Counted from the first letter of the stretch, positions 1 to 64,000 are shown. The stretch is DNA of 64,000 nucleotides from Thermoplasmata archaeon (GCA_034667725.1 JAXDQS010000003.1:224001-288000), one strand, 5' to 3'. Translations and numbers: made by a program. The notes: generated from the letters alone by a model not told the origin.

Positions 1-141
1 CAACAGGAGGAAAACCACCCTCCCCGAGCGCTCCGGAAACCCCTCCTGGGCCCCTCCTGGAGCACTTCGGCAAGGTTATCATCCTCCGCCATCTGTTGGC
101 CTCCTGGAGTTGGCTTCGGCCTCTCTGGAGGATGCCTCAAC

Positions 142-372
142 ATGCCCTACGAACACAAGACGAAGAAGGGGACCTATGTCCTGGCGACGCGCAACGTCGA
201 GCTGAAGGGTGGCCGCAAGCAGCAGATCTACTTCTTCTGCAAGACCGGCGCCAAGCTCAAGCCCGGCTGCAAGTGGTCCGAGATGCCCGCCGGCAAGAAG
301 GTCGGCATCAACGCCCGCACCGGCCTCCCCTTCCTGGCCAACGCGGTCGCGACCAAGAAGGCCGCGAAGTAA
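142..372 (+). CDS. small basic protein resembling Cc1-type archaeal chromatin/DNA-binding proteins
   Basis: 76 aa, Lys-rich. The pattern MPY.H..K.GTY.L...V.L.GG.KQ.IYFF...N.RTGLPFL resembles the Cc1 family from memory. GGAGG precedes the start, GGTTAT lies at ~75-80 and a pyrimidine tract follows the stop. Confidence 0.55.
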   Translation: MPYEHKTKKGTYVLATRNVELKGGRKQQIYFFCKTGAKLKPGCKWSEMPAGKKVGINARTGLPFLANAVATKKAAK

Positions 373-390
373 GGCCCCCAGGCCCGAAGC

Positions 391-420
391 CCTCTTCCCT
401 CCTTCTCCCCGTCTCTTTTC
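391..420 (+). terminator. C/T-rich tract, putative archaeal terminator
   Basis: cctcttccctccttctccccgtctcttttc just after the stop. Similar tracts at ~3587-3614, ~21801-21825 and ~24134-24159. Confidence 0.4.
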
Positions 421-424
421 GCGC

Positions 425-769
425 TCAAGCCTTCCGCAGCACCAGCAGGCCGCGCACGACCTTGTAGGCCACCGCCGCGCCCGCCAACGCCAGCGGCGCC
501 AGCAGCAGGTACGGCCAACTGGTCCTCGGCTCCGCCAGCACCACGCGCAGGCTCAGCACCGCCAGCGTGAAGAACAGCAGCAGCACGAACGCCACGCCCC
601 ACGACGTCAGCAGCCGCAGCACCAGCAGCAGCACCGGCGCGCCCAGCACGAACACGGCCCACCCCAAGTCGCCGCCGTTGAGGATCAGCCGCGCCGCCAG
701 GATGGCCAACAGCCACAGCCCGGCGCCCAGCAGCACGAAACGGCCGGCGCCGGCACGGGACTCCGCCAC
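425..769 (-). CDS. small multi-pass membrane protein
   Basis: C-terminal part of ORF 425..1291, trimmed to GTG at 769; about 4 hydrophobic segments. Confidence 0.65.
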   Translation of the reverse strand: MAESRAGAGRFVLLGAGLWLLAILAARLILNGGDLGWAVFVLGAPVLLLVLRLLTSWGVAFVLLLFFTLAVLSLRVVLAEPRTSWPYLLLAPLALAGAAVAYKVVRGLLVLRKA

Positions 770-823
770 GGCCGCGCGCAGGCGCCCGGCACCTTCAAGC
801 CTCCCCGTCCGCCTGCGCAGGCC

Positions 824-1201
824 ATGGACCCCGCAAGCCGCGCCGGCGCCTTCGTCGCAGGCGGCGCCCTCATCGGCGTCTGGCTGTTCTTCGTCCTGTT
901 CAAGGTCCCCGGCATCCACCTGGACGCCGGCCCCTGGCTGTTCTGGGGCGCCATCGGCCTCGTCATGGCCGGCGCCGGCCTCGGCGCCCGTTTCGCCACC
1001 CCCGTCGTCCGCATGGGCCTGTTCGTCGCCCTCGGCATCGCCGCCGGCCTCCTGGCCTCCGCCGCCGTCTTCCTCCAGGTCAGCGAGTCGTTCGCCGCCC
1101 TCCTCACCGCCTGCGGCGGCGCCATCATCGCCAGCGCCATCCCCCTCCAAGCCTGGCCCGACGCCACCCCCGCCGACGCCGAACGCGAGGCACAAGCCTG
1201 A
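824..1201 (+). CDS. small membrane protein
   Basis: ATG at 824 (MDPASRAGAF...); about 4 TM segments; divergent from the previous gene. Confidence 0.7.
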   Translation: MDPASRAGAFVAGGALIGVWLFFVLFKVPGIHLDAGPWLFWGAIGLVMAGAGLGARFATPVVRMGLFVALGIAAGLLASAAVFLQVSESFAALLTACGGAIIASAIPLQAWPDATPADAEREAQA

Positions 1202-1292
1202 AGGCGCCGCACGGAGCGAAGTGCCCGTGCAGCGAGTGCGGGGACTGGGACCGGGTCTTCCTGGAAGACCTGCGCCCCCCGCGGAAGACAAG

Positions 1293-1308
1293 GAAGAAGG
1301 GGTTATCT
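1293..1308 (+). promoter_or_regulatory. BRE/TATA-like promoter of rnpB
   Basis: Purine-rich GAAGAAGGGG followed by TTATCT about 26-30 nt upstream of the predicted RNase P RNA 5' end. Confidence 0.5.
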
Positions 1309-1331
1309 CCGCGACGAGCTAACGAGGAACC

Positions 1332-1638
1332 AACCCCGTCGCTTCAGGACGACTGACGGTAGCCCGCAAGGGCGGCTGAGGAAGGTCTCCGCATCTGCGC
1401 GCAAGCGCAACCTGCCGCCTCAAGGCGGTGTCTGGAGACGGACAGGGCTGGCGCAGAAACGACACAGCCGCGGGGCTGGGATGAAGGGGTCGCCCCGGAC
1501 GTCCCCCACGGACTTGCTGAAACGTGCCATGGCCTCAGGGGATGCAAGTCGCAAGGACGCTTAGTCGGATGTCGTCTGGCCGGCGGTCGTGAGGCCGCCC
1601 GGCGAAACAGAACGGAGCCTACTCGAGGCTGCGGGGTT
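1332..1638 (+). ncRNA. rnpB: RNase P RNA (archaeal type)
   Basis: Conserved regions in the correct order: GAGGAAGGTCTCCG (CR-I), GCAGAAAC, TGAAACG, GCAAG, GCTTAG..GATG and ACAGAACGGAGCCTAC (CR-V). P4 pairs CTCCG/CGGAG. Terminal P1 helix is AACCCCGTCGCTTC / GAGGCTGCGGGGTT. Confidence 0.9.
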
Positions 1639-1699
1639 CCCAGTCCTCCCATCCCAAGCACTTGCTGCCAAGGCAGCTGCGCGGGCGGCCGCACGTCGC

Positions 1700-1728
1700 G
1701 GCGCAAAAGCGCCTCGGCGCTTTGCGCC
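1700..1728. terminator. hairpin between convergent rnpB and lipoprotein gene
   Basis: GGCGCAAAAGCGCC-TC-GGCGCTTTGCGCC, a 13-bp stem with one bulge. Confidence 0.45.
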
Positions 1729-1732
1729 TGGC

Positions 1733-2569
1733 CTACTCGGGGCTGGGATCGACCGGCATCCAGCGAATCCGCACGTCCGTCGTGCTGACCCGGTGCAGCA
1801 GCCCAGGCAGGGCGGGCGGGCCGCCGTCGGCGTTCGCGGCCGCGAACACGGCTTGGCCGTCGCCGACGTTGGTGGCGTTGCTGTTGTCCCATTCGACGTG
1901 ACCGTCGGCGCGGCCGTCGGCGCCCTTGTGCCAGACGGCGTACGTCATGTCGAAGGCGCCGGCGGCCTCCTGCACGGCGAAGTCGAGGTTGAAGTCGATG
2001 TCGTTGGTGTCGACGGCGACGGTCTCGAGGCGGGTGCCGGGCGGGGCGGGGCTGGCGGTGAAGGCGAAGGCGGCGTCGGTCCAGGTCACGTTGGCGGCGG
2101 CGAGGTAGGCGCGCAGGGCGTCGTCGTCGGTGGCGGACTCCAGCGGGTAGAGGTCGAGGTCGTCGGGGCCTTGGTCGAGCTCGGCCGGCGGCTGCACCAC
2201 GAGGTAGGCGGCGAAGGTGGCGGACTGGGCCTGGTCGCCGCAGCGGCCGGTGTCGACGAAGACGTTGACGGTGGCGCCGGCGGCGTCGGCGGCCCCGAGC
2301 GTGAAGCCTTCCGGCAGCGGGTCGCCGACCAAGCCGCCTTCTTCGAACGCGGACTTGGGGAACGGGAAGAAGGCGTGCCATTGGTCGCATTCCTGCAGGT
2401 CGTAGGCCGGCTGCGCTGGGGGCGTGGTGGCGTTGCCCGCCTGGCCGGCGCCCGTCGTCGTGGCGGTAGGGCCGGTGGTGGCGGACTGGGACGGGGGGTC
2501 GTCGGGGCCGGAGCAGCCGGCCAGCAGGACGAGGGCCAGAAGCGCCGTCGCGAGGGCACGCACGCGCAT
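1733..2569 (-). CDS. predicted lipoprotein, function unknown
   Basis: MRVRALATALLALVLLAG|C lipobox, Thr/Pro linker, then a globular domain. Confidence 0.75.
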   Translation of the reverse strand: MRVRALATALLALVLLAGCSGPDDPPSQSATTGPTATTTGAGQAGNATTPPAQPAYDLQECDQWHAFFPFPKSAFEEGGLVGDPLPEGFTLGAADAAGATVNVFVDTGRCGDQAQSATFAAYLVVQPPAELDQGPDDLDLYPLESATDDDALRAYLAAANVTWTDAAFAFTASPAPPGTRLETVAVDTNDIDFNLDFAVQEAAGAFDMTYAVWHKGADGRADGHVEWDNSNATNVGDGQAVFAAANADGGPPALPGLLHRVSTTDVRIRWMPVDPSPE

Positions 2570-2706
2570 GGCCGGCGACCCGTGGCGGGCTTCTTGGGGC
2601 TGTTGGCTGGCGGTGGCGCGGGCACCATCGTTTCTCCTGCCAAGCATTAAGGCCCGCCTCCAATCCGGCCGTGCCTTCCCTTTGGGGAAGGAGGAAACTT
2701 GCCCCC

Positions 2707-3573
2707 ATGAAGAACCTCAGCCTTGCGCTCGCCGGCCTCCTGTTGGCCGTCCTTGCCGCCCCCGCCGTGGCCGCCGATGACGTCTCGGTCGCGCCCCCGA
2801 ACCCGTGCTACTACACGCAATGCCCGCCGCCTTGCCTGGCCTGCCCGCCGCCGGTCTGCCTCAGCTGCATCATCCCCGCGACCTGCGACCTGGAGGACCG
2901 CGAGTGCCACCCTGAGCCGATGGACTGGGCCTGCACCACCGGCCCGTCCGGCCTCGGCGGCGTCATCGGCGCCACCGTCGACTACGCCTTCACCCTGGCC
3001 TTGATCGGCTGCGTCGTGAGCCTCTCCGAGGCCAACGTCGCCCTGGACGCCACCGGCGACACGACCTACTACGCCTACATGCAGGCCCAGGACACCGCGG
3101 ACTTCGTGCTCGGCAGCACCCTGAGCATCCCGACCAACGAGGTCAAGCCCGCCGTCCAGGCCCTCCAGGACACCGTGGGCTACGAGTTCGCCCTGGTCTG
3201 CTCCTTCCTGCTGGGCCCCTCCGCCTGCACCGGCCCCGCGCCGCTGCCCGGCGCCTGCCCCGTCGACCTGCCGGACGCCGGCGGCGTCGTGGGCGCGGCG
3301 CTTGCCACCGCCGAGGCCGGCTGCGCTGCCGCCCAGGGCGGCGCGTCCGCGGCCGCGGGCCACGCCGTCGAGGCGGCCCGCGACGTCGCGTTCGCGGTCA
3401 GCGTCGTGCTGCGCAACTTCGGCGGCCACGCCAACGAGGTCGTCGACGGCGCCGAGGCGCACGCGGCGAACCTCGAGGGCCACGCCAACGACGCGGCCGG
3501 CGTCGCCCTGTGGGGCGCCCAGGCCGGCTACACGGCCACCTGCGGCTACCTGTTCGGCGCCTGCCCCGTCTAG
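2707..3573 (+). CDS. secreted Cys/Pro-rich protein with Ala-rich helical C-terminal region
   Basis: Signal peptide ending AVA-A; N-terminal Cys cluster (PCYYTQCPPPCLACPPPVCLSC); GGAGG upstream; pyrimidine tract downstream. Confidence 0.7.
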   Translation: MKNLSLALAGLLLAVLAAPAVAADDVSVAPPNPCYYTQCPPPCLACPPPVCLSCIIPATCDLEDRECHPEPMDWACTTGPSGLGGVIGATVDYAFTLALIGCVVSLSEANVALDATGDTTYYAYMQAQDTADFVLGSTLSIPTNEVKPAVQALQDTVGYEFALVCSFLLGPSACTGPAPLPGACPVDLPDAGGVVGAALATAEAGCAAAQGGASAAAGHAVEAARDVAFAVSVVLRNFGGHANEVVDGAEAHAANLEGHANDAAGVALWGAQAGYTATCGYLFGACPV

Positions 3574-3639
3574 GCCGCCTGCGGGTTCCTTTTTCCCCTC
3601 CTCCCAACCTTTTTGCAAGCGGCCCAGGTCGCGCGGCCC

Positions 3640-4380
3640 GTGAAGGACGCGCTCGCGGCATTCTACCACCGGCACCGCGTCCGCCGCCCGCGCACGCCGC
3701 CGGCCGGCCCCCGCGACCCCGTGCGGCTGGTGTGCTTCGACATGGACGGCGTCCTCATCGACGTCGGCTCGTCGTGGGTGATGGTGCACAAGCACTTCGG
3801 CGTCCAGAACGAGGCCAGCCTGCGGGCCTACCTCAACGGCGAGTTCGACGACCGCGAGTTCATCCGGCGCGACGCGGCGCTGTGGCTGCGGCTGCGGCCC
3901 AAGCTGGCGCGGGCCGACTTCGAGGAGATCTTCCGCGTGCCGCCGTTCATGCCGGGCGTGCAGGCGACGGTGGCGGCGCTGCGGGACGCCGGCGTCGAGA
4001 TGGCGATCGTCTCGGGCGGCGTCGACATCATGGCGGAGGAGGTGGCGCGCCGCCTCAGCATCCCGCGCGTGGCCGCCAACGGCTTCGAGTACGACGCCGC
4101 CGGGCACATCACGGGCGAGGGCGTGGTGCGGACGCCGCTCAACGACAAGGCCGCGCCGGTGGTGCGGTTCGCCGAGGAGTCGGGGATCCCGCTGCGCAAC
4201 GTCGCCTGCGTCGGCAACTCGCTGCCGGACGTGTCGATGTTCGAGGTGGCGGGCCGCAGCATCGCGTTCCACCCCGAGGACGACTACACCCGCGAGCACG
4301 CCACTTGGGTCGTCGAGCAGGGGCCGCTCGACCAGGTCGTGCCGCTGCTGCTCACGGCCGCTTCCGCTCGGCCACCTTGA
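3640..4380 (+). CDS. HAD-superfamily (IB) phosphatase, phosphoserine-phosphatase-like
   Basis: Motif I CFDMDGVL, motif II IVSGG, a Lys in NDK and motif IV-like VGNS.PD. Start uncertain (GTG 3640 or 3721). Confidence 0.8.
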   Translation: MKDALAAFYHRHRVRRPRTPPAGPRDPVRLVCFDMDGVLIDVGSSWVMVHKHFGVQNEASLRAYLNGEFDDREFIRRDAALWLRLRPKLARADFEEIFRVPPFMPGVQATVAALRDAGVEMAIVSGGVDIMAEEVARRLSIPRVAANGFEYDAAGHITGEGVVRTPLNDKAAPVVRFAEESGIPLRNVACVGNSLPDVSMFEVAGRSIAFHPEDDYTREHATWVVEQGPLDQVVPLLLTAASARPP

Positions 4381-7057
4381 CGGCCGCGTCGTCCTCCTGG
4401 CCGGCGCGCCGCAGCGGCCGGGGCCGTGCGGCCGGGCGGTCGGCGGGGTGGCCGGCGGCGCGGGCGGCGTGCTCCTGCACCAGCTCCAGGCCGGCGCGGA
4501 CGTCGTCCAGCTGAAGGACCACGAGGTCGCCGGGCTGGGCGAGGGCGAGGGCGCGCTCGATGGCGACGCGCTCGGAGTCGGCGGTCTCGAGGCGGGCGGC
4601 GTCGAAGCCCGTGTCGAGGATGCCTTGCCGCAGCACGGCCATGGTCTCGCCCGGGGCGCGGCGGCGCGGGTCCGGGTCGGAGAGCAGGATGTGGTCGTAC
4701 ATGGTGGCGAGCTTGGCGCCGAAGGCGAGGATGTCCTCGTCGCGCCGGTTGCCGGAGGCGTTGGCGGCGGCGATGACGCGGCCGCCGCGGCGCAGGCCGT
4801 CCACGACGCCTTGGAGGGCGGCCAGCGCGGGCGCGTTGTGGCCATAGTCCACCAGCACCTGGACCGGGCCGACCTCGAGGAGGTTCATGCGGCCGGGCAG
4901 CGCGCTTGGCGACGGCGTGAAGCCGCGCAGCGCCGCGTCGATGGTCGCGACCGGGACGCCGAGGGCGCGGCAGGCGGCGACGGCGGCCATCGCGTTCTGG
5001 ACGTTGAAGCTCGCGACCCCGCCCATCGTGACGGGATAGTCGCGCACGTCGCCGACGGTCTCGTCGCCGTTGCGGTCGCGCAGCACGATCTCGGTGCCGA
5101 CGACGGTGACGGCGGTGCCGCTGCGGGCCACATGCTCGGTGAGCTCGCGGCCGGCGGGGTCGAGGCCGAACAGGATGGTGCGGCAGCGCAGCGTGTCGGC
5201 GTAGCGCGCAACCGCCGGGTCGTCGGCGTTCAGCACGGCGGTGCCGCTGCGGGCGACGTTCTCGACCACGACCGCCTTGAGCTCGGCGAGGTCCTGCAAG
5301 GTCTCGATGCCGCCCTCGCCGAGGTGGTCGCTTGCGACGTTGAGGAACACGCCGACGTCGGCGCGGTCGTAGCCGAGGCCGCGGCGGAGGATCCCGCCGC
5401 GGGCGACCTCCAGCACGGCGTGGTCGACCAGCGGGTCGGTCAGCACGGCGCGGGCGCCGTCGGGGCCGGAGTAGTCGCCTTCGAGGGCGGGCTCGCCGTC
5501 GATCTCGACGCCCGTCGTGGTGGCGATGCCGACCCGGCCGCCGGCCGCGGCCAGGATGTGGCTCACCAGGCGGACGGTGGTGGTCTTGCCGTTGGTGCCC
5601 GTGATCGCGACGATGGGGATGCGGCCGTCGGCGCCGTTCGGAAACAGCATGTCCACGATGGGGGAGCCGACGTTGCGCGGCCGGCCGACGGTCGGCTGGG
5701 CGTGCATCCGCAGGCCGGGCGCCGCGTTGACCTCCACGACGCCGCCGCGGGTCTCTGCGAGCGGGCGCGCGAGCGTGGGGGCGACGATGTCGAGGCCCAT
5801 GATGTCGAGGCCGACCATGCGGCTGACGCGCTCGGCCATCCGGCGCACCAAGGGGTGGACCTCGTTGGTGACGTCGGTGGCCGTGCCGCCGGTGCTGAGG
5901 TTGGCGGTGCCCTTCAGGATCACGGCCTGGCCGGCGGCGGGGACCGACTCCAGGCCCATGCCTTGGCGGTTGAGCTGGCGGTGGCTCTCGGCGTCGATCT
6001 CGATGCGGGTGAGCCAGGACTCGTGGCCGTCGGCGCGGCGCGGGTCGGCGTTGGCCTCTTCCACCAGTTGCGCGACGGTGCGGCGGCCGTCGCCGACGAC
6101 CTGCGCGGGGTCGCGGCGGGCGGCGGCGATGAAGCGGTGGCCGACGACAAGGACGCGGAAGTCGGCGCCCTCCAGGTGCTGCTCGACCAGGACGGCGGCG
6201 TCGACCTCGCGGGCGGCGGCGAACCCGATGGCCAGCTCGGCGGGCGTGCGCAGCCCGGTGGAGACGCCGCGGCCGTGGTTGCCGACGCGGGGCTTGACGA
6301 CGACGGGGTAGCCCAGCTCGTCGGCGGCCTCCAGGGCGCCTTCGAGCGAGTGGACCAGCTCGCCGCGCGGGACCGGCACGCCGGCCTCCTCCAGGATGGC
6401 CTTGGTGCGGTCCTTGTCGTCGGCGATCTCGCAGCCGATGCAGCTGGTGTTGCCGGTGAGCGACGCCTGGATGCGCTGCTGCCGGGCGCCGTGGCCGAGC
6501 TGGAGGTAGCTGGAGGCGTTGAGGCGCAGCACCGGGATGCCGCGGCGGCGCGCCTCGCCGACGATGGTGTTGGTGGACGGGCCGAGGCTTTGGCGGCGGT
6601 GCAGCGCCTCCAGGTGCTCGGTGACGGCCTTGACGTCGAAGGGGACGCCTTGCAGCACGGCCGTGACGAGGTCCACGGCGGCAAGCCCTGCCTCCAGGCC
6701 GGCCTCCTCGGTGCGGTAGCGGTAGACCACGGTGTAGACGCCGGGCTCGTGGGTCTCGCGGGTCTTGCCGAAGCCGACCTTGAGGCCGGCCATGCACTGC
6801 AGCTCGATGGCGACGTGCTCGACGACGTGGCCCATGTAGGTGCCTTCGGCGAGGCGCTCGGCGAAGCCGCCGACGTGGCCGCGGCTGCAACGGTGCTCGC
6901 GCAAGGTCGGCAGCAGCTCGAGCAGCCGCTCGTTGAACCCGGGCACCGCGTTGCTGGGCGTGGCGGCGTGCTCCTCCAGGTCCAGGCGCATGAAGACGGT
7001 CGGGTAGGGCGAGTAGTGGTTCGGGCCTGGGATGGCGCGTTGTTCGAGGACCTTCAT
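4352..7057 (-). CDS. cphA: cyanophycin synthetase CphA1
   Basis: 901 aa. N-domain has GPN and C-x19-HxxEH; ATP-grasp G-domain has LGPST, VVKPRVGNHGRG, ANLSTGG and EVNAAPGLRMH; Mur-ligase M-domain has ITGTNGKTT, EVARGG, VLNADD, PGRMN and DYGHN. ATGA overlap with cphB. Confidence 0.95.
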   Translation of the reverse strand: MKVLEQRAIPGPNHYSPYPTVFMRLDLEEHAATPSNAVPGFNERLLELLPTLREHRCSRGHVGGFAERLAEGTYMGHVVEHVAIELQCMAGLKVGFGKTRETHEPGVYTVVYRYRTEEAGLEAGLAAVDLVTAVLQGVPFDVKAVTEHLEALHRRQSLGPSTNTIVGEARRRGIPVLRLNASSYLQLGHGARQQRIQASLTGNTSCIGCEIADDKDRTKAILEEAGVPVPRGELVHSLEGALEAADELGYPVVVKPRVGNHGRGVSTGLRTPAELAIGFAAAREVDAAVLVEQHLEGADFRVLVVGHRFIAAARRDPAQVVGDGRRTVAQLVEEANADPRRADGHESWLTRIEIDAESHRQLNRQGMGLESVPAAGQAVILKGTANLSTGGTATDVTNEVHPLVRRMAERVSRMVGLDIMGLDIVAPTLARPLAETRGGVVEVNAAPGLRMHAQPTVGRPRNVGSPIVDMLFPNGADGRIPIVAITGTNGKTTTVRLVSHILAAAGGRVGIATTTGVEIDGEPALEGDYSGPDGARAVLTDPLVDHAVLEVARGGILRRGLGYDRADVGVFLNVASDHLGEGGIETLQDLAELKAVVVENVARSGTAVLNADDPAVARYADTLRCRTILFGLDPAGRELTEHVARSGTAVTVVGTEIVLRDRNGDETVGDVRDYPVTMGGVASFNVQNAMAAVAACRALGVPVATIDAALRGFTPSPSALPGRMNLLEVGPVQVLVDYGHNAPALAALQGVVDGLRRGGRVIAAANASGNRRDEDILAFGAKLATMYDHILLSDPDPRRRAPGETMAVLRQGILDTGFDAARLETADSERVAIERALALAQPGDLVVLQLDDVRAGLELVQEHAARAAGHPADRPAARPRPLRRAGQEDDAAVKVAERKRP

Positions 7058-7998
7058 GCGTTCGACGGCTCCTTCCGGATCGAGGGGGCGGGCTTGGGGA
7101 GGACGGCGTGCGCGCCGTTGGGCGGGAGGGCGCCGTTGGTGGCGCCTTCCGGGGGGACGAGGGGCACCGGCTGGGGCGGCGGCCTGAGGTAGCGGCGCTC
7201 GCCGAGGTGGAAGCCGTGGCCGGCGACAAGGGTATGGACCGTGATGTTCTCGACCGCGATGGGCTCGTGCAGCGCGATGTCGGTGAGGTTGGTGTAGCGC
7301 AGGTCGTGGCCGTCCACCAGCACCACGACGCCCTTGCCGAACACCTCCAGCTCCTCGCCGTGGCGGACGATGATGCCGGTGTCCTCGCCGAGGCCGACGC
7401 CCATGAGGCCGGGGTTCGAGGCGACGACCTCCAAGAGGCGGCTCAGGCGGCCCCGGTCGAGGAAGTGGGTGTCGAGGACGGCCTTGCTGATGAGGCCCAG
7501 GCCCGGCGTCATCTGGACGGAGCCCTTGCGCATGCCGCGGTTGGGCTCGCCCTCGAAGATCATGGTGGCGCTCATGGCGGCCGCCCCCGCCGAGGTGCCG
7601 GCCACGACGCCGCCGTTGCGGTGGTGGTGCCGGATGGCCGCGGCGACCGCGGTGCCGCCCAAGAGCGTCGTGAGGCGGAGCTGGTCGCCGCCGGTGAAGA
7701 ACACGACGTCGCAGTCGCGCACCCGGTCCACGTACTCCTGCAGGTCCGCGGCGCGGCGGTCCCGGATGTCCATGACCTCGACCTTGGGGATGCCGAGGGC
7801 GCCGAACGCCTTGCGGTACTCGACGGCCATCTGGTCGGGGAACTGGCTGGCGGTCGGGATGACCTCGACGTGGCGCGTGCCGCCGGCCGGCAGCTCGCAC
7901 ATCTGCTTGAGGACGGCCTTGCCGAACTCCTTGTCCTCGTTGCCGCCGATGGCCACCAGGAAGCCGAGCGGCGGCGACCGCAACGGGCCCTCGGTCAC
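7054..7998 (-). CDS. cphB: cyanophycinase (peptidase S51)
   Basis: IGGNEDK, IPTAS, FFTGGDQLRL, catalytic GTSAG, DTHF..RGRL.RL and GEDT. GTGA overlap with iaaA. Confidence 0.93.
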   Translation of the reverse strand: MTEGPLRSPPLGFLVAIGGNEDKEFGKAVLKQMCELPAGGTRHVEVIPTASQFPDQMAVEYRKAFGALGIPKVEVMDIRDRRAADLQEYVDRVRDCDVVFFTGGDQLRLTTLLGGTAVAAAIRHHHRNGGVVAGTSAGAAAMSATMIFEGEPNRGMRKGSVQMTPGLGLISKAVLDTHFLDRGRLSRLLEVVASNPGLMGVGLGEDTGIIVRHGEELEVFGKGVVVLVDGHDLRYTNLTDIALHEPIAVENITVHTLVAGHGFHLGERRYLRPPPQPVPLVPPEGATNGALPPNGAHAVLPKPAPSIRKEPSNA

Positions 7999-8954
7999 TT
8001 GGCGGCCTCCGTGAGGGCGGCCCACGCCATGTCGCGGTTCGAGCCGCCGGCGTAGCGCTTGCCCCAGAGCAGGATGACGCCGACGTCCACCAGGTCGGGG
8101 AACATCTTGAGGGCGTTCTCGACCGCCTTCTTCGGGCTGGTGCCGGACTCCAGGTCCTGGTGGATGCGGAACGAGAGGATCTTGCGGGCGAGGAAGTCGC
8201 CGTCGCCGGTCACGGCCACGGCGCCGCGCTCGCTGGCGTAGATGCCGCAGCCGATGAGCGGCACGTCGCCGACGCGGCCCAGGAGCGTGCTGATGGTGCC
8301 GCCCGTCGAGCTGGCGGCGGCGTAGGTCTTGCCGTCGGTGCACACACAGCCCACCGTGTCCGAGCCGCCGCCCATGGCCTCCTTGAGGTCGCGGGCGTAG
8401 TTCCAGTGCGACGCCAGGCTGGGCAGGTCCCACGCGTACTCCTGCGCCTGCGCCTTGGCGAGCCGCAGCACCTTGAGCACCTGGGTGTACTTCTGGCGCG
8501 CCAGTTCGGTGGTCGGGTCGTACTCCTCGAAGCCGCGGGCGCGGGCGTAGACGATGGCGCCGTCCCCCGCCAGCAGGTTGTGCGGCGTCTCGTGCAGCAG
8601 GCGCGCGACCCGGACCGGGTTCTTGACGCCCCGGATGTTGGTGACGCCGCCGAACTTGCCGTCGGAGGTCATGCAGGCGGCGTCCATCTCGATGGTCTTG
8701 CCGTCGAGGCGCAGGTTGGAGCCGGTGCCGGCGTTGAAGCGCGGGTCGTCCTCCAGGTGCGCGCAGCCGGCCACGGCCGCGTCCAACGGCGTCCCGCCCT
8801 TCCGGAGGACCTCCATGCCTGCGCGGCACGCCGCCTCCGGCCCGTCGACCTCGGTGCGGCTCGAGCCCGCGCCGCCGTGGGCCAGGATGGCGCGCCGGAG
8901 CTTGGGGGCCTTCGCCACCGTGGGCGGCGAGACGTACCTGCGGGTGGGGCTCAT
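7995..8954 (-). CDS. iaaA: isoaspartyl dipeptidase / plant-type L-asparaginase (Ntn hydrolase)
   Basis: HGGAG, LEDDPRFNAGTG, EMDA, autoprocessing site D|TVG, STGG and GRVGD.P..GCG.YA. Confidence 0.9.
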   Translation of the reverse strand: MSPTRRYVSPPTVAKAPKLRRAILAHGGAGSSRTEVDGPEAACRAGMEVLRKGGTPLDAAVAGCAHLEDDPRFNAGTGSNLRLDGKTIEMDAACMTSDGKFGGVTNIRGVKNPVRVARLLHETPHNLLAGDGAIVYARARGFEEYDPTTELARQKYTQVLKVLRLAKAQAQEYAWDLPSLASHWNYARDLKEAMGGGSDTVGCVCTDGKTYAAASSTGGTISTLLGRVGDVPLIGCGIYASERGAVAVTGDGDFLARKILSFRIHQDLESGTSPKKAVENALKMFPDLVDVGVILLWGKRYAGGSNRDMAWAALTEAAK

Positions 8955-9091
8955 GCGCCGCCGGGCACCGGGCCGCTTGCGGTTGAGGGTTGCGCCCGCG
9001 GCTCCCGATTGCCCACGCCAACCCGTTGCCGGCATCGCAAGCAAGGTCGTTGGGGCCCGGCGAGCCACGATTAGCCAGAATCTACAAATGG

Positions 9092-9101
9092 TTGCATGCA
9101 A
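9092..9101. promoter_or_regulatory. perfect palindrome TTGCATGCAA in the divergent cph/wHTH intergenic region
   Basis: 10-bp palindrome in an AT-enriched patch; candidate operator only. Confidence 0.3.
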
Positions 9102-9158
9102 AGCGGGCCAGGATTGTCCAAAAACGAGACAAAGGCCCTGTTCCCTGCCGCCCCTCGG

Positions 9159-9734
9159 ATGACCGAGCCGCCGCCGACCCGCCTCCACCCGCTGCGCGTC
9201 CTGGAAAGCCCCATGCGCGCCGCCATGGTCGCCGCCGTCCTCGACACCCCAGGATTGTTCCTGGGCGAGCTGGCCGCCCGCGTCGGCTGCTCGCGCGCCA
9301 CCGCCCGCCACCACCTCAAGGTGCTGCGCCGCGCCGGCCTCCTGAGCATCGTCTCCTGGGGCCGCCGCACCGCCGTGTTCCCCGCCACCATGCAGACGGC
9401 CGAGCAGGACGCCTGGGCCGCCTTGCAGCGCGGCCGCACCATGGACCTCGCCCGCCTGGTGCGCGCCGAGCCCGGCCTCGTGCAGAAGGAGATCACCGCC
9501 CGCCTCGGCCTCACCCGCAAGATGCTGCGCCGCTACGTCGACGCCCTGGTGCTCGGCGGCCTGCTGCAAGAGCTCGAGGACCCGCCGTTCCGCACCTACC
9601 ACCCCACTCCGCTCCTAGGCCTCCTGCTCGACCTGGGGACGCCGGCAGGGATGATGGTGCCCGAGGCCGTCTGGATCGAGGAGAAACCCGACGACGAGGA
9701 GCTCGTGAAGGCGGCCACGGCCGGTCGCGTCTAA
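9159..9734 (+). CDS. tandem winged-HTH transcriptional regulator (archaeal double-wHTH type)
   Basis: Two HTH units: PGLFLGELAARVGCSRATARHHL and PGLVQKEITARLGLTRKMLRRYV. Confidence 0.8.
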   Translation: MTEPPPTRLHPLRVLESPMRAAMVAAVLDTPGLFLGELAARVGCSRATARHHLKVLRRAGLLSIVSWGRRTAVFPATMQTAEQDAWAALQRGRTMDLARLVRAEPGLVQKEITARLGLTRKMLRRYVDALVLGGLLQELEDPPFRTYHPTPLLGLLLDLGTPAGMMVPEAVWIEEKPDDEELVKAATAGRV

Positions 9735-9759
9735 ACGCCCCCCACGCATCCGCAGGGCG

Positions 9760-10389
9760 ATGGCGCGAACGACCGGGACGGCCGTCCTGATGGCGCTCGC
9801 GGGAGCGGCCATCCTGGCGGGCGGCGTGCTGCATCCGCAGGTGCCGCCGGAGCCCGGCGACCAACAGGCCGCCATCGCGGCGTCCACCCTGTGGGCGCCG
9901 GCGCATTGGCTGCTGACCCTCGGCCAGGCCGCGGCCGTGGCCTGCGTGGCCATGGTCGCCGTCGTCGCCGCCCGTTCCGCGCTGGCCGTCGCGGGCGGCG
10001 CGGCCTTGGCGCTTGGCTTGGCGTTCGGCGTGCTCGGCACCCTGCTTGCGGCCACGGGGCTCCGGGCCGCCGCCGTCAGCGGCGACACGGCGGCGTTCGC
10101 GGCCTGGGGCGACGCCGCCATGGGCGTCGGCTGGCTGTGCCTGCTGCTGTCGGCGGCGGGTGCCGCCGCATGGGGCTGGGACATGATGCGCGCTCCCTGG
10201 CTGCTGCCAAAGCTGGGCGCCTTGGTGCTGCTGGCCGGAAGCCTGCTGTTGCTGGTTGCCGCCGCAGCGGTCCCCTACGACCACTGGTGGACGCACCAAT
10301 ACGTCCTGCGGGCCGGCGCCCTGGGGCTGGGCGTGGGGCTGCTGGGGCTTGCGGCCGCCTGGCGGGCTAGGCCTTCGGCAGCGGCTTGA
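9760..10389 (+). CDS. multi-pass membrane protein
   Basis: About 6 hydrophobic helices with LHP and W..AH motifs. Confidence 0.65.
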   Translation: MARTTGTAVLMALAGAAILAGGVLHPQVPPEPGDQQAAIAASTLWAPAHWLLTLGQAAAVACVAMVAVVAARSALAVAGGAALALGLAFGVLGTLLAATGLRAAAVSGDTAAFAAWGDAAMGVGWLCLLLSAAGAAAWGWDMMRAPWLLPKLGALVLLAGSLLLLVAAAAVPYDHWWTHQYVLRAGALGLGVGLLGLAAAWRARPSAAA

Positions 10390-11839
10390 CCGCCGGCCCG
10401 CGCAGCACGGCGCCGTCGGGGCCGAAGCGCGACCCATGGCAAGGACAGTCCCAGCTCTGCTCCAGCGCGTTCCAGGCCACGATGCAGCCCTTGTGCGTGC
10501 ACGCCGCCTGGACCGTGTGCTCCGCGTCGTCCATCGTCCGGCAGACGGCGACCTTGTGCAGGCCCCGGTCCTCGATGTGGCCCTCGCCGGGCCCAAGCGG
10601 GGCGTGGGAGCCACGCTGCAAGCGGTCGCCGACGAGCCCGCGCGCGATGGTGGCGCCGGAGGCCAGCATCCGCGGGTTGAGGATGCCCTTCGCGAGCCGG
10701 TCGGCGCTGTAGGGATCGTACAGGGCCGCAAGCGGGTTCTCCTTGCCCAGCACGAGGTCCGTCAGCAACTGGGCGGCCACCGTGCCTTGGGTCATGCCCC
10801 AGGCACGGAACCCGGTCGCGGCGTAGGTGCCCTTGGCCTTCGGGGTGTAGCGCCCGACCAGCGGCAGGTCGTCCAACGGATAGTAGTCCTGGCTCGACCA
10901 ATGGTAGCGCGCGGCCCCGGCGCCGAGCTGGCGCGAGAACTCCGCGAGCGCCTCGTAATGGGGATGCGGCTTCTTCTCGCCCACCGCATGCGTCTCGCCC
11001 ACGAACACCAGCATCGGGCCGTCGGGCCCCTCGAACGGCCGCACGCTGCGGCGCGGCTCGTCCGCGCTCACGTGCATCCCCCGAACCTGGCTCGACCCCG
11101 CGTCCGCCGCCAACCCGTACTCGCGCTTGGCGTGCATCCGCGTCACGAAGAACCAGTCGTCCAAGACCGGGACGTTGGTGGCCACCAAGACCTGCTGCGC
11201 CGTCACCGCGCCGCCCGCCGTCGTGACCTTGCAGCGCTCCCCGTCCTCGATGCCCGTGACGCGCGAACCCTCGAAGACCACGACGTCGCGGGCCAGGCCG
11301 AGCAGATACTTGCGGGGATGGAAGTGGCCTTGCCCGTCGAACCGGACGGCCGCCGCGACCTGGAACGGCAGATCGGTGTCCACCACCAACGACGCCGGCA
11401 GCCCCAGCTCCTGCGACGCCTCCGCCTCCTGCGCGAACTCCTTGGCGCGGGCATCGTGCGTTGTGTAGACATGGTTGGGCGCGTCCACCCACTGCGCACC
11501 CTCCGACCGCGACCGCATGAAGCCGACCGCACGCTCATTGGCCTGCGCATGGACTCGAACCCGCTCCACCCCGAAGCGGGTGGTGAGGCGATGATAGCCG
11601 ATGCCATGCTGCGACGTCACCTTGGCCGTCGTCTGGCCCGACACGCCCGCCCCGACGGCGCCCGCCTCGACCACGACGACCCTCTTGCCGGCTTGACGCA
11701 GCAAATGGGCCGCGGTCAGGCCGACGATGCCCGCACCCACGATGGCGACGTCCGCGTCCACTTCACCCTGTAAGGCAGGCCTCGCCTCCGACGGCGCAGT
11801 GGCGATCCAGACCGATTCATGGCGCCCGGCGACGGTCAT
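10367..11839 (-). CDS. FAD-dependent oxidoreductase with C-terminal Rieske [2Fe-2S] domain (YhfW-like)
   Basis: GAGIVG dinucleotide-binding motif, SGQTTAK, Rieske motifs CTHKGC and WDCPCHGS. Confidence 0.9.
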   Translation of the reverse strand: MTVAGRHESVWIATAPSEARPALQGEVDADVAIVGAGIVGLTAAHLLRQAGKRVVVVEAGAVGAGVSGQTTAKVTSQHGIGYHRLTTRFGVERVRVHAQANERAVGFMRSRSEGAQWVDAPNHVYTTHDARAKEFAQEAEASQELGLPASLVVDTDLPFQVAAAVRFDGQGHFHPRKYLLGLARDVVVFEGSRVTGIEDGERCKVTTAGGAVTAQQVLVATNVPVLDDWFFVTRMHAKREYGLAADAGSSQVRGMHVSADEPRRSVRPFEGPDGPMLVFVGETHAVGEKKPHPHYEALAEFSRQLGAGAARYHWSSQDYYPLDDLPLVGRYTPKAKGTYAATGFRAWGMTQGTVAAQLLTDLVLGKENPLAALYDPYSADRLAKGILNPRMLASGATIARGLVGDRLQRGSHAPLGPGEGHIEDRGLHKVAVCRTMDDAEHTVQAACTHKGCIVAWNALEQSWDCPCHGSRFGPDGAVLRGPAVKPLPKA

Positions 11840-12018
11840 CGCGACGGCATGCGGGCGGTGGCGATAAACCACCGGGAGGCGGCACTGCGGGGCGACGTCG
11901 CGAACCCTTGAAGGCGACGACTTCCAACATGGGGTTGATTGACGACGCACGCGCCAACAGGAGGGCAGCAAAAGGGGTGTCCAAAACCCCCTTGCTGCTC
12001 CGTCCCTCCTGTTCTCGA

Positions 12019-12037
12019 AAGTGGGCCCGTCCAGATT
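12019..12037. repeat. 19-bp direct copy of the tRNA-Pro 3' end (att-like)
   Basis: AAGTGGGCCCGTCCAGATT is identical to 12153-12171. Confidence 0.75.
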
Positions 12038-12155
12038 CGAGGCCAAGGCCACTGCGTGGCCTCGGCCATGACCTCGCGCCTGACGGCGCTTGGCAAATCT
12101 GGACAGCCTCTGCCGAGGCGCACCGGCGCGCCAAGAGCCGCCGTGCTGCACGAAG

Positions 12156-12228
12156 TGGGCCCGTCCAGATTTGAACTGGAGGCTACTGCACCCCAAGCAG
12201 CAAGGTTACCAAACTACCCCACGGGCCC
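12156..12228 (-). tRNA. tRNA-Pro(TGG)
   Basis: GGGCCCG/CGGGCCC acceptor stem, anticodon loop CT-TGG-GG, T-loop GTTCAAATC; no intron. Confidence 0.93.
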
Positions 12229-12358
12229 CGCGTGCCTGGGGCGCTGCGGGCCTCCGTCATCGCCGAAGCTTGGAGGCCTGGGGTCTCCCCGGGCACGTGC
12301 CAAGGGCCCGAGGGCCCCTGGTGCAGGCGCGCCACAAACCGGCGGTATAAGGCCCCTT

Positions 12359-14053
12359 CTACCGGCGGCGGGGGCGCGCCATGCCGGCGGCCGCGAGCAG
12401 GGCGACGACGGCGAGCCCGGCCCATGGCGCGGGGATGTCGAAGCTGTCGTCGCTGCTGGAGCTGCTGGCGGGCGTCGTGGTGGCGGGCGGGATGCCGACC
12501 TCGATGGTGTAGTCGAACTCGACGATGTTGTTGGCTTCGTCCTTTTCGGGGACGAGGTTGTCGGGGTCGATGGCGAGGACGTAGTGGTTGGTGGTGGGCT
12601 GCTCGTCGACGGTGCGTTCGAGGCGGGTCTCGGCGCCGGGCTGGAGGGCGGGGATGTCGAGGCTGAGCCAGGGTTGGCCGTCGCGGGTGTAGGTGAGCTT
12701 GGTGGGCGCGGACGCGGCTTCGCCTGAGTTGCGGACGTTGAGCCAGAGCAGGGTGGTGGTGAGCTTGCCGTCGGCGGGGTGGAGGTCGGCCTGCTTGGGC
12801 CGCACGGGCCCGAAGGCGTAGAGGGTGCCGTCGGTGGCGGCGACGAACGCCATGCTGCCGTCGATGGCGGGGCTGGTGCTGACGGCGGCGGGGGTCTCGA
12901 CGGTGCGCAGGATGGTGCCGTTGCTGGCGGCGATCCAGTAGACGCGCTTGTCTTCGGAGCCGACGGTGACGATGCCGTTGGCGATGGCGGGGCTGGAGGT
13001 GACGGGCTCGAGGTTGCTGCCTGCGACGGTTTCCCAGACCTTGGTGCCGTCGCCGGTGTTGAGGGCGTAGACGCGGCCGGTGTTGGTGCCGACAAAGACG
13101 CGGTCGCCGGAGTTGGCGGGGCTGGAGTGGACCTTGGCGCCGCGGGCGGTGCTGTCGCCGACGGGGTCGGGGGCCTGGAAGCTCCAGTCGGGGGTGTGGA
13201 AGGCGCCGTTGCAGGGGTTGTTGCCTTCGCCCGAGGCGGTGGCGAGGTAGCCGCGGACGTAGCCGTCGTAGCTGCCGACGACGACGCGGGTGGTGCCTTG
13301 GTGGGTGGCGATGGTGGGGGCGCCCACGACGATGTCGTCGGTCTTGTGAATCCAGCGGATGTTGGTCTTGCCGTCGCCGTTGCCGTCCTCGGCGAGGGCG
13401 ACGACGTAGTGGTTGAGGGCGCCGAAGAACACCTTGCCGCCGAAGACGGCGGGGGCGCCGCGGATGGGCATGGCGGCCACAGGGTTGGTGCAGGTCCAGC
13501 CGGTGGCGGTCGCGAACGTGGCGGTGAGGCGGATCTCGGTGAGCTTGAAGGTCCAGAGGAGGGTGAGCGTGCTGGCGAGGTAGGCGCGCAGCTCGCCGGC
13601 TTCGTTGCCGACGAACAGCTTGCCTTCGTGCTCGGTGATGGAGCCGAGGGTGGCGCCGACGCTGGCGGTGTGCTCGACGCGGCCGTCGCGCAGGTTGAGC
13701 GCCTTGAGGTTGCCGGCCTTGTCGACGACGTAGGCGCGTTCGCCCGCGATGGCGCCGGTGCCTTCGACGCCGGCGTCCATCTGGTGGCGCCACAGCTCCT
13801 TGCCGGTGCGGCTGTCGAGCGCCTGGACGAGACCGGCGGCCGACGCGGTGAGCAGGAGGTGGTCCTTCAGGATGGGGCTGGCCTTGGCCTGGGCGTCGCC
13901 TTCGGCCTTGACGGTCCACCAGGTCTCGGCGGGGACGCCGTAGGCGGTGCCGCTGGCGAAGCCGGTGTTGCGGTCGTCGCCGTGGAACGAGGCCCAGTCG
14001 CCGGCGGCGGCCGGCGCCAGGAGCAAGCAGGCCAGCAACGGGGCGAGACGCAC
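12359..14053 (-). CDS. secreted PQQ-like beta-propeller + CARDB domain with C-terminal sorting/anchor signal
   Basis: Signal peptide, W..FHGD..NTG, repeated SSP/GKELW propeller blades, CARDB-like IDPDNLVPEKDEANN, Ser/Thr linker, then IPAPW-TM-RPRRR. Confidence 0.85.
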   Translation of the reverse strand: MRLAPLLACLLLAPAAAGDWASFHGDDRNTGFASGTAYGVPAETWWTVKAEGDAQAKASPILKDHLLLTASAAGLVQALDSRTGKELWRHQMDAGVEGTGAIAGERAYVVDKAGNLKALNLRDGRVEHTASVGATLGSITEHEGKLFVGNEAGELRAYLASTLTLLWTFKLTEIRLTATFATATGWTCTNPVAAMPIRGAPAVFGGKVFFGALNHYVVALAEDGNGDGKTNIRWIHKTDDIVVGAPTIATHQGTTRVVVGSYDGYVRGYLATASGEGNNPCNGAFHTPDWSFQAPDPVGDSTARGAKVHSSPANSGDRVFVGTNTGRVYALNTGDGTKVWETVAGSNLEPVTSSPAIANGIVTVGSEDKRVYWIAASNGTILRTVETPAAVSTSPAIDGSMAFVAATDGTLYAFGPVRPKQADLHPADGKLTTTLLWLNVRNSGEAASAPTKLTYTRDGQPWLSLDIPALQPGAETRLERTVDEQPTTNHYVLAIDPDNLVPEKDEANNIVEFDYTIEVGIPPATTTPASSSSSDDSFDIPAPWAGLAVVALLAAAGMARPRRR

Positions 14054-14127
14054 GCGGGTGGACCTGGGTCCTGCATAAAGAACACGTGCGCTGGCCGGCG
14101 AGGCCTGGGGCGGGGGGTGGCGGCCCC

Positions 14128-14132
14128 TATAA
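14128..14132 (+). promoter_or_regulatory. TATA box of the lipid operon (leaderless)
   Basis: TATAA 27-23 nt upstream of GTG 14155. Confidence 0.5.
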
Positions 14133-14154
14133 GCCGGGGAAGCTTGGGCGGCGC

Positions 14155-14382
14155 GTGAAGGTCGAGGTGAGCCACGGCCGCTGCATCAGTTGCGCCGGCT
14201 GCGTGGGCGTCTGCCCCGTGGACACGATCACGCTCAACGAGCTGCATCTGGTCGTCGACCAAGCCCCTTGCATCAGTTGCGGGCTGTGCATCCAGTTCTG
14301 CCCCGTGGGCGCCCTGACGCAGGGCGCGGACTACGGCGCGCCGGCGGAGCGCAAGCGCGACCGGGTGCTGGTGGTGCGCTGA
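14155..14382 (+). CDS. 2[4Fe-4S] ferredoxin
   Basis: Two CxxCxxCxxxCP motifs; TGATG overlap with the GGR gene. Confidence 0.9.
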   Translation: MKVEVSHGRCISCAGCVGVCPVDTITLNELHLVVDQAPCISCGLCIQFCPVGALTQGADYGAPAERKRDRVLVVR

Positions 14383-15761
14383 TGGCCGGGATCGCGGGCA
14401 CGCCGGACATGACGGTCACGGGCAAGCCGCTCGTCGGCCTCCGGCCCGGCACCATCCCCCGCGCCGTCGACCTGCAGGTCGACGTGCTGGTGGTGGGGCT
14501 CGGGCCGGGCGGGCTCATCGCGTGCCGCGACTTCGCGCGCCAAGGCTTCACGGTGCTGGGCATCGACCGCAAGCAGGAACTGGGCTGGCCGAAGCGGTGC
14601 GCCGAGGGCGTGTCCGACGAGGGCCTGGCGCATTGCGGCGTCAAGGCGGACCCGGCGTGGGCGTACGGGCGCATCGAGGGCGCGGCGTTGTACGCGCCGA
14701 GCGGCAAGCGCGTCATCCTGGAAGGCTCCGACACCTACGGCTGGGTGGTGGAGCGCAAGATCTTCGAGAAGCACCTCGCGCGCGACGCCATCCAGGCGGG
14801 CGCGAAGCTCATGGTCAAGACGCAGGCGACGGCGCTCCTGAAGGACGCGGCCGGCGCGGTGGTGGGCGTCGAGGCGGAGTTCATGGGCAAGCGCTTCCAA
14901 GTCCGGGCGCGGCTGACCATTGGCGCGGACGGCATCGACTCGTTCATCGGCAAGTGGGCGGGCCTGCGGACCCTCAACCGGGTGCGCGACTACCACGCCG
15001 GCTTCCAGTACGAGATGGTGGGCGTGCAGGGCTACGAGCAGAACTGGCTGCACCTCTACTTCGGCGAGGACGTGGCGCCCAAGGGCTACGTCTGGATCTT
15101 CCCCAAGGGCGACGGCGTGTCGAACGTCGGCATCGGCATCCTGGCGAAGGAGTCGGAGTGGGGCAACCGGGCGCAGGACTACCTCGACCGGTGGATCGAG
15201 CGCAACCCCCAGATGTTCGCGCACGCCTCGGTCACGGAGATCAACGGCAGCGGCATCCCCGTCTCGTCCCGCGTGCCCGAGCCGGTCGCGGACGGCGTCA
15301 TGCTGGTGGGCGACGCGGCCCAGCTCGTGAACCCCATCCACGGCGGCGGCATCATCATCGCGATGCGGGCGGCCATGATCGCGGCCCGCGTCGGCGGCGA
15401 GGCCATCCGGAAGGGCGACGTCTCCAAGGCGGCCCTCCAGCCCTACGTGGTCGAGTACCAGACCAAGGACGAGGGCGCCGTCACCGAGAAGCTGCTGAAG
15501 ATGCGCTACTTCATGGAGAACCTGACCGACAAGGACTTCGAGCGCCTGGCCGGCATCCTCGACGGCAAGGTCATCATGGAGGTCGCGAACGCCCAGTTCC
15601 CGACCTTCGTCAAGCTGCTGCTGAAGCACTTCCCCAAGATGGCGCCGCTGGTGCGCAAATACATCCTCGCAGTCAAGCAGATGGAGCAGGAGAAGGCCAA
15701 ACGCGACTGGGACGAAGTGGACGAGCTCTTGGCCGAGGCCGAGGCGAAGGTCGCGGCTTGA
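14382..15761 (+). CDS. ggr: digeranylgeranylglycerophospholipid reductase (geranylgeranyl reductase)
   Basis: GLGPGG FAD motif, P.RCAEG, ERKIFEK.LA, IGADG, PKGYVWIFP, VGDAA..VNP.HGGGI. Confidence 0.9.
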   Translation: MAGIAGTPDMTVTGKPLVGLRPGTIPRAVDLQVDVLVVGLGPGGLIACRDFARQGFTVLGIDRKQELGWPKRCAEGVSDEGLAHCGVKADPAWAYGRIEGAALYAPSGKRVILEGSDTYGWVVERKIFEKHLARDAIQAGAKLMVKTQATALLKDAAGAVVGVEAEFMGKRFQVRARLTIGADGIDSFIGKWAGLRTLNRVRDYHAGFQYEMVGVQGYEQNWLHLYFGEDVAPKGYVWIFPKGDGVSNVGIGILAKESEWGNRAQDYLDRWIERNPQMFAHASVTEINGSGIPVSSRVPEPVADGVMLVGDAAQLVNPIHGGGIIIAMRAAMIAARVGGEAIRKGDVSKAALQPYVVEYQTKDEGAVTEKLLKMRYFMENLTDKDFERLAGILDGKVIMEVANAQFPTFVKLLLKHFPKMAPLVRKYILAVKQMEQEKAKRDWDEVDELLAEAEAKVAA

Positions 15762-16564
15762 CGGCGCTCGGCCTCCTCGCCTTGGCGCGCCCCGTCAACT
15801 GCGCCATCGCCGCCCTCGCCACCGTCGCCGGCTACCTGCTCGCCCAAGGCCACGACCCGTTGGCCGCCACCCTCGCCGCCCTTGCCACCGCCACCATCGC
15901 CGCCGCCGGCAACGCCCTCAACGACGCCCAGGACGCCGAGCTCGACCGGGCCGCGCACCCGCGCCGCCCCATCCCCGCGGGCCGCGCCACCCCCGCCGAG
16001 GCGCGCGGCTTCGCCGGCGCGCTCGTGGCGGTGGGGCTCGCGGCCGCGGCGGGGGCCGCAGGCTTCGCGCTGGCGGGCTTCGCGGCCGGCACCGTCGCGC
16101 TGCTGCTGCTCTACGAGTGGCGCCTGAAGCGGTGGGGCCTGGCCGGGAACGTCGCGGTCGCGGCCCTGACGGCGGCGACCCTGCTGTTCGGCGCCGCCGC
16201 GGCCGGCGCGTGGCCGCGCATCGTGGGGGTGGCCGCCGCCATGGCGTTCCTGGCGAACCTGGCGCGCGAGGTCGCCAAGGACGCCGAGGACATGGCGGCC
16301 GACGCCGGCCACCGCCGCACCTTCCCGATGCAGGTCGGCCCGCGCGCCGCCGGCGCCACGGCCTGCGGCCTGGCGCTCGCGGCGGCGGCGGTGCCGCTTG
16401 CCGCCGGGCTGCTGGATTGGGCCGTGCTGGCGGCCGCCGCCGTCGTGCTGGCGGGCGGCGCGTTGGCGGTCGCGCGGCCGGGCCTCGGGCAGCGGGTGTT
16501 GCGCGTCGGCATGGCGCTCGCGGTGGCGGGGTTCCTTGCCCTGGGCGTTTGGAATCCTTCATAG
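15758..16564 (+). CDS. DGGGP synthase (UbiA prenyltransferase family)
   Basis: RP.N, NDAQDAELDR..HPRRPIPAG and REVAKDAED...D motifs; multi-TM; TTG start overlaps the GGR stop. Confidence 0.85.
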   Translation: MTALGLLALARPVNCAIAALATVAGYLLAQGHDPLAATLAALATATIAAAGNALNDAQDAELDRAAHPRRPIPAGRATPAEARGFAGALVAVGLAAAAGAAGFALAGFAAGTVALLLLYEWRLKRWGLAGNVAVAALTAATLLFGAAAAGAWPRIVGVAAAMAFLANLAREVAKDAEDMAADAGHRRTFPMQVGPRAAGATACGLALAAAAVPLAAGLLDWAVLAAAAVVLAGGALAVARPGLGQRVLRVGMALAVAGFLALGVWNPS

Positions 16565-16587
16565 GCACGCCTGGGGTCCGACGAAGC

Positions 16588-17427
16588 GTGCTCTTCCAGC
16601 GCGGACCCAAGCCCCGCTTCGTGGAGGAGTACCTGATGCGGCACCTTCGGCATGGGCCGCTGCATATCACGCTCATCGACCCGGACAAGCAGGGGCCGGA
16701 GGAGGCGGGCGCGATGGCGAAGTCGGCGGCGGACGCGGGCAGCCACGCCATCATGGTGGGCGGCTCCACGCCGGAGCGGCGGCGCGTGCTGGACGAGGCG
16801 GTGAAGCTCATCAAGAAGGAGTCGGGGCTGCCGGTCATCCTGTTCCCGGGGGCCGCCACCCAGGTGTCCGCGCACGCCGACGCCATCTGGTTCATGTCGC
16901 TTTTGAACAGCCGCAGCCGCGAGTTCCTGGTCGGCGAGCAGGTGCGCGGCGCCCCCATCATCGAGAAGCTCGGCATCGAGCCGATCCCCATGGGCTACAT
17001 CGTGGTCGAGCCCGGCGGCACCGTCGGCCGCGTCGGCCAGGCGGACCTTCTCCGGCGCGACGACCTCGACGGCGCCATCGCCTACGCCTTGGCCGCCCAA
17101 TCGTTCGGGATGCGCTTCGTCTACCTCGAGGCCGGCTCCGGCGCCGACACGCCCGTGCCGCCCGAGATGGTGCGCGCCGTCAAGCGGGCCGTGCGCGTCC
17201 CGGTCATCGTCGGCGGCGGGCTGCGCACCGCCCAGGCGGCGCACGACGCCATCGAGGCCGGCGCCGACATCATCGTGACCGGCACCTTGGTCGAAGGGGT
17301 CACCGACGTCCGCAAGACCTTGGGCGACTACCTGTTCAGCCTGTCCGAGAAGCTCCGGCGCGAAGTCCGACGGCACCTCATCCCCGACGACGAGGGGGCG
17401 CCGCGCAAGGAGGTCGAGCCGCAATGA
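16588..17427 (+). CDS. geranylgeranylglyceryl phosphate synthase (group II)
   Basis: HITLIDPDK, IMVGGS, VILFPG, FMSLLNS, YLEAGSGA, IVGGG.R, IVTGT. Confidence 0.92.
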   Translation: MLFQRGPKPRFVEEYLMRHLRHGPLHITLIDPDKQGPEEAGAMAKSAADAGSHAIMVGGSTPERRRVLDEAVKLIKKESGLPVILFPGAATQVSAHADAIWFMSLLNSRSREFLVGEQVRGAPIIEKLGIEPIPMGYIVVEPGGTVGRVGQADLLRRDDLDGAIAYALAAQSFGMRFVYLEAGSGADTPVPPEMVRAVKRAVRVPVIVGGGLRTAQAAHDAIEAGADIIVTGTLVEGVTDVRKTLGDYLFSLSEKLRREVRRHLIPDDEGAPRKEVEPQ

Positions 17428-18398
17428 CCGCCGGCAAGGCGAGCGCCATCGCCTACCCGATCCAGGGCCTCGTCAAGTACCACGGCCTCAAGGACCCGGT
17501 GCGGCGCATCCCCTACCACGACTCGATCAGCCTCTGCACGGGGCCCATCCACACCCACACCACGCTGGAGGTGCTCGACCAGGGCCCGTCGCAGGTCGAG
17601 ATCGACGGCAAGCCCGTCACGGGCCGGCCGCTGGAGCGCGTCCGTGTCGTGGTGGACGCCGTGCGGGAGAAGGCCGGCGACGACCGCTCCTTCCGCCTGG
17701 TGTCCCGCAACGACTTCCCGCAGTACGTCGGCCTCGGCAGCAGCAGCAGCGGCTTTGCCGCGCTGGCGCTGGCCGCGGCGGCCGCGTACGGCTGGAAGGC
17801 GGGCGCCGAGGAACTGTCGGAGGTCGCCCGGCTCGGGGCGGGCTCGGCGTCGCGCGCCGTCACGGGCGGCGTGTCCGAGTGGGTCAACCGTGGCGCGCGC
17901 AGCTTTGCCCGGATGCTGGCCGCGCCGGAGGACCTGGCCGACTGGCGCATCGTGGTGCCGCTGGTGCAGCACGAGGAGCCGACCGAGAACGTCCACGCCG
18001 AGGTCGTGTCGAGCCCGTTCTTCGCGCCGCGCAACCAGTACGTCGAGGGCGCCTTGTCCGAGATGCGGCGCGCCGTGGCCGCCCACGACCTGGCGGGCAT
18101 CCACGCCATCGCCGAGCGCGACACCCTCAACCTGCACGCCGTCACGATGACCGCCCAGTCCGGGCACATCACCTGGATGCCGGCGACCTTGGAGGCCATG
18201 CACCGCGTCCGCCGGCTGCGGCGCGACGGCGTCCCCGTCTGGTTCAGCATCGACACGGGCGCCACCGCCTACCTCAACACCACGGCCGCCCACGAGGAGC
18301 GGGTCGCCGCCGCCATGGAAGGCATCCCCGGGGTCGCCCGGCTGCTGCGGCTGCGCCCCGCCGGCCCGGCGCGGCTGGTGCCGGACCACTTGTTCTGA
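17424..18398 (+). CDS. mvaD: phosphomevalonate decarboxylase, haloarchaeal type (GHMP family)
   Basis: A.PIQGLVKYHG..D...IPYHDSIS.CT N-terminus, GLGSSSSGFAALA, GSASRAV.GG, WFS.DTGA. Confidence 0.85.
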   Translation: MTAGKASAIAYPIQGLVKYHGLKDPVRRIPYHDSISLCTGPIHTHTTLEVLDQGPSQVEIDGKPVTGRPLERVRVVVDAVREKAGDDRSFRLVSRNDFPQYVGLGSSSSGFAALALAAAAAYGWKAGAEELSEVARLGAGSASRAVTGGVSEWVNRGARSFARMLAAPEDLADWRIVVPLVQHEEPTENVHAEVVSSPFFAPRNQYVEGALSEMRRAVAAHDLAGIHAIAERDTLNLHAVTMTAQSGHITWMPATLEAMHRVRRLRRDGVPVWFSIDTGATAYLNTTAAHEERVAAAMEGIPGVARLLRLRPAGPARLVPDHLF

Positions 18399-18437
18399 AA
18401 CGCAAGCTTTTCCCATCGGCCGGCGCGTCGCGGGGCA

Positions 18438-19061
18438 ATGGCCAGTTCCCTGACGCGCGCCACCATCGCCGGTTTGATCGTCGCGGGCGCCTTGGCGGCC
18501 GCCGAGCTGGTCGCGGTCGTGATCCTCAAGCTCCGCGAGCCCGGCATGGGCGACTTCTTCTCCGGCAGCTTCGGGCTGTACGCCTCGTTCGCGAGCATGT
18601 TCAGCATCCTGTCGATGGGCAACCCGCTGGCAAGCGCTGCCATCGGCCTCGCGGCGGGGCGGGGCTCCAACTCGATGGGGACGGCGGCCGCCGCCGGCGC
18701 CATCGCGGGCGCGGCCGGCTACATCGGCATGGTCCTCGTTAGCTTCCTCTCCATCACCGTGTTCTTCGACGGCGGCAGCGCCATCTGGGACTCCTACGGC
18801 GACACCTTCTGGAACCTGCCCGTCGCCGCCGTCGCCGCCTGCCTCGCCGCCGTCGGCATGGCCTACGCCCGCTCCCCGTCCGCGCCAGCCCCCGCCCCGG
18901 CCTTCGCCAGCTACGGGCAGCCGGCCGCCTCCACCGCGGCCCCCGCCATCACCACCGGCCCCGTGTCGTCGCGCCGCGTCAAGTGCCCCCGCTGCGCCAA
19001 CATCATCACGGTCGCCCCCGGCCAGCGCCCCTCCTGCGACAAGTGCGGCCTGACGTCGTAG
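18438..19061 (+). CDS. membrane protein with C-terminal zinc ribbon
   Basis: About 4 TM segments, Ala/Pro linker, CPRC...CDKC. Confidence 0.7.
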   Translation: MASSLTRATIAGLIVAGALAAAELVAVVILKLREPGMGDFFSGSFGLYASFASMFSILSMGNPLASAAIGLAAGRGSNSMGTAAAAGAIAGAAGYIGMVLVSFLSITVFFDGGSAIWDSYGDTFWNLPVAAVAACLAAVGMAYARSPSAPAPAPAFASYGQPAASTAAPAITTGPVSSRRVKCPRCANIITVAPGQRPSCDKCGLTS

Positions 19062-19103
19062 CGGCTCACAACCTCTTTGAAGCGCCCCAGGAGTGTTCCG
19101 GCC

Positions 19104-19958
19104 GTGGCGGACACCCAGCGCTACGTCGCCATCGGTCTCCTGGCCGCCGCCCTCGTGGCCGGCGCCGTCGTGCTCTTCATCCCCGAGGACGGCACCAGCC
19201 TGCTCGACCAGGCCGGGCACTTCGGCGACCTGTTCGAGCCGAACGCCGTCCCCGGCATCCTGGTGCTCACCTCCTTGCTGGCCCCGCTGTTCGCGCTCGG
19301 CGGCCTCGGGCTTGCCTTCCTGCGCAAAGGCCTCGGCTTCGTGCTCGGCCTGCTGGCCGGCCTCGCCCACGCCAACGTCGTCGCCTTGATCCTGGTCAAC
19401 GACGGCGGCAAGCTGTTCCTCACGAGCGCCGGCACCCCGTTCTACCTGCTGTGCGCCGCCTCGGTGCTCGGGGTCGGCGCCGGCATCGTCGGCATGCTCG
19501 CCCCGCCCGCCGCCCCCGTCAAGAAGCGCTCCGACGTCGTGCTGCCCCCCTCCCCGGTGCTGTCGGCGGAGAACCCGAACGCCTTCAACCCGCTCGCCAG
19601 CCGCGAGCCCCGCCCCTTCAAGCCCGACCCGCCGCGCGAGTTCCGCGAGTTCCAGGTCACGACCCGCCCGCCCGGCGCCCCCGACGCCCCGCCCGCCCAG
19701 GAGATGAGCAGCTGGGACGAGATTCCCGACGAGCCCGCCAAGCCGGCCGCCGCCCCGGCGCCCCCGGCGAAGCCGGCCGGGCTGCCGGTCGCGAAGCCGG
19801 CACCCAAGCCGGCGGCGGCCCCGGCTGCGAAGCCCGCTGCGGCCGCGCCGCTCGCCAAGCAGGCGGCGGCGCCCGCCGCAAAGCCGGCGGCGTCCAAACC
19901 GGCGGCTCCGGCCGGCCCGGCGAAGCCGGCCGCCAAGCCCCCGGCGAAGCAGGCCTAG
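19104..19958 (+). CDS. membrane protein with long Pro/Ala/Lys (PAKP) low-complexity tail
   Basis: 4 TM segments then a disordered tail with repeated AKPA units. Confidence 0.7.
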   Translation: MADTQRYVAIGLLAAALVAGAVVLFIPEDGTSLLDQAGHFGDLFEPNAVPGILVLTSLLAPLFALGGLGLAFLRKGLGFVLGLLAGLAHANVVALILVNDGGKLFLTSAGTPFYLLCAASVLGVGAGIVGMLAPPAAPVKKRSDVVLPPSPVLSAENPNAFNPLASREPRPFKPDPPREFREFQVTTRPPGAPDAPPAQEMSSWDEIPDEPAKPAAAPAPPAKPAGLPVAKPAPKPAAAPAAKPAAAAPLAKQAAAPAAKPAASKPAAPAGPAKPAAKPPAKQA

Positions 19959-19978
19959 GTCAAAGGCCGAGCCGGGCA

Positions 19979-20070
19979 GGGTTCGACTTCGAGAGGAGGC
20001 GCTTCGGGGCCGCGGCCAGCCTGTTTTGTCTTTCATGCCGTCGAGGGGGGAACATAACGACACCATGGTC
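19979..20070 (-). pseudogene. decayed remnant of the CoA-binding protein gene 5' end and its upstream region
   Basis: 19979-20005 matches 22312-22338 at 26/27 nt and ~20024-20070 matches ~22388-22434. The rest of the gene is deleted. Confidence 0.75.
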
Positions 20071-20159
20071 GCCATTAGCCAAAGGGTCTATCCAAGGCCA
20101 GGGGGTTTGCGCGCGTTCCTGGCCATCGACGCCGGGAAAGGACCCAGGAGAAAACCCCA

Positions 20160-21785
20160 ATGGAACGACACGAACCCTTGGCCGGCGACACAAGCCGGCC
20201 CCGACCCCTCTTCCTGGCGCTGGCCGTGATGCTGGCGCTCGCGCCCTTCGTGGTCGCGGACCCCATCACCATCACGCTGGCGCCGACCCAGTGCAGCGAC
20301 CAGGTGGACAACGACGGCGACCGCAACACGGACTTCCCGCTCGACCTCGGCTGCACCGACCCGCTCGACAACGACGAGTCCAGCGAAGGCACGCCGCCCA
20401 CGCCCGAGTGTTCCGACGGCAAGGACAACGACGGCAACTACGTTGCCGACTGGCCCAACGACGCTGGCTGCCGCACCCCGCTTGACCAGGACGAGTCCTT
20501 CGACCCGATCCTGCCCTGCGGCGTCCAGATCGCCCTCACTTTCAACGGCGCCGGCGACAGCCCCGACAGCGAGCAGACGCCCCCGGCGACCTCGCCCCTT
20601 TGCATCCTGCCCACGCAGGGCCAGTGCTCGGACGGCGCCGACAACGACGAGGACGGGCGCGCCGACTGGCCCAGCGACCCCATGTGCACGGGCCCCGCCG
20701 ACGACTACGAAGGCGGCGAGCCCCAGTGCTCCGACAACAAGGACAACGACGCGGACTACATGAAGGACATGTCCGACCCCGACTGCGACTCCCCGGAGGA
20801 CGACTCCGAGGATCCCGTCCCGCAGTGCCGCGACGGCCTCGACAACGATGCCGACGGCGACTTCGACTACCCGATGGACGGTGGCTGCGAGCACCCCGAC
20901 GACGGCAGCGAGGACCCGCAGTTCGAGTGCAGCGACCGCAAGGACAACGACGGCGACGGCAAGGTCGACGGCGCCGACACCGGCTGCGACGGCCCCGAGG
21001 ACAACACCGAGAACCCCAACCCGCGCTGCTCCGACGGCCTCGACAACGACCGCGACGGCCGCACGGACTACCCGGCCGACCCCGAGTGCTCCGACGAGCG
21101 CACCGACGACGAGGGCCCCTCGCCCGAGTGCGTCGATGGCATGGACAACGACGTCAACGGCAAGTTCGACTACCCGGACGACGCGGGCTGCAGCGGCCCG
21201 ACGGACGACGACGAGAGCGGGCCCGCCTGCTCCGACGGCACGGACAACGACCGCGACGGCAAGACCGACTACCCGGCCGACCCCGGCTGCGACTCGGCGC
21301 TGGACGACGCGGAGAACCCAGACCCGCAGTGCGGCGACGGCATCGACAACGACGGCGACCGCCGCGTCGACTACCCGGACGACCCCGGCTGCGACGACGC
21401 CCACGACGAGACCGAAGACCCCGACAGCGACGTGGTCCCGGCCGGCGGCAGCTTCAGCAAGAGCAGCCCCAGCGGCCCGATCTCGTTCACGCCCGACTCG
21501 GGCGCGCGCTGCGACGTGACGTCCACCTCGACGGACATCTACATCACGTGCCACGCGGCTGGCTCGGCCATCTGCGCGAACCCTGGGTTCGTGGCATACT
21601 CCTCCAACGGAGGCGGCATGTCCGTGACGGGCAAGTGCGATACCTCGCGGACCCTCACGGCCACGAGCCCATCGGGCAGCAACTATGACTACCAGGGCGG
21701 GAACTTCCGGTTCCCCTTCACCTGCCACGGGCACTACGACGCGGGCGCCACCGGTTACGGCACCTGCCACGCCCCGGACCCGTAA
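20160..21785 (+). CDS. secreted Ca-binding repeat protein (10 x C-x-D-x-x-DND-x-D...D-x-x-C repeats), paralog 1
   Basis: Signal peptide; 10 acidic Cys-bracketed repeats (thrombospondin-3/MopE-repeat-like); ~115-aa C-terminal domain with 6 Cys; no TM anchor. Confidence 0.85.
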   Translation: MERHEPLAGDTSRPRPLFLALAVMLALAPFVVADPITITLAPTQCSDQVDNDGDRNTDFPLDLGCTDPLDNDESSEGTPPTPECSDGKDNDGNYVADWPNDAGCRTPLDQDESFDPILPCGVQIALTFNGAGDSPDSEQTPPATSPLCILPTQGQCSDGADNDEDGRADWPSDPMCTGPADDYEGGEPQCSDNKDNDADYMKDMSDPDCDSPEDDSEDPVPQCRDGLDNDADGDFDYPMDGGCEHPDDGSEDPQFECSDRKDNDGDGKVDGADTGCDGPEDNTENPNPRCSDGLDNDRDGRTDYPADPECSDERTDDEGPSPECVDGMDNDVNGKFDYPDDAGCSGPTDDDESGPACSDGTDNDRDGKTDYPADPGCDSALDDAENPDPQCGDGIDNDGDRRVDYPDDPGCDDAHDETEDPDSDVVPAGGSFSKSSPSGPISFTPDSGARCDVTSTSTDIYITCHAAGSAICANPGFVAYSSNGGGMSVTGKCDTSRTLTATSPSGSNYDYQGGNFRFPFTCHGHYDAGATGYGTCHAPDP

Positions 21786-21830
21786 AGCCCAGACAAGCGC
21801 CTCTTCCCCTCTTTCCCTCTTTTCCGTGAC

Positions 21831-21876
21831 GGCCTCCAAGCCGGCGGCTCCGGCCGGCCCGGCGAAGCAGGCCTAG
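21831..21876 (+). repeat. duplicated 3' end of the PAKP-tail gene (duplication junction)
   Basis: Encodes ASKPAAPAGPAKQA*, a copy of ~19889-19958 lacking one 24-nt unit. Confidence 0.75.
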
Positions 21877-21947
21877 AGCCCTAGCCGCGCGATCTCGCGC
21901 GCACGGGCCGCTGCGCGACCCGCGGCGACAAGCTTGCGCACTGGGCG

Positions 21948-22370
21948 CTAGAGGCCCAGGCGCGCAATCTCGATCTTGATGCACCGGTCCACGACCACGT
22001 CGAGGCCGGCCTTGAGGGCGCGGTCGATGGCGGCCGGGTTGACGACGCCGAGCTGGAACCAGACGGCCTTGGCGCCGACGGCGATGGCCTCCTCAACGAC
22101 GGGGCCGACCTGGTCGGGGGCGCGGAACACGTCCACGGTGTGCACGGGGCCTTTCTGGGCGGCGGCCTTGAGGTCGGGCACCGTCGGGATGCCTTGGACC
22201 GACGGGGTCACCGGGTTCACGGGCAGCACCTGGTAGCCGCGCCGCTGCAGGTCCTGGAAGACCCGGTTGGAGTCGCGCGCCGGGTTGTCCGAGGCGCCCA
22301 CCATGGCGATGGGGTTCGACTTCGACAGGAGGCGCTTCATGGCCGCGTCGTCGTGGGTGAGGTCGGGCAC
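21948..22370 (-). CDS. CoA-binding protein (YccU-like)
   Basis: IAMVGAS.NP.R.S, GY.V.PVNP, VDVFR, VWFQLG, VVVDRC. Confidence 0.88.
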   Translation of the reverse strand: MPDLTHDDAAMKRLLSKSNPIAMVGASDNPARDSNRVFQDLQRRGYQVLPVNPVTPSVQGIPTVPDLKAAAQKGPVHTVDVFRAPDQVGPVVEEAIAVGAKAVWFQLGVVNPAAIDRALKAGLDVVVDRCIKIEIARLGL

Positions 22371-22503
22371 GGCTGCGCCCAGCCGGGATTCGTCTTTAAT
22401 GCCGTCGTGGGGGGAACAAAGCGACGCCATGGTCTATGGGGGGCGGTTCGGTTCCCGCGCGTTCCTGGCCCTGGCGCCAGGAAAGGACCCAGGAGAAAAC
22501 CCG

Positions 22504-24120
22504 ATGCAACGACACGAACCCTTGGCCGGCGACGCAAGCCGGCCCCGCCCCCTCTTCCTGGCGCTGGCCGTGATGCTGGCGCTCGCGCCCTTCGTGATGG
22601 CCGACCCGATCGGGGTCCCCACCGTGCGCGTCCCGACCCAATGTAGCGACCTCGCCGACAACGACGGCGACGGGAACATGGACTTCCCGCTCGACCTCGG
22701 CTGCACCGACCCGCTCGACGACGACGAGTCCAGCGAAGGCACGCCGCCCACGCCCGAGTGTTCCGACGGCGTCGACAACGACGGCAACGGCGCCCGCGAC
22801 TTCCCCGACGACAACGGCTGCCGCACCCCGCTCGACCAGGACGAGTCGTTCGACCCCGTCCTGCCCTGCGGCGGCCAGGAAGGCCAGGCCATCAACCTGC
22901 AGAACTTCGAATTCATCCTGACGCTGCCCAACTTGTCTTGCCTGCAGCCCAGCGAAGGCCAGTGCTCCGACCACGCCGACAACGACGGCGACGGCCGCAC
23001 CGACTTCCCCGAGGACCCGAGCTGCACCGGCCCCGCCGACGACGACGAGGGCGGCGACCGCCAGTGCGACGACGGCAAGGACAACGACGGCGACGGCCGC
23101 AAGGACATGGCGGACCCGAAGTGCGACGGCCCGTCCGACGATTCGGAGGACTACGTGCCCGAGTGCAGCGACGGCTTCGACAACGACTTCGACGGCAAGC
23201 CCGACTTCCCGCACGACGGCGGCTGCCGCAGCCCCGACGACGGCAGCGAGGGCCCCGACACCGAGTGCAACGACCGCATGGACAACGACGGCGACGGCCG
23301 CTTCGACTTCCCTGACGACCCCGCCTGCGACTCGCCCGAGGACCGCGCCGAGGACGACGACCCCCGCTGCGGCGACCGCGTGGATAACGACGGCGACGGC
23401 AAGGCCGACTACCCCGCCGACCCCGACTGCACCAGCGAGTGGGACGACGACGAGGGCATGCCGATGGAGTGCTCCGACGGCTTCGACAACGACGGCAACG
23501 GCCCCGCGGACTTCCCGTCCGACCCCGGCTGCGACAGCCCCTCGGACGACAGCGAGAGCTCGGGCGCCTGCAGCGACGGCACCGACAACGACCGCGACGG
23601 CCGCACCGACGCGGCCGACCCCGGCTGCGACTCGCCCACCGACGACACCGAGAACGGCGATCCGCAGTGCGGCGACGGCTACGACAACGACGGCGACGGC
23701 CGCACCGACTACCCGTCGGACCCCGGCTGCGACGACGCCCACGACGAGACCGAGGACCCGGACAGCGACGTGGTCCCCGCCGGCGGCAGCTTCAGCAAGA
23801 GCTCCGCCAGCGGGCCGATCACCTTCACGGAGGACTATGGCGCCCGCTGCGACTGGAGCGCCACCGCCACCGACCTGACGGTGACCTGCTACGCCTCGTC
23901 GTCCGCCATCTGCGAGAACCCCGGCTTCGTGGTCTGGAGCGACTCGTCCGCGGTCGTCTCGACCCAGGGCCAGTGCACCAGCTCGCGCCTGCTGTCGGCC
24001 TCCAGCGCCGGCATGTCGTACGACTACCAGGCGGGGAACTTCGGGTTCCCCTTCACCTGCACGGCGCACTTCGACGCCGCGGCCACCGGCGGCGGCATCT
24101 GCCACGCGCCGGACCCGTAG
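22504..24120 (+). CDS. secreted Ca-binding repeat protein, paralog 2
   Basis: Near-identical leader and signal peptide and the same 10-repeat + 6-Cys C-domain architecture as 20160..21785. Confidence 0.85.
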   Translation: MQRHEPLAGDASRPRPLFLALAVMLALAPFVMADPIGVPTVRVPTQCSDLADNDGDGNMDFPLDLGCTDPLDDDESSEGTPPTPECSDGVDNDGNGARDFPDDNGCRTPLDQDESFDPVLPCGGQEGQAINLQNFEFILTLPNLSCLQPSEGQCSDHADNDGDGRTDFPEDPSCTGPADDDEGGDRQCDDGKDNDGDGRKDMADPKCDGPSDDSEDYVPECSDGFDNDFDGKPDFPHDGGCRSPDDGSEGPDTECNDRMDNDGDGRFDFPDDPACDSPEDRAEDDDPRCGDRVDNDGDGKADYPADPDCTSEWDDDEGMPMECSDGFDNDGNGPADFPSDPGCDSPSDDSESSGACSDGTDNDRDGRTDAADPGCDSPTDDTENGDPQCGDGYDNDGDGRTDYPSDPGCDDAHDETEDPDSDVVPAGGSFSKSSASGPITFTEDYGARCDWSATATDLTVTCYASSSAICENPGFVVWSDSSAVVSTQGQCTSSRLLSASSAGMSYDYQAGNFGFPFTCTAHFDAAATGGGICHAPDP

Positions 24121-24212
24121 TCCCTCGGACGGCTCCTTCCCCCCTCTTTCCCTCCTCCCGCGCTTCTGCCGGGCACCGCCGTGCTTTCAAACAGGGAGCC
24201 CGTCGCCTTGCC

Positions 24213-25271
24213 GTGGACCCCGGCGAGAAGCTCAAGCACATGGTGTTCCCGCGCCACGTGCTGGTGGGCACGCGCGCGCTCGACCGCCTGGGCGACACCG
24301 TCTCCGACCTGGAGCTGGACCCGACCGGCGTCGTCGTGGTCGACGCCAACACCCGTCGCCTGGTGGGCGACCGCGTGCTGCGGAGCCTGGAAGGGTCGGG
24401 CTTCGTGCCGCACTTCTACGAGTCCACCGGCGCCACCATGAAGTCGGTGCAGGCCTGCATGAGGCTCGGCAAGAAGGTGGGCGCATCGTGGTACATCGGC
24501 GCCGGCGGCGGCTCGGTCATCGACGTCGCCAAGCTCGCGGCCCACCAGCACGGCCCAGCGTTCGTGTCGGCGCCCACCTCCGCCTCGCACGACGGCATCT
24601 GCTCCGGCCGCGCCAGCATCAAGGAGAACCGCGGCAGCGTCAGCCTGGAGGCCAAGCCGCCCGCGGCCATCGTCGCCGACACCGAGATCATCGCCAAGGC
24701 GCCCTACCGGATGCTCGCAGCCGGCTGCGCCGACGTCATCTCCAACCTCACCGCCGTCCTGGACTGGAAGCTGGCGCACCGCCTCAAGGCCGAGGAGTAC
24801 TCCTCGTTCGCCGCCGTCCTTGCCCGCACCGCCGCCGAGCAGGTCGTCGAGAACACCGCCATCATCCGCCCCGGCATCGAGGAGGCCTGCTGGCTCGTCG
24901 TCAAGTCGCTGGTGGTCTCGGGCGTCAGCATGGCCGTCGCGGGCAGCAGCCGCCCCGCCTCCGGCGCCGAGCACCTCTTTGGCCACGCCATCGACCGCCT
25001 CAGCCCCGGCCCCATGCACGGCGAGGTCGTCGGCGTCGGCAGCATCCTCACCATGAACCTGCACGGCGGCGACTGGGAGTCCATCCGCAACGCCTTGCGC
25101 GAGGTCGGCGCCCCCACCACGGCCAAGGAGCTCGGCGTGCCGCCCAAGAAGGTCATCGAGGCGCTCATGACCTGCCACAAGATCCGGCCGGAGCGCTACA
25201 CCATCCTGGGCGAGTCGGGCCTCACCAAGGAAGCCGCGACCCGGGTGTGCAAGGTCACGGGCGTCTGCTAG
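24213..25271 (+). CDS. egsA: glycerol-1-phosphate dehydrogenase [NAD(P)+]
   Basis: GAGGGSVIDVAK, PTSASHDGI.S, SSRPASGAEH.F.HA.D, HGE.VG, IRPERYTILG. Confidence 0.93.
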   Translation: MDPGEKLKHMVFPRHVLVGTRALDRLGDTVSDLELDPTGVVVVDANTRRLVGDRVLRSLEGSGFVPHFYESTGATMKSVQACMRLGKKVGASWYIGAGGGSVIDVAKLAAHQHGPAFVSAPTSASHDGICSGRASIKENRGSVSLEAKPPAAIVADTEIIAKAPYRMLAAGCADVISNLTAVLDWKLAHRLKAEEYSSFAAVLARTAAEQVVENTAIIRPGIEEACWLVVKSLVVSGVSMAVAGSSRPASGAEHLFGHAIDRLSPGPMHGEVVGVGSILTMNLHGGDWESIRNALREVGAPTTAKELGVPPKKVIEALMTCHKIRPERYTILGESGLTKEAATRVCKVTGVC

Positions 25272-25287
25272 CGCTCCTCCTCAACTG

Positions 25288-25340
25288 GACACAGATTCCA
25301 CAGAACCTGCCCAAAAAAGACGGTCTGTGGAATCTGGGTC
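25288..25340. repeat. REP-like palindrome (CAGATTCCACAGA ... TCTGTGGAATCTG)
   Basis: 13-bp perfect arms (25292-25304 / 25324-25336) between convergent genes. Confidence 0.7.
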
Positions 25341-25349
25341 CCGTGAGTG

Positions 25350-26270
25350 TCAGGGGGTCGCGTGGTTGCCGCAGCCGGGGCAGTAGGCCGCACCCGTCGG
25401 GGTCGCCGCTCCGCAGGCCGTGCAGTGGCCGGCCTTGAGCTCGGCGAGGCCGCCGGCGTAGAGCGTCGGCAGCGTGTCGGCGGCGACCCGGATGGCGCAG
25501 CCGATGCCGAGGACGACGGCCGCGAGCACGGTCGTCCACGCCAAGGCGCGGACACCGGTCTCGACGGCCGCGTCGGCGGGGATGGCGCCGAGGTCGTTCC
25601 ACGGTGTCGCGCCGAGGACCTCGAGGCCTTGGCTGGCGGCGGCGACGGCGGCCACCATGACGGCGACCGAGGCCACCAGGCGGGCCAGGCCGTGGCCGCG
25701 GGCACCCAACAGGAGGGCGTGGGCCAGCAGGGCCGCGGAGGCCAGCAGCAGCGCAAGCGGGTGCGGGGGGAGGGTCCAGGCGGCGAGGCTGGCGGCGTCG
25801 TCGAGGGTGGCGACGGTGTGCGCCAGGATGGCGAGGGTGGCCCAGAGCCAGACGCGGGCCTCGCGGCCGAGGTGGCCGGTGAGCCAGGTGCCGGCGGCAA
25901 GCAGGCCGAACAGCGCGGCGGCCAACTCCAGGAGGCCGGTCCATTGGCCGGCGAGGAGCATGCGCAGGCCGAGCCCGCCCACCAGCAGGGCGCCGACCTG
26001 GGCGGCGCGGGCGGTGGCGTCGCCGGAGCCGGTGCGGCCGAGGATGCCGGCGGCCTGGAGCAGGCGGACGGCCAAGAGGACGGCGAGGACCGCGAGGGCG
26101 GCGTCAAGCACGAAGGCGCGAACCCCCGTCGAGGGGTCGGTGCCGAAGGCGGCAAGGTCGCGGCTGATCTGCGGGACCAAGGCGATGCCGAACAGGGCGG
26201 TCGCGCCGCCGAAGCCCCAGAGGCCCCAGCGGCCCCAGGCGAAGGCCGGGTTTCCTTGCGGGGAGTGCAT
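25350..26270 (-). CDS. multi-pass membrane protein with C-terminal zinc ribbon
   Basis: About 8 TM segments; CTAC...CPGC. Confidence 0.7.
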   Translation of the reverse strand: MHSPQGNPAFAWGRWGLWGFGGATALFGIALVPQISRDLAAFGTDPSTGVRAFVLDAALAVLAVLLAVRLLQAAGILGRTGSGDATARAAQVGALLVGGLGLRMLLAGQWTGLLELAAALFGLLAAGTWLTGHLGREARVWLWATLAILAHTVATLDDAASLAAWTLPPHPLALLLASAALLAHALLLGARGHGLARLVASVAVMVAAVAAASQGLEVLGATPWNDLGAIPADAAVETGVRALAWTTVLAAVVLGIGCAIRVAADTLPTLYAGGLAELKAGHCTACGAATPTGAAYCPGCGNHATP

Positions 26271-26304
26271 GCCGTTTGGACGCCGGGCGGGGTCTTGGAC
26301 CTTG

Positions 26305-27327
26305 TTACGCGAGAGGCGCCAGCCATCCCTGGGCCAGCCAGAAGAACGCGGCCAGCCCGACGGGGTTCAGCAGGTTGTCCGAGACCGGCACCCAGGCGGG
26401 GGCCACGAGGTCGATGGCGACGAACAGCAACGCGGCCGCGACGGCGAGCGGGACGCCCGTGAACGGCAGGGCGACGACGAAGGCGACGGCAAGGCCGGCC
26501 GCGGTGCCGGCGACCGACTTGCCGGGGCTGTGCGGCCACTTGGCGCGGCCCCAACGGGTGCCGACGAGGGCGCTGGCGGTGTCGGCGAACACCGACACGG
26601 CGATGGTCGCCATGGCGGCGTGCACCAGCGGCTCCCAGCGCTCCGGATCGTGGCCGAGCCACAGCACGGCAAGCGCGGCGCCGACCGCCATGTGCATGTG
26701 CGCCATCACCAGCCCGTGCTCGCGCGGCCGCATCCGCGACTCGAGGATGCGCTTCCACGGATACGGCAAGTCGGGGCGCCACAGGCGGACGACTTCGACG
26801 GGCGCCAGCACCAGCACCAGCACCAGGAACCAGGCGACCACGAGCTGCTGGCCCGCGTGCGCCCACGGCAGCGCGGCCGACGCCGCCAGCTCCGGCTGCA
26901 AGCCCCGCAGCAGCACCGCGACGCCGTGGCCGACGCCGAGGTAGCCCGCCAACGACAACCCCATCGCCAAGTGGGGCAGCTTGCGGCGCTCCTCCTGTCC
27001 CGCCTCGTGGGGCGGATGCAGCCACGCCGGCAAACGGTCGAGCAGCCGCTGGCCGCCGCCGACCGTGAAGACGACCGTTGCGACGGGGGCCACCACGGCC
27101 GCCGCGGCCACGGCCCCGAGGTACGGCAACGGCATGGCGGCGGCACCGTAGGCCCAGACGACGCCGGCGAGCGCCATCAACGCGATCGTGCAGGCCAGGG
27201 TGGACCAACGGTCCGCGAGGCCGCGCCGGAAACCCCGCACCGCGAACGGCGCCAGCAAGAACGCGTGCGCCAACAACGCCGCCACCGCCACGCTCGCGGC
27301 CAACTCGGCGTCAGGGCTTGGGCTCAC
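26305..27327 (-). CDS. dolichol/phytol kinase family (CTP-dependent polyprenol kinase) membrane protein
   Basis: RRK..H, R..E, D..SALVG.R.G, PGKS.AG and SDN motifs. Confidence 0.75.
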   Translation of the reverse strand: MSPSPDAELAASVAVAALLAHAFLLAPFAVRGFRRGLADRWSTLACTIALMALAGVVWAYGAAAMPLPYLGAVAAAAVVAPVATVVFTVGGGQRLLDRLPAWLHPPHEAGQEERRKLPHLAMGLSLAGYLGVGHGVAVLLRGLQPELAASAALPWAHAGQQLVVAWFLVLVLVLAPVEVVRLWRPDLPYPWKRILESRMRPREHGLVMAHMHMAVGAALAVLWLGHDPERWEPLVHAAMATIAVSVFADTASALVGTRWGRAKWPHSPGKSVAGTAAGLAVAFVVALPFTGVPLAVAAALLFVAIDLVAPAWVPVSDNLLNPVGLAAFFWLAQGWLAPLA

Positions 27328-27339
27328 GGCTTGCCGCCC

Positions 27340-27549
27340 TCAGATGTTCTTGTCGCAATAGCCGTTGGTGCCGCCCTCCGGCGTCACCCGCGTGGCCAGC
27401 CAGACCCCGAACGGCGTCACCGCGACCAGCCCAAGTCCCCAGGGCTGCCCCTCGGTGGTGAACATCAGGCCCACGATGCCGACCGTGACCGAGGACAGAA
27501 CGAGGAGCACGGCGCCCAGCTTCCGGAGCCAGTCAAGGGCGGCGCGCAT
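27340..27549 (-). CDS. small 2-TM membrane protein
   Basis: 69 aa from ATG 27549, immediately after tRNA-His. Confidence 0.55.
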   Translation of the reverse strand: MRAALDWLRKLGAVLLVLSSVTVGIVGLMFTTEGQPWGLGLVAVTPFGVWLATRVTPEGGTNGYCDKNI

Positions 27550-27553
27550 GAGG

Positions 27554-27628
27554 GGCCCGGGGAGGGATTCGAACCCTCCACAAGGGAGCCACAATCCCAT
27601 ATGTTAACCAGGCTACACTACCCGGGCC
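27554..27628 (-). tRNA. tRNA-His(GTG)
   Basis: Encoded G-1, GCCCGGG/CCCGGGC acceptor stem with C discriminator, anticodon loop TT-GTG-GC, GTTCGAATC. Confidence 0.93.
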
Positions 27629-27821
27629 ATGCAGTTCGGACGCGCGGCCGAGGGAGGCCGCAGCGCAAGGGTGGCGGCGCGGAACCCCGTTCCATGCCTC
27701 TTGCGCAGGGGCGCCCGACTCGGGCGGGCTTAAAAAAGACGCGCCGGCGCCTTCGGGTCCTGCCGCTTGGAAGCCTGCCCCCTGCGAAGCTTGAAGCCCA
27801 CGACATGCTGGACGGCTTGCA

Positions 27822-28937
27822 ATGGCCGTGGACCCCGCCGTCATCGTGATCAGCCTGGTGGCCGCCATCCTCCTGATGCTGCTGCTTGCCGCCTCGATCC
27901 GTGTCGTCCAGCCCTATGAGCAGGGCCTCTACATCTTCCTCGGCAAGTACCGGGGCAAGCGCAACACCGGCGTGAACCTCATCATCCCGATGGGCAGCCG
28001 TCTCATCAAGCTCGACATGCGCACCCAGGTCCTCGACGTCCCGCGCCAGGAGGTCATCACCAAGGACAACTCGCCCACCAACGTGGACGCCGTCATCTAC
28101 ACCAAGGTCATCGACGCCGAGCGCGCCACCTTCGAGGTGTCCGACTACCGCTTCGCCACCATCGCCCTTGCCCAGACCACGCTGCGCTCGGTGATCGGCG
28201 ACATGGAGCTGGACGAGGTGCTCAACTCGCGCGAGCGCATCAACACCCGCCTGCGGGACATGCTCGACCAGGCCACCGACGCCTGGGGCGTCAAGGTCGA
28301 GGCCGTCGAGATCCGCGAGGTCGACCCCGTCGAGCGCGTCAAGCGCGCCATGGAGGAGCAGACCTCGGCGGAGCGCGAGCGCCGCGCCGCCATCCTGAAG
28401 GCCGACGGCGCCAAGCGCGCGGCCGTCCTGGAGGCGGAGGGCCTCAAGCGCGCCCGCATCCTGCAGGCGGAGGGCATCCGCCAGTCCAAGATCCTGGAGG
28501 CCGAGGGCGACCGCACCGCCCAGATCCTGACCAGCCAGGGCCGTTCGCAGGCGCTGCGCATCCTGGCGCTCGGCACCGTGCCGCTCGACGCCAAGGCGAT
28601 GTCGGTGCTGTCGCTGGACGCGCTCGGCAAGCTCGGCGAGGGCCAGGCCACCAAGATCATCCTGCCCTTCGAGGTCACGAAGGCGCTCCAGGGCGTCAGC
28701 AACTTCCTGGGGGTCGCGCCCGACGCGCCGGCCGGCCGCGCCACCGACGCCAAGGAGCTCGAGAAGATCATCGGCAAGAGCGAGGACGTGCTGGGCGACA
28801 TCCCGAACCACGCCCGCATCAAGGCCGAGCTCGACAGCCTCTCGAAGGAGCTCGAGGCGGAGCAGCAGGAGGCCGAGGCCATCGCGGAGCCGCGGGCGCT
28901 CACCAAGAAGGGCAAGCAGTCGCACTCGACGGCGTAG
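27822..28937 (+). CDS. SPFH/band-7 (stomatin/paraslipin-like) protein
   Basis: N-terminal TM, QEVITKDN, LAQTTLRSVIG.MELDE, WGVKV..VEI, AERERRA.IL.A.G repeats. Confidence 0.92.
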   Translation: MAVDPAVIVISLVAAILLMLLLAASIRVVQPYEQGLYIFLGKYRGKRNTGVNLIIPMGSRLIKLDMRTQVLDVPRQEVITKDNSPTNVDAVIYTKVIDAERATFEVSDYRFATIALAQTTLRSVIGDMELDEVLNSRERINTRLRDMLDQATDAWGVKVEAVEIREVDPVERVKRAMEEQTSAERERRAAILKADGAKRAAVLEAEGLKRARILQAEGIRQSKILEAEGDRTAQILTSQGRSQALRILALGTVPLDAKAMSVLSLDALGKLGEGQATKIILPFEVTKALQGVSNFLGVAPDAPAGRATDAKELEKIIGKSEDVLGDIPNHARIKAELDSLSKELEAEQQEAEAIAEPRALTKKGKQSHSTA

Positions 28938-28948
28938 CCGCGAGTCCG

Positions 28949-29009
28949 ACCACGGATTCCACGGATCGCACGGAACGATCGTCGCCGTGGAATCCGTGCG
29001 ATTCGTGGT
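28949..29009. repeat. REP-like palindrome built from 9-bp CCACGGATT-type units
   Basis: ACCACGGATTCCACGGATCGCACGG ... CCGTGGAATCCGTGCGATTCGTGGT; same family as 25288-25340. Confidence 0.7.
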
Positions 29010-29070
29010 GCCTGGAGGGCCCGCGAAGCAGCCCGAACAGGCTTTCCCCGCCCCCTCGCTCGACCCTTCG

Positions 29071-29544
29071 ATGGCCAAGGCCTGGTACAAGGCGGCCTGG
29101 AGCGTGGCCGACAACGCCATGCGCACCTGGTCGGAGCGGCTGCAGAAGGTGGTGCGCCTGCTGCGCCTCGCGCGCGCCCTGCTGGTGGTGGGCATCCTCT
29201 TGGTGCTGGCCTCCGCCGTCGTCGGCCTGGCCTGGCCGCAGTACTTCGCCTACGCCTACGCCGTCGCGGTGCTGGTCCTCGTCGTCCCGCTCGTGATGCT
29301 GGTGTTCCTGGTCGGGCTGCCGCTGCGGGCCCGCTCGGTGGTGCGCCTCATCGACATGGGCTACCCGGCCAACGCCCGCGAGCTGGCCATCCGGGTCCTG
29401 GCCCGCAAGCTGCACGACGAGTCCATCGCCAGCGAGGAACTGCTGTGGGACACCGCCGTCAACGAGGGCCGCAAGTGGATGCGCAAGATGGAGGAGGAGC
29501 GCGGCAAGCGCAACGGCCCCGACGGCCCCGACCCTCAGCCTTGA
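29071..29544 (+). CDS. 2-TM membrane protein, unknown function
   Basis: ATG 29071 preferred because the upstream GTG lies inside the palindrome. Confidence 0.65.
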   Translation: MAKAWYKAAWSVADNAMRTWSERLQKVVRLLRLARALLVVGILLVLASAVVGLAWPQYFAYAYAVAVLVLVVPLVMLVFLVGLPLRARSVVRLIDMGYPANARELAIRVLARKLHDESIASEELLWDTAVNEGRKWMRKMEEERGKRNGPDGPDPQP

Positions 29545-29679
29545 AGACGCGGCCGGACCAACCTGAAGGCTGAAGGGACCCGTGCCGGAGCCCGGTGGGC
29601 ACGGCGCGGAGGCCCGTCCTCCAATGGGCCGCGCCCTCGGGTGCCCCTTCCTTTTCATTTCGCCCGTGTTCCCCCGGCC

Positions 29680-30438
29680 GTGCCCGAGCTGGCCGGCCTC
29701 GACCTGGGCACCCTCCTGGGCCTGCTCGCCACCGGGGCTGCCGCCGGCTTCCTCTCGACCACCTTCGGCATCGGCGGCGGCATCCTGATGGTCCCGGTGC
29801 TGCACTATGGCTTCGGCGTCTCGTTCCCGGAGGCCACCGCGCTCTCGCTGCTGGCGATGTGCCTGCCGGCCAGCCTCGGTGTCTACCAGCACGCCCGGCG
29901 CGGCGCCGTCGACTGGCGCATCGGCGGCACCCTCGCCGGCGCGGGCCTGGCCGGCGTCGCCCTCGGCATCTGGCTCCAGCCGCGCGTGCCGACGACCGGC
30001 CTCAAGCTGCTGTTCGCCGTCGTCCTTGTGACCGCGGCCTGGCGCCTGGCCCTGCCCGTCCCGGTGCGGGAAGGGCGGGCCGGCCCGGTCCTCCTGGGCC
30101 TCCTCGGCGCGGGCGCCGGGGTCGCCTCCAAGCTGCTCGGCATCGGCGGCGGCCTGGTCACCGTCCCGGTCCTCACGCTCTCCGGCGTCCCGGTCCACAC
30201 CGCCGTCGGCTCCAGCCTGGTGCCGGTGTTCACCAACGCCGCCGTCGCCGGCACCGCCGCCGTGGCGGCGGGCCTCGACGGGCGGCTGGCGGTGCCTTTG
30301 GCGTTGGCGTCGGCGGTGGCGGGGCCGCTCGGGACCCGGCTGGCGCATGGCATGGCGCCGCTGGGGCTGCGCCGCGCGTTCGCCGGCCTGCTGGTGTTCA
30401 CGGCCGCCTACGTGGCGGCCACTAGCGGGGCGTTCTAG
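29680..30438 (+). CDS. TauE/SafE family sulfite exporter (TSUP)
   Basis: Duplicated G.GGG...VP motifs; about 8 TM segments. Confidence 0.85.
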   Translation: MPELAGLDLGTLLGLLATGAAAGFLSTTFGIGGGILMVPVLHYGFGVSFPEATALSLLAMCLPASLGVYQHARRGAVDWRIGGTLAGAGLAGVALGIWLQPRVPTTGLKLLFAVVLVTAAWRLALPVPVREGRAGPVLLGLLGAGAGVASKLLGIGGGLVTVPVLTLSGVPVHTAVGSSLVPVFTNAAVAGTAAVAAGLDGRLAVPLALASAVAGPLGTRLAHGMAPLGLRRAFAGLLVFTAAYVAATSGAF

Positions 30439-30449
30439 CCGGCCCGCGC

Positions 30450-30689
30450 TTACTCGTGGGCGCCCTGGGGGCGCAACAGCAGGCCGACGAGGCCCATCAG
30501 GATGAACACGCCGGCGGTGGAGAGGATGCCGACGTCGGCGGGCGGGGTGGCGGGCCACAGGAGGCCGGCGACCGCGGCGACGTAGAACAGGACCCCGAAG
30601 GCGAGGCTCGCCAGCGACAGGACCTTCGACAGTTGCATGACGGGCGGGTTGCGCCAGGGATTCTTGACCCTTTTGGGTCGTTCGGCCAC
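30450..30689 (-). CDS. small 2-TM membrane protein
   Basis: 79 aa with two hydrophobic helices. Confidence 0.6.
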   Translation of the reverse strand: MAERPKRVKNPWRNPPVMQLSKVLSLASLAFGVLFYVAAVAGLLWPATPPADVGILSTAGVFILMGLVGLLLRPQGAHE

Positions 30690-30691
30690 CC

Positions 30692-31129
30692 TTAGGCGGT
30701 CGTCGGCTGCGCCGTGGCGGCCTGGACGGGCACCTGGCGGCGGCGGACCATCGCGACCCCGGCCATGGCCAGGCAGGCCACGACGGTCACGGAGACGATG
30801 ACGGCCGGCTTGAAGCCGCCCGGGACGATGGCGGTCGCGAGCGCAAGCAGCCCGACGAGGGCCGGGCTCAGGCCCAACGCGAACACCAGGTGCAGCGGGC
30901 GCCGCTCGGCGGGGCCGGGTCGGATGGCAGCCTGGAGGGCGAGGTAGCCGGGGGCCAGGAGGACGGCGGGGGCGCCGATCAGCAGCCGCAGGAGGTTGCC
31001 GGAGGGAAGGACGAGCGCGACCACGCCAGCCAGGAGCACGAGGCCAGCGGCGACCAGCAGGTCGGCAGGCCCGACGCGGCGGACGGTCGGGGTGGTGGGG
31101 TCAGCCGTGAAGCTGGGCGTGCGAGACAC
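30692..31129 (-). CDS. DUF1616-like membrane protein
   Basis: R...G.P.VL..PGY.L and ER....GLS motifs typical of archaeal glycosylation-locus proteins; start trimmed to GTG 31129. Confidence 0.65.
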   Translation of the reverse strand: MSRTPSFTADPTTPTVRRVGPADLLVAAGLVLLAGVVALVLPSGNLLRLLIGAPAVLLAPGYLALQAAIRPGPAERRPLHLVFALGLSPALVGLLALATAIVPGGFKPAVIVSVTVVACLAMAGVAMVRRRQVPVQAATAQPTTA

Positions 31130-31200
31130 GCCGGAGCATCTGCGCCCCAGGGCACAAGGGCCTTCCGCCAGCATTGTCCGCCACCCGTCCGTCCACTTCC

Positions 31201-31224
31201 AACGATGTTCCATGGGACGTTTAA
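31201..31224. promoter_or_regulatory. palindromic operator candidate abutting a TATA-like TTTAA
   Basis: ATGTTCCATGGGACGT-TTAA; a similar palindrome lies at 43826-43843. Confidence 0.45.
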
Positions 31225-31256
31225 GGCCCAATCTGCGACCTGGGGCTTGAATCGCC

Positions 31257-33008
31257 ATGTCGGCTCAACGTGTCAATCTGTGGCTTTGGTCGGTCGCCAT
31301 CCTGGCCGCCGTCTTCGTCGGTCTCCAGGCCCGCCTGGACGACCCGATGTCCTCCCCTGTCATCCCGGCAGAGGACCCCTACACGCACATGGCGCTCGTC
31401 CGCGAGCACTTGCGTGACGGGAGCCTCGACCCCCTCAACGAGCCTGGAAGCCTGTACCCGCCAGGCCTTCACGCCTTCCTTGCAGGCATCGTGGTCTTCA
31501 CCGGCTACGACCTCTACGACCTGGTCCGCTTCGGCCCCGTGCTGTTCGGCGCCATCGCCATCGTCGGCATGGCCGTCCTGTTGTGGCGCTTCGACTCCAA
31601 GGTCGCCGCCTTCGTGGGCGCGGTGGCCATCGCGATCATGCCCGAGGTCGTGTTCCGCAGCACCATGATGAGCCCGACGGCGCTCGACATCGCGATGCTG
31701 CCGTTCCTGTTCTACAGCCTGCTGGAGCTGATGCGCGGCCGCCTCGCCTGGCTGGCCGCAGCCATCCCGATCACGGCGTTCCTGCTGTTCGCGCACCCGT
31801 GGCTCATGGTCATCGTCGGCCTCACCGGCCTCGCCTTCATGGTCCTGACCTGGATCATGCCGTGGCGCTCCCGCGGCGCCGCCTTCGCGCCCGCCGGGTT
31901 CGCCGCCAGCCTCGCCATCGTCGGCAGCGCCCTCGCCCTTGCCCTCGTCGGCTGCGGCGGCGCCTGCGGCCCCGGCTTCCGCGACGTGCTGTCGCCGTCG
32001 GAGCTCAACGACCTCTGGCTCTTGGCGCCCGTCGTGCTCGGCGTCTCGCTCTTGCCCCTGGTCATCCTGCGCTTCGCCCCCCGCGCCTTCGACTGGGTCG
32101 GCAACCGCCGCCGCGCCACCCCGCCCGCCTGGTACCGCTTCGTCGTGAGCGGCATCCTGGTCGGCGCCCTGTTCGCCATCAGCCTGCCCGCCTTCGCCAA
32201 GGGCCTGCCCCAGTTCGTGGACCTGCCCGGCATGTTCGGCTGGCCCATCCTCGCCATGGCCGCCGTCGGCCTCGCCATCCTGCCGTTCGCCCGCAGCCCC
32301 GGCGCCCACCTTGGCGTCGCCATGGCGATCGCGACCTACCCCTTCGTGGTCCACAACCCGCTCGACTCCGAGTTCTGGCCGCACCGCACCGCCGTCTACC
32401 TCGGCGTGGCGCTCGCGATGCTGGCCGGTGTCGCCGGCGGCTTCCTGGCCCGCGTCACCTGCAAGGCCTTCGAGGACGCCACCTCGTCCGGCCGCAGCGG
32501 CGCCGAGGCCGAGACCGAGGCCGCCTACACGCTGCCCAAGACCCCCTCGGCCCGCCCGATGTTCGTCGTGCTGCCCGCCCTGATCGTGGCGGTCTGCCTG
32601 GCCGGCGGCGTGTACGCGGCCACCCCCGACCGCTACGACGAGGGCTGGTACCGCCTCTACAGCAACTGCGAGCTCAAGGGCCTGCAGGAGGTCGCCTCCT
32701 GGGTCGACGCCGAGCCGGAGGCGCTGGTGATCGCCGGCTCCTGGCAAGCCAAGCTGGTCTTGGCCGGTGTGGCCACCGACGCCTCGCGCATCTGGTTCAA
32801 GCCCGAGTTCTTCACCGACGCGGGCGAACGCGACGCCACCATGCGGCAACTGGCCAAGGACGGCCGGCCCTTGGTCGTCGTCGTGGACGGCCACCTCCCC
32901 GACGAGACGCCCGGCGCCGACCTCAGCTTCCTCGAGTCGATGCCCTACCAGAAGATCGGCTCCTGGTGCAGCAACACCAAGCCGATGGCGGCCTACACGG
33001 CGGTGTGA
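31257..33008 (+). CDS. GT-C-fold membrane glycosyltransferase (PMT/STT3-like)
   Basis: First external loop has AEDPYTH and YPPG.H; more than 10 TM segments; soluble C-terminal domain. Confidence 0.7.
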   Translation: MSAQRVNLWLWSVAILAAVFVGLQARLDDPMSSPVIPAEDPYTHMALVREHLRDGSLDPLNEPGSLYPPGLHAFLAGIVVFTGYDLYDLVRFGPVLFGAIAIVGMAVLLWRFDSKVAAFVGAVAIAIMPEVVFRSTMMSPTALDIAMLPFLFYSLLELMRGRLAWLAAAIPITAFLLFAHPWLMVIVGLTGLAFMVLTWIMPWRSRGAAFAPAGFAASLAIVGSALALALVGCGGACGPGFRDVLSPSELNDLWLLAPVVLGVSLLPLVILRFAPRAFDWVGNRRRATPPAWYRFVVSGILVGALFAISLPAFAKGLPQFVDLPGMFGWPILAMAAVGLAILPFARSPGAHLGVAMAIATYPFVVHNPLDSEFWPHRTAVYLGVALAMLAGVAGGFLARVTCKAFEDATSSGRSGAEAETEAAYTLPKTPSARPMFVVLPALIVAVCLAGGVYAATPDRYDEGWYRLYSNCELKGLQEVASWVDAEPEALVIAGSWQAKLVLAGVATDASRIWFKPEFFTDAGERDATMRQLAKDGRPLVVVVDGHLPDETPGADLSFLESMPYQKIGSWCSNTKPMAAYTAV

Positions 33009-33012
33009 CGCG

Positions 33013-33780
33013 ATGCAGCCCCCCACCCCGGCCGCCGCGCCGCACAAGCCCGGCCTCGTCACCATCGTCGTGCCCGCCAAGGACGAGGAGGCCGCCATCG
33101 GCGGCACCCTGCGCTCCCTCCCCGTCGAGACCCTGGCCGCCGCCGGCTTCCGCTCGGAGGTGTTCGTGCTCGACGGCCGCAGCAAGGACCGCACCGCCGA
33201 CATCGCCCGCGCATGGGGCGCGCAGGTCCTCACCGACCGCGTGCCCGGCAAGGCCGCCGCCCTCCGGGAGGCCCGCCCGCTGTTCGCCGGCGACTACGTC
33301 GTGATGCTGGACGCCGACGGCACCTACGCCCCGGACGCCATCCCGCGCATGGCCTCGCTCTTGGCCTGGGACCACGCCGACGTCGTCATGGGCCGCCGCA
33401 TCATCCAGGAAGGCGCCATGTCGGTGACGCACCGCTACGGCAACCGCGCCCTCAGCCTCGGCGCCACCATGCTCTACGGCCGCCGCTGCCCCGACCTGTG
33501 CACCGGCCTGTGGGGCTTCCGCCGCGACGCGTTCCAGAGCCTGCCCCTGACCAGCACCGGCTTCGAGCTGGAGGCCGAGCTGTTCGCGCTCTCCGCCCGC
33601 CTGGGCTACCGCATCGCCCACGTGCGCGCCGACTACATGCCGCGCCCCGGCGAGTCCAAGCTCAACGGCGCCCGCGACGGCCTGCGCATCGGCTGGACCC
33701 TGGTCCGCACCCGCTTCACCACGCTGCCCGAGGTCGGCCCCGCCGGCGGCAACCGCAACCCCCGGGAGGCGAGCGCGTGA
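33013..33780 (+). CDS. GT2 glycosyltransferase, polyprenol-phosphate sugar synthase (DPM1-like)
   Basis: IVVPAKDE, DG.S.D.T, GK..A, LDADGTY, D..TG..GF, FE.E.E. Confidence 0.88.
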   Translation: MQPPTPAAAPHKPGLVTIVVPAKDEEAAIGGTLRSLPVETLAAAGFRSEVFVLDGRSKDRTADIARAWGAQVLTDRVPGKAAALREARPLFAGDYVVMLDADGTYAPDAIPRMASLLAWDHADVVMGRRIIQEGAMSVTHRYGNRALSLGATMLYGRRCPDLCTGLWGFRRDAFQSLPLTSTGFELEAELFALSARLGYRIAHVRADYMPRPGESKLNGARDGLRIGWTLVRTRFTTLPEVGPAGGNRNPREASA

Positions 33781-35297
33781 AGGCAGCCGCCCTCGTCGCC
33801 ACCCTGTTCGTGGCGGCCGTCCTGCTGGCCGGCTGCGGCGACTCCGCCGGCGACACCGCGCTGCGGGAGAAGCTCAAGAAGCCCAGCCTGCAGATGCCGG
33901 GCGGCACCGACATGGTCAAGGTGCTCGGCACCCAGGACGGCGCCCTCCGCCTGCTGGGCGACCCCGACACCAGCGGCCTCGACGACTGGACCCCCGAGTT
34001 CGACTCGGTGCCCACCCTCGTCGACTTCGACGGCGACGGCCGCAGCGAGGTCGTCACCTACGGCGGCGACGGCCAGGTCCACGTCTTCCGCCAGGACGGC
34101 AAGGTGCTGGCGCGCCTGCCCACCACCGTCCCCGACGGCTGGTACGTGGACCGCTACCTCAACGGCGCCGACGCGGCCGTGATGCACCCCGGCGAGGCCC
34201 CCAGCATCGTCGTGGCCAGCCCGGCCGGCTACGTCGCGCTGTGGAAACTGCAAGGCAAGGGCGGCGACAGCCTGACCTTCGCGAAGGCATGGGAGCGCCG
34301 CATGGACGACTGCATCGACGGCGCCTCGATGGACGCCAGCGCCACGCTGGCCGACCTCGACGGCGACGGCGGCCGCGAAATCCTCGTCCAGGCGGAGGAG
34401 CGCGGCCTGTTCGCCCTCAACGCCGACGGCACGCTCCGCTGGGGCTGGTGCTGGGGCGGCGGCAACGCCGCGCCCATCGCCGAGGACCTCGACGGCGACG
34501 GCCGGCGCGAGGCCATCTTCGCCTCCGACGGCGGCGTCGTGTCGGTGTTCGACGGCGCCAAGGGCTTCCCGCTCTGGACCTTCGACGCCACCCAGTACGG
34601 CTTCACGCCCGCCAGCATCTCGGTGAGCCCCACGGTCGCCGAGCTCGACGGGGTCGCGCCCAAGGAGGTGCTGTTCACCGTCCGGCAGGCCGAGTCCGGC
34701 CGCCCCGACACCTTCGCCAGCCAGCACATGGGCATCTTCGCGGTCCACGGCCGGCAAGGCGCCGACCACGGCGCCGAGGCGCTCTGGGTCCGCAACCCGC
34801 AGTGGGCCAATCCCCTGAGCTACACCATGCTGCGCGCCGGCGACCTCGACGGCGACGGCATGACGGAAATCTACGGCATGGACTGGAACACCATCGGCCA
34901 CAACCCCGGCAACTGGGAGAACGTCGGCAAGCCGCACGTGTTCCGCCTGGACGCCAGCGGCCTCGAGGCCTGGGTCACCGAGCTGGAGACCTGGTGGTCG
35001 AACAAGGACATCGCGATCGCGGACCTGGACGGCGACGGCGTGCAGGACATCCTGGCCACCGGCCCCTACGAGGGCGCCGACGGCATCTGGGCCCTCCGGT
35101 CCAGCGACGGCCGCCCCACCGCGTTCGTGCCGACCCTCGGCTGGGAGCTGCTGCGCGGCCCCAGCGTCGCCGACCTCGACCGCGACGGCAAGGTGGACCT
35201 CGTCGTCCCCGTCAAGCCAGCCAACACCTCGGGCGAGGCGGGCGGCGTCGCGGTCATCCAGATCGAGGCCACCTACACGACGGGGGCTTGGCGATGA
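33777..35297 (+). CDS. lipoprotein with FG-GAP/VCBS (DxDGDG) beta-propeller
   Basis: LLAG|C lipobox; multiple D(F/L)DGDG repeats; paralogous to the next gene's N-terminal domain (shared WERR..DC, GG.A, ANPL.Y, DWNT.GH and W.NKD). Confidence 0.85.
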   Translation: MKAAALVATLFVAAVLLAGCGDSAGDTALREKLKKPSLQMPGGTDMVKVLGTQDGALRLLGDPDTSGLDDWTPEFDSVPTLVDFDGDGRSEVVTYGGDGQVHVFRQDGKVLARLPTTVPDGWYVDRYLNGADAAVMHPGEAPSIVVASPAGYVALWKLQGKGGDSLTFAKAWERRMDDCIDGASMDASATLADLDGDGGREILVQAEERGLFALNADGTLRWGWCWGGGNAAPIAEDLDGDGRREAIFASDGGVVSVFDGAKGFPLWTFDATQYGFTPASISVSPTVAELDGVAPKEVLFTVRQAESGRPDTFASQHMGIFAVHGRQGADHGAEALWVRNPQWANPLSYTMLRAGDLDGDGMTEIYGMDWNTIGHNPGNWENVGKPHVFRLDASGLEAWVTELETWWSNKDIAIADLDGDGVQDILATGPYEGADGIWALRSSDGRPTAFVPTLGWELLRGPSVADLDRDGKVDLVVPVKPANTSGEAGGVAVIQIEATYTTGAWR

Positions 35298-37720
35298 AGA
35301 TTCTCCCACGCGTGGCCGTCACCGGCCTCTTGGTGATGACGGCGTTCGCGATGGTGCCGCCCGCGTCGGCCGCCACCAACCTGGTGCGCAGCATGACCAA
35401 CACCACCTCGAACCCGGCCGTCGCGTTCGCGGCCTTCGACGGCAACCCGGCCAAGCTGTTCGACTTCGACAACGACGGCGACCTGGAGATCGTCGCCCAG
35501 AACGACAACAACTGGGCGTACATCTTCGACTCCCGCACGGGCGCCATGAAGGCGGAGCTGAAGACCAGCTTCCCGTCCGGCTGGGGCGCCCGCACCTTCA
35601 ACGGCCCCGAGGCCTACCGTGAGGGCGGCACCTCCTACCTGGTGCTGGTCAACTCGGCCGCCACCGTCACCAAGTACCGCTTCGACGCAAGCACCGCCGC
35701 CAACGCCAAGTGGACCTTCGTCAAGGAGTGGGAACGCCGCCTGTCCGACTGCTTCAGCGGGCCGGGCAGCGACTCCAAGCCCGTGATCCACGACCTCGAC
35801 CGCGACGGCCACTACGACATCATCGGCACCACCGAGGAGTCCGGCGTCTACGCCCTGCGCGGCGACGGCTCGCTGCTGTGGAAGACCTGCATCGGCGGCG
35901 GCAACGCCGACGCGGCCGTGGCCGACCTCAACCTGGACGGCTGGCCCGAGGTGGTGCATGTCTCCGACGGCGGCGTCGTGACCGCGCTCAACGGCCGCAC
36001 CGGCGGCCAGGTGTGGCGCTACGACGCCCGCGCCGCCTTCAGCCTCGGCTCCGGCAGCATCCCCGTCGGCCCCGGCATCGGCCAGCTCGACGGCATCGGC
36101 GGCCCCGACGTGGTCTTCGGCGCCCGCGACTCGCACGACCCCGACAACGTCGACGCCAACCATGCCTTGATCGCGGCCTTGGACTCCAACGGCAAGCTGC
36201 TGTGGGGCCGCCGCGACCCGAACGCCAACCCGCTCACCTACACCCACCCGATCGTCGCGGACGCCGACAACGACGGCCGCAACGAGGTCTACTGGGGCGA
36301 CTGGAACACCATGGGCCACAAGCCGCCCTTCGACGAGTCGCAGGCGTGGCAGCTCACCGGCCCCGCCAACTACTACCGCTACGACCACGCCGGCAACCTG
36401 GTGTGGCGCACCGAGCTTGCCACCTACTGGAGCAACAAGGACCTGGTGCTTGCCGACGTGGACGGCGACGGCGCCCAGGAGATCGTGGCCAACGGCCCCG
36501 GCTCCGGCGGCGACGGCCTGTGGTACCTCAACGCCGCCACCGGCGCCAAGGAGACCTTCGTCGGCATCAACCCCTACAAGGTCCAGCGCAACGCCATCGC
36601 CGGCGACCTGTGGAACACCAACACGCTGCAGCTCGTCGTCGAGGCCAGCCCGGCCGCCAGCGGCGCGCAGGGCCCGGCCATCCAGATCTACGACACCCAC
36701 GTCGGCTACAACGCGATGTGGCCGCACCTGCCCGACCCCGCTCCCCTCGGCGGCGGCGTGACGCCTCCGCCGCCTCCGCCGCCCCCGCCTCCGCCCCCCC
36801 CGCCGACCGGGCCGTTCGACGCCACCTTCACCGCCGTGCGCGGCAACGAATGGTGGGTCCAGGCCAACGTCGGCGCCACCGGCGAGGCCCTCGACAAAGT
36901 GGACGTCAGCCTGAACGGCGGCGCCTGGAAGCCCCTCACGAAGCAGTCGTGGGGCGGCTGGGGCGCGTCCTACCAGGTCGTGCAAGGCACCGTGGTGCAG
37001 CTGCGCGCCACCTCGACGGCCGGCTCGACCGACCCGAGCGCGTGCTACCAGTGGATCCCGCCCAGCAACGTGGACGCGACCCAAGTGGACTGCGAGAGCA
37101 CGCCCACCGAGCCGCCCCCGCCCCCGCCGCCCAGCGGCGCGTTCGACGCCGTCTACAGCCAAGTGCGCGGCAACGAGTGGTGGGAGCAGACGGTCGTCAG
37201 CGCCGCCGGCCACACCGTCGCCAAGGTGGACGTCCGCCTCAACGGCGGCGCCTGGAAGCCCCTGACGAAACAGTCGTGGGGCGGCTGGGCCGCGTCCTAC
37301 CAGGTCGTGCAAGGCACCGTCGTGCAGTTCCAGGCGACCTCCGGCACGGGCGCCATCGACCTCAGCGACTGCTACCAGTGGATTCCGCCCAGCAACGTGG
37401 ACGCCAGCAAGGTCGCGTGCAGCGGCGGCACCCCGCCCCCGCCACCCCCGCCGCCTCCGCCGCCGACCGGGACGTTCACCGCCTCGTTCGTGCCCAAGTC
37501 GCAAGGCAACGACTGGTGGGTCGAGGTGCAGGTCACCGCCAACCACCCCCTCGCCAAGGTGGAGGCCCAGGTCAACACCAACGGCTGGGTCGTCCTCGAC
37601 AAGCAGAGCTGGGGCAACTACGCCAAGTCGTTCTTCGTCGCCAACGGCAGCATCGTCAAGTTCCGCGCCACCGACACCGGCGGCGCCATGGTCGTGAGCG
37701 GCAGCTACCTGTGGGGATGA
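35294..37720 (+). CDS. secreted FG-GAP beta-propeller with poly-Pro linkers and three Trp-rich C-terminal repeats (expansin D2/CBM63-like)
   Basis: Signal peptide ASA-A; DxDxDG repeats; three GN(E/D)WW...W..L.KQSWG...ATS/D modules separated by poly-Pro. Confidence 0.8.
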   Translation: MKILPRVAVTGLLVMTAFAMVPPASAATNLVRSMTNTTSNPAVAFAAFDGNPAKLFDFDNDGDLEIVAQNDNNWAYIFDSRTGAMKAELKTSFPSGWGARTFNGPEAYREGGTSYLVLVNSAATVTKYRFDASTAANAKWTFVKEWERRLSDCFSGPGSDSKPVIHDLDRDGHYDIIGTTEESGVYALRGDGSLLWKTCIGGGNADAAVADLNLDGWPEVVHVSDGGVVTALNGRTGGQVWRYDARAAFSLGSGSIPVGPGIGQLDGIGGPDVVFGARDSHDPDNVDANHALIAALDSNGKLLWGRRDPNANPLTYTHPIVADADNDGRNEVYWGDWNTMGHKPPFDESQAWQLTGPANYYRYDHAGNLVWRTELATYWSNKDLVLADVDGDGAQEIVANGPGSGGDGLWYLNAATGAKETFVGINPYKVQRNAIAGDLWNTNTLQLVVEASPAASGAQGPAIQIYDTHVGYNAMWPHLPDPAPLGGGVTPPPPPPPPPPPPPPTGPFDATFTAVRGNEWWVQANVGATGEALDKVDVSLNGGAWKPLTKQSWGGWGASYQVVQGTVVQLRATSTAGSTDPSACYQWIPPSNVDATQVDCESTPTEPPPPPPPSGAFDAVYSQVRGNEWWEQTVVSAAGHTVAKVDVRLNGGAWKPLTKQSWGGWAASYQVVQGTVVQFQATSGTGAIDLSDCYQWIPPSNVDASKVACSGGTPPPPPPPPPPPTGTFTASFVPKSQGNDWWVEVQVTANHPLAKVEAQVNTNGWVVLDKQSWGNYAKSFFVANGSIVKFRATDTGGAMVVSGSYLWG

Positions 37721-38892
37721 CCATGGGCGAGAGCAAGCGCATCACCCTGGTCTCGCCCTACGACCCCACGCCGGACCAGCTCGACACCAAAGGCGCCAAG
37801 GTCGGCGGCGTCGAGCGGGTGTTCGCCGAGGTCGCCAAGGGCCTGGTGGCCCGCGGCCACGACGTGACGATGCTGTGCAGCACCTCGGGCCCGCCCCGGC
37901 GGACGGTCGACGACAACCTGCGCACCATCCGGGTCCATCGCCACGCGACCCTGTTCCGTGACCCGGTGTGCCGCCTCGACCGGCACCTGCCGCCCGGCGC
38001 GGACATCGTGCACGTCGCGGCCACCTACCCGTTCACGACGGCGCCCGTGCTGCGGCGCGCCGACCGCGACGGCGCGGTGCCGGTGCTGGACTTCCACTTC
38101 GAGCCGCACCCCGGCAGCGCCGCCGGCCGCCTTGCCGCAGCACTCTACCGCAAGGTCGGCCCGCCGAGCTACAGCGTCGCCCAGGCGGTCCTGGTGCGCT
38201 CGCACGCCTACGCCGAGTCGGCCCCGAGCCTGGCCGGCGTGCCGGCGGAGCGGCTCCGGATCGTGCCCAACGGCATCGACCCGGCCCGCTTCCGCCCGGA
38301 CGGCCCCGCCAGCCCCGGCGACTACCTGCTGTTCGTCGGCCGCCTCGTGCCCTACAAGGGCGTCGAGGTGCTGCTGCACGCCATGGCCCTCGCCCGCCTC
38401 GGCCTTCCCTTGGTGGTCGTCGGCGACGGCCCGCGCAAGCCGTTCCTGGAGTCGCTGGCGCGCAACCTCGGCGTCGAGGTGCGCTGGCTCGGCCACATCC
38501 CCGACGACATGCTGCCCATCCTGTACCGCGGCGCCACCCTCACGGTGCTGCCCAGCGTCAACCGCCAGGAGGCCTTCGGCATCGCCCTCATCGAGTCGAT
38601 GGCGTGCGGCACCCCGGTCGTGGCCTCCGCGCTGCGCGGCGTCGAGGACGTCGCCAAGGTCGGCGGCCTCACGGTGCCGCCCGGCGACCCGGCCGCCCTC
38701 GCCCAAGCGCTGCAGCAGGCCATCGCCGCCAACCTGCCGCGCGGCGCGGCGCTGGCCCGCAAGGTGCACGCCCTGTTCTCGTGGGACGCGGTCACCGACC
38801 GCCTCGTCCAAGTGTACGACGAGGCGCTCGCGGGCCGCCCCCGCCGCGAGGTGAACCCCCATGCGCATCCTGGCGGTCACGCCGTACTATAG
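37717..38892 (+). CDS. GT4 glycosyltransferase
   Basis: GGVER, VPNGID, FVGRL.PYKG, EAFGI.LIESMACG.PVV. Confidence 0.92.
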   Translation: MTMGESKRITLVSPYDPTPDQLDTKGAKVGGVERVFAEVAKGLVARGHDVTMLCSTSGPPRRTVDDNLRTIRVHRHATLFRDPVCRLDRHLPPGADIVHVAATYPFTTAPVLRRADRDGAVPVLDFHFEPHPGSAAGRLAAALYRKVGPPSYSVAQAVLVRSHAYAESAPSLAGVPAERLRIVPNGIDPARFRPDGPASPGDYLLFVGRLVPYKGVEVLLHAMALARLGLPLVVVGDGPRKPFLESLARNLGVEVRWLGHIPDDMLPILYRGATLTVLPSVNRQEAFGIALIESMACGTPVVASALRGVEDVAKVGGLTVPPGDPAALAQALQQAIAANLPRGAALARKVHALFSWDAVTDRLVQVYDEALAGRPRREVNPHAHPGGHAVL

Positions 38893-39985
38893 CCCCGAGG
38901 GCGGCGGCCTGGAGCGGTACGCGCACCAGATCCTGCGCCGCCTGGCCGGGCGCGGCCACGACGTGCAGGCGCTCGCCTTCAGCCAGACGCGCGCCGGCCG
39001 CGTCGACGTCGAGGGCGTCCCGGTCGAGTTCACCATGCCCGACTTCCGCATCGGCAACGCCCCCGTCGGCGCCGGCTTCCTGGGCGCCGTGCGCGACCGC
39101 ATCGCCCGCGACCGCCCCGACGTCGTGCTGGCGCACACGCCCGTGCCGTTCTCGGCCGAGATGGCAAGCCTCGCCGCCGCGCGCGCCGGCGTCCCGTTCG
39201 TCGCGACCTACCACGCCGGCCGGCTGCAAGGCAGCACCGGCGTCCGCAACGTGCTCGCGGCCCTCGACCGCGCCACCTTGGAGCGCCGGATGCTCAAGAA
39301 CGCCGCGCGGCTGATCGCCGTGACACCGTACGTCCGCGACCACGCGCTCGGGAAGCACAAGGACCGCGTCGCCATCATCCCGCCGGGCGTCGACCACGCC
39401 ACCTTCGCGCCGCAGCCGATGGAGGACGCGCCCCCCAAGGAGGTGCTGTTCGTCGGCCCGCTGGACCGCAGCTACGGCTGGAAAGGGGCCGACGTGCTGT
39501 GGGACGCGTTCCAGGCCGTCGCCAAGGCGCACCCCGCCGCCCGGCTGCGGCTGGTGGGCAAGGGCGACCGCGCCGCCGAGTTCCGGCGCCTGGGCGCCCG
39601 CCTCGGCGGCGTCGAGGTCAGCGGCCGCCTCAGCGACCCGGAGCTGGTCGCGGCCTACAACCGCGCCTGCGTCACGGTGCTGCCCAGCCTGACCGACGCC
39701 GAGTCGTTCGGCATGGTGCTGGCCGAGGCCAACGCCTGCGAGCGGCCCGTGGTGGCAAGCCGGGTCGGCGGCATCCCCGACTTCGTGGCCCACGGCGAGA
39801 ACGGCCTGCTGGCGGCGCCCGGCGACGCGCGCGACCTGGCGGCGCAGCTGTGCGCGGTGCTGGCGGACGAAGGGATGGCGCGCCGGATGGGCCGCGCGGG
39901 CCGCAAGCGCGTGATCGAGGGGCACGACTGGGACGAGCTTGCGAAGCGGACGGAAGCCGTGCTGGCCGACGCCGCCAACGCTTAG
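38861..39985 (+). CDS. GT4 glycosyltransferase
   Basis: P.GGGLE, IPPGVD, WKG, ESFGMVLAEA.AC..PVV.S..GG. Confidence 0.92.
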   Translation: MRILAVTPYYSPEGGGLERYAHQILRRLAGRGHDVQALAFSQTRAGRVDVEGVPVEFTMPDFRIGNAPVGAGFLGAVRDRIARDRPDVVLAHTPVPFSAEMASLAAARAGVPFVATYHAGRLQGSTGVRNVLAALDRATLERRMLKNAARLIAVTPYVRDHALGKHKDRVAIIPPGVDHATFAPQPMEDAPPKEVLFVGPLDRSYGWKGADVLWDAFQAVAKAHPAARLRLVGKGDRAAEFRRLGARLGGVEVSGRLSDPELVAAYNRACVTVLPSLTDAESFGMVLAEANACERPVVASRVGGIPDFVAHGENGLLAAPGDARDLAAQLCAVLADEGMARRMGRAGRKRVIEGHDWDELAKRTEAVLADAANA

Positions 39986-40056
39986 TCTGGTTCGTTCGAG
40001 GCAAGCGGTGCCGCGCCAGCAAGTCCTTTCCGCGCGGACGGTTGCCGACGCTTGCG

Positions 40057-42087
40057 ATGGGGACTGCCGGAGCCGGGCGCGAGCCGCCGGAGCAGGACGT
40101 CCGCCGGCTGCTGCGGGTCGCGGCCAAGGAGGACGGCAGCGGGCCGCGCCGGGCCGCGGCGGAGGACGCCATCGCCGGCATGGTCTCGGGCCTGGTCGAG
40201 ACCAGCGCGTTCCTTGCCAACATCCTGGAGTCGAGCACCGAGCACAGCATCATCGCCAAGGACCTGGAGCGGCGCATCCTGAGCTGGAACGCCGGCGCCC
40301 GCCGCAACTACGGCTACGCGCCCGACGAGGTGCTCGGCAAGTCTTCCGACCTGCTGCACAGCCCGGAGGACCTGGAGGAGGGCGTCGTCAAGCGGCTCCA
40401 CGACGAGGCCTTGGCGCACGGCCACGCGGAAGGCAAGTTCCGGCGCCGCCGCAAGGACGGCACCACCTTCCTCGCCAGCGTCGTCATCACCCGCCGCGAC
40501 GACGCGCACGGGCGGCCCATCGGCTACCTCCTGGTGAGCCGCGACATCACGGCGGAGGAGCGGCTGCGGCGCGAGGCGGACGAGAACCGCCGCCTGCTGG
40601 CCAACATCCTCGAGTCGAGCACGCAGTACAGCATCATCGCCGAGGACCTGGAGCGGCGCATCCTGAGCTGGAACGCCGGCGCCCGCCGCAACTACGGCTA
40701 CACCGCCGACGAGGTGCTCGGCAAGTCCTCCGACCTGCTGCACGACGACCAGGACCTGCGCACGGGCGTGGTGGGCCGGATGCACGCCACGGCCCTGCGC
40801 GACGGCTACGCCGAGGGCGTCTTCCACCGGCGGCGCAAGGACGGCTCGTCGTTCCAGGCCTCGGTGGTGCTGACCCGCCGCGACGACGCGCACGGCAAGC
40901 CCCTCGGCTACCTGCTGGTGAGCCGCGACGTCACCGAGGAGCTGGCGCTCCGGCAGGAGGCCGAGGAGCGCCACCGCCGGCTCGCCGAGGCCGACCGCCG
41001 CAAGGACGAGTTCCTGGCGACCCTGGCGCACGAGCTGCGCAACCCGCTGTCGCCGCTGGCCATGGCGTCGGAGCTGCTGAAGCGGGAGCCGGACCCCGCC
41101 AAGCAAGCCCACTACCACGACATCCTGGACCGCCAGGTCGCGCACCTGACGCGCCTGGTGGACGACCTCCTGGACGTCGCCCGCTTCTCGCGCGGCAAGA
41201 TCCAGGTCCGCCGCGAGCCGATGCCGCTGGCCGCCGCCGTGCTGCAGGGCGCCGAGATCGCCGGCCCGCTGATGCAGGAGAAAGCCCAGGCGTTCAAGCT
41301 GCGCGGCGCCGCGGCCCCCCTGCTGGTGGCCGGCGACGCGGTGCGGCTGGCCCAGGTGTTCGGCAACCTGCTCCGCAACGCCGCCAAGTACACGCCGGCC
41401 GGCGGCCGCATCGAGGCCACCGTCGAGGCCGAGGGTGGCGAGGCGGTGGTGCGCATCGCCGACAACGGCCTCGGCATCCCCGCCGACCGCCTCGCCAGCA
41501 TCTTCGACCCGTTCGTCCAGGCCCACGCCGGGCAAGGAGGCGGCGGCCTCGGCATCGGGCTCACGCTGGCCAAGAGCATCGTGGAGCTGCACGACGGCAC
41601 CGTGGTGGCGTCCAGCGCCGGCGAGAACCAAGGCAGCACGTTCACGGTGCGCCTGCCGCTGCTGACGGTCCCGGCCGCCGGCGAGCCCGCCGCGCCGCCG
41701 CGCACGGACGCCACGCCGGCCCGCCGCGTCCTGGTGGTCGACGACAACCCGGACGTCGGCGAGACCCTGGCCGACCTGCTGCGCCTCGAAGGGCACACGG
41801 TCCAGGCCGCCACCTCAGGGCAGGAAGGGCTGGCCAAGGCCCGCTCGCTCCGGCCGGACATCATCTTCTGCGACCTCGGGATGCCGGGCATGGACGGCCA
41901 CGAGGTGGCGCGCCGCGTCCGGGCCGACCCCAGCCTGGCCGGCTGCACCTTGGTGGCGCTCTCCGGCTACGCCACCGATGCGGACCGGGCCCGCTCGATG
42001 CGGCAGGGCTTCGACCACCACCTGGCCAAGCCGCCGCTTGCGGCCGACCTGCTGGCGCTGGTGCGGCGCGCGCCGCGGCTGGCCTAG
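40057..42087 (+). CDS. hybrid sensor kinase (PAS-PAS-HisKA-HATPase-REC)
   Basis: Two near-identical PAS domains; H-box LAHELRNPL; N-box NLLRNAAKYT; G boxes; REC domain VVDD...CDLGMP...KP. Confidence 0.92.
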   Translation: MGTAGAGREPPEQDVRRLLRVAAKEDGSGPRRAAAEDAIAGMVSGLVETSAFLANILESSTEHSIIAKDLERRILSWNAGARRNYGYAPDEVLGKSSDLLHSPEDLEEGVVKRLHDEALAHGHAEGKFRRRRKDGTTFLASVVITRRDDAHGRPIGYLLVSRDITAEERLRREADENRRLLANILESSTQYSIIAEDLERRILSWNAGARRNYGYTADEVLGKSSDLLHDDQDLRTGVVGRMHATALRDGYAEGVFHRRRKDGSSFQASVVLTRRDDAHGKPLGYLLVSRDVTEELALRQEAEERHRRLAEADRRKDEFLATLAHELRNPLSPLAMASELLKREPDPAKQAHYHDILDRQVAHLTRLVDDLLDVARFSRGKIQVRREPMPLAAAVLQGAEIAGPLMQEKAQAFKLRGAAAPLLVAGDAVRLAQVFGNLLRNAAKYTPAGGRIEATVEAEGGEAVVRIADNGLGIPADRLASIFDPFVQAHAGQGGGGLGIGLTLAKSIVELHDGTVVASSAGENQGSTFTVRLPLLTVPAAGEPAAPPRTDATPARRVLVVDDNPDVGETLADLLRLEGHTVQAATSGQEGLAKARSLRPDIIFCDLGMPGMDGHEVARRVRADPSLAGCTLVALSGYATDADRARSMRQGFDHHLAKPPLAADLLALVRRAPRLA

Positions 42088-42956
42088 TCCGCCGGCTTCG
42101 GCTCGGGCTCCGGCTTCGGCTCCCAGCGCCGCAGCACCACGAACCAGAAGCACGCCATGAACAAGGCGAACAGGATCCAGCCCATGTGGGCGTGCGCGGT
42201 CTGCAGCGCGGCGGGGCCCCAGGCGATGCCGATGCGGGCCAGGATCACCAGCCGGAGGATGTTCATCACCCACAGTCCGGCCAGGCCCAGCAACAGCGTG
42301 GCCGCCAGGCGGGTGCCCGGCATCTTGGTCTGCCAGGCGTGCAGCCCGACCAGCCCGAGGAACAGGACGATGGGGTACAAGCCGGCGCAGACCAGGCCGA
42401 CGCCAAGCGTCAGCCCGCCGCGCGGGGTCTCGAGGACCAGGTTGTGGCCGACGACCTCGACGGGGGTGCCCAGCAGCACCAGGCCGAAGGCGGTGGGGGC
42501 GACGACCAAGGAGGCGACCGCGCCCGCGGCGCCAGAGCCCGCCTCGGGGCTCGACACCATCGCGTTGGAGGCGAACAGCACCATCGGCGCCAGCAGCAAG
42601 GGGAACGACCAGCCGACAAGGCTGCCGACCTCGACCTTGCCGAGCTTCCGGTCCAAGAACGGGGAGGAGGCGAGAAGGGCGGCGCCGTAGGCCAGGAGGC
42701 CCCACTCGGGGAGGCCGAGGCCGTTGGCGCGCACCGCGTTGACCGCGATGGTGCCGACGACCAAGGCCGCCCCGAGGGCGGCGACCCAGCGGCCGCGCCG
42801 CATCTGGATGCGCGGGAGCCCGAAGGCGAGGATGGCTGCGCCCGCGGCCAGGCTCAGGAACCCCGCGACCGGGGATTCGTGGGCCAGGAGGCCGAGGAGG
42901 ACGAGGAGCCCGTAGCCGGCCAACAGGAGGCCGAGGAGGCTGCGCAGCCCGCCCAT
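42084..42956 (-). CDS. exosortase/archaeosortase family transpeptidase
   Basis: About 8 TM segments; catalytic Cys in V..VCAG, N.LR Arg and C-terminal H...G (AHAHMG). Confidence 0.85.
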   Translation of the reverse strand: MGGLRSLLGLLLAGYGLLVLLGLLAHESPVAGFLSLAAGAAILAFGLPRIQMRRGRWVAALGAALVVGTIAVNAVRANGLGLPEWGLLAYGAALLASSPFLDRKLGKVEVGSLVGWSFPLLLAPMVLFASNAMVSSPEAGSGAAGAVASLVVAPTAFGLVLLGTPVEVVGHNLVLETPRGGLTLGVGLVCAGLYPIVLFLGLVGLHAWQTKMPGTRLAATLLLGLAGLWVMNILRLVILARIGIAWGPAALQTAHAHMGWILFALFMACFWFVVLRRWEPKPEPEPKPAD

Positions 42957-42960
42957 CGGC

Positions 42961-43776
42961 TCACTCCTGCTTCCGGCGGGCGATGGCGTAGGCCGCGGTG
43001 CCGAGGAGGCCGGCGGCGCCGACCGCGACGAAGGTCGGCAGGTCGGGGATGGTGGTGACCTCGACCTGCGCGCAGCCCTCGCTCTCGGAGTCGCCGAACA
43101 GCGCCGTCACCATGTAGGTGTAAGTGACGCCGTCCTCGGTGTCCGCGTCGATGTACGTACCGACGCCGGCGTCGAGGTTGGCGATGTGCTCGAAGTCGCC
43201 GTCGCCCTCGGCGCGGTACACCATGGTGCCGTTGCTGCCGGGGGCGGGCGTGAAGGTCAGCTCGACCGAGCCGTCGCTGCGGGCCAGCAGCACGAGGTCG
43301 GTGGGGCACGGCAGCTCCTCCGGGGGCGGGCACTGCTCGGAGCCCTCCTCGCACTCGGGCGCGCACTCCTCGACCCAGAACATCTTGTTCTTGGTGCTGT
43401 CCTTGCCGTCGTCCTCGGTGACCTCGAGGCGGTAGTGGCCGGCGGCCAGGGTGTAGGGGCCGCTCAGGAAGTGGAAGCCCTCCTCGTCGTCGCCCGTGTC
43501 CGCCGTCCATTCGCCGTCCAGCACCATCGTCATGTCGCCCGTCGGGGGCCAGGAGAAGATCTCGAACGAGCCGGTGCCGGCGTTCATGTTGAAGCCTTCG
43601 ATCCAGAAGTCCTCGCAGTCGACGTGCGGGATGTTGCGCGTCGGCGGGTCGGCGGTCTCCTCGTCGTGGACCTTGACGTCGCCCGCGTGGCCGTGGGCGC
43701 TGGTGGGCGTGGCAAAGAGGACGAAAGCCCCGGCGATGGCCAGGGACAGGACGGTGGCGGTGCGTGCATTGAGCAT
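42961..43776 (-). CDS. secreted FnIII-like surface protein with IPDLP-CTERM sorting signal
   Basis: Signal peptide; FnIII-like module (Y.VYR...Y.D...G.TY.Y.V.A....ES); C-terminus TTIPDLPT-TM-RRK, similar to PEF-CTERM. Confidence 0.8.
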   Translation of the reverse strand: MLNARTATVLSLAIAGAFVLFATPTSAHGHAGDVKVHDEETADPPTRNIPHVDCEDFWIEGFNMNAGTGSFEIFSWPPTGDMTMVLDGEWTADTGDDEEGFHFLSGPYTLAAGHYRLEVTEDDGKDSTKNKMFWVEECAPECEEGSEQCPPPEELPCPTDLVLLARSDGSVELTFTPAPGSNGTMVYRAEGDGDFEHIANLDAGVGTYIDADTEDGVTYTYMVTALFGDSESEGCAQVEVTTIPDLPTFVAVGAAGLLGTAAYAIARRKQE

Positions 43777-43825
43777 AAGGCTCACTGGAATGTCTCGCGC
43801 GGCGCTCCATTAGGCGTGTTGGGAC

Positions 43826-43843
43826 AACGATCCATGGCACGTT
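43826..43843. promoter_or_regulatory. palindromic operator candidate upstream of the sortase substrate
   Basis: AACGATCCATGGCACGTT; the right half matches 31210-31221 at 11/12. Confidence 0.45.
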
Positions 43844-43868
43844 CCTCGAAGCTACTGCCGGGTCGCCG

Positions 43869-43968
43869 CCTAGGGGCTTCGCCCCTAGGACCCCCTGGCG
43901 CGTCACGGCGCTGCGCGCGCGACGCACCGAACGCCTTCGCTTCGCGTTCGGCGCGCGCCGACGCGCGA
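43869..43968. repeat. double hairpin (REP-like or terminator)
   Basis: CCTAGGGGC-TTC-GCCCCTAGG, then a long imperfect stem (GCGCGTC/GACGCGC, CCGAACGC/GCGTTCGG). Confidence 0.55.
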
Positions 43969-43978
43969 CCCTTCCCCA

Positions 43979-44968
43979 TCATTGCCGCGTCGCCGCCCGC
44001 AGCCTTGCCAACTCCGCCGTGGGGTCCGGCGCCGCGCGCGGCCCGAGGATGCGGACGGCGTCAGCGGGTGCGATGGCGGGCTCCGGCGTTGCCTCCAGCA
44101 GCCGCAGCGTCGCCTGCCGCACCTTCATGGTGGGGTGCCGCAGCAGCCGGGCCTGCGCCTGGCCTCGGCTCCGCGCCAGGTACAAGAGGTGGTCGACCAC
44201 GCCGTCGCCGGCCGGCCCCGCCAGCCGCAGCGCGGTCGGCACGGCGTCGAGCAGGGCCGCGCGCGCGGCCCGCCACGCCTGCGCGGCGTCGCGCGGGGGC
44301 GCGTGCGCGAGGTCCACCTTGAAGGCGAAGGCCCACTCGAACCACGCCCGCCGCGCCTCGACGGCGGGGATCGGGGGCAGCCGGGCCCACAGCTCCTGGC
44401 GCTCGCGCTGGCTGGGCGCGAACGCGCCCGCGCCCAGGAGGTGCGCGTCCAAGGCGGCAAGCAGCGCCTTGGCCGCCTGGATGCGGCGCGCGTGCGGGTC
44501 GGCGTTCGGCGTCACCAAGAGGAGGCCGGCGGCGCGGTTGGCCACCAGCCGGAGCGCCTCGCCGGGCGCCAGGTCCTGGGGGCCGCGCACTGGGATGCGG
44601 TCCAACAGCGGTTCGCCCCACACGGTCTTGCCCCGGAGCGCGGTCTCGTACCAGAAGATGGACGGGGCGACGCGCGGCAGGCGGGCGGCGGCGACGGGCG
44701 CGAGGTCGATGTGCAGGCCCAGCTCGGCCTCGAGCTGGCGCGCGAGGGGGCCGTAGCGCGCGGGCGCGCCCAGCCGCCGGACGGCGACGAAGTCGTAGTC
44801 GTTCTGCGGGACGCCGTCGAGCACCGTGCCCTCGCCGCGCGCGAACCCGCCCGTCAGCACCAGGCTGCGGAGGGCGGGGTCGCGGGCGCGGACCGCCTCG
44901 GCGACGCGGGCGAGGTCGCCTTCGACCCGCGCCACGACCTCCGGCGTGTCCCGGAGGGTGTAGCTCAT
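43979..44968 (-). CDS. Pol-beta-superfamily nucleotidyltransferase-like protein
   Basis: LVLTGGFARGEG...NDYD motif, then a helical C-terminal domain; ATGA coupled to the upstream gene. Confidence 0.75.
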   Translation of the reverse strand: MSYTLRDTPEVVARVEGDLARVAEAVRARDPALRSLVLTGGFARGEGTVLDGVPQNDYDFVAVRRLGAPARYGPLARQLEAELGLHIDLAPVAAARLPRVAPSIFWYETALRGKTVWGEPLLDRIPVRGPQDLAPGEALRLVANRAAGLLLVTPNADPHARRIQAAKALLAALDAHLLGAGAFAPSQRERQELWARLPPIPAVEARRAWFEWAFAFKVDLAHAPPRDAAQAWRAARAALLDAVPTALRLAGPAGDGVVDHLLYLARSRGQAQARLLRHPTMKVRQATLRLLEATPEPAIAPADAVRILGPRAAPDPTAELARLRAATRQ

Positions 44969-46230
44969 GCCTGCTTGCGGGCCGAGGCGGGGGCCACTTG
45001 GATGGGGGCCCGGAGCAGCGACTCGCCCTCGTTGGTGTCGGGGACGGGCAGGCGGAGCATGTCGCACAGGGTGGGGAACACGTCCACGAGGCTGCGGTTG
45101 CCGACGGGGTGGGGCGGGACCCGGCCGGGGCTCGACGAGATGACCATGGCGCCCATGCCCTCCTCGGACTTGTCGAGGTAGCCGTGCATGCCGACGATCT
45201 TCGAGTCGGTGACGTGGAAGTAGTCGGGCCAGTACATCACACCCGGGTTCGCGATGAGCATCCGGTCGCCCCAGCGCCGGTCCATCGGGATGCGGCGCGC
45301 CTTGCGCTCGTCGTCGGACAGCACCCGGCTGCCGGCGATGCCGGGCAGGACGGCCTCGACGGCGTCGCGGCCCTTGGGGGTCAGGTACCACAGCACCGCG
45401 ATGGTCGAGTTGACGAAGACCACGTAATCCTCGGCTTCCTTGGCGCCGCTGGCCCGGAGCGCCTTGAGGACGTTGACCTCCTGGCGGACGGGGCCCATGC
45501 CGTGGTCGCCGCAGATGAACAGGTCCCACGAGTCGTAGCCGGCGGACAGGGCGGCGTGGATGCTGGCGAACTTCTGGTCGAGCTCGCGCAGGTGGCCTTT
45601 CTGCATCTTGTCGCTGAAGGGGCCGTCGACGTGGCCGCGCTGGTCGCACACCGAGAACTGGGCGACGTAGAGGTCGTAGGGGGCCGAGGCGCGCAGCTCG
45701 CGCACCAGGATCTCGTGGATCTCGTTGTCGACGCCGGAGATGGGGTGGGCCAGGTAACGGAAGCGGAGGTCGTTCTCGCGGCACAGGTCGAAGATCGACT
45801 TGGCGCCCAAGGCACCGGGCTCGTACATCGGCTTCATGTCCTCGCACATGGCGAAGCTGGGCAGGAACTTCGGCGGGATCCAGGCGGGGTCGGTGTGGAA
45901 CGCGCCGGTCTTCATCTTGGTGATCTTCTCGACCACCTTGCGCGTCGGCCAGAACAGCTTCTTGGGACGCACCAGCGCCCGCAGCGGGCCGAGCTTGCGG
46001 ACCCACTTGAACGGGCTCTCCTCGGGGTTGAACACGAACTGGCTGAAGTTGCCGGAGGTGTCGGGGTAGCGGCCGGAGAACAGCACCGTGCGCTGGGCGA
46101 AGCCGGGCGGGCTCTCGAACGAGCCCGTGAGGGACTTCTGGGCAAGGCCGTGCAAAAACGGCATCGTGTCGGGGCGGACGTAGTCGGCCCTGCCGGCATC
46201 CATGATGATGAAGACGGTCGCGTGGGTCAT
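44965..46230 (-). CDS. alkaline phosphatase superfamily (nucleotide pyrophosphatase/phosphodiesterase-like)
   Basis: IMDA, D..GH..G, GDHGM and GMHGY metal-ligand motifs. Confidence 0.82.
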   Translation of the reverse strand: MTHATVFIIMDAGRADYVRPDTMPFLHGLAQKSLTGSFESPPGFAQRTVLFSGRYPDTSGNFSQFVFNPEESPFKWVRKLGPLRALVRPKKLFWPTRKVVEKITKMKTGAFHTDPAWIPPKFLPSFAMCEDMKPMYEPGALGAKSIFDLCRENDLRFRYLAHPISGVDNEIHEILVRELRASAPYDLYVAQFSVCDQRGHVDGPFSDKMQKGHLRELDQKFASIHAALSAGYDSWDLFICGDHGMGPVRQEVNVLKALRASGAKEAEDYVVFVNSTIAVLWYLTPKGRDAVEAVLPGIAGSRVLSDDERKARRIPMDRRWGDRMLIANPGVMYWPDYFHVTDSKIVGMHGYLDKSEEGMGAMVISSSPGRVPPHPVGNRSLVDVFPTLCDMLRLPVPDTNEGESLLRAPIQVAPASARKQA

Positions 46231-47186
46231 GTGGGGGTCTCCTTGGGGGTCTTGCGGCGGCTGCGCCCGAGGGCGAGCCCGTGCACATACTGGACGAGGA
46301 AGGCGAGGTCGAAGGCGGGGGAGGCGGCGACCCCGCGCACGAGGTGCAGGGCCGGCAGGCTGCGGCGGCGGCGCACGGCGCGCCGCACGGCCGGGACCCA
46401 GAGGGCGCCGGCCAAGAGGGGCAAGCCGAGGATGGGCAGCCAGACGGCAACCAGGGCGCAAGCGGCAAGCCCGCCGCCCCACGCGAGCACCTCGCGCTGG
46501 ACGCCGAGCTCGCTGGCGTAGGCGCCGCAGCCGTAGCCCTCGCGGACGTTCTTGCGCATCTCCTGGCGCAAGGTGGCGACGTCGTGGTGGCGGACCACCA
46601 TGCGCGGGTTGTAGACGGCGGTGTAGCCCTCGGCGGCGGCCCGTTGCGCCAGCAGCAGGTCCTCGGCGGCGTTGGCCCACGGGTCGAACGGGTGGCGCTC
46701 CAGGATGGTGCGCTTGTAGCCGGCGGCGACGTTGGAGGCGAACCGTAGCGGCTCGGGGGTCTCGCCGTCGGGGAAGTGGTAGCGCAGGCCGCGCACGGCG
46801 GCGGCCGTCGTCCAGCGCTCGGGCGAGTGGATCTGCGGGCCGAACGCCATGTCGGCCTTGGCCAGCGAGGACGCCATCTCGGCGGTCCAGTGCTCGTCGG
46901 GCTCGGCGTCGGCGGACAGGAACGCGATCCAGTCCGATTTGGCCATCGCGACGCCGCGGTTGCGGGCCTCGCCGATCGGGAGGCAGGTGTCGGCCATGCT
47001 CAGGCGCAGCGGGACCGGGAACTCGGTCTGGGCCTGGCGCAGGATGGCGCCGGTGCGGTCGGTGCTGGCGGCGTCGACCACGAGGACCTCGAAGTCGCGC
47101 ATCCGTTGGCGGGCGAGCGCTGCGAGGGTGGCGCCGATGTTGCGCTCCTCATTCAGCGTCAGCACCACGACCGACAGGCGCGGCAT
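46227..47186 (-). CDS. GT2 glycosyltransferase with C-terminal TM segments
   Basis: LSVVV.TLNEE, VVDA.STD.T, ARN.G, FLSAD, AED. Confidence 0.88.
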   Translation of the reverse strand: MPRLSVVVLTLNEERNIGATLAALARQRMRDFEVLVVDAASTDRTGAILRQAQTEFPVPLRLSMADTCLPIGEARNRGVAMAKSDWIAFLSADAEPDEHWTAEMASSLAKADMAFGPQIHSPERWTTAAAVRGLRYHFPDGETPEPLRFASNVAAGYKRTILERHPFDPWANAAEDLLLAQRAAAEGYTAVYNPRMVVRHHDVATLRQEMRKNVREGYGCGAYASELGVQREVLAWGGGLAACALVAVWLPILGLPLLAGALWVPAVRRAVRRRRSLPALHLVRGVAASPAFDLAFLVQYVHGLALGRSRRKTPKETPT

Positions 47187-48435
47187 CCGGCATCACCTCC
47201 TGCGGGCGGGCTTCGCGGGTTTCTTGGTGCAGGCGCCAGGTGGCGTAGGCGGCGAACGGCACGTTGGCCAACAGCCAGGCGAACGCGGCGCCGGTGGTGC
47301 CGGACGAGCCGGCGAGGGTGGGGGCAAGCACGAGGAGCATGGCGAGCGTGAGGGTGGGCAGCAGCACCATGGGGGCGGTGTGCTCGCGGGCGCGCAGCAC
47401 CGACAGCGCGAGGCTGGCGGGGGCCGCAAGCAGGGCGCTGGCGGCCAGCACCACGAGCGCCGGCGCGGCGTCGGCGTAGCCGGGCCCGAAGACGCCGAGC
47501 AGCCACGGCGCCAGCAGCGCGAGGCCGGCGGCGCCGGGCAGGACGATCCACGCCTGCTGCCGCAGCGCCCGCCGGAGGGTGGCGGGGTCGGGCTCGCGCG
47601 CGACCAGTTGCCGCAGCGCGCTGCGGGCGATGGCGGAGCACGCCAGCAGCAGCATCGAGGCCAGGGTCCAGGCCATGGCGAAGTGCGCCGCGGCCTCGGG
47701 GCCCTGCACCGCGAGCAGGATGGGGGTCAAGAGCAGGCCCGGCAGGAACTCGGCGGCGGTGCCGGCCATGTTCCGCACGGCGCTTGCGACGAAGGTGCGG
47801 CGCGAGACGGGCGTCCCGCCCGCGTGCTCGATGCGGCGCTGGATGCGGTTGCCGACGACGACGGCGCACAGCACGCCGATGGCCCAGGCCAGCGGGATGA
47901 CCAACGGCAGCACCAAGGCGAGGGCGACGGCGGCGACGATGCGCACGACGGCGCCGCCCAGGTTGCGCGCGGCGGCCTGGCCGGCGCGGCCGCCGGACAG
48001 CAGCACGGCGTCCTGGAGCCAGGCGTAGAGCAGCAGCATCCCGATGAGGGCGACGAGCAGCCATTCGGTGCGGCCCAGCTCGGGCCACGCGCCGGCGGAG
48101 GTGCCCCACAGGGCCAGCACGCCCCAGACGGCGAGCAGGAAGGCGCCGCCGAGGCCGAGGGCGAAGCCGAACAGGTTGCCCTCGCGGCCCGTGGACGGCA
48201 GGTAGCGCAACAGCGCGGTGTCGAGGCCGCCCTTGGCGAGCACCGCGACCAAGGTGCCGAGGGCGATGACCGCGGAGCCGACGCCGACCTCACGGGCGGG
48301 GAGTTGCAGCACCCGGGTCGCCACCAGCCAGAACACGAGTCCCGCCGCTGCCGTGGCGACCGTGTTCAGCATGAGGTAGGCGGCGTCGCGGTGCTGCGCC
48401 TGGGCCCAGGCCTGGCGGAGTCTCGGCAGGGTCAT
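47149..48435 (-). CDS. Wzx/MOP-family oligosaccharide flippase
   Basis: About 12 TM segments; G.VFW..A.R, GLD.AL.RYLP, VFG..Y. Confidence 0.8.
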   Translation of the reverse strand: MTLPRLRQAWAQAQHRDAAYLMLNTVATAAAGLVFWLVATRVLQLPAREVGVGSAVIALGTLVAVLAKGGLDTALLRYLPSTGREGNLFGFALGLGGAFLLAVWGVLALWGTSAGAWPELGRTEWLLVALIGMLLLYAWLQDAVLLSGGRAGQAAARNLGGAVVRIVAAVALALVLPLVIPLAWAIGVLCAVVVGNRIQRRIEHAGGTPVSRRTFVASAVRNMAGTAAEFLPGLLLTPILLAVQGPEAAAHFAMAWTLASMLLLACSAIARSALRQLVAREPDPATLRRALRQQAWIVLPGAAGLALLAPWLLGVFGPGYADAAPALVVLAASALLAAPASLALSVLRAREHTAPMVLLPTLTLAMLLVLAPTLAGSSGTTGAAFAWLLANVPFAAYATWRLHQETREARPQEVMPDAAPVGRGADAE

Positions 48436-48444
48436 CCGGCACGC

Positions 48445-48981
48445 TCAGGGAGAGGCCGGGACGGCTTCGTTCAGGACGCGCTGCGCGGCCGGGCTCAGGG
48501 CGTACAGCGTGCCGCCGGGGCCTTGGCGCTCGAGGTCGCCGGCCTGCAGCATCCGGGTGAGGTGGTAGCCGAGGGTGCTGTCGGCGCAGCCGAGGCGGCG
48601 GCGCAGCTCGGTGCGCGCCAGCGGCCCGGCCAATAGCAACTGGGCGATCTGGCGGGGCACCGGGCGGGCCAGGCGCGCCATGCCGGGGCGGAGCTGGGGC
48701 TCGTGGCCGTCGGTGACGAAGAACCGGCTGAACCGGCCGTCCTTGACCTCCACCAGGAGGCCTTGGCGGGCCAGGCGGTCGACGTGGTGGCGGAGCTGGC
48801 CGTTGGAGTGCAGGCTGGCGGCGCGCTCCAGGCCGCGGAAGTGGATGCCGGGGCTGGCGCGCACGATGTGGCAGAGCTTGACGCCGACGGGGGCTTCGGC
48901 GGGGGCCTGCATGGGGGCGGACATCCACGATGGGCCGGTCGCGGCCGAGGCAAGGGCGGGGCGGGGCTCGTCCATGGTCAT
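48445..48981 (-). CDS. tandem winged-HTH transcriptional regulator
   Basis: PGIHFRGL...GQLRHH..RL and a second HTH ELRRRLG...STL.YHL; start uncertain. Confidence 0.8.
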   Translation of the reverse strand: MTMDEPRPALASAATGPSWMSAPMQAPAEAPVGVKLCHIVRASPGIHFRGLERAASLHSNGQLRHHVDRLARQGLLVEVKDGRFSRFFVTDGHEPQLRPGMARLARPVPRQIAQLLLAGPLARTELRRRLGCADSTLGYHLTRMLQAGDLERQGPGGTLYALSPAAQRVLNEAVPASP

Positions 48982-49030
48982 CCGCCAACCATCTGGCGTC
49001 GAGATGGTTATGAAGCATGGGGGCGGATTC

Positions 49031-49058
49031 GTTGCCACATCCCTCGAAATGTGGGAAC
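49031..49058. promoter_or_regulatory. inverted repeat between the divergent wHTH and egtD genes
   Basis: GTTGCCACAT-N8-ATGTGGGAAC (9/10 arm match). Confidence 0.4.
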
Positions 49059-49146
49059 AAACCTAGGCAATGCCGCGGCGGCGCGCGGCGGGAGGGGCAA
49101 GGTTCAAGGGTTCCATCGGCCCAAGTCCCGTGACATGCACGGCGCA

Positions 49147-50082
49147 ATGGCCGAAGGACTTGTGGACATGGTGCGGGAGGGGCTGTCCGCCCGCCCGCGC
49201 CGCTTGCCCTCCATGCTGTTCTACGACGAAGAAGGGTCGCGGCTGTTCGACGCCATCACCCAGACCCCGGAATACTACCTGACGGAGACGGAGCGCCGCA
49301 TCCTCACGGAGCACGCCGCCGCCATCGTCGCCGCCGCCGGCACGCCGGCCCAAGTGGTCGAGCTGGGCGCCGGCTCCGCCGCCAAGACCCGCGTCCTATT
49401 GTCCGCCTTGCTGCAGCAGCAAGCCCAGGTCCACTACACCCCGATCGACGTGAGCCCGACCGCGCTGGCGCCGCTCAAGCCCGCGCTGGAGGCCGAGCTG
49501 CCAGGCGTCCAGGTGACTCCCGTCGTCGCCCGCAACCGTGCCGGGCTTGCCGCCTTGCCGTCGTCGCCGTCGCGCCGCCTCGTGCTGTTCTTGGGCTCCA
49601 GCATCGGCAACATGGACCCGATGCAGCAGGCCCGCTTCCTCCGGGACGTGGCCGAAGGGCTCGGGCCCGGCGACCGCATCCTCCTGGGCACCGACCGCGC
49701 CAAGGCCCGCCCCATGCTGGAGCGCGCCTACAACGACGCCGCCGGCGTCACCGCCGCCTTCAACCGCAACGCCCTGGTCCGCCTCAACCGCGAGATGGGC
49801 GCCGACTTCGAGCTGGAGGCGTTCCGCCACCGCGCCTTCTTCAACGTGGGCGCCAGCCGGGTCGAGATGCACCTGGAGGCCGGCCGCGACATGCGGGTCG
49901 AGGTGCAGGCCATCGACCTGTCGATGCGGATGCGCCGGGGCGAGACCATCCACACCGAGTCGTCCTACAAGTTCACCGACGCCTCGCTCGGCCGCCTGTG
50001 CAAACGCGCCGGGCTGGCCGTCGACGCCACCTGGGCGGACCCGCAGGGCTGGTTCAGCGTGCAGTTGCTGCGCAAGCCGTGA
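49147..50082 (+). CDS. egtD: L-histidine N-alpha-trimethyltransferase
   Basis: LP...FYD..GS.LF..IT..PEYY.T.TE, VELGAGS..KT, FLGSSIGN, AYND..GVTAAFN.N, IHTE.SYKF. Confidence 0.9.
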   Translation: MAEGLVDMVREGLSARPRRLPSMLFYDEEGSRLFDAITQTPEYYLTETERRILTEHAAAIVAAAGTPAQVVELGAGSAAKTRVLLSALLQQQAQVHYTPIDVSPTALAPLKPALEAELPGVQVTPVVARNRAGLAALPSSPSRRLVLFLGSSIGNMDPMQQARFLRDVAEGLGPGDRILLGTDRAKARPMLERAYNDAAGVTAAFNRNALVRLNREMGADFELEAFRHRAFFNVGASRVEMHLEAGRDMRVEVQAIDLSMRMRRGETIHTESSYKFTDASLGRLCKRAGLAVDATWADPQGWFSVQLLRKP

Positions 50083-50812
50083 CCCGGCCCGACGCCAGGC
50101 GCAGCACCGCGCCCGCCGGCACCGGCGTCCAGTCGCCGGGCCAGAGCGGCTCGCTGGCCACGAACGCGGTCCCGTCCCGCTCGGCGGTGTAGAGCGAGTT
50201 GCTGCGCGGCAGGTTGCCCGCGCGGGTCGCCCACACGCCGGCGGTGTCGGCGGCGATGAGGTTGAGCTGCGCGGGCGCCCGCTGCGCCGCCGCAAGGGCC
50301 AGCGCGTCGGCCACGAGCGCCGGCAACGCCTCCGCCATCGGCCGGTCGCGCAGCAGCGTGCACAGCCAGCGCAGCAGATGCTCGGTGTCGATGGCGGACG
50401 GCGGCGGCACCAGGTCGGGCGCGATGCGGGCCCGCACCGCCGCCTGCAGTGCTGCGAACCCGCCCAGGTAGCCGTTGAGCGACAGCAGCACGCCCTCGCA
50501 CGCAAACGGCGCGCACGCGGCCGGGTCGGGCGGCGCCGGCACGGTGGCGTTGCGCACCGCGGCCACGGCGACCGTCGCCCGCACCTCGCGCGCGAACCCC
50601 ATCTGCTCCTGCGCCTCCCAGGCGGGCGTCGCGCTGCGCACCAGCCGGACGTCGCCGCCATGGAGCCAGCCGACGCCCCAGCCGTCGCCGCACGCGGCGC
50701 CCGACAGCAGCTCGCGCGCGTCGCACGCCTGGCGGGCCAGCGGATGCGGCCCGTCCAGAAGCAGCGCGGACAGCGGCTGCGGCGCGCCCGCGAAGGCGGC
50801 GTGGCGGCACAT
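50054..50812 (-). CDS. egtC: gamma-glutamyl-hercynylcysteine sulfoxide hydrolase (class II GATase fold)
   Basis: N-terminal MCRH nucleophile, DG.GVGW, AVR.AT, PF, NG, D.E, VASEP; TGATG coupled to egtB. Confidence 0.82.
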   Translation of the reverse strand: MCRHAAFAGAPQPLSALLLDGPHPLARQACDARELLSGAACGDGWGVGWLHGGDVRLVRSATPAWEAQEQMGFAREVRATVAVAAVRNATVPAPPDPAACAPFACEGVLLSLNGYLGGFAALQAAVRARIAPDLVPPPSAIDTEHLLRWLCTLLRDRPMAEALPALVADALALAAAQRAPAQLNLIAADTAGVWATRAGNLPRSNSLYTAERDGTAFVASEPLWPGDWTPVPAGAVLRLASGRVTACAATAR

Positions 50813-52113
50813 CAGGAACCCTCCGCGTCCCGCGCCAGGCGGACGCCGGCGAAGATCTGGCGACGCATGGGCAGGTCCCAGTTGCGGAACGTGCCCGTGG
50901 CGCAGCCGGCGCGCGTGGCCCACGAGCCGCCCCGCAGGGCCTTGGAGGGGCCGCCGAAGAACGGCGCGGAGTAGCCCTCGTAGGCGAACGGCGCGAAGCC
51001 GCGGTAGGGCAGGAACGAGCTGGAGGTCCACTCCCACACGTCGCCCACCATGTGCTCGACGCCGTAGGGCGAGGTGCCCGCCGGGTAGGCGCCGGCGCGG
51101 GCCGGGCCCCAGCCCAGGTGGTCGAGGTTGGCGCACGCCGTCGTCGCGGGCGCGTTGCCCCACGGGTTGCGGCGCGCGCCGTCGGGGCCGCGGCAGGCCT
51201 TCTCCCACTCGGCCTCGGTCGGCAGCCGGGCGCCCGCCCAGGCCGCGTAGGCCTCCGCCTCCCAGTAGCCCACGTGGCACAGAATTTCGTCGGCCACGTC
51301 CCGCACGCGGGCGGTGCCTTGCAGGCCGGCGCGGTGCCAGGTGTCGCCGTGGCGGGACCAGTGCAGCGGCGCGTGGTGCGGCTCCGCCTCCAGCCAAGCC
51401 CGGCCGTCCTCGCTCCACCAGGCGGGGTCGTGGTAGCCGCCCTCCTCCAGGAACTCGAGGTAGTCGCCGTTGGTGACGGGGAAGCGCGCCATCTCGAAGG
51501 CGACGGTGCGCGCCTGGTGCGGCGGCGCCTCGTTGTCGTGGACGCCGGGCGCCATCGGCGTGCCCATCTCGAAGGCGCCGGCCGGCACTCGCACCCATGC
51601 CGGCTCACGGTGGGCGTCCGGCATCGGCTCGGGCAACGGGCGGGCGGCGGGCTTGCGGTAGCTGGCGTGCCGCAGCGCGATGGTCTGCAGCAGCGTTTCT
51701 TGATGCTGCTCCTCGTGCAGCGCGGCCAGCTCGTGCAAGGCGCCGTCGCGGGTGTCGGGCCGGCCGTCCAGGTCCAGCCCGACCAGGACGGCAAGGCACT
51801 CCTCTTGGACGCGCGCCATGTAGGCCAGCACGCCGGCGCGGTCGGGCAGGCGCAGCCTCGGCCGCTCGGGGCGCGGGTGCAGCATCGGGTCGTAGGTGTC
51901 GTCGTCCGCCGTCGCCGGGGCGCCCGTCAGGCGCTGCACCAGGAAGCGGCGGTGGAAGTTCGCCATGTGCCCAAGGTCCCACACGGGCGGGCCGAGGATC
52001 GGCAGGGCCGGCGCCGCCAGGTCGGCGTCCGACAGGCCGGAGGCCAGCAGCAAGGTGCGGGCGCGCGCCTCCTGGAGCCGCCCGGCCAGGCGCGGCTGGA
52101 GCAGCTGGCGCAT
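50812..52113 (-). CDS. egtB: ergothioneine sulfoxide synthase, type I (gamma-GluCys-dependent)
   Basis: DinB-like domain with WDLGH and HEEQH iron ligands, RxxR (RPER); FGE-like domain with RLPTEAEWEKA, YS.PFFG Tyr and RNWDLPMRRQIF (DxxxR). Confidence 0.88.
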   Translation of the reverse strand: MRQLLQPRLAGRLQEARARTLLLASGLSDADLAAPALPILGPPVWDLGHMANFHRRFLVQRLTGAPATADDDTYDPMLHPRPERPRLRLPDRAGVLAYMARVQEECLAVLVGLDLDGRPDTRDGALHELAALHEEQHQETLLQTIALRHASYRKPAARPLPEPMPDAHREPAWVRVPAGAFEMGTPMAPGVHDNEAPPHQARTVAFEMARFPVTNGDYLEFLEEGGYHDPAWWSEDGRAWLEAEPHHAPLHWSRHGDTWHRAGLQGTARVRDVADEILCHVGYWEAEAYAAWAGARLPTEAEWEKACRGPDGARRNPWGNAPATTACANLDHLGWGPARAGAYPAGTSPYGVEHMVGDVWEWTSSSFLPYRGFAPFAYEGYSAPFFGGPSKALRGGSWATRAGCATGTFRNWDLPMRRQIFAGVRLARDAEGS

Positions 52114-52265
52114 GGCAGGCCGCAACCCGCACCGCGGCAAGAAGGGCTCGTTCCGCGGCCAGACGGCCCGTCGTTGCGCGATGTTCGCGGCAATTGTTTC
52201 TCGGCAACGAGGGAACAGGGGCCAAACCGGATAGGGCGCAAGCCCAATCCCCGGCCCACTTTCCC

Positions 52266-52778
52266 ATGACCGAAGCATCCTCGCGAACCCTTGTCCGCAG
52301 CCCGCGGCCGCCCCTCTCCGTCTCGCCGCGCACCTGGATGCGCTGGGTCCAGGAGGTGGACGAGGCGTGGGTGCGCGCCCTGCCCATCCCCAAGGAGCAG
52401 TACGGCCGCCACGTCGTGCGCGACGACGACGAGGCCGAAATCATCGCCTGCACCTGGACCCGCGGCGAGGGCACGCCGCTGCACGGCCACGGCAGCAGCC
52501 AAGGCGTCACCTACGTCGTCGAAGGCACCCTGCTGGAGGAGCGGTTCATCCCGTTCGGCGCCGGCGCCGGCTTCAAGCACGAGGTCCGCCGCATCGAGGC
52601 CGGCGCCTGGGCGCACCACCCGCTCGGCTTGTACCACCGCGTCTACGGCGCCACCAAGGCAAGAAGCATCCAATGCACGGTCCCGCCGCTGGAGGACCCG
52701 CTCGCCCCCGTCCCCGCCGACGTGTGGCCCCGCCTCGACGCCGCCCGCACGCGCACCATGCTCCAGGAGTCGCTGTGA
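52266..52778 (+). CDS. cysteine-dioxygenase-family thiol dioxygenase (cupin), atypical
   Basis: YGR, W..G..T..HGH..S.G...V.EG...E and a third His in YHRV. The C-terminal motif is SIQCT instead of S.H.Y. Confidence 0.75.
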   Translation: MTEASSRTLVRSPRPPLSVSPRTWMRWVQEVDEAWVRALPIPKEQYGRHVVRDDDEAEIIACTWTRGEGTPLHGHGSSQGVTYVVEGTLLEERFIPFGAGAGFKHEVRRIEAGAWAHHPLGLYHRVYGATKARSIQCTVPPLEDPLAPVPADVWPRLDAARTRTMLQESL

Positions 52779-53902
52779 AGGCCCTGCTGCGCTCCCGTCC
52801 CCTCCTCGATGAGCGGCTGCTGGAGGCGTGGGGCCAGCGCGAGGCCGCCGCCGACGCCCAACGCCACCGCCGCCTCCCCGAGGAGACCGTCGCGGACATC
52901 CGCGCCTCCAGCGTCCTCTTGGCTCCCGTCCCGGTCGAGCTCGGCGGCCAAGGCCTCCGCCTCCCCGAATGCCTCGGCATCCTGCGCCAGGTCGCGCAGC
53001 ACGCCCCCGCCACCGCGCTGGCGCTCGCCATGCCGCTCGGCAACGCCGCCACCGCCTGCATCCCCGACAGCGCCGTGCCCGCCAACCGCCGGCGCGAGCT
53101 GGCCGCCGGCCGCCACTGGATCGCCGAGCAGGCGCGCGCCGGCCGCATCCTGGCCGTCGCCAACTCCGAGCCCGGCGCCGGCGGCGACCTGGAGAACACC
53201 AAGACCGCCGCCCGCCTCGACGGCGCCGCCTGGCGCCTCACCGGCCAGAAGGCGTTCGCCACCTTCGGCTCCGACGCCGACTACTTCCTGTGCGCCGGCC
53301 GCACGCCCGACGGCGTCGAGGGCTTCTTCGTGCCCCGCGACGCGCCCGGCGTCGTCGTCGGCGACGACTGGGACGGCTTCGGCATGCGCACCAGCGCCAG
53401 CGTCACCCTCCGGCTCGACGACGCGCCCGCGGCGGCCGTCCTGGGCTACCGCGGCGCGCTCCGGGGCGCCAACGCCCGCCACTGGTCCACGCTGCTGTTC
53501 GGCGCCGTGTTCGTCGGCGTCGGCGAAGGGGCCCTCCGGGAGGCGTGCAAGGTCGCCGACCCCGGCAGCCCCTTCACGCGCGCCAGCGTCGCCGAGGCGG
53601 CGCTCGGGCTGGAGGCCGCGGCCGGCTTCCTGGAGGCGGTCGCGGCGCGCGACGGCTTCCCGTTCCGCGCCGCCAACGCCGCCCAGCGCGCCAAGACCGT
53701 GGCCGCCCAGGCCGCGCTGGCCGCCGCCACCACGGCGGCCGTCGTGGGCGGCGGGCGCTGCTACACCGACCGTTCCCCTATCGGCAAGTTCGTGCGCGAC
53801 GCCATGGCCGGCCCCCACCTCCGGCCGCCGCTGCCGAAGGTGCTGGACGCCGTCGCCGCCGAATGGCTCGACCAAGCCGACCGCCAACAGCCTCAAGCCT
53901 AG
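52775..53902 (+). CDS. acyl-CoA dehydrogenase-fold flavoprotein
   Basis: VP.ELGG.G, A.SEPG.G, LTGQK.F.T, W.G.GMR.S.S; GTGA coupled to the dioxygenase. Confidence 0.8.
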   Translation: MKALLRSRPLLDERLLEAWGQREAAADAQRHRRLPEETVADIRASSVLLAPVPVELGGQGLRLPECLGILRQVAQHAPATALALAMPLGNAATACIPDSAVPANRRRELAAGRHWIAEQARAGRILAVANSEPGAGGDLENTKTAARLDGAAWRLTGQKAFATFGSDADYFLCAGRTPDGVEGFFVPRDAPGVVVGDDWDGFGMRTSASVTLRLDDAPAAAVLGYRGALRGANARHWSTLLFGAVFVGVGEGALREACKVADPGSPFTRASVAEAALGLEAAAGFLEAVAARDGFPFRAANAAQRAKTVAAQAALAAATTAAVVGGGRCYTDRSPIGKFVRDAMAGPHLRPPLPKVLDAVAAEWLDQADRQQPQA

Positions 53903-53921
53903 GACGCGGCGTCCCGGCCCC

Positions 53922-54941
53922 ATGCGCGCATGGGCATGCCTCGGCCTGGTCGTCCTGTTGGCCGGCTGTGTCGCCGAGCCGCCGGTCTGGACCAACGACG
54001 TGGCACCCATGGCGCCCAGCGAGGGCGGCACCGGCCCGCGCACCCTGCGCGTCCACGCCACCGACGGCCAGGCCGCCATGCCGGCCGCCGTCCTTCTGGT
54101 CTGGCAGCAGGACCCCGAGGCGCCGCCCGCGGCGGACCCGTTCGTCCTGCTCCAGCTTGGCCTGCGCACCGCCAACGGCACCGTCACGGGCCACGTCCCG
54201 AACGACCGGGTCGTGTACGCCCTCGTCGGCGCCGGCGACGCCTGGACCGAGGAGTGGACCCGCGTCCAGGCCGGCGCCGACGCCACCGACCTCACCGTCC
54301 GCCTGTTCCACCGCGGGCCGTATCCCTTCGCCATCGAGAAGTCCTGGCAGGGCGCCGCCGTCGGCTTCGACGCCTGGCCTTACGCCGAGCACGCCGAGTG
54401 GGACCCGTCGCCGCTGGTGCTGTCCCCCGACGAGCAGGTCAACGCCGCGCTCCAGGCCCGGCTCGGCAGCCTCGAAGGCACCCTGAAGTGGGAGAACACC
54501 CCGACCGCCATGGGCGACCTCGGCGTCATCGCGGCCACCCGCGGCGGCGCCAGCGCCTGCGCCATCCACGACGACGAGCGCGACCTGGCCCTCGGCGCCG
54601 CCACCCAGGAGTTCCGGATGCCGTACGACAGCCACTGCACGTTCTTCGGCCCCAACACCATCACCAGCATCGCGCTGCCCATCGACATCGGCCCCGCCAC
54701 CCGCAGCCACATGGCCGCCCCGCTCGGCCTGCCCTACACCATCGAGGGCAGCGGGTCGCTCTTGGCCTCCTACGGCTGGCAGGCGCTGGCCGACGAGTTC
54801 GGCGAACGCCCCTACTCCCGCGTCTGGGTCAACCCCGAGACCGGCGCGGCCGAGAAGCCCGTGGCCGGCCACTACTCGGGCTGGGCCGTCGCAGGCCTGG
54901 CCGGCGTGCTGCTGGCGCTGGCCCTTCGGCGGCGGGCCTAG
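53922..54941 (+). CDS. lipoprotein with additional C-terminal TM anchor
   Basis: LLAG|C lipobox; C-terminal TM followed by RRRA. Confidence 0.72.
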   Translation: MRAWACLGLVVLLAGCVAEPPVWTNDVAPMAPSEGGTGPRTLRVHATDGQAAMPAAVLLVWQQDPEAPPAADPFVLLQLGLRTANGTVTGHVPNDRVVYALVGAGDAWTEEWTRVQAGADATDLTVRLFHRGPYPFAIEKSWQGAAVGFDAWPYAEHAEWDPSPLVLSPDEQVNAALQARLGSLEGTLKWENTPTAMGDLGVIAATRGGASACAIHDDERDLALGAATQEFRMPYDSHCTFFGPNTITSIALPIDIGPATRSHMAAPLGLPYTIEGSGSLLASYGWQALADEFGERPYSRVWVNPETGAAEKPVAGHYSGWAVAGLAGVLLALALRRRA

Positions 54942-55105
54942 TCGCCGCGGAAGTCCTCGTGCATGTTGCGGGTCCAGACCCGGAACTCGGCTTGGCAGCC
55001 CGGCGAGTCGCCCAAATGGCCAAGGAACGCCAGGTTCTCGGGATAGGACGGGTCGTCCGTCAGGGGCGCATGGCAGAACATGCACTCGGTGGTTGGCGCC
55101 TGCAT
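54938..55105 (-). CDS. 55-aa Zn-finger-like microprotein (not in the ORF track)
   Basis: Translated by hand: MQAPTTECMFCHAPLTDDPSYPENLAFLGHLGDSPGCQAEFRVWTRNMHEDFRGD; CxxC...H...C. Confidence 0.65.
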   Translation of the reverse strand: MQAPTTECMFCHAPLTDDPSYPENLAFLGHLGDSPGCQAEFRVWTRNMHEDFRGD

Positions 55106-55160
55106 GCCCAGGCTTTCGGCGTCCCCCCGGCATGAGGGTTGCGCCGTGGAAACCGCGGGC

Positions 55161-55472
55161 CTAGGCGACCTTGACCGTCATTTCCATGGACGGGTGGATG
55201 TCGCAGTGGACGTGGAACTCCCCCGCTTCCTTGAACGTGTGCTGGACGGTCGCGCCGGGGTCGAGCGTCATGTCGGCCACGCCGTGGATGGTGACGGTGT
55301 GCGGGTTCTTGCCCTCCGACACCCAGGCGATGGTCTCGCCCTTGACGATGTTGACCGTCGTCGGGTCGAAGCTGTTGTCGTGGACCTTCACCGTCTTGGC
55401 GGGGGTCGGGTCGGAGCCGGAGCAGCCGGCAAGCAGGAACACGGCGAGGGCGAGGACGGCGAAGACGCGCAT
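55161..55472 (-). CDS. cupredoxin (halocyanin/plastocyanin-like) lipoprotein
   Basis: LLAG|C lipobox; type-1 Cu ligands in PHTV and C..HP.M. Confidence 0.88.
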   Translation of the reverse strand: MRVFAVLALAVFLLAGCSGSDPTPAKTVKVHDNSFDPTTVNIVKGETIAWVSEGKNPHTVTIHGVADMTLDPGATVQHTFKEAGEFHVHCDIHPSMEMTVKVA

Positions 55473-55579
55473 CGGCCGGGCGACGGGGACGGGGATTGAT
55501 GGCCTTGCCGGATGCCCGCGCGGCCTCAGGCCCACGCCTGCGCCAATACCGTCAAGAGAGCCCCTCCCGTCCGAGCGGC

Positions 55580-57763
55580 GTGGCCCTCCAGGAGCTCGGC
55601 ATCGACCCCCGCGTCGCCGCCGCCCTGGAGGCGCAAGGCATCCGGGACCTCTACCCGCCCCAGAAGGAGGCGTGGAAGGCGATCAAGGAGGGCCGCAACG
55701 CCTTGGTCGCGATCCCCACCGCGAGCGGCAAGTCGCTCATCGCGTACCTCGCCATCCTGCACCGCTGGCTTGCCACCGGCAAGAAGTCGCTCTACATCGT
55801 GCCGCTGCGGGCGCTGGCGTCGGAGAAGCACGAGGAATTGCAGGCGTTCAAGGCGCTCGGCGTCACCGTCGGCCTGGCCACCGGCGACCTCGACGACAAG
55901 GACCCGCGCCTCGGCCGGTTCGACGTCATCGTCTGCACCAGCGAGAAGGCCGACGCGCTGCTGCGGCACCGCACCGAGTGGACCCTCGACATCGGCTGCG
56001 TCGTCGTGGACGAGCTGCACCTCTTGAACGACGCCAGCCGCGGCCCCACCCTGGAGGTCATCCTCGCCCGCTTCCGCGCCTTGGTCCCCAAGTGCCAGGT
56101 GGTCGGCCTCAGCGCCACCGTCGCCAACGCCAAGGACCTGGCCGAGTGGCTCGACGCCAAGCTGGTGACGAGCGAATGGCGCCCCGTGCAACTCCACCTC
56201 GGCACCTACACCGGCGACCGCCTCGAGTTCCTCGGCCAGCCCGCCCGCCGCCTGGAGGCCGGCGGCGACCCGGTGGCGAGCCTGGCGGAGGACACCATCC
56301 GGACGGGCGGCCAATGCCTGGTGTTCGTCAGCACCCGCAAGTCCGCCGAGGCGCAGGCCACCAAGCTTGCCGGCCCGGTGCGCGCGCTGCTCTCGGCCGA
56401 CGAGCTGGCCCGCGTGGACGCGGCCGCCGCCGACCTGGACGGCGAGGACGGCTCCGCGGCCGGCAAGAAGCTCGCCAAGCTCGCCCGCGCCGGGGTCGCC
56501 TACCACACGGCCGGGCTGGACTCGGCGCAGCGCCGCTGGATCGAAGCCGCGTTCCGCAAAGGCCTCCTCAAGGTGCTGTGCGCGACCCCGACGCTGGCGG
56601 CCGGCGTCAACACGCCGGCCCGCCGCGTGGTGGTGCGCGACCTCAGCCGCTTCGAGATGGGCGAAGGCTCGCGGCCGCTGCCCGTGATGGAGGTCAAGCA
56701 GATGATGGGCCGCGCCGGCCGCCCGCGCTACGACCCCTACGGCGAGGCGGTGCTGCTCGCCAAGTCGCAGGAGCACAAGGAGGCCATCGAGGAGACCTAC
56801 CTGCGCGGCGAGGTCGAGCCCGTCACGTCGAAGCTGGCCGCCGAGTCGCCGCTCCGAATCCACGTCCTGGCCTCGATCGCCGGCGGCTACTGCTCGACCC
56901 CCGGCGAGCTGGAGGCGTTCTTCGGCCGCACCTTCTGGGCCCGCGAGACCTCCGACTGGAAGGTGCGCGACCGCATCGAGGACGTGCTGGCGTTCCTGCA
57001 GGACAACGATTTCGTCCACCCCCAAGGAACCCGCTTGAAGGCCAGCCCGTTCGGGGCGCGCACCAGCGATCTCTACATCGACCCCCTGTCCGCGCTCCGG
57101 CTCCGGGAGGCGCTCGAGTCCAAGGGCGAGCCGACGACGTTCGCCGTGCTGGAGGCGGTGTGCGGCTGCCCCGACCTGTTCCCGCTCTACCTCCGCCAAG
57201 GCGACGACTGGGTGCAGGAGCGCTTCTGGCAGCACCACGAGGAGATCCTGGTCGAGGCCGACGGCCGCGACCTTGAGTCCGCCATGAGCTACGCCAAGAC
57301 CGCGTTCCTGCTCACGGACTGGCTGCACGAACGCCCGATGGACGCGCTGGAGGAGCGCTACGCCGTCGGCCCCGGCGACGTCCGGATGCGCCTCGACGCC
57401 GCCGCCTGGCTGCTGCACGCCATGAAGGAACTGGCCCGCGTCATGCGCCCCGACTGGCAAGCCCCGCTCACCGACCTCACGCTGCAACTGGAGCACGGCG
57501 TCAAGCCGGAGCTGCTCCCCTTGATCCGCCTCAAGGGCATCGGCCGCGTCCGCGCCCGCACCCTCTGGAACGCCGGCTTCACCACACCCGCCAAGCTGCG
57601 CGGCACCCCCGTCGAGCGGCTCGCAAGCCTGCCCGGCTTCGGCGTCAAGCTCGCCCTCGACCTCCTGCGCCAGGTCGGCACCGCCGCGGCGGCCGTGCCC
57701 GAGCCGCCCGCCCCCACCCCGAAGGAGGCCGGCGGCCAATCCAGCCTCGGCCGGTGGTCCTGA
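55580..57763 (+). CDS. hel308: Hel308/Hjm Ski2-like DNA helicase
   Basis: LYPPQ, PTASGKS, DELH, LSAT, TPTLAAGVN.PA, QM.GRAGRP, LYIDP, HhH GIGRVRAR; PIP-like C-terminus QSSLGRW. Confidence 0.93.
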   Translation: MALQELGIDPRVAAALEAQGIRDLYPPQKEAWKAIKEGRNALVAIPTASGKSLIAYLAILHRWLATGKKSLYIVPLRALASEKHEELQAFKALGVTVGLATGDLDDKDPRLGRFDVIVCTSEKADALLRHRTEWTLDIGCVVVDELHLLNDASRGPTLEVILARFRALVPKCQVVGLSATVANAKDLAEWLDAKLVTSEWRPVQLHLGTYTGDRLEFLGQPARRLEAGGDPVASLAEDTIRTGGQCLVFVSTRKSAEAQATKLAGPVRALLSADELARVDAAAADLDGEDGSAAGKKLAKLARAGVAYHTAGLDSAQRRWIEAAFRKGLLKVLCATPTLAAGVNTPARRVVVRDLSRFEMGEGSRPLPVMEVKQMMGRAGRPRYDPYGEAVLLAKSQEHKEAIEETYLRGEVEPVTSKLAAESPLRIHVLASIAGGYCSTPGELEAFFGRTFWARETSDWKVRDRIEDVLAFLQDNDFVHPQGTRLKASPFGARTSDLYIDPLSALRLREALESKGEPTTFAVLEAVCGCPDLFPLYLRQGDDWVQERFWQHHEEILVEADGRDLESAMSYAKTAFLLTDWLHERPMDALEERYAVGPGDVRMRLDAAAWLLHAMKELARVMRPDWQAPLTDLTLQLEHGVKPELLPLIRLKGIGRVRARTLWNAGFTTPAKLRGTPVERLASLPGFGVKLALDLLRQVGTAAAAVPEPPAPTPKEAGGQSSLGRWS

Positions 57764-58263
57764 TGCACGGCGAGTTCGCCTGGGCCGGCGTCCTCGGCCC
57801 CCTCAGCCTGGAGGACCTTCTGTTCACGGCCGCCAAGTCGAACCGCATCGCGCCGCTGCAGGTCGTGCGCGCCGACCGCGTCGTCGGCGAAGCCCACCTC
57901 CGCTCCGCCGCCCTGCACGCCCAACGCGCCGAGCGCGAGGGCCGGATGCAGGCCAAGAGCCTGGAGGTCGAGTTCGTCCGCTACCTCGCCGGCGAGCGCC
58001 AGATCCGCGCCGCCCTCGCCAAGGTCGGCGTCGTGGATGGCGCCGCGGCCGGCGTCGTGGTCGGCCTCGGGCCGAAAGGGCACGACGCGGTGGCACACTT
58101 CGTCCATAGCCTGGGCTTGCGCACCGACGACGCCGTCGCGGCGGCCGACGAAGCGAAGCTGGCAGGATTCGGCGTGACCCCCGCGATGCGGGCCGCGACC
58201 TTGGGCGACCCGGCGGGCATCGTGCTGGAGATGGTGGCGATGGTGGACTTGATGCGGAGCTGA
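57763..58263 (+). CDS. cgi121: KEOPS complex subunit Cgi121
   Basis: H...A...A, SL.VE..RY.AG.RQI..A..K.G, LE..A; follows hel308. Confidence 0.8.
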   Translation: MHGEFAWAGVLGPLSLEDLLFTAAKSNRIAPLQVVRADRVVGEAHLRSAALHAQRAEREGRMQAKSLEVEFVRYLAGERQIRAALAKVGVVDGAAAGVVVGLGPKGHDAVAHFVHSLGLRTDDAVAAADEAKLAGFGVTPAMRAATLGDPAGIVLEMVAMVDLMRS

Positions 58264-58335
58264 ACGGGGTTCTTCGGCAGGTCGCCACCCCTCGGCCTTA
58301 TCGCCGCCCAACCGATCGCGGCCCGGCGACATCCC

Positions 58336-58863
58336 ATGGCTCCAACCACGACGCAAGGCAAGCAGGCCAGGCCGCCGGTCCAGGGCTTGGACGCCATCAC
58401 CCCATGCCTGTGGTTCGACGGCCAGGCCGAGGAGGCGGCGCGGTTCTACGTCTCCGTCTTCCCCGATTCCAGCCTCGACCGCGTCGTGCCATCGCCCAGC
58501 GACTACCCGGCGGGCAAGAAGGGCGACACCGTCGTCGTCGACTTCACGCTCATGGGACGCAAGTTCATGGCCCTCAACGGCGGCCCCTACTTCCGCTTGA
58601 ACGAGGCCGTCTCCTTCGTCGTGCCCTGCAAGGACCAGGCCGAGGTGGACCGCTACTGGAAGGCCCTGTCCGCCGTGCCGGAGGCCGAGCAATGTGGCTG
58701 GCTCAAGGACAAGTTCGGCGCCTCGTGGCAGATCGTCCCCAACCGCATGTTCGAGCTGCTGATGGACCCGGACCCCAAGAGGGCGGCGCGGGCGTACCAG
58801 GCCATGATGGACATGAAGAAGCTCGACGTCGCCGCGTTGGAGCGCGCCGCCAACGGAAGGTAG
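58336..58863 (+). CDS. VOC/glyoxalase-like protein (PhnB/3-dmu-9_3-mt family)
   Basis: ITPCLWFDGQAEEAA.FY, LNGGP.F..NEA.S, CGWLKDKFG.SWQ.VP. Confidence 0.88.
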   Translation: MAPTTTQGKQARPPVQGLDAITPCLWFDGQAEEAARFYVSVFPDSSLDRVVPSPSDYPAGKKGDTVVVDFTLMGRKFMALNGGPYFRLNEAVSFVVPCKDQAEVDRYWKALSAVPEAEQCGWLKDKFGASWQIVPNRMFELLMDPDPKRAARAYQAMMDMKKLDVAALERAANGR

Positions 58864-58968
58864 CGTCGAGGCCCTCGCGCTTATGTAGGGGACGCAAGTG
58901 GCCGACCCTGCGTCCCTCTGTGGCGGCCGCCTCTCCGCAAGGTGGCTCCCAACGCCAAAGAAGGACCT

Positions 58969-59042
58969 GGGCCCATGGGGTAGCTTGGATATCCTTTAGG
59001 CTTGCGGAGCCTGCGACGAGGGTTCGAATCCCTCTGGGCCCG
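58969..59042 (+). tRNA. tRNA-Arg(GCG)
   Basis: GGGCCCA/TGGGCCC acceptor stem, anticodon loop TT-GCG-GA, GTTCGAATC. A GCG anticodon is typical of archaea. Confidence 0.93.
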
Positions 59043-59052
59043 CTTCATCCGG

Positions 59053-60474
59053 TCAGGGCTTCGAGCGCTTGGCCTTCCTGCGCTCCGGCGCCCGCAACGC
59101 CTCGGCGATGAACGACGCCGCGTGCGCGAACGCGCGCAGGCCGGCGACCGAGGACATGGATTGGACTTCGCGGCGCATGGCGCGCACCATCTCGGACACG
59201 TGCCGGACTTCGGGTTCGGCCATGCGGGCGACGATGGGCAGCGACGCCAGGGCGGCCGCCGCGGAGGCGAAGGCCAGGAAATGGAAGCCGCGCAGGCCCC
59301 AGGCGGCGTCGCCCCACAAGGGGATTTGCACGAGGACGCCGGTGCCGATCTCGCGCCACACGAAGGCGGCCGTGAGGGTGGTGACGCCGGCGACGGCGGC
59401 GCGGGTGATGCCGAAGGCGGCCAGGTGGGCGGGCGCGGCGCCGGGGGGCGCGGTCTTCAGCAGCAGGTTGCTGGTGGTCAGCTCCAGTCCGGCGACGGCG
59501 GCGCCGGTGGCGACGTGCAGCAGGAGCAGGTGGACGTAGAGGCCGGGGCCTTGGGGCCATTCGATGCCCCAGCCCACCATGGTGAGCGCGAGCAGCACGG
59601 TGGAGAGCTGCATGACGGGGCGGTTGCCGTAGTGGTCGGAGAAGCGGCCCCAGGCGCGCAGCACGAGGATGTAGGCGAGCAGGTTGGCGAGCGTGAGGAC
59701 GGTGACGGCGAGGAACGAGAACCCGAGGCTGCGCAGCAGGTACACGGCGGTGAAGGGCAGCGCGGTGCTGACGGCGACGGCGAGGAGGCCGAGGGCGAGG
59801 ACGATGCGCGGGTTGCCGGGGGCGCGCAGGTTGCGCAGGATGGCGCGGGTGGCGCCTTGGACTTGCGCGGGCTGGAGCGCGGGCGGGGTGCCCTTCGGGG
59901 TGCGGGCGAGGATGGCGATGCTGACGAAGCCGGCGCCGGCGGCGGCCCAGTAGAGCAGCGCGTAGGCTTGGGTGGCGGGGCCGACGGCGCTCCAGGCGTC
60001 GAGGAACCAGGCTCCGGCAAGCAGCGCGGCGGCGCCGACGGCGGTGGTGGCCTGCATCCGGGCGGCGAAGAACCGGCCGAGGCGGCGGGGCTCCAGCAGG
60101 TCGCGCATCCAGGTGTTCCAGGCGGCGGTGGCGACCACGGTGAACACGGCGGCGACGGCGAGCAGCACGATGAGGATGGTCGGCGTGACCTTGCCGAGCA
60201 GGATGACGCCGGCCAGGACGGCGAGGAGGGCGCGGCTGGCGGCGCAGAAGGCGACGACGATGCCGCGGCGGCTCTGGAAGCGGGCCATGAGGTGGACGGC
60301 GGGCAGCTGCGCGACCTGGGCCAAGAACGGCAGGGCGGCCAGGATGCCGATCTCGAAGTTGTCGGCGCCGGCCAGGAGGGCGAGGCCGGCGAGGAAGACG
60401 CCGCCGGTCCAGGCGTCCATGAGGCGGCTGAAGGCGCCGTCGAGCATGACGAGCCGCTCGGCCTGCGACCGCAC
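59053..60474 (-). CDS. MFS transporter
   Basis: About 12 TM segments; W..W..DL...R.GR.F..R and WGR.SD..G.R motifs. Confidence 0.85.
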   Translation of the reverse strand: MRSQAERLVMLDGAFSRLMDAWTGGVFLAGLALLAGADNFEIGILAALPFLAQVAQLPAVHLMARFQSRRGIVVAFCAASRALLAVLAGVILLGKVTPTILIVLLAVAAVFTVVATAAWNTWMRDLLEPRRLGRFFAARMQATTAVGAAALLAGAWFLDAWSAVGPATQAYALLYWAAAGAGFVSIAILARTPKGTPPALQPAQVQGATRAILRNLRAPGNPRIVLALGLLAVAVSTALPFTAVYLLRSLGFSFLAVTVLTLANLLAYILVLRAWGRFSDHYGNRPVMQLSTVLLALTMVGWGIEWPQGPGLYVHLLLLHVATGAAVAGLELTTSNLLLKTAPPGAAPAHLAAFGITRAAVAGVTTLTAAFVWREIGTGVLVQIPLWGDAAWGLRGFHFLAFASAAAALASLPIVARMAEPEVRHVSEMVRAMRREVQSMSSVAGLRAFAHAASFIAEALRAPERRKAKRSKP

Positions 60475-60560
60475 GCTCCCGCAAGGGCGCGGGGGTCTTC
60501 AGGGTGGGGGCCGAGGTGCCGCGGCCAAAGGCCTTGAAGGCGTGGGGCCGATTGGAGGCC

Positions 60561-60716
60561 ATGGCCGACAAGGGAATCCTGGACGCATGGTGCCCGGAGT
60601 GCGTCGAGGTCCGCAAGCACAAGCTGCTGGACCCGGGCTCCTGCCAATGCACGGTGTGCGGCCACGTCGAGCAGATGACCCGGCCGCTCAAGCCCGGCGA
60701 GGAAGTCCAGGCGTAG
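60561..60716 (+). CDS. small zinc-ribbon protein
   Basis: 51 aa, CPEC...CQCTVCGH; GGAGG upstream. Confidence 0.6.
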   Translation: MADKGILDAWCPECVEVRKHKLLDPGSCQCTVCGHVEQMTRPLKPGEEVQA

Positions 60717-61167
60717 CGGGCCGCGCCCGCTCGGCGGCGCGCTGCACGCGGCGGCTGAGGGCGGCCACGTCGAACGGCTTGTGGACGACGTGGACGCCGA
60801 CGGCGCCAGCCTCGTCGGCAAGCGCGCGGTCGCCGAACGCGGTCACGAGGAACGCGGCGCGGCAGCGGCCGCGGGCGCGCAGGTCGTGGGCGAGCGCGAG
60901 GCCGTCCATGTCGGGCAGGCGGTAGTCGGTCACGAGCACGTCGAAGCGGCCCTCGTGGGCCAGCCGCAGTGCGCCGGCGCCGCTGTCGGCGGCGCGCACC
61001 TGGAATCCGGGCAGCATCGCCGTGAACGCGTCCACCAGCGCATCGCGGATGTCCTCGTCGTCGTCCACCACGAGGACGCGGCCGGCGTGCGTGGCCGCCG
61101 TGGCCTCGGCCTGCGGCTCCGGATGCACCAGCTCGGCGACCCCGAACGGCTCCAGCGGCTCGGTCAT
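60688..61167 (-). CDS. stand-alone response regulator (REC only)
   Basis: VLVVDDD, VTDYRLPDMDG, VTA, KPF; ATGA coupled to the kinase. Confidence 0.88.
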   Translation of the reverse strand: MTEPLEPFGVAELVHPEPQAEATAATHAGRVLVVDDDEDIRDALVDAFTAMLPGFQVRAADSGAGALRLAHEGRFDVLVTDYRLPDMDGLALAHDLRARGRCRAAFLVTAFGDRALADEAGAVGVHVVHKPFDVAALSRRVQRAAERARPATPGLPRRA

Positions 61168-62531
61168 TGCGCCGCCTCCGGGGGCGGGCTGTTGGGCAGG
61201 CGCACGGTGAAGGTCGCGCCTTGGTCGGGGCCGGGGCTGTCGACGGCGACGGCGCCGCCGTGCTCGCCGATGATGCCGTGCGTGATGTAGAGCCCGAGGC
61301 CGCTGCCGCCGTTGCTGGCCTCTTGGCCGTGCACCTGCGTGAACGGCTGGAACAGGCGGTCGCGTTGCGCCGTCGTGAGGCCGCGGCCGGTGTCGGACAC
61401 TTGCAGGATGGTCTCGTTGGGGGCCTGGTCGAGGCGGACCCGGACGATGCCGCCGGCGGGCGTGAACTTCAGGGCGTTCGAGATCAAGTTGGTCACCACT
61501 TGGAGGAGGCGGTCGGAGTCGCCGTGGAGCCATGTCGGGCCGGCGCATTCGACCAGGAGCCGGATGCCTTTGCTGCGCGCCTGGGCGTCGTGCCGCTCGA
61601 TGGCCTCCGCCAGGACCTCGGCGAGGTCGACGGGCTCGCGCCGTGTCCGCAGCTGCACCGCCTGCACGCGGGCCGCGTCGAGCACGTCCTCGACCAGCTT
61701 CTGCAGCCGCGCCATGCCCTTGCGGGCCGCGCGCACGGCCTTGAGCTGCCCCGGCGGCGCGTCCGCGCCCAACAGCGCCTCCAGGAGGTCGAGGTGGATG
61801 ACGATCGGCGTCATGGGGGTCTTGAGCTCGTGCGCGGCGACGTTGATGAAGCGCGCGCGGAACTCGTCCATGAGCCGCAGCCGCTCGGCCTCGGAGGCCT
61901 CGCCGGCGCGGCGCCGGTGCTCGGTCACGTCGCGCACGGTCCCCACGACGCGGACGGCGGCGCCTTCGGCGTCGCGCACCACGCGCCGCTGCGACTGCAG
62001 GCTGCGCACCTCGCCGTCGCTGCGCCGGATGCGGTAGTCCACCGCGCTCTCGTCGGGGCCGCCGGGCGCCATGGCGGAGCGCAGGCGGGCCCGGTCCTCC
62101 GGCAGCACGGCGGAGGCCAACTGGGCGTCGGCGGGCCGGGGCTGGTCCGGGTCGTAGCCGTAGATGCGCAGCATCTCGCGGCTGAGCTCGGTGCGCCCGG
62201 AGGCCGCCGAGTACTCCCAGCTCCCGGTGCCGCTGACCGCCTGCGCCTCCTCCAGCGGCACCGTGCCGGCCGGCAGCACGGCCAAGACGTGGCCGCCGCC
62301 CGCCGCCGGCGTCGCGGCGGCCTCCAGCGCCACCGAGGCGCCGCCCGGCAGGCGCAGCCGGCCCTGCCAGCGCGGGCCGCTGGGCGGCGGGTCGAGGCGG
62401 CCGCCGTCCGGCCGGCGCCCGACCATCCGGGCCAGGGCGGCGTTGCCGGACTGGACGACGTGGTCGGCGTCGGTGCGAAGGACAGGCAGGGGAAGCGCCT
62501 CGAGGATGCGCGCGGCGTCCAAGGGGTCCAC
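61164..62531 (-). CDS. PAS-domain sensor histidine kinase
   Basis: PAS domain (GSWEY), AHELKTP, NLISNALKFT, DTG.G, GSGLGL. Confidence 0.9.
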   Translation of the reverse strand: MDPLDAARILEALPLPVLRTDADHVVQSGNAALARMVGRRPDGGRLDPPPSGPRWQGRLRLPGGASVALEAAATPAAGGGHVLAVLPAGTVPLEEAQAVSGTGSWEYSAASGRTELSREMLRIYGYDPDQPRPADAQLASAVLPEDRARLRSAMAPGGPDESAVDYRIRRSDGEVRSLQSQRRVVRDAEGAAVRVVGTVRDVTEHRRRAGEASEAERLRLMDEFRARFINVAAHELKTPMTPIVIHLDLLEALLGADAPPGQLKAVRAARKGMARLQKLVEDVLDAARVQAVQLRTRREPVDLAEVLAEAIERHDAQARSKGIRLLVECAGPTWLHGDSDRLLQVVTNLISNALKFTPAGGIVRVRLDQAPNETILQVSDTGRGLTTAQRDRLFQPFTQVHGQEASNGGSGLGLYITHGIIGEHGGAVAVDSPGPDQGATFTVRLPNSPPPEAAQ

Positions 62532-62662
62532 GGCCCTGCCACAACGATGGACCCATCGTGATGATTATGCGGGGTTTCGGCGTTGACGAAACGGCCCGAG
62601 GGATTCTTGGGCTGGAGGGGGGCCGCGCCACGGTTATGAGGCGCCCCCGTGTCGCCGGCCCG

Positions 62663-63715
62663 ATGCATCTGCGGACGGCGCTCTACGACACCCACGCGGC
62701 GGCAGGCGCCACCTTCGTCGAGTTCGCCGGCCACGACATGCCGGTCCACTACGGCAGCATCAAGGAAGAGCACGCCGCCGTCCGCGCCAGCGCCGGCCTG
62801 TTCGACGTCTCGCACATGAGCAACCTCTGGGTGTCCGGGCCCACCGCCGCCAAGGCGCTCGCCCGCACCACGCCCACCGACCCTGAATCGGTTCCGGTCG
62901 GGAAGGGCAAGTACACCGTCTTCCTGCGCGACGACGGCACCATCCTCGACGACGCGTTCTACTTCCGCGCCGAGCCCGACCGCTACTTCGTGGTCCCCAA
63001 CGCGGGCCGCAACGTCGCCGTGCTGGAGCACCTGTCGGCCAACGGCGCCAAGGACGTCGAGGACGTCACCCGCGCCTGGAGCATCCTCGCCCTGCAAGGG
63101 CCCAAGGCCAAGGAGGTCCTCGCCGCCGCCTCCGCATCGGCGCCCCCCAAGTTCCACCACCTCGCCACCATGGAGGTCGCGGGCGTCCAGGTCCTCGCCT
63201 CCGGCACCGGCTACACCGGCGAGAAGGGCTGCGAGCTCTACGTCCCGTTCGCGGACACCAAGAAAGTGTGGGACCACCTCATGCACGCCGGCAAGCCCCA
63301 GGGCCTGCGCCCCATCGGCCTCGGCGCCCGCGACACGCTGCGGCTGGAGAAGGGCTACTGCCTCGCAGGCAACGAGTTCGCCGGCGGCCGCACCCCCATC
63401 GAGGCCGGCCTGGAGTGGACCATGGGCTGGGACGGCGACTTTCTCGGCAAGTCCCGCCTGCTGCGCCAGAAGGAGCAGGGCGACCACCTCCGCCTGGTCG
63501 GCCTCACCCAGGAAAAGGGCATCCCGCGCCACGGCTACGGGATTCTGAAGGAAGGCCAGAGCATCGGCACCGTCACGAGCGGCACCCTCAGCCCCACGCT
63601 GGGCGTCGGGATCGCGCTGGGCTACGTCAAGGGCGTCGAGGTCGGCGACGAAGTGGCCGTCGACGTGCGCGGCAAGGCGATGCAGGCGATAGTCGTGAAG
63701 ACGCCGTTTTTGTAG
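62663..63715 (+). CDS. gcvT: glycine cleavage system aminomethyltransferase T
   Basis: F.G..MPV.Y, EH.AVR..AGLFDVSHM, ALQGP, GYTGE.G.E, GLGARDTLRLE.G. Confidence 0.93.
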   Translation: MHLRTALYDTHAAAGATFVEFAGHDMPVHYGSIKEEHAAVRASAGLFDVSHMSNLWVSGPTAAKALARTTPTDPESVPVGKGKYTVFLRDDGTILDDAFYFRAEPDRYFVVPNAGRNVAVLEHLSANGAKDVEDVTRAWSILALQGPKAKEVLAAASASAPPKFHHLATMEVAGVQVLASGTGYTGEKGCELYVPFADTKKVWDHLMHAGKPQGLRPIGLGARDTLRLEKGYCLAGNEFAGGRTPIEAGLEWTMGWDGDFLGKSRLLRQKEQGDHLRLVGLTQEKGIPRHGYGILKEGQSIGTVTSGTLSPTLGVGIALGYVKGVEVGDEVAVDVRGKAMQAIVVKTPFL

Positions 63716-63730
63716 AATTTACCTGAAAAA

Positions 63731-64000
63731 TTAGCGGTTTAACTTGGCCAACGTGGTGCGTCCTTCTGCTGCATTTTCCAGGCTTTGGCGCAACCTACCT
63801 AAACCTAGGCATTCCCTCAGCATATCGCAATAAATATGTGCAACCCATTGATTGAATGGGAAATCAAGTTGAGGCGTAAAACCATTATGAATAATTTTAC
63901 TTCGCAGCCCAAGCAGTCGGCCCAACGGAATAACCTCTTCCAACCGGTCAAGCGGCAAATCCAAGGCGGCTGCAATTATCTTTTTATGTACAGCGATATT
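63731..64000 (-). CDS. partial low-GC ORF with HEPN-like RxxxxH motif (5' end outside the window)
   Basis: Frame stays open to position 64000; contains LRSKIIHNG; abrupt drop in GC after the gcvT stop. Confidence 0.5.
   Translation of the reverse strand, partial: NIAVHKKIIAAALDLPLDRLEEVIPLGRLLGLRSKIIHNGFTPQLDFPFNQWVAHIYCDMLRECLGLGRLRQSLENAAEGRTTLAKLNR

What the first reader, a model, noticed from the sequence alone, without database searches (positions are those of the whole stretch)
4352..8954. Complete cyanophycin synthesis-and-recycling operon (iaaA-cphB-cphA) in an archaeal genome
Seen: three genes coupled by GTGA/ATGA overlaps encoding an isoaspartyl dipeptidase, a cyanophycinase and a full three-domain CphA1 with intact catalytic motifs, on a contig carrying many archaeal markers. 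GC and codon style look like the neighbours, so this is not an obviously recent insertion. Known: CphA makes the multi-L-arginyl-poly-L-aspartate nitrogen store, CphB releases beta-Asp-Arg and IaaA cleaves it; to my knowledge this polymer has been described only in bacteria. Inference: this archaeon stores nitrogen as cyanophycin granules using an ameliorated, bacterially derived module.
Basis: partly seen in the sequence, partly recalled or inferred. Interest (0 to 1): 0.88.

Follow-up and report, generated by a model that had tools for sequence, protein, structure and literature searches.

The report
Archaeal cyanophycin make-and-break operon
A soil archaeon of the Thermoplasmatota carries an intact three-gene operon for making and fully recycling the nitrogen-storage polymer cyanophycin; the genes are real and native to archaea, but such genes are common in this phylum and have been noted in archaeal genomes before, so this extends a known system.

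Summary
Three minus-strand genes at 4352-8954, joined by ATGA and GTGA overlaps, encode an Asparaginase_2 Ntn-hydrolase, a cyanophycinase and a three-domain CphA1 with every checked motif intact.

The genome is archaeal. Archaeal RNase P RNA, GGGP synthase, DGGGPL reductase and Hel308 lie on the same contig, on both sides of the operon. Base composition is native. A second record of different length is identical across both junctions. Read mapping could not be run.

The "bacterially derived, only in bacteria" part is not supported as stated:
- The nearest CphA1s (64-66% identity) are in three other species of the same genus.
- CphA1 passes its curated cut-off in 35 of 401 sampled genomes of the phylum, a rate similar to bacterial phyla.
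- In my tree the archaeal sequences form an old assemblage. One multi-phylum bacterial clade is nested inside it.

A 2018 preprint already noted cyanophycin synthesis and degradation genes in Heimdallarchaeia genomes. This scan has also reported archaeal cph cassettes on other DNA. I found no report of the polymer itself in an archaeon.

Verdict: a new member of a known kind, of moderate interest.

The parts
7995..8954 (-). iaaA-like gene, first in the operon: Asparaginase_2 (Ntn-hydrolase) family, putative beta-Asp-Arg (isoaspartyl) dipeptidase, 319 aa
   Evidence: Pfam PF01112 scores 207 bits. NF007589 scores only 99 bits against a cut-off of 567. The autoprocessing and nucleophile site TVGCV (Thr200) aligns with the first residue of solved beta subunits. 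STGG, GRVGDVPLIGCG and TGDGD are conserved. There is no SD-like sequence before the ATG.
7054..7998 (-). cphB, cyanophycinase (peptidase S51), 314 aa, GTG start overlapping the iaaA stop (GTGA)
   Evidence: TIGR02069 scores 245.5 bits against a cut-off of 126.6. The match to PDB 7uqv has E = 1.9e-59, with GTSAG (Ser), DTHF (His) and GEDT (Glu) aligned. A GGAGG sits 8 nt before the start. The N-terminus shows no signal-peptide-like hydrophobic stretch.
4352..7057 (-). cphA, cyanophycin synthetase 1 (N, G and M domains), 901 aa, ATG overlapping the cphB stop (ATGA)
   Evidence: TIGR02068 scores 1100.7 bits against a cut-off of 850. It aligns end to end with SuCphA1 (PDB 7lg5, E = 3e-226). The N-domain Cx19HxxEH motif lies at residues 57-81. 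G-domain KPxxGNHGRG, TANLSTGG and EVNAAPG are present, as are M-domain GTNGKTT, DHLG, NADD, DYGHN and GNRRD.
4352..4380 (.). 29-nt convergent overlap of the non-conserved CphA C-terminal tail with the 3' end of the conserved HAD phosphatase gene (3613-4380, +)
   Evidence: Gene calls are. HAD homology to same-genus genomes runs to residue 253 of 255, that is, into the overlap. The sequence is shown.
8955..9113 (.). Divergent intergenic region between iaaA and a two-wHTH (HTH_20/ArsR-type) regulator gene. It holds the only AT-rich patch (9065-9139, 43-50% GC) in a 72% GC background and is a candidate promoter region.
   Evidence: Sequence, sliding GC, regulator Pfam hits. Promoter function was not tested.
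9114..9734 (+). Divergently transcribed HTH_20/ArsR-type regulator gene, a possible but unconserved regulator of the operon
   Evidence: Pfam PF12840 at 1.2e-11. It is not found beside the operon in same-genus genomes.
4352..12150 (.). Variable segment: the cph operon, the regulator, a hypothetical gene and a DAO-Rieske oxidoreductase gene. It lies between two blocks that are conserved in same-genus genomes but sit on different contigs there.
   Evidence: BLASTN of window 1-20000 against five same-genus genomes and a gene-by-gene comparison.

Best explanation
This is a genuine, chromosomal, archaeal operon for the full cyanophycin cycle. CphA1 uses ATP to polymerise Asp and Arg into multi-L-arginyl-poly-L-aspartate. 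Its N-domain zinc-peptidase motif predicts that it makes its own primers. When nitrogen or carbon is needed, cytoplasmic cyanophycinase cuts the polymer to beta-Asp-Arg, and the Ntn-hydrolase encoded by the first gene splits the dipeptide into Asp and Arg. The three genes are translationally coupled, with 4-nt overlaps and internal ribosome-binding sites. As in bacterial cphB-cphA clusters, net synthesis or breakdown must then be set after transcription, by substrate levels and by the insolubility of the granule. The operon belongs to an old, diverse Thermoplasmatota branch of the CphA1 family. It sits in a flexible part of the chromosome and is an accessory trait: 4 of 13 species of the genus have it. 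Shown here: gene identity, motif integrity, archaeal host, native composition, distribution and phylogeny. Inferred: the polymer product, the granules, the substrate of the first enzyme and the regulation.
For: - Family membership above curated cut-offs for CphA and CphB.
- Full-length alignment to solved CphA1 and CphB structures with catalytic residues conserved. Cx19HxxEH, the motif that defines primer-independent CphA1s in PMC9262961, is present.
- Thr200 nucleophile and Asp-binding motifs in the Ntn-hydrolase.
- ATGA and GTGA overlaps and SD-like sites.
- Archaeal RNase P RNA 2.7 kb to one side, and DGGGPL reductase and GGGP synthase 5.4-7.6 kb to the other.
- The operon's tetranucleotide distance to the genome mean lies at the 75th percentile of genome windows. 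GC3 is 0.97-0.99 and the codon score is above the window median.
- A JGI contig of different length (146 kb) is 100% identical over 18.7 kb spanning both junctions.
- The same iaaA-cphB-cphA order occurs in three other species of the genus, in separately assembled MAGs.
- Within the genus, cyanophycinase occurs only in the four genomes that have cphA.
- CphA1 was found in 16 of 38 genomes of the order and 41 of 401 of the phylum sample.
- The window's CphA groups with same-genus sequences (support 100), then with another Thermoplasmatota family.
Against: - There is no biochemical or microscopic evidence for the polymer in any archaeon. None was found in seven literature searches.
- The first gene fails NCBI's IaaA equivalog cut-off, so its substrate is inferred from family and position.
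- Same-genus CphA, CphB and IaaA are only 63-69% identical to the window's, against 78-87% for a flanking housekeeping gene. They also lie in different neighbourhoods. Inheritance within the genus is therefore not simply vertical.
- The second record may come from the same reads, so contig integrity is supported but not proven.
Confidence: 0.8

Rival explanations
1. Assembly or binning artefact: a bacterial cph fragment was joined into an archaeal contig.
For: A synteny break with same-genus genomes begins right at the HAD/cphA junction. The two conserved blocks that flank the variable segment lie on different contigs in relatives. Read mapping could not be done.
Against: Archaeal genes flank the operon on both sides of a 666-kb contig. 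Composition is native. An identical second record of different length covers both junctions. Most tellingly, the nearest CphA, CphB and IaaA homologues are in other archaeal MAGs of the same genus, not in bacteria.
Confidence: 0.03
2. Recent horizontal import from bacteria that has since been ameliorated.
For: CphA1 is far better known in bacteria. The operon lies in a variable chromosomal segment and is patchy in the genus, present in 4 of 13 species.
Against: The best bacterial identity is 49-53%, against 64-66% for the same genus and 57-59% for another archaeal family. In the 99-row tree the window sits inside a 56-row part dominated by 37 archaeal sequences. Random samples of Pseudomonadota, the Clostridia phylum and Actinomycetota fall mostly in the other part. 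The operon's Ntn-hydrolase belongs to an archaeal lineage that includes the genome's own stand-alone paralogue. It is separated by a long branch from the IaaA of the bacterial sister clusters.
Confidence: 0.05
3. The locus mainly serves to break down scavenged cyanophycin or isoaspartyl peptides. CphA is inactive, or makes a polymer of different composition (for example Lys-rich or soluble).
For: Two of the three genes are degradative. The genome holds a second cyanophycinase and a second Asparaginase_2 gene elsewhere. Archaeal cyanophycinase-only genomes have been described (PMC9723716). The amino-acid specificity of the M domain was not examined.
Against: All checked CphA1 motifs in all three active sites are intact. 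Neither hydrolase has a signal-peptide-like N-terminus, and no transporter gene lies in the operon. In the genus, cyanophycinase never occurs without cphA.
Confidence: 0.1

Closest known systems
cphA1-cphB-iaaA cluster of Roseivivax halodurans and related Rhodobacterales (Sharon et al. 2023, PMC10206079)
   Same: It has the same three enzyme families next to each other. CphA is 50% and CphB about 44% identical. Its CphA falls in the bacterial clade that is nested among the archaeal sequences in my tree.
   Different: In the bacteria iaaA is transcribed divergently from cphB-cphA and is only 33-38% identical to the window's. In the archaeon all three genes are co-directional and overlapping. 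The Ntn-hydrolase belongs to a separate, archaeal lineage.
Synechocystis sp. UTEX2470 CphA1 (PDB 7lg5/7txu), a primer-independent cyanophycin synthetase 1
   Same: Full-length alignment (residues 1-861, 757 bits). It has the same N, G and M domain order, the Cx19HxxEH motif and the ATP-grasp and Mur-ligase motifs.
   Different: The host is archaeal. The window's protein has a roughly 40-residue low-complexity C-terminal tail that runs into the antisense of the neighbouring gene.
Cyanophycinase CphB (PDB 7uqv, 3en0)
   Same: S51 fold family, with the Ser/His/Glu motifs aligned.
   Different: The window's protein has a roughly 40-residue C-terminal extension beyond the solved enzymes (314 aa against about 275).
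Other archaeal cph loci: sister genera of the same family (four-gene operon), other Thermoplasmatota families (cphB-cphA pairs), and the Heimdallarchaeia MAGs noted by Bulzu et al. (10.1101/385732)
   Same: They share the cphB-cphA core. The same family, the same order and family f15 also have the co-directional iaaA-like gene.
   Different: This genus has one fully intact cphA1. Sister genera add a second cphA' with an intact M domain, a degenerate G domain and no N-domain motif. In most other families no iaaA-like gene was seen in the short flanks that were fetched.

Membership tests
Cyanophycin synthetase 1 (CphA1) | Score above the curated equivalog cut-off of TIGR02068 | tested here: met
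   1100.7 bits against a cut-off of 850, covering model positions 1-861 of 862.
Cyanophycin synthetase 1 (CphA1) | Three-domain architecture: N domain, ATP-grasp G domain, Mur-ligase M domain | tested here: met
   Pfam Cyanophycin_syn at residues 23-135, ATP-grasp families at 212-342, Mur_ligase_M at 485-696 and Mur_ligase_C at 722-848. End-to-end alignment to PDB 7lg5.
Cyanophycin synthetase 1 (CphA1) | Catalytic motifs of the G and M domains (GNHGRG, TANLSTGG, EVNAAPG; GTNGKTT P-loop, DHLG, NADD, DYxHN) | tested here: met
   All are present and aligned with SuCphA1 and the R. halodurans CphA1. The list of motifs rests on conservation in these alignments and on general knowledge of ATP-grasp and Mur ligases.
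Cyanophycin synthetase 1 (CphA1) | N-domain Cx19HxxEH primer-generating site (marks primer-independent members; PMC9262961) | tested here: met
   C57 followed by 19 residues and then HVVEH, at residues 57-81.
Cyanophycin synthetase 1 (CphA1) | Makes multi-L-arginyl-poly-L-aspartate from Asp, Arg and ATP | not testable with these tools
   Needs a recombinant enzyme assay.
Cyanophycinase CphB (peptidase S51) | Score above the TIGR02069 equivalog cut-off | tested here: met
   245.5 bits against a cut-off of 126.6.
Cyanophycinase CphB (peptidase S51) | Ser-His-Glu catalytic residues | tested here: met
   GTSAG, DTHF and GEDT align with the same motifs of 7uqv. Assigning the triad to these motifs rests on my knowledge of the Synechocystis CphB structure.
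IaaA / EcAIII-type isoaspartyl aminopeptidase (Asparaginase_2 Ntn-hydrolases) | Pfam Asparaginase_2 membership | tested here: met
   207 bits against a cut-off of 27.
IaaA / EcAIII-type isoaspartyl aminopeptidase (Asparaginase_2 Ntn-hydrolases) | Autoproteolytic Gly/Ser-Thr site with a Thr nucleophile, and Asp-binding GRxGD and TGxG motifs | tested here: met
   SD-T200-VGCV aligns with the start of solved beta subunits (2gez_B, 4pu6_B). GRVGDVP and TGDGD are present.
IaaA / EcAIII-type isoaspartyl aminopeptidase (Asparaginase_2 Ntn-hydrolases) | Score above NCBI's beta-aspartyl-peptidase equivalog cut-off (NF007589) | tested here: not met
   99 bits against a cut-off of 567. The best PDB match has E = 1.2e-30. 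I file it as an Asparaginase_2 family member and putative isoaspartyl dipeptidase, not as an IaaA orthologue.
IaaA / EcAIII-type isoaspartyl aminopeptidase (Asparaginase_2 Ntn-hydrolases) | Hydrolyses beta-Asp-Arg | not testable with these tools
   Needs an enzyme assay.
Clustered cphA1 + cyanophycinase + iaaA locus (Sharon et al. 2023) | All three genes adjacent in one genome | tested here: met
   Coordinates 4352-8954 with 4-nt overlaps. The definition and its frequencies in bacteria are in PMC10206079.

The most novel reading that the evidence does not exclude
Thermoplasmatota are an old, major reservoir of cyanophycin metabolism rather than occasional recipients. The multi-phylum marine and halophilic bacterial CphA1 clade (Rhodobacterales including Roseivivax, Trueperaceae, Desulfobacterota, some Gammaproteobacteria) would then have acquired its cphB-cphA core from archaea. 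In the 99-row tree this bacterial clade is nested among archaeal lineages, and the AU test rejects archaeal monophyly (p = 0.0115). However, the root is only a midpoint, cyanobacteria were not sampled, and the groups were named after the tree was seen.
Probability: 0.25. Interest if true: 0.6.

Novelty: new member of a known kind. Interest (0 to 1): 0.45.

Why it matters
Cyanophycin is still described in the specialist literature as a bacterial polymer, and the large gene surveys covered bacterial genomes only (PMC10206079). This locus gives a clean, complete and probably primer-independent archaeal enzyme set. It comes from a high-GC soil Thermoplasmatota lineage and could be expressed directly to test whether archaea make the polymer. 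The counts gathered here show that the genes are as frequent in this archaeal phylum (about 9% of sampled genomes) as in Pseudomonadota or Actinomycetota. That bears on nitrogen storage in uncultured soil and sediment archaea. It also suggests a cultivation handle and offers a new source of enzymes for biopolymer production. It does not reveal a new mechanism.

Tried and rejected
- Independent strains: the metagenome-contig scan found no relative above about 55% identity, so it gave no second population with the same junctions.
- Mobile-element boundaries: no integrase was seen. No direct repeats bracket 4352-12150. The only tRNA-linked repeat (12019-12055 and 12153-12189) spans 134 nt and does not enclose the operon.
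- Conserved neighbours: none beyond the three genes. The flanks differ in the same-genus genomes G001, G002 and G009.
- 16S rRNA: none in the assembly. Taxonomy therefore rests on marker genes and on NCBI titles of relatives. G017, G018 and G027 of the same family are titled 'Thermoplasmatota archaeon'.
- Cyanobacterial CphA1 for the tree: none could be reached. The plasmid search returned no cyanobacteria, and the genome scan by peptide patterns was already used.
- The Actinomycetota count of 21 of 201 includes one unpublished genome, G1061. Its locus L263 was left out of the tree, and no other claim rests on it.
- Opposite-strand long ORFs were rejected as high-GC artefacts.

Full report
**What is there.** I trained a codon-usage gene caller on this 71% GC genome.
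- an iaaA-like gene at 7995-8954 (319 aa);
- cphB at 7054-7998 (314 aa, GTG start);
- cphA at 4352-7057 (901 aa).

JGI's own gene calls on an identical contig give the same three products. The junctions read ATGA and GTGA. GGAG-type ribosome-binding sites precede cphB and cphA but not the first gene, as expected for a coupled operon. The long ORFs on the other strand are high-GC artefacts.

**Identity of the proteins.**
- CphA scores 1100.7 bits on the TIGR02068 equivalog (cut-off 850). CphB scores 245.5 bits on TIGR02069 (cut-off 126.6).
- CphA aligns end to end with the solved Synechocystis UTEX2470 enzyme (7lg5, E = 3e-226).
- CphA keeps the G-domain motifs, the M-domain P-loop with DHLG, NADD and DYGHN, and the N-domain Cx19HxxEH zinc site. 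Sharon et al. showed that this site makes CphA1 primer-independent (PMC9262961).
- CphB keeps GTSAG, DTHF and GEDT against 7uqv.
- The first gene is an Asparaginase_2 Ntn-hydrolase (207 bits). It has a Thr200 nucleophile at the autoprocessing site and the Asp-binding motifs.
- The first gene reaches only 99 bits against the 567-bit cut-off of NCBI's IaaA model. Its role as a beta-Asp-Arg dipeptidase is therefore inferred from family and position.

**Is the host archaeal, and is the contig sound?** The assembly is 2.32 Mb in 26 contigs, estimated 90% complete and 0.7% contaminated. The window lies in the middle of a 666-kb contig.
- To one side of the operon on that contig lies archaeal RNase P RNA at 1337-1633.
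- To the other side lie tRNA-Pro, DGGGPL reductase at 14382-15761, GGGP synthase at 16663-17301 and Hel308 at 55580-57763.
- Ribosomal protein S6e and archaeal SRP RNA lie on other contigs. The S6e search rang only in the four archaeal control genomes. The SRP RNA search passed its cut-off only in those four.
- The operon's tetranucleotide profile sits at the 75th percentile of genome windows. Its GC3 (0.97-0.99) and codon score are typical or better.
- A JGI metagenome contig of different length (146 kb) is 100% identical over 18.7 kb covering both junctions. It may derive from the same reads, so this is support, not proof.
- Read mapping was not possible.
- The strongest argument against a chimera does not depend on this assembly. 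The nearest homologues of all three proteins are in other, separately assembled archaeal MAGs of the same genus.

**Genomic setting.** Window 1-4352 and 12150-18400 are conserved in same-genus genomes but lie on different contigs there. The 7.8 kb between them is variable. It holds the operon, an HTH_20-type regulator, a hypothetical gene and a DAO-Rieske oxidoreductase.
- The non-conserved C-terminal tail of CphA runs 29 nt into the antisense of the conserved HAD phosphatase gene. HAD homology to relatives continues into that overlap.
- In G001, G002 and G009 the same iaaA-cphB-cphA operon sits in unrelated neighbourhoods. It is only 63-69% identical at the protein level, against 78-87% for the HAD gene.
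- The genome also has a stand-alone second cyanophycinase (C10, 56% identical, above cut-off) and a second Asparaginase_2 gene (C3:207 kb, 46% identical).
- Within the genus, cyanophycinase is found only in the four genomes that have cphA, and in none of the nine that lack it.
- The pathway is therefore a co-inherited accessory trait in a flexible part of the chromosome. I found no integrase and no bracketing repeats.

**Distribution.** CphA1 at E <= 1e-100 occurs in 16 of 38 genomes of the order. In an even sample of the phylum it occurs in 41 of 401 genomes, 35 of them above the cut-off. That is 23 of 162 genera, and 17 of 24 genomes in one family. NCBI titles of matching contigs name these genomes Thermoplasmatota or Thermoplasmatales archaea. 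For comparison, the same search gave:

| Phylum sampled | Genomes above the cut-off |
|---|---|
| Thermoplasmatota | 35 of 401 |
| Pseudomonadota | 17 of 301 |
| Phylum containing Clostridia | 81 of 251 |
| Actinomycetota | 21 of 201 (one is an unpublished genome, used for the count only) |

**Phylogeny.** In FastTree and IQ-TREE trees the window's CphA groups with the three same-genus sequences (support 100), then with another Thermoplasmatota family.
- The 99-row tree splits with support 99 into two parts. One is all-bacterial (43 rows). The other (56 rows) holds all 37 archaeal sequences, one uncultured bacterium, and a single 18-row bacterial clade.
- That bacterial clade spans several phyla: Rhodobacterales including Roseivivax halodurans, Trueperaceae, Desulfobacterota and some Gammaproteobacteria. 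It is nested among the archaeal lineages.
- Forcing archaeal monophyly costs 82 log-likelihood units (AU p = 0.0115).
- Caveats: the root is a midpoint, cyanobacteria were not sampled, and the group was named after the tree was seen.
- The operon's Ntn-hydrolase forms an archaeal clade together with the genome's own stand-alone paralogue. A long branch separates it from the divergently transcribed IaaA of the bacterial sister clusters. That gene was probably recruited separately in the two domains.

**Mechanism.** The most likely reading is the textbook cycle. CphA1 polymerises Asp and Arg with ATP and makes its own primers. Cytoplasmic CphB releases beta-Asp-Arg, and the Ntn-hydrolase frees Asp and Arg. 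Co-transcription of maker and breakers is normal for this system: 81% of bacterial genomes with both cphA1 and cyanophycinase cluster them (PMC10206079). Control is therefore presumably post-transcriptional. The divergent regulator and the AT-rich patch at 9065-9139 are candidate control elements but are not conserved.

**Prior knowledge.**
- The specialist surveys covered bacteria only and call cyanophycin a bacterial polymer (PMC10206079, PMC9974463).
- Bulzu et al. noted in 2018 that two Heimdallarchaeia MAGs encode synthesis and degradation genes (10.1101/385732).
- The Culexarchaeia paper discusses archaeal cyanophycinases and remarks how little this has been discussed (PMC9723716).
- I found no paper on Thermoplasmatota CphA1 and no experimental demonstration in any archaeon.
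- This scan has already reported archaeal cph cassettes on other DNA. Those are unchecked AI notes. My own phylum tally and tree agree with their gist.

**Verdict.** This is a new member of a known kind. It is a good candidate for the first biochemical test of archaeal cyanophycin, but it is not a new mechanism and not the first archaeal sighting of the genes.

Noticed in passing
window 12019-12055 and 12153-12189 (tRNA-Pro GGG at 12155-12228, minus strand): The 3' end of tRNA-Pro is duplicated 134 nt away at 81% identity over 37 nt. This resembles the small gene-end and tRNA-end replacement cassettes that earlier notes describe in this genome. It does not bracket the cph operon.
   Followed up: partly
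L127:2926-5253 (G017), L125:2926-5271 (G035), L126:5646-8198 (G016), L128:2941-4899 (G014): Sister genera of the same family and order carry a four-gene operon, iaaA-cphB-cphA1-cphA'. The second synthetase copy keeps all M-domain motifs but has lost GNHGRG, the TANLSTGG loop and the N-domain Cx19HxxEH. In two of these genomes (G017 and G035) the first copy has altered M-domain motifs (for example GNRLDDD, GERLAKE). This suggests that the G and M activities have been split between two proteins.
   Followed up: partly
G000 contig C10:368552-369295 (L212:6556-7398) and C3:207238-208170 (L213:6284-7183): There is a stand-alone second cyanophycinase (TIGR02069 252.7 bits, next to a 2-oxoacid:ferredoxin oxidoreductase). 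There is also a stand-alone second Asparaginase_2 gene, next to FHA, Ser/Thr-kinase and AsnC-type regulator genes. The second cyanophycinase also occurs in G002 and G009, at only 60-64% identity and without shared neighbours.
   Followed up: partly
loci L014-L084, L216, L217 (bacterial cphB-cphA clusters): One CphA1 clade with short internal branches spans Alphaproteobacteria, Gammaproteobacteria, Deinococcota (Trueperaceae) and Thermodesulfobacteriota, mostly marine or saline organisms. It is nested among Thermoplasmatota sequences in the tree. This may reflect an archaea-to-bacteria transfer followed by spread between bacteria.
   Followed up: partly
window 10367-11761 (-): A fusion of a DAO-type FAD oxidoreductase with a C-terminal Rieske 2Fe-2S domain lies in the same variable segment as the operon. 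G002 has a 57%-identical copy on another contig. Any link to arginine or aspartate catabolism is pure speculation.
   Followed up: no
window 20178-21785 and 22267-24120 (+): Two neighbouring large proteins are built of 'acidic double-disulfide' repeats (NF033662, 125 and 132 bits). They are probably surface proteins.
   Followed up: no
window 12359-14038 (-): A PQQ-like beta-propeller/CARDB protein gene lies between tRNA-Pro and the lipid-gene block. It is missing at this position in G001, where the tRNA region abuts the block directly. This is a second small indel in the neighbourhood.
   Followed up: no

What the first reader, a model, noticed from the sequence alone, without database searches (positions are those of the whole stretch)
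30692..48981. ~18 kb archaeal sortase-coupled surface-glycan/matrix system
Seen: two convergent arms. The left arm is DUF1616-like (divergent), GT-C, DPM1-like GT2, two FG-GAP propellers, GT4 and GT4. The right arm is wHTH, flippase, GT2, phosphodiesterase, NTase, a CTERM-tagged FnIII protein and a sortase. A hybrid PAS kinase lies between them. Known: bacterial PEP-CTERM/exosortase genes sit in exopolysaccharide loci linked to floc and biofilm formation, and archaeosortases process PGF/PEF-CTERM glycoproteins. Inference: this is an archaeal counterpart that builds a lipid-linked glycan, flips it, transfers it via GT-C to a dedicated sortase-anchored protein and binds or remodels it with secreted lectin-like propellers. 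I do not know a described system with this gene set.
Basis: partly seen in the sequence, partly recalled or inferred. Interest (0 to 1): 0.82.

Follow-up and report, generated by a model that had tools for sequence, protein, structure and literature searches.

The report
Archaeal sortase embedded in surface-sugar locus
In about half of one order of uncultured soil archaea, a conserved 18-kb cluster of sugar-chain-building genes keeps company with a protein-anchoring 'sortase' and its tagged surface protein, an archaeal parallel to bacterial exosortase/slime loci that could help find out what such sortases attach proteins to.

Summary

The sortase passes the exosortase/archaeosortase signature and keeps Cys, Arg and His. 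Archaeosortase C is its best subfamily match, but at 61 bits it is below the curated cut-off of 100. Its cognate tag, (I/V)P-x-(F/L)-P-(T/S/G) plus helix plus RRK, passes no curated CTERM model.

- **Co-occurrence:** among 38 genomes of the order, ArtC-like sortases (20), the NTase-like gene (21) and the GT-C gene (20) fall in almost the same genomes. None of 159 other genomes of the class has the NTase-like gene.
- **Linkage:** in 14 genomes, about 16 being assessable, a sortase lies beside the glycan modules. It comes from two different clades at two different positions.
- **Not the core pathway:** AglB lies on another contig and occurs in 32 of 38 genomes.

- The kinase is not conserved.
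- The tagged protein is not dedicated; about five proteins in this genome share the tag.
- The arms can separate.
- The GT-C most likely uses dolichyl-phosphate-hexose, not an oligosaccharide.

Function is inferred only. I rate it a new variant of a known kind, of moderately high interest. AI notes from this scan report archaeosortase-glycan associations on other DNA.

The parts
30692..31258 (-). g01: short 4-TM DUF1616-like membrane protein, divergent from the left arm. The start may be 31129.
   Evidence: Pfam PF07760, 39.8 bits against a cut-off of 31.6. Four TM-like segments. In relatives it heads a DUF1616, tagged protein, clade-B sortase operon.
31257..33008 (+). g02: GT-C-fold membrane glycosyltransferase (PMT_2/RgtA/ArnT-like).
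   Evidence: No Pfam hit at threshold. Atlas feature score 0.99 and structure TM 0.58-0.67 to GT-C clusters. Eleven TM-like segments. Invariant E39-D40-P41 after TM1 in 13 orthologues.
33013..33780 (+). g03: soluble DPM1/AglJ-like GT2, a likely dolichyl-phosphate hexose synthase.
   Evidence: PF00535. TIGR04182 AglJ 151 bits and NF041391 103 bits, both below cut-off. Best solved relative is Dol-P-Man synthase 5mlz.
33777..35297 (+). g04: FG-GAP beta-propeller lipoprotein (lipobox LAGC).
   Evidence: PF13517 77 bits, PF01839. N-terminal signal and lipobox.
35294..37720 (+). g05: secreted FG-GAP propeller with about three C-terminal repeats resembling the expansin C-terminal (CBM63) domain.
   Evidence: PF13517. 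NF041144 43 bits at residues 731-801, below the cut-off of 100. A paralogue passes Pfam Expansin_C. Internal repeats seen by tblastn.
37717..38892 (+). g06: GT4 glycosyltransferase.
   Evidence: PF00534, PF13439. No NCBIfam equivalog reached.
38861..39985 (+). g07: GT4 glycosyltransferase.
   Evidence: PF13692, PF00534, PF13439.
40057..42087 (+). g08: hybrid PAS-PAS-HisKA-HATPase-REC kinase and last gene of the left arm. It is not a conserved part of the locus.
   Evidence: Pfam. Absent between the arms in G017, G024, G043 and G044. Smaller PAS kinases precede clade-B sortases in G001, G002 and G009.
42084..42956 (-). g09: ArtC-like archaeosortase, clade A.
   Evidence: TIGR04178 48 bits (cut-off 23); TIGR03762 61.4 bits (cut-off 100). 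Eight TM-like segments. Invariant C190, N232, R235 and H255. Clade support 100/98.
42961..43776 (-). g10: secreted two-domain FnIII-like protein carrying the sorting tag TTIPDLPTF, a hydrophobic helix and RRKQE.
   Evidence: Translation. Orthologue alignment. Model pLDDT 76 with two beta-sandwiches. Foldseek hits to tandem FnIII.
43979..44968 (-). g11: cytoplasmic pol-beta-fold nucleotidyltransferase fused to a HEPN-like helical domain. It belongs to an orphan family.
   Evidence: Model pLDDT 89.9. Foldseek hits to AadA, ANT, LinB and MNT. VIA Z 13.4 to 7uy4. Invariant G40, G45, D57-x-D59 and D88. 223 clusters, named only 'hypothetical protein' or a generic nucleotidyltransferase where named at all, none with a Pfam domain.
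44965..46230 (-). g12: cytoplasmic alkaline-phosphatase-superfamily phosphodiesterase/pyrophosphatase.
   Evidence: PF01663 54 bits over the full length. No signal peptide or TM segment. 60-75% identity in most orthologues, 52% and 40% in the two most distant. Missing from the G005 copy.
46227..47186 (-). g13: GT2 glycosyltransferase.
   Evidence: PF00535 80 bits. No equivalog reached.
47149..48435 (-). g14: MOP-superfamily (Wzx/Polysacc_synt-like) flippase.
   Evidence: No Pfam hit. Atlas features 0.99 and structure TM 0.81-0.88 to Polysacc_synt/MurJ/MatE clusters. Ten TM-like segments.
48445..48981 (-). g15: winged-helix regulator (HVO_0163 N-terminal HTH plus HTH_20) and first gene of the right arm.
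   Evidence: PF24266 46 bits, PF12840. Conserved at the head of the arm in G017, G024, G026, G044, G004 and G005.

Best explanation
This is an accessory cell-surface glycoconjugate system found only in one order of soil Thermoplasmatota. It is built from three co-inherited modules.

(1) A cytoplasmic assembly and export module: the wHTH regulator, the MOP flippase, the GT2 and the two GT4s. An NTase/HEPN-like enzyme and an alkaline-phosphatase-family phosphodiesterase probably add or trim a phosphodiester-linked substituent. This module builds an oligosaccharide on dolichyl phosphate and flips it outward.

(2) An outside-face module like AglD/AglS, GtrB/GtrC or Ppm1/Pmt. The DPM1-like GT2 makes Dol-P-hexose. 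The GT-C enzyme uses it outside the membrane to add hexose to the glycan or to Ser/Thr-rich stalks of surface proteins. The 4-TM DUF1616-like protein is possibly the carrier flippase. A lipoprotein and a secreted FG-GAP propeller, the latter with CBM63-like repeats, bind or remodel the glycan.

(3) An exchangeable cassette of an ArtC-like archaeosortase and an (I/V)PxFP-tagged protein. By analogy with ArtA, the sortase cleaves the tag and fixes FnIII-type proteins to the membrane surface within this glycan coat.

What is shown: gene identities at family or fold level, co-location and co-inheritance. What is inferred: every biochemical step, the acceptor of the glycan and the anchor made by the sortase.
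For: Gene identities.

Operon packing with overlapping stops and starts, and a gap of about 200 nt before the cassette.

Synteny of both arms: G017, G024, G044, G008 and G004. Metagenome contig L084 repeats the whole right arm plus sortase. L093 repeats the left arm plus sortase.

Phyletic pattern in 38 genomes of the order: ArtC-like sortase 20 (E<=2e-70), NTase-like 21, GT-C 20. These are the same genomes except G027 and G009. 16 genomes lack all three, and a 17th (G027) lacks only the sortase. The genomes lacking all three include same-genus G006 and G007 (94 and 92% complete), G041 and G015. 0 of 159 genomes of other orders of the class have the NTase-like gene.

Empty site: G006 and G007 keep the TauE/62-aa flank but not the locus. 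G004 and G005 carry the locus there.

Two sortase clades (100/98 and 98/100 support) occupy two different slots of the same locus. Clade A sits after the NTase gene. Clade B sits after DUF1616 or after a PAS kinase. This argues for selection on the association rather than inherited adjacency.

Tagged proteins lie next to sortases of both clades, and T/S/P-rich stalks precede clade-B tags.

Catalytic Cys/Arg/His are invariant.

AglB is elsewhere and near-universal, so this is not the core N-glycosylation pathway.
Against:
- No priming phosphoglycosyltransferase, polymerase or dedicated oligosaccharyltransferase is in the locus, so the end product is unknown.
- Linkage is not obligatory. The two other ArtC-like sortases of this genome (contigs C1 and C10), G004's clade-B sortase, G028's clade-A sortase and metagenome loci L086, L089 and L092 have no module genes within 4-10 kb.
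- The arms are on separate contigs in G005 and G012.
- G005 lacks the phosphodiesterase.
- The genomes are kin, so co-occurrence counts overstate independence; there are about three or four independent within-genus contrasts.
- The flippase and GT-C assignments rest on language-model features and predicted-structure likeness, not on a curated HMM.
Confidence: 0.6

Rival explanations
1. The locus is an accessory Agl-type N-glycan pathway, comparable to the second, low-salt pathway of Haloferax. It assembles a lipid-linked oligosaccharide that the distant AglB transfers to many surface proteins. The GT-C adds a final hexose as AglS does. The sortase cassette is only a frequent neighbour, because both serve the envelope, and has no specific chemical link to the glycan.
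For: The enzyme logic matches AglJ/AglD-like GT2, MOP flippase and GT-C. AglB is present elsewhere in the genome. No transferase for the flipped glycan is in the locus. Sortase paralogues work outside the locus. A published precedent is an AglB subfamily annotated as 'archaeosortase A system-associated' (PMC9128505).
Against: No gene reaches an Agl equivalog cut-off (AglJ 151 against 325; AglG 23 against 440). Within the order, ArtC-like sortases occur only in genomes that carry the modules, 20 of 20. Two sortase clades were recruited independently into the locus. g10 has no conserved N-X-S/T sequon.
Confidence: 0.22
2. It is a free exopolysaccharide or capsule locus, a matrix polymer as in bacterial PEP-CTERM/EPS systems. 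The FG-GAP/CBM proteins would be matrix-processing enzymes and the sortase substrates would be matrix-bound proteins.
For: It has several GTs, a Wzx-like flippase, secreted propellers resembling polysaccharide-lyase propellers (PF25292, PF21348 hits), CBM63-like repeats and a kinase as in PrsK/PrsR systems.
Against: No Wzy-type polymerase, chain-length regulator, priming transferase or synthase-type GT2 with TM pores is in the locus. The GTs are few (GT2, GT2, GT4, GT4), which fits a short glycan better.
Confidence: 0.1
3. It is a chance juxtaposition of unrelated envelope operons with no functional unit.
For: Module order is shuffled between genomes, the arms can be split, and the kinase varies.
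Against: Three markers co-occur almost perfectly across 38 genomes with several within-genus losses. The same flank has an empty site. The association recurs with two sortase clades and in independent metagenome contigs.
Confidence: 0.05

Closest known systems
Archaeosortase C / PEF-CTERM system (TIGR03762 / TIGR03024; Haft, Payne & Selengut 2012, as cited in PMC5244752 and PMC6098224)
   Same: ArtC is the best-scoring subfamily for all three non-ArtA sortases of this genome. The sortase has 8 TM-like segments with invariant Cys/Arg/His. The tag is a P-x-F-type motif followed by a helix and a basic tail, and some relatives read IPEFPT. JGI labels some homologues 'archaeosortase C (PEF-CTERM variant)'.
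   Different: Scores of 50-61 bits are below the curated cut-off of 100. The best of 31 family members reaches E 3e-22. Tags fail PEF-CTERM (13.7 against 23) and PEFG-CTERM (15.9 against 25), and this window's tag (IPDLPTF) matches neither model. The family splits into two deep clades, is restricted to one Thermoplasmatota order and is embedded in a glycan locus.
Bacterial PEP-CTERM/exosortase (XrtA/EpsH) exopolysaccharide loci and other exosortase systems with dedicated glycosyltransferases (XrtG, XrtP, XrtY)
   Same: A sortase of the same superfamily sits within a glycan-biosynthesis locus together with GT2/GT4 enzymes, a flippase and a sensor kinase, and is co-inherited with it. The GT4s give weak hits to PEP-CTERM/XrtA-system glycosyltransferase models stp1-3.
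   Different: It is in a different domain of life, with a different sortase subfamily and tag. None of the XrtA-system equivalogs is reached. No polymerase or priming enzyme is present. It has a Dol-P-hexose/GT-C module, FG-GAP propellers and an NTase/phosphodiesterase pair, none of which I know to be part of those systems (own knowledge).
Haloferax volcanii Agl pathway steps AglJ/AglD (Dol-P-hexose GT2), AglR (flippase), AglS (Dol-P-mannose-dependent GT-C-like transferase), and the analogous GtrA/GtrB/GtrC and Ppm1/Pmt systems
   Same: A DPM1-like GT2 next to a GT-C enzyme, plus a MOP flippase and a small 4-TM protein, reproduces the logic of three-component outside-face glycosylation.
   Different: No orthology: all Agl equivalog scores are far below cut-off. 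AglB is not in the locus. The small membrane protein is DUF1616-like, not GtrA. The locus is accessory (about 20 of 38 genomes) whereas AglB is in 32 of 38.
ArtA / PGF-CTERM lipid anchoring of haloarchaeal S-layer glycoprotein, and the 'archaeosortase A system-associated' AglB subfamily
   Same: It is a precedent for an archaeosortase that cleaves a C-terminal tripartite tag and leaves a lipid-anchored glycoprotein, and for co-inheritance of an archaeosortase with a GT-C enzyme (PMC6098224; PMC9128505).
   Different: This genome's true ArtA is a separate gene on contig C10 (TIGR04125, 123 bits against a cut-off of 75). The in-locus sortase is not ArtA, and the GT-C is not STT3.

Membership tests
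Exosortase/archaeosortase superfamily (TIGR04178 signature) | Signature HMM at or above the curated cut-off (23 bits) | tested here: met
   48 bits for g09. All 31 aligned family members match.
Exosortase/archaeosortase superfamily (TIGR04178 signature) | Polytopic membrane protein with conserved Cys, Arg and His | tested here: met
   Eight TM-like segments. C190, R235 and H255 (plus N232, G259) are invariant in 31 sequences including ArtA.
Archaeosortase C (TIGR03762) | Subfamily HMM at or above the curated cut-off (100 bits) | tested here: not met
   61.4 bits. Paralogues score 50-57 bits. The best E-value among 31 members is 3e-22.
Archaeosortase C (TIGR03762) | Cognate PEF-CTERM sorting domain (TIGR03024, cut-off 23 bits) on substrates | tested here: not met
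   The g10 tail gives no PEF-CTERM hit at E<=10. An IPEFPTA tail of a relative scores 13.7 bits, and 15.9 for PEFG-CTERM (cut-off 25).
Archaeosortase A (TIGR04125) | Subfamily HMM at or above the cut-off (75 bits) | tested here: not met
   ArtA is not among g09's hits at E<=0.01. The genome's ArtA is L075:8773-10056, 123.5 bits.
Bacterial PEP-CTERM/XrtA EPS system | XrtA-type exosortase and PEP-CTERM tags | tested here: not met
   XrtA (TIGR03109) is not among g09's hits, and its paralogues score about 28-30 bits against a cut-off of 208. The tags are (I/V)PxFP, not PEP.
Bacterial PEP-CTERM/XrtA EPS system | Wzy-type polymerase, chain-length regulator and priming transferase in the locus | tested here: not met
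   None is found among the 15 genes or the flanks by Pfam or NCBIfam.
Bacterial PEP-CTERM/XrtA EPS system | PrsK/PrsR-type two-component regulators | tested here: inconclusive
   A hybrid PAS kinase is present, but PrsK is not among its 25 best NCBIfam hits and only 25 were listed. The kinase is not conserved in the locus.
Agl N-glycosylation cluster (Haloferax type) | AglB (STT3) in or beside the cluster | tested here: not met
   STT3 is on contig C10:64662-65921, not C3. In relatives it is also on other contigs.
Agl N-glycosylation cluster (Haloferax type) | Orthology to named Agl enzymes (equivalog cut-offs) | tested here: not met
   AglJ 151 against 325; Dol-P hexose transferase 103 against 375; AglG 23.5 against 440; Agl16 47 against 575.
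GT-C glycosyltransferases (PMT_2/ArnT/RgtA-like) | Curated HMM match | tested here: not met
   No Pfam or NCBIfam hit at threshold. PTPS_related scores 9 bits and DUF6044 6 bits. A profile against PDB sequences finds nothing.
GT-C glycosyltransferases (PMT_2/ArnT/RgtA-like) | GT-C fold, with many TM helices and an acidic motif in the first outer loop | tested here: met
   Atlas structure TM 0.58-0.67 to PMT_2/RgtA-like clusters. Eleven TM-like segments. E39-D40 is invariant in 13 orthologues.
MOP flippases (Polysacc_synt/Wzx) | Curated HMM match or fold match | tested here: inconclusive
   No Pfam hit. Atlas features score 0.99, and predicted-structure TM is 0.81-0.88 to Polysacc_synt/MurJ/MatE clusters.
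Pol-beta-fold nucleotidyltransferases with a HEPN-like domain (ANT/AadA architecture) | NTase fold with G-[GS]...D-x-D and a third carboxylate | tested here: met
   VIA Z 13.4, 212 residues aligned, rmsd 3.7 to 7uy4. Foldseek probability 1.0 to AadA, ANT and MNT. G40, G45, D57, D59 and D88 are invariant. Pfam NTP_transf_2 scores only 13.8 bits.

The most novel reading that the evidence does not exclude
The lipid-linked glycan made and flipped by this locus is itself the acceptor of the sortase reaction. The ArtC-like archaeosortase would cleave the (I/V)PxFP tag and join the protein to the locus-specific dolichol-linked (phospho)glycan. That would make the tagged proteins glycolipid-anchored. 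It would parallel T9SS/A-LPS or sortase/lipid II and would identify, for the first time, the acceptor of an exo/archaeosortase other than ArtA. Independent recruitment of two sortase clades into the same glycan locus, and the strict co-inheritance, would then reflect a shared substrate.
Probability: 0.2. Interest if true: 0.85.

Novelty: new variant of a known kind. Interest (0 to 1): 0.64.

Why it matters
What exosortases and most archaeosortases attach their substrates to is still unknown. The bacterial link to exopolysaccharide loci has stayed a genomic correlation since 2006.

Here the same kind of correlation appears in archaea, and in an unusually clean form:
- The system is present or absent as a unit at a conserved chromosomal site.
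- Two different sortase clades have been recruited to the same glycan modules.
- Each genome carries only a handful of tagged substrates.

That narrows the search for the acceptor to one small gene set. The set includes an orphan NTase/HEPN-like enzyme and a cytoplasmic phosphodiesterase, which hint at a phosphodiester-modified glycan. The finding also adds an unnamed ArtC-like sortase group and an unrecognised CTERM tag to the catalogue, and it describes the likely envelope of an uncultured, GC-rich soil Thermoplasmatota order.

Tried and rejected
- The search for related loci with the single sortase in genome contigs found nothing. I used the genome search instead.
- Profile searches of the flippase, GT-C and NTase alignments against PDB sequences gave nothing useful. 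phmmer of the phosphodiesterase against PDB gave nothing.
- Haft et al. 2012 (PMC3256604) is not held. Its content is cited only through other papers.
- No paper in the library holds both 'archaeosortase' and 'Thermoplasmatota'.
- I considered and rejected a histidine-brace reading of the mature N-terminus of g10, because the His after the signal peptide is not conserved.
- I considered and rejected 'dedicated one-to-one sortase/substrate pair'.
- I considered the kinase as a core component and rejected it for lack of conservation.
- I looked for a remnant clade-B cassette downstream of DUF1616 in this window. None is there; the next genes are a 62-aa ORF and TauE.
- Complex prediction was not used, because an enzyme-substrate pair is a poor case for it.

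Full report
**1. What is there**

The window is 71-75% GC, so raw ORF lists are full of shadow frames. I called genes from third-position GC and codon-phase plots. Between 30692 and 48981 there are 15 genes.

- A divergent short DUF1616-like membrane protein (30692-31258, minus strand).
- A plus-strand operon (31257-42087) of a GT-C-like protein, a DPM1-like GT2, two FG-GAP proteins, two GT4s and a PAS hybrid kinase.
- A convergent minus-strand operon (48981-42084) of a wHTH, a flippase, a GT2, a phosphodiesterase, an NTase-like protein, a tagged protein and a sortase.

Adjacent genes mostly overlap by 4-38 nt. The two larger gaps are about 60-70 nt before the kinase and about 200 nt before the tagged-protein/sortase pair. 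The stops of the kinase and the sortase overlap. The flanks are unrelated: TauE, Band 7, a CDP-archaeol-synthase-like gene and G1P dehydrogenase on the left, and ergothioneine genes egtD/C/B on the right.

**2. Gene identities**

Pfam and NCBIfam support nine of the labels directly: DUF1616, both GT2s, both FG-GAP proteins, both GT4s, the PAS-HisKA-HATPase-REC kinase, PF01663, the HVO_0163-type wHTH and the exosortase/archaeosortase signature. Four genes had no family hit and needed other evidence.

- **'Flippase'.** It has ten TM-like segments. Language-model features and its predicted structure (TM 0.81-0.88) place it among Polysacc_synt/MurJ/MatE clusters.
- **'GT-C'.** It has eleven TM-like segments and TM 0.58-0.67 to PMT_2/RgtA-like clusters. 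An E-D-P motif just after TM1 is invariant in 13 orthologues.
- **'NTase'.** With a 16-sequence alignment it folds at pLDDT 90 into a minimal nucleotidyltransferase domain plus a HEPN-like helical domain. This is the architecture of ANT(3'')(9)/AadA (VIA Z 13.4; Foldseek probability 1.0). The G...G...DxD and third-Asp motifs are invariant. Its family has 223 clusters. Where sources name them, it is 'hypothetical protein' or a generic nucleotidyltransferase label, and none has a Pfam domain. Named sources are almost all Thermoplasmatota MAGs.
- **Tagged protein.** It has a signal peptide, two FnIII-like beta-sandwiches and the tail TTIPDLPTF-helix-RRKQE.

Three further points bear on localisation and function.
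- The phosphodiesterase and the NTase-like protein lack signal peptides and are cytoplasmic.
- The first propeller has a lipobox and the second a signal peptide.
- The last 300 residues of the second propeller are about three repeats with weak likeness to the expansin C-terminal/CBM63 domain. A paralogue passes Pfam Expansin_C.

**3. The sortase and its tag**

g09 passes the family signature TIGR04178 (48 bits against a cut-off of 23). Its best subfamily, archaeosortase C, scores only 61 bits against a curated cut-off of 100. C190, R235 and H255 are invariant across 31 homologues.

The genome has four family members. One is a true ArtA (123 bits against 75). The other three are sub-threshold ArtC-like genes.

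A maximum-likelihood tree splits the ArtC-like sequences into two clades.
- Clade A (100/98 support) holds g09 and most of the metagenome homologues sampled.
- Clade B (98/100 support) holds the genome's two other copies and the in-locus sortases of five same-genus genomes.

Proteins encoded next to sortases of both clades end in (I/V)-P-x-(F/L)-P-(T/S/G), a hydrophobic helix and RR(K). No curated CTERM model accepts these tails. The best scores are 15.9 bits for PEFG-CTERM (cut-off 25) and 13.7 for PEF-CTERM (cut-off 23), for an IPEFPTA tail. g10's own tail gets no hit to either PEF-type model; its one listed match, LPXTG_anchor at 14.7 bits, is below its cut-off of 15.9.

The genome encodes at least five proteins with the clade-A-type tail: g10, a 64%-identical paralogue on C1, two on C5 and one on C7. 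Two more carry the clade-B-type tail. The system is therefore not a one-to-one pair.

**4. Conservation**

The order holds 38 species-level genomes.

- Strict orthologues of g09 (49% identity or more) occur in 9.
- With a family profile, ArtC-like sortases (E <= 2e-70) occur in 20.
- The NTase-like gene occurs in 21.
- The GT-C gene occurs in 20.

The sets coincide except for G027 (no sortase found; 86% complete, 310 contigs) and G009 (no GT-C found; 76% complete). Sixteen genomes lack all three markers, and G027 lacks only the sortase. The genomes lacking all three include same-genus G006 and G007 (94 and 92% complete), G041 in genus g6 and G015 in genus g4. That gives several within-genus contrasts.

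No genome of the other orders of the class (0 of 159) has the NTase-like gene. Only one of them has a weak hit to the sortase profile, and that profile also contained an ArtA row.

At the conserved TauE/62-aa flank, G004 and G005 carry the locus, inverted relative to this genome. G006 and G007 have the flank but no locus.

AglB is on another contig here and is present in 32 of 38 genomes. The locus is thus an accessory unit that is gained or lost as a whole. It is not the core N-glycosylation cluster.

**5. Synteny**

tblastn of the 15 proteins against fetched loci shows three shuffled modules.
- M1: wHTH, flippase, GT2, phosphodiesterase, NTase.
- M2: DUF1616, divergent from GT-C, GT2, FG-GAP, FG-GAP, GT4, GT4.
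- M3: tagged protein(s) plus sortase.

Clade-A cassettes follow the NTase gene in G000, G017, G024, G026 and G044, and in metagenome contig L084. In G043 the contig ends before M1 and the cassette sits beside the two GT4 genes.

Clade-B cassettes follow DUF1616 in G003, G005, G008, G011 and G012, and in metagenome contig L093. In G001, G002 and G009 they follow a PAS kinase plus an HTH_10 regulator beside the modules.

That makes 14 genomes with a sortase beside the modules. The counter-examples are:
- G004 and G028;
- this genome's C1 and C10 copies;
- metagenome loci L086, L089 and L092, which have no module genes within 10 kb.

M1 and M2 are on different contigs in G005 and G012. G005's M1 lacks the phosphodiesterase. 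The hybrid kinase g08 is absent between the arms in G017, G024, G043 and G044.

**6. Interpretation**

A DPM1-like GT2 beside a PMT_2/ArnT-like GT-C is the hallmark of outside-face transfer of a single sugar from a polyprenyl-phosphate carrier. Known examples are AglD/AglS, GtrB/GtrC and Ppm1/Pmt (established knowledge). The T/S/P-rich stalks just before clade-B tags are plausible O-glycosylation targets.

GT2, two GT4s and a MOP flippase, with no polymerase or priming enzyme, fit a short dolichol-linked glycan. The cytoplasmic NTase/HEPN-like enzyme and the phosphodiesterase suggest a phosphodiester-type modification, but this is inference only.

By analogy with ArtA (PMC6098224), the sortase cleaves the tag and leaves a membrane-anchored protein. 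Whether the anchor or acceptor is the product of the locus is the most interesting open reading; I put it at about 0.2.

**7. Comparison and novelty**

Several pieces are already known:
- sortase-glycan coupling in bacteria (PEP-CTERM/EpsH), where NCBIfam also carries XrtG-, XrtP- and XrtY-associated glycosyltransferase models;
- in archaea, an AglB subfamily annotated as ArtA-system-associated (PMC9128505);
- ArtC/PEF-CTERM as a named system (PMC5244752, PMC9723798).

I found no paper linking archaeosortases with Thermoplasmatota, and none describing an archaeosortase embedded in such a gene set.

Earlier AI notes of this scan report archaeosortase-glycan associations on other DNA: an ArtC-partnered sugar-aminoacylation operon and a Bathyarchaeia module. 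I did not test them.

I therefore class this as a new variant of a known kind:
- an unnamed pair of ArtC-like clades with an unrecognised tag;
- co-inherited with, and usually embedded in, an order-specific glycan locus that contains two orphan enzymes.

**8. Limits**

Everything functional is inferred. The genomes are MAGs of one order and are not independent. The flippase and GT-C calls rest on predicted structures. Two tools that could have added context or expression evidence were unavailable.

Noticed in passing
window 49162-52140: Ergothioneine biosynthesis genes lie directly right of the locus: egtD (Methyltransf_33, 360 bits), an egtC-like amidotransferase and egtB (FGE-sulfatase plus DinB_2). 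egtD was not found in five same-genus genomes.
   Followed up: partly
window 36800-37720 (C-terminal part of g05); own genome contigs C1, C2, C3, C5 and C10: A repeat of about 100 aa, weakly like the expansin C-terminal/CBM63 domain, occurs about three times in g05 and at about eight to ten other places in the genome. These include two FG-GAP proteins near the C1 clade-B sortase.
   Followed up: partly
L073:12872-13906 (own genome C10): The tagged protein (VPSFPTA tail) two genes (about 2.4 kb) from the C10 clade-B sortase is an Ice_binding (PF11999, 194 bits) domain protein.
   Followed up: no
L082:5674-7724 (G005:C2): In this same-genus genome the right arm lacks the phosphodiesterase. The NTase and GT2 genes are only about 80 nt apart.
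   Followed up: no
window 29071-30638; L080, L081, L082, L083: The locus sits at a conserved site beside TauE and a 62-aa membrane ORF. It is inverted relative to that flank in G004 and G005. It is absent at that flank in G006 and G007.
   Followed up: yes
window 20178-21785 and 22267-24120: Two paralogous proteins of about 535 and 617 aa end in a shared Cys/His-rich motif (..FPFTC..H.D..ATG.G.CHAPDP).
   Followed up: no
window 12359-14053(-) and 53922-54941(+); L075:5979-7940: Further secreted proteins end in a hydrophobic helix plus an RRR tail without the (I/V)PxFP motif. They may be substrates of the genome's true ArtA, or simple TM anchors.
   Followed up: no
G011:C31:20827-21717, G010:C48:1222-2091, G008:C28:18333-19199: The sortase matches in these three genomes carry one in-frame stop each (TGA, TGA, TAG) in the search output. 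They could be pseudogenes, assembly errors or alignments running past the gene end.
   Followed up: no
L062:12496-14648, L060:15905-18059, L071:8792-10938: In three same-genus genomes a small PAS histidine kinase and an HTH_10 regulator sit directly upstream of the clade-B sortase, with malate synthase next to them.
   Followed up: partly
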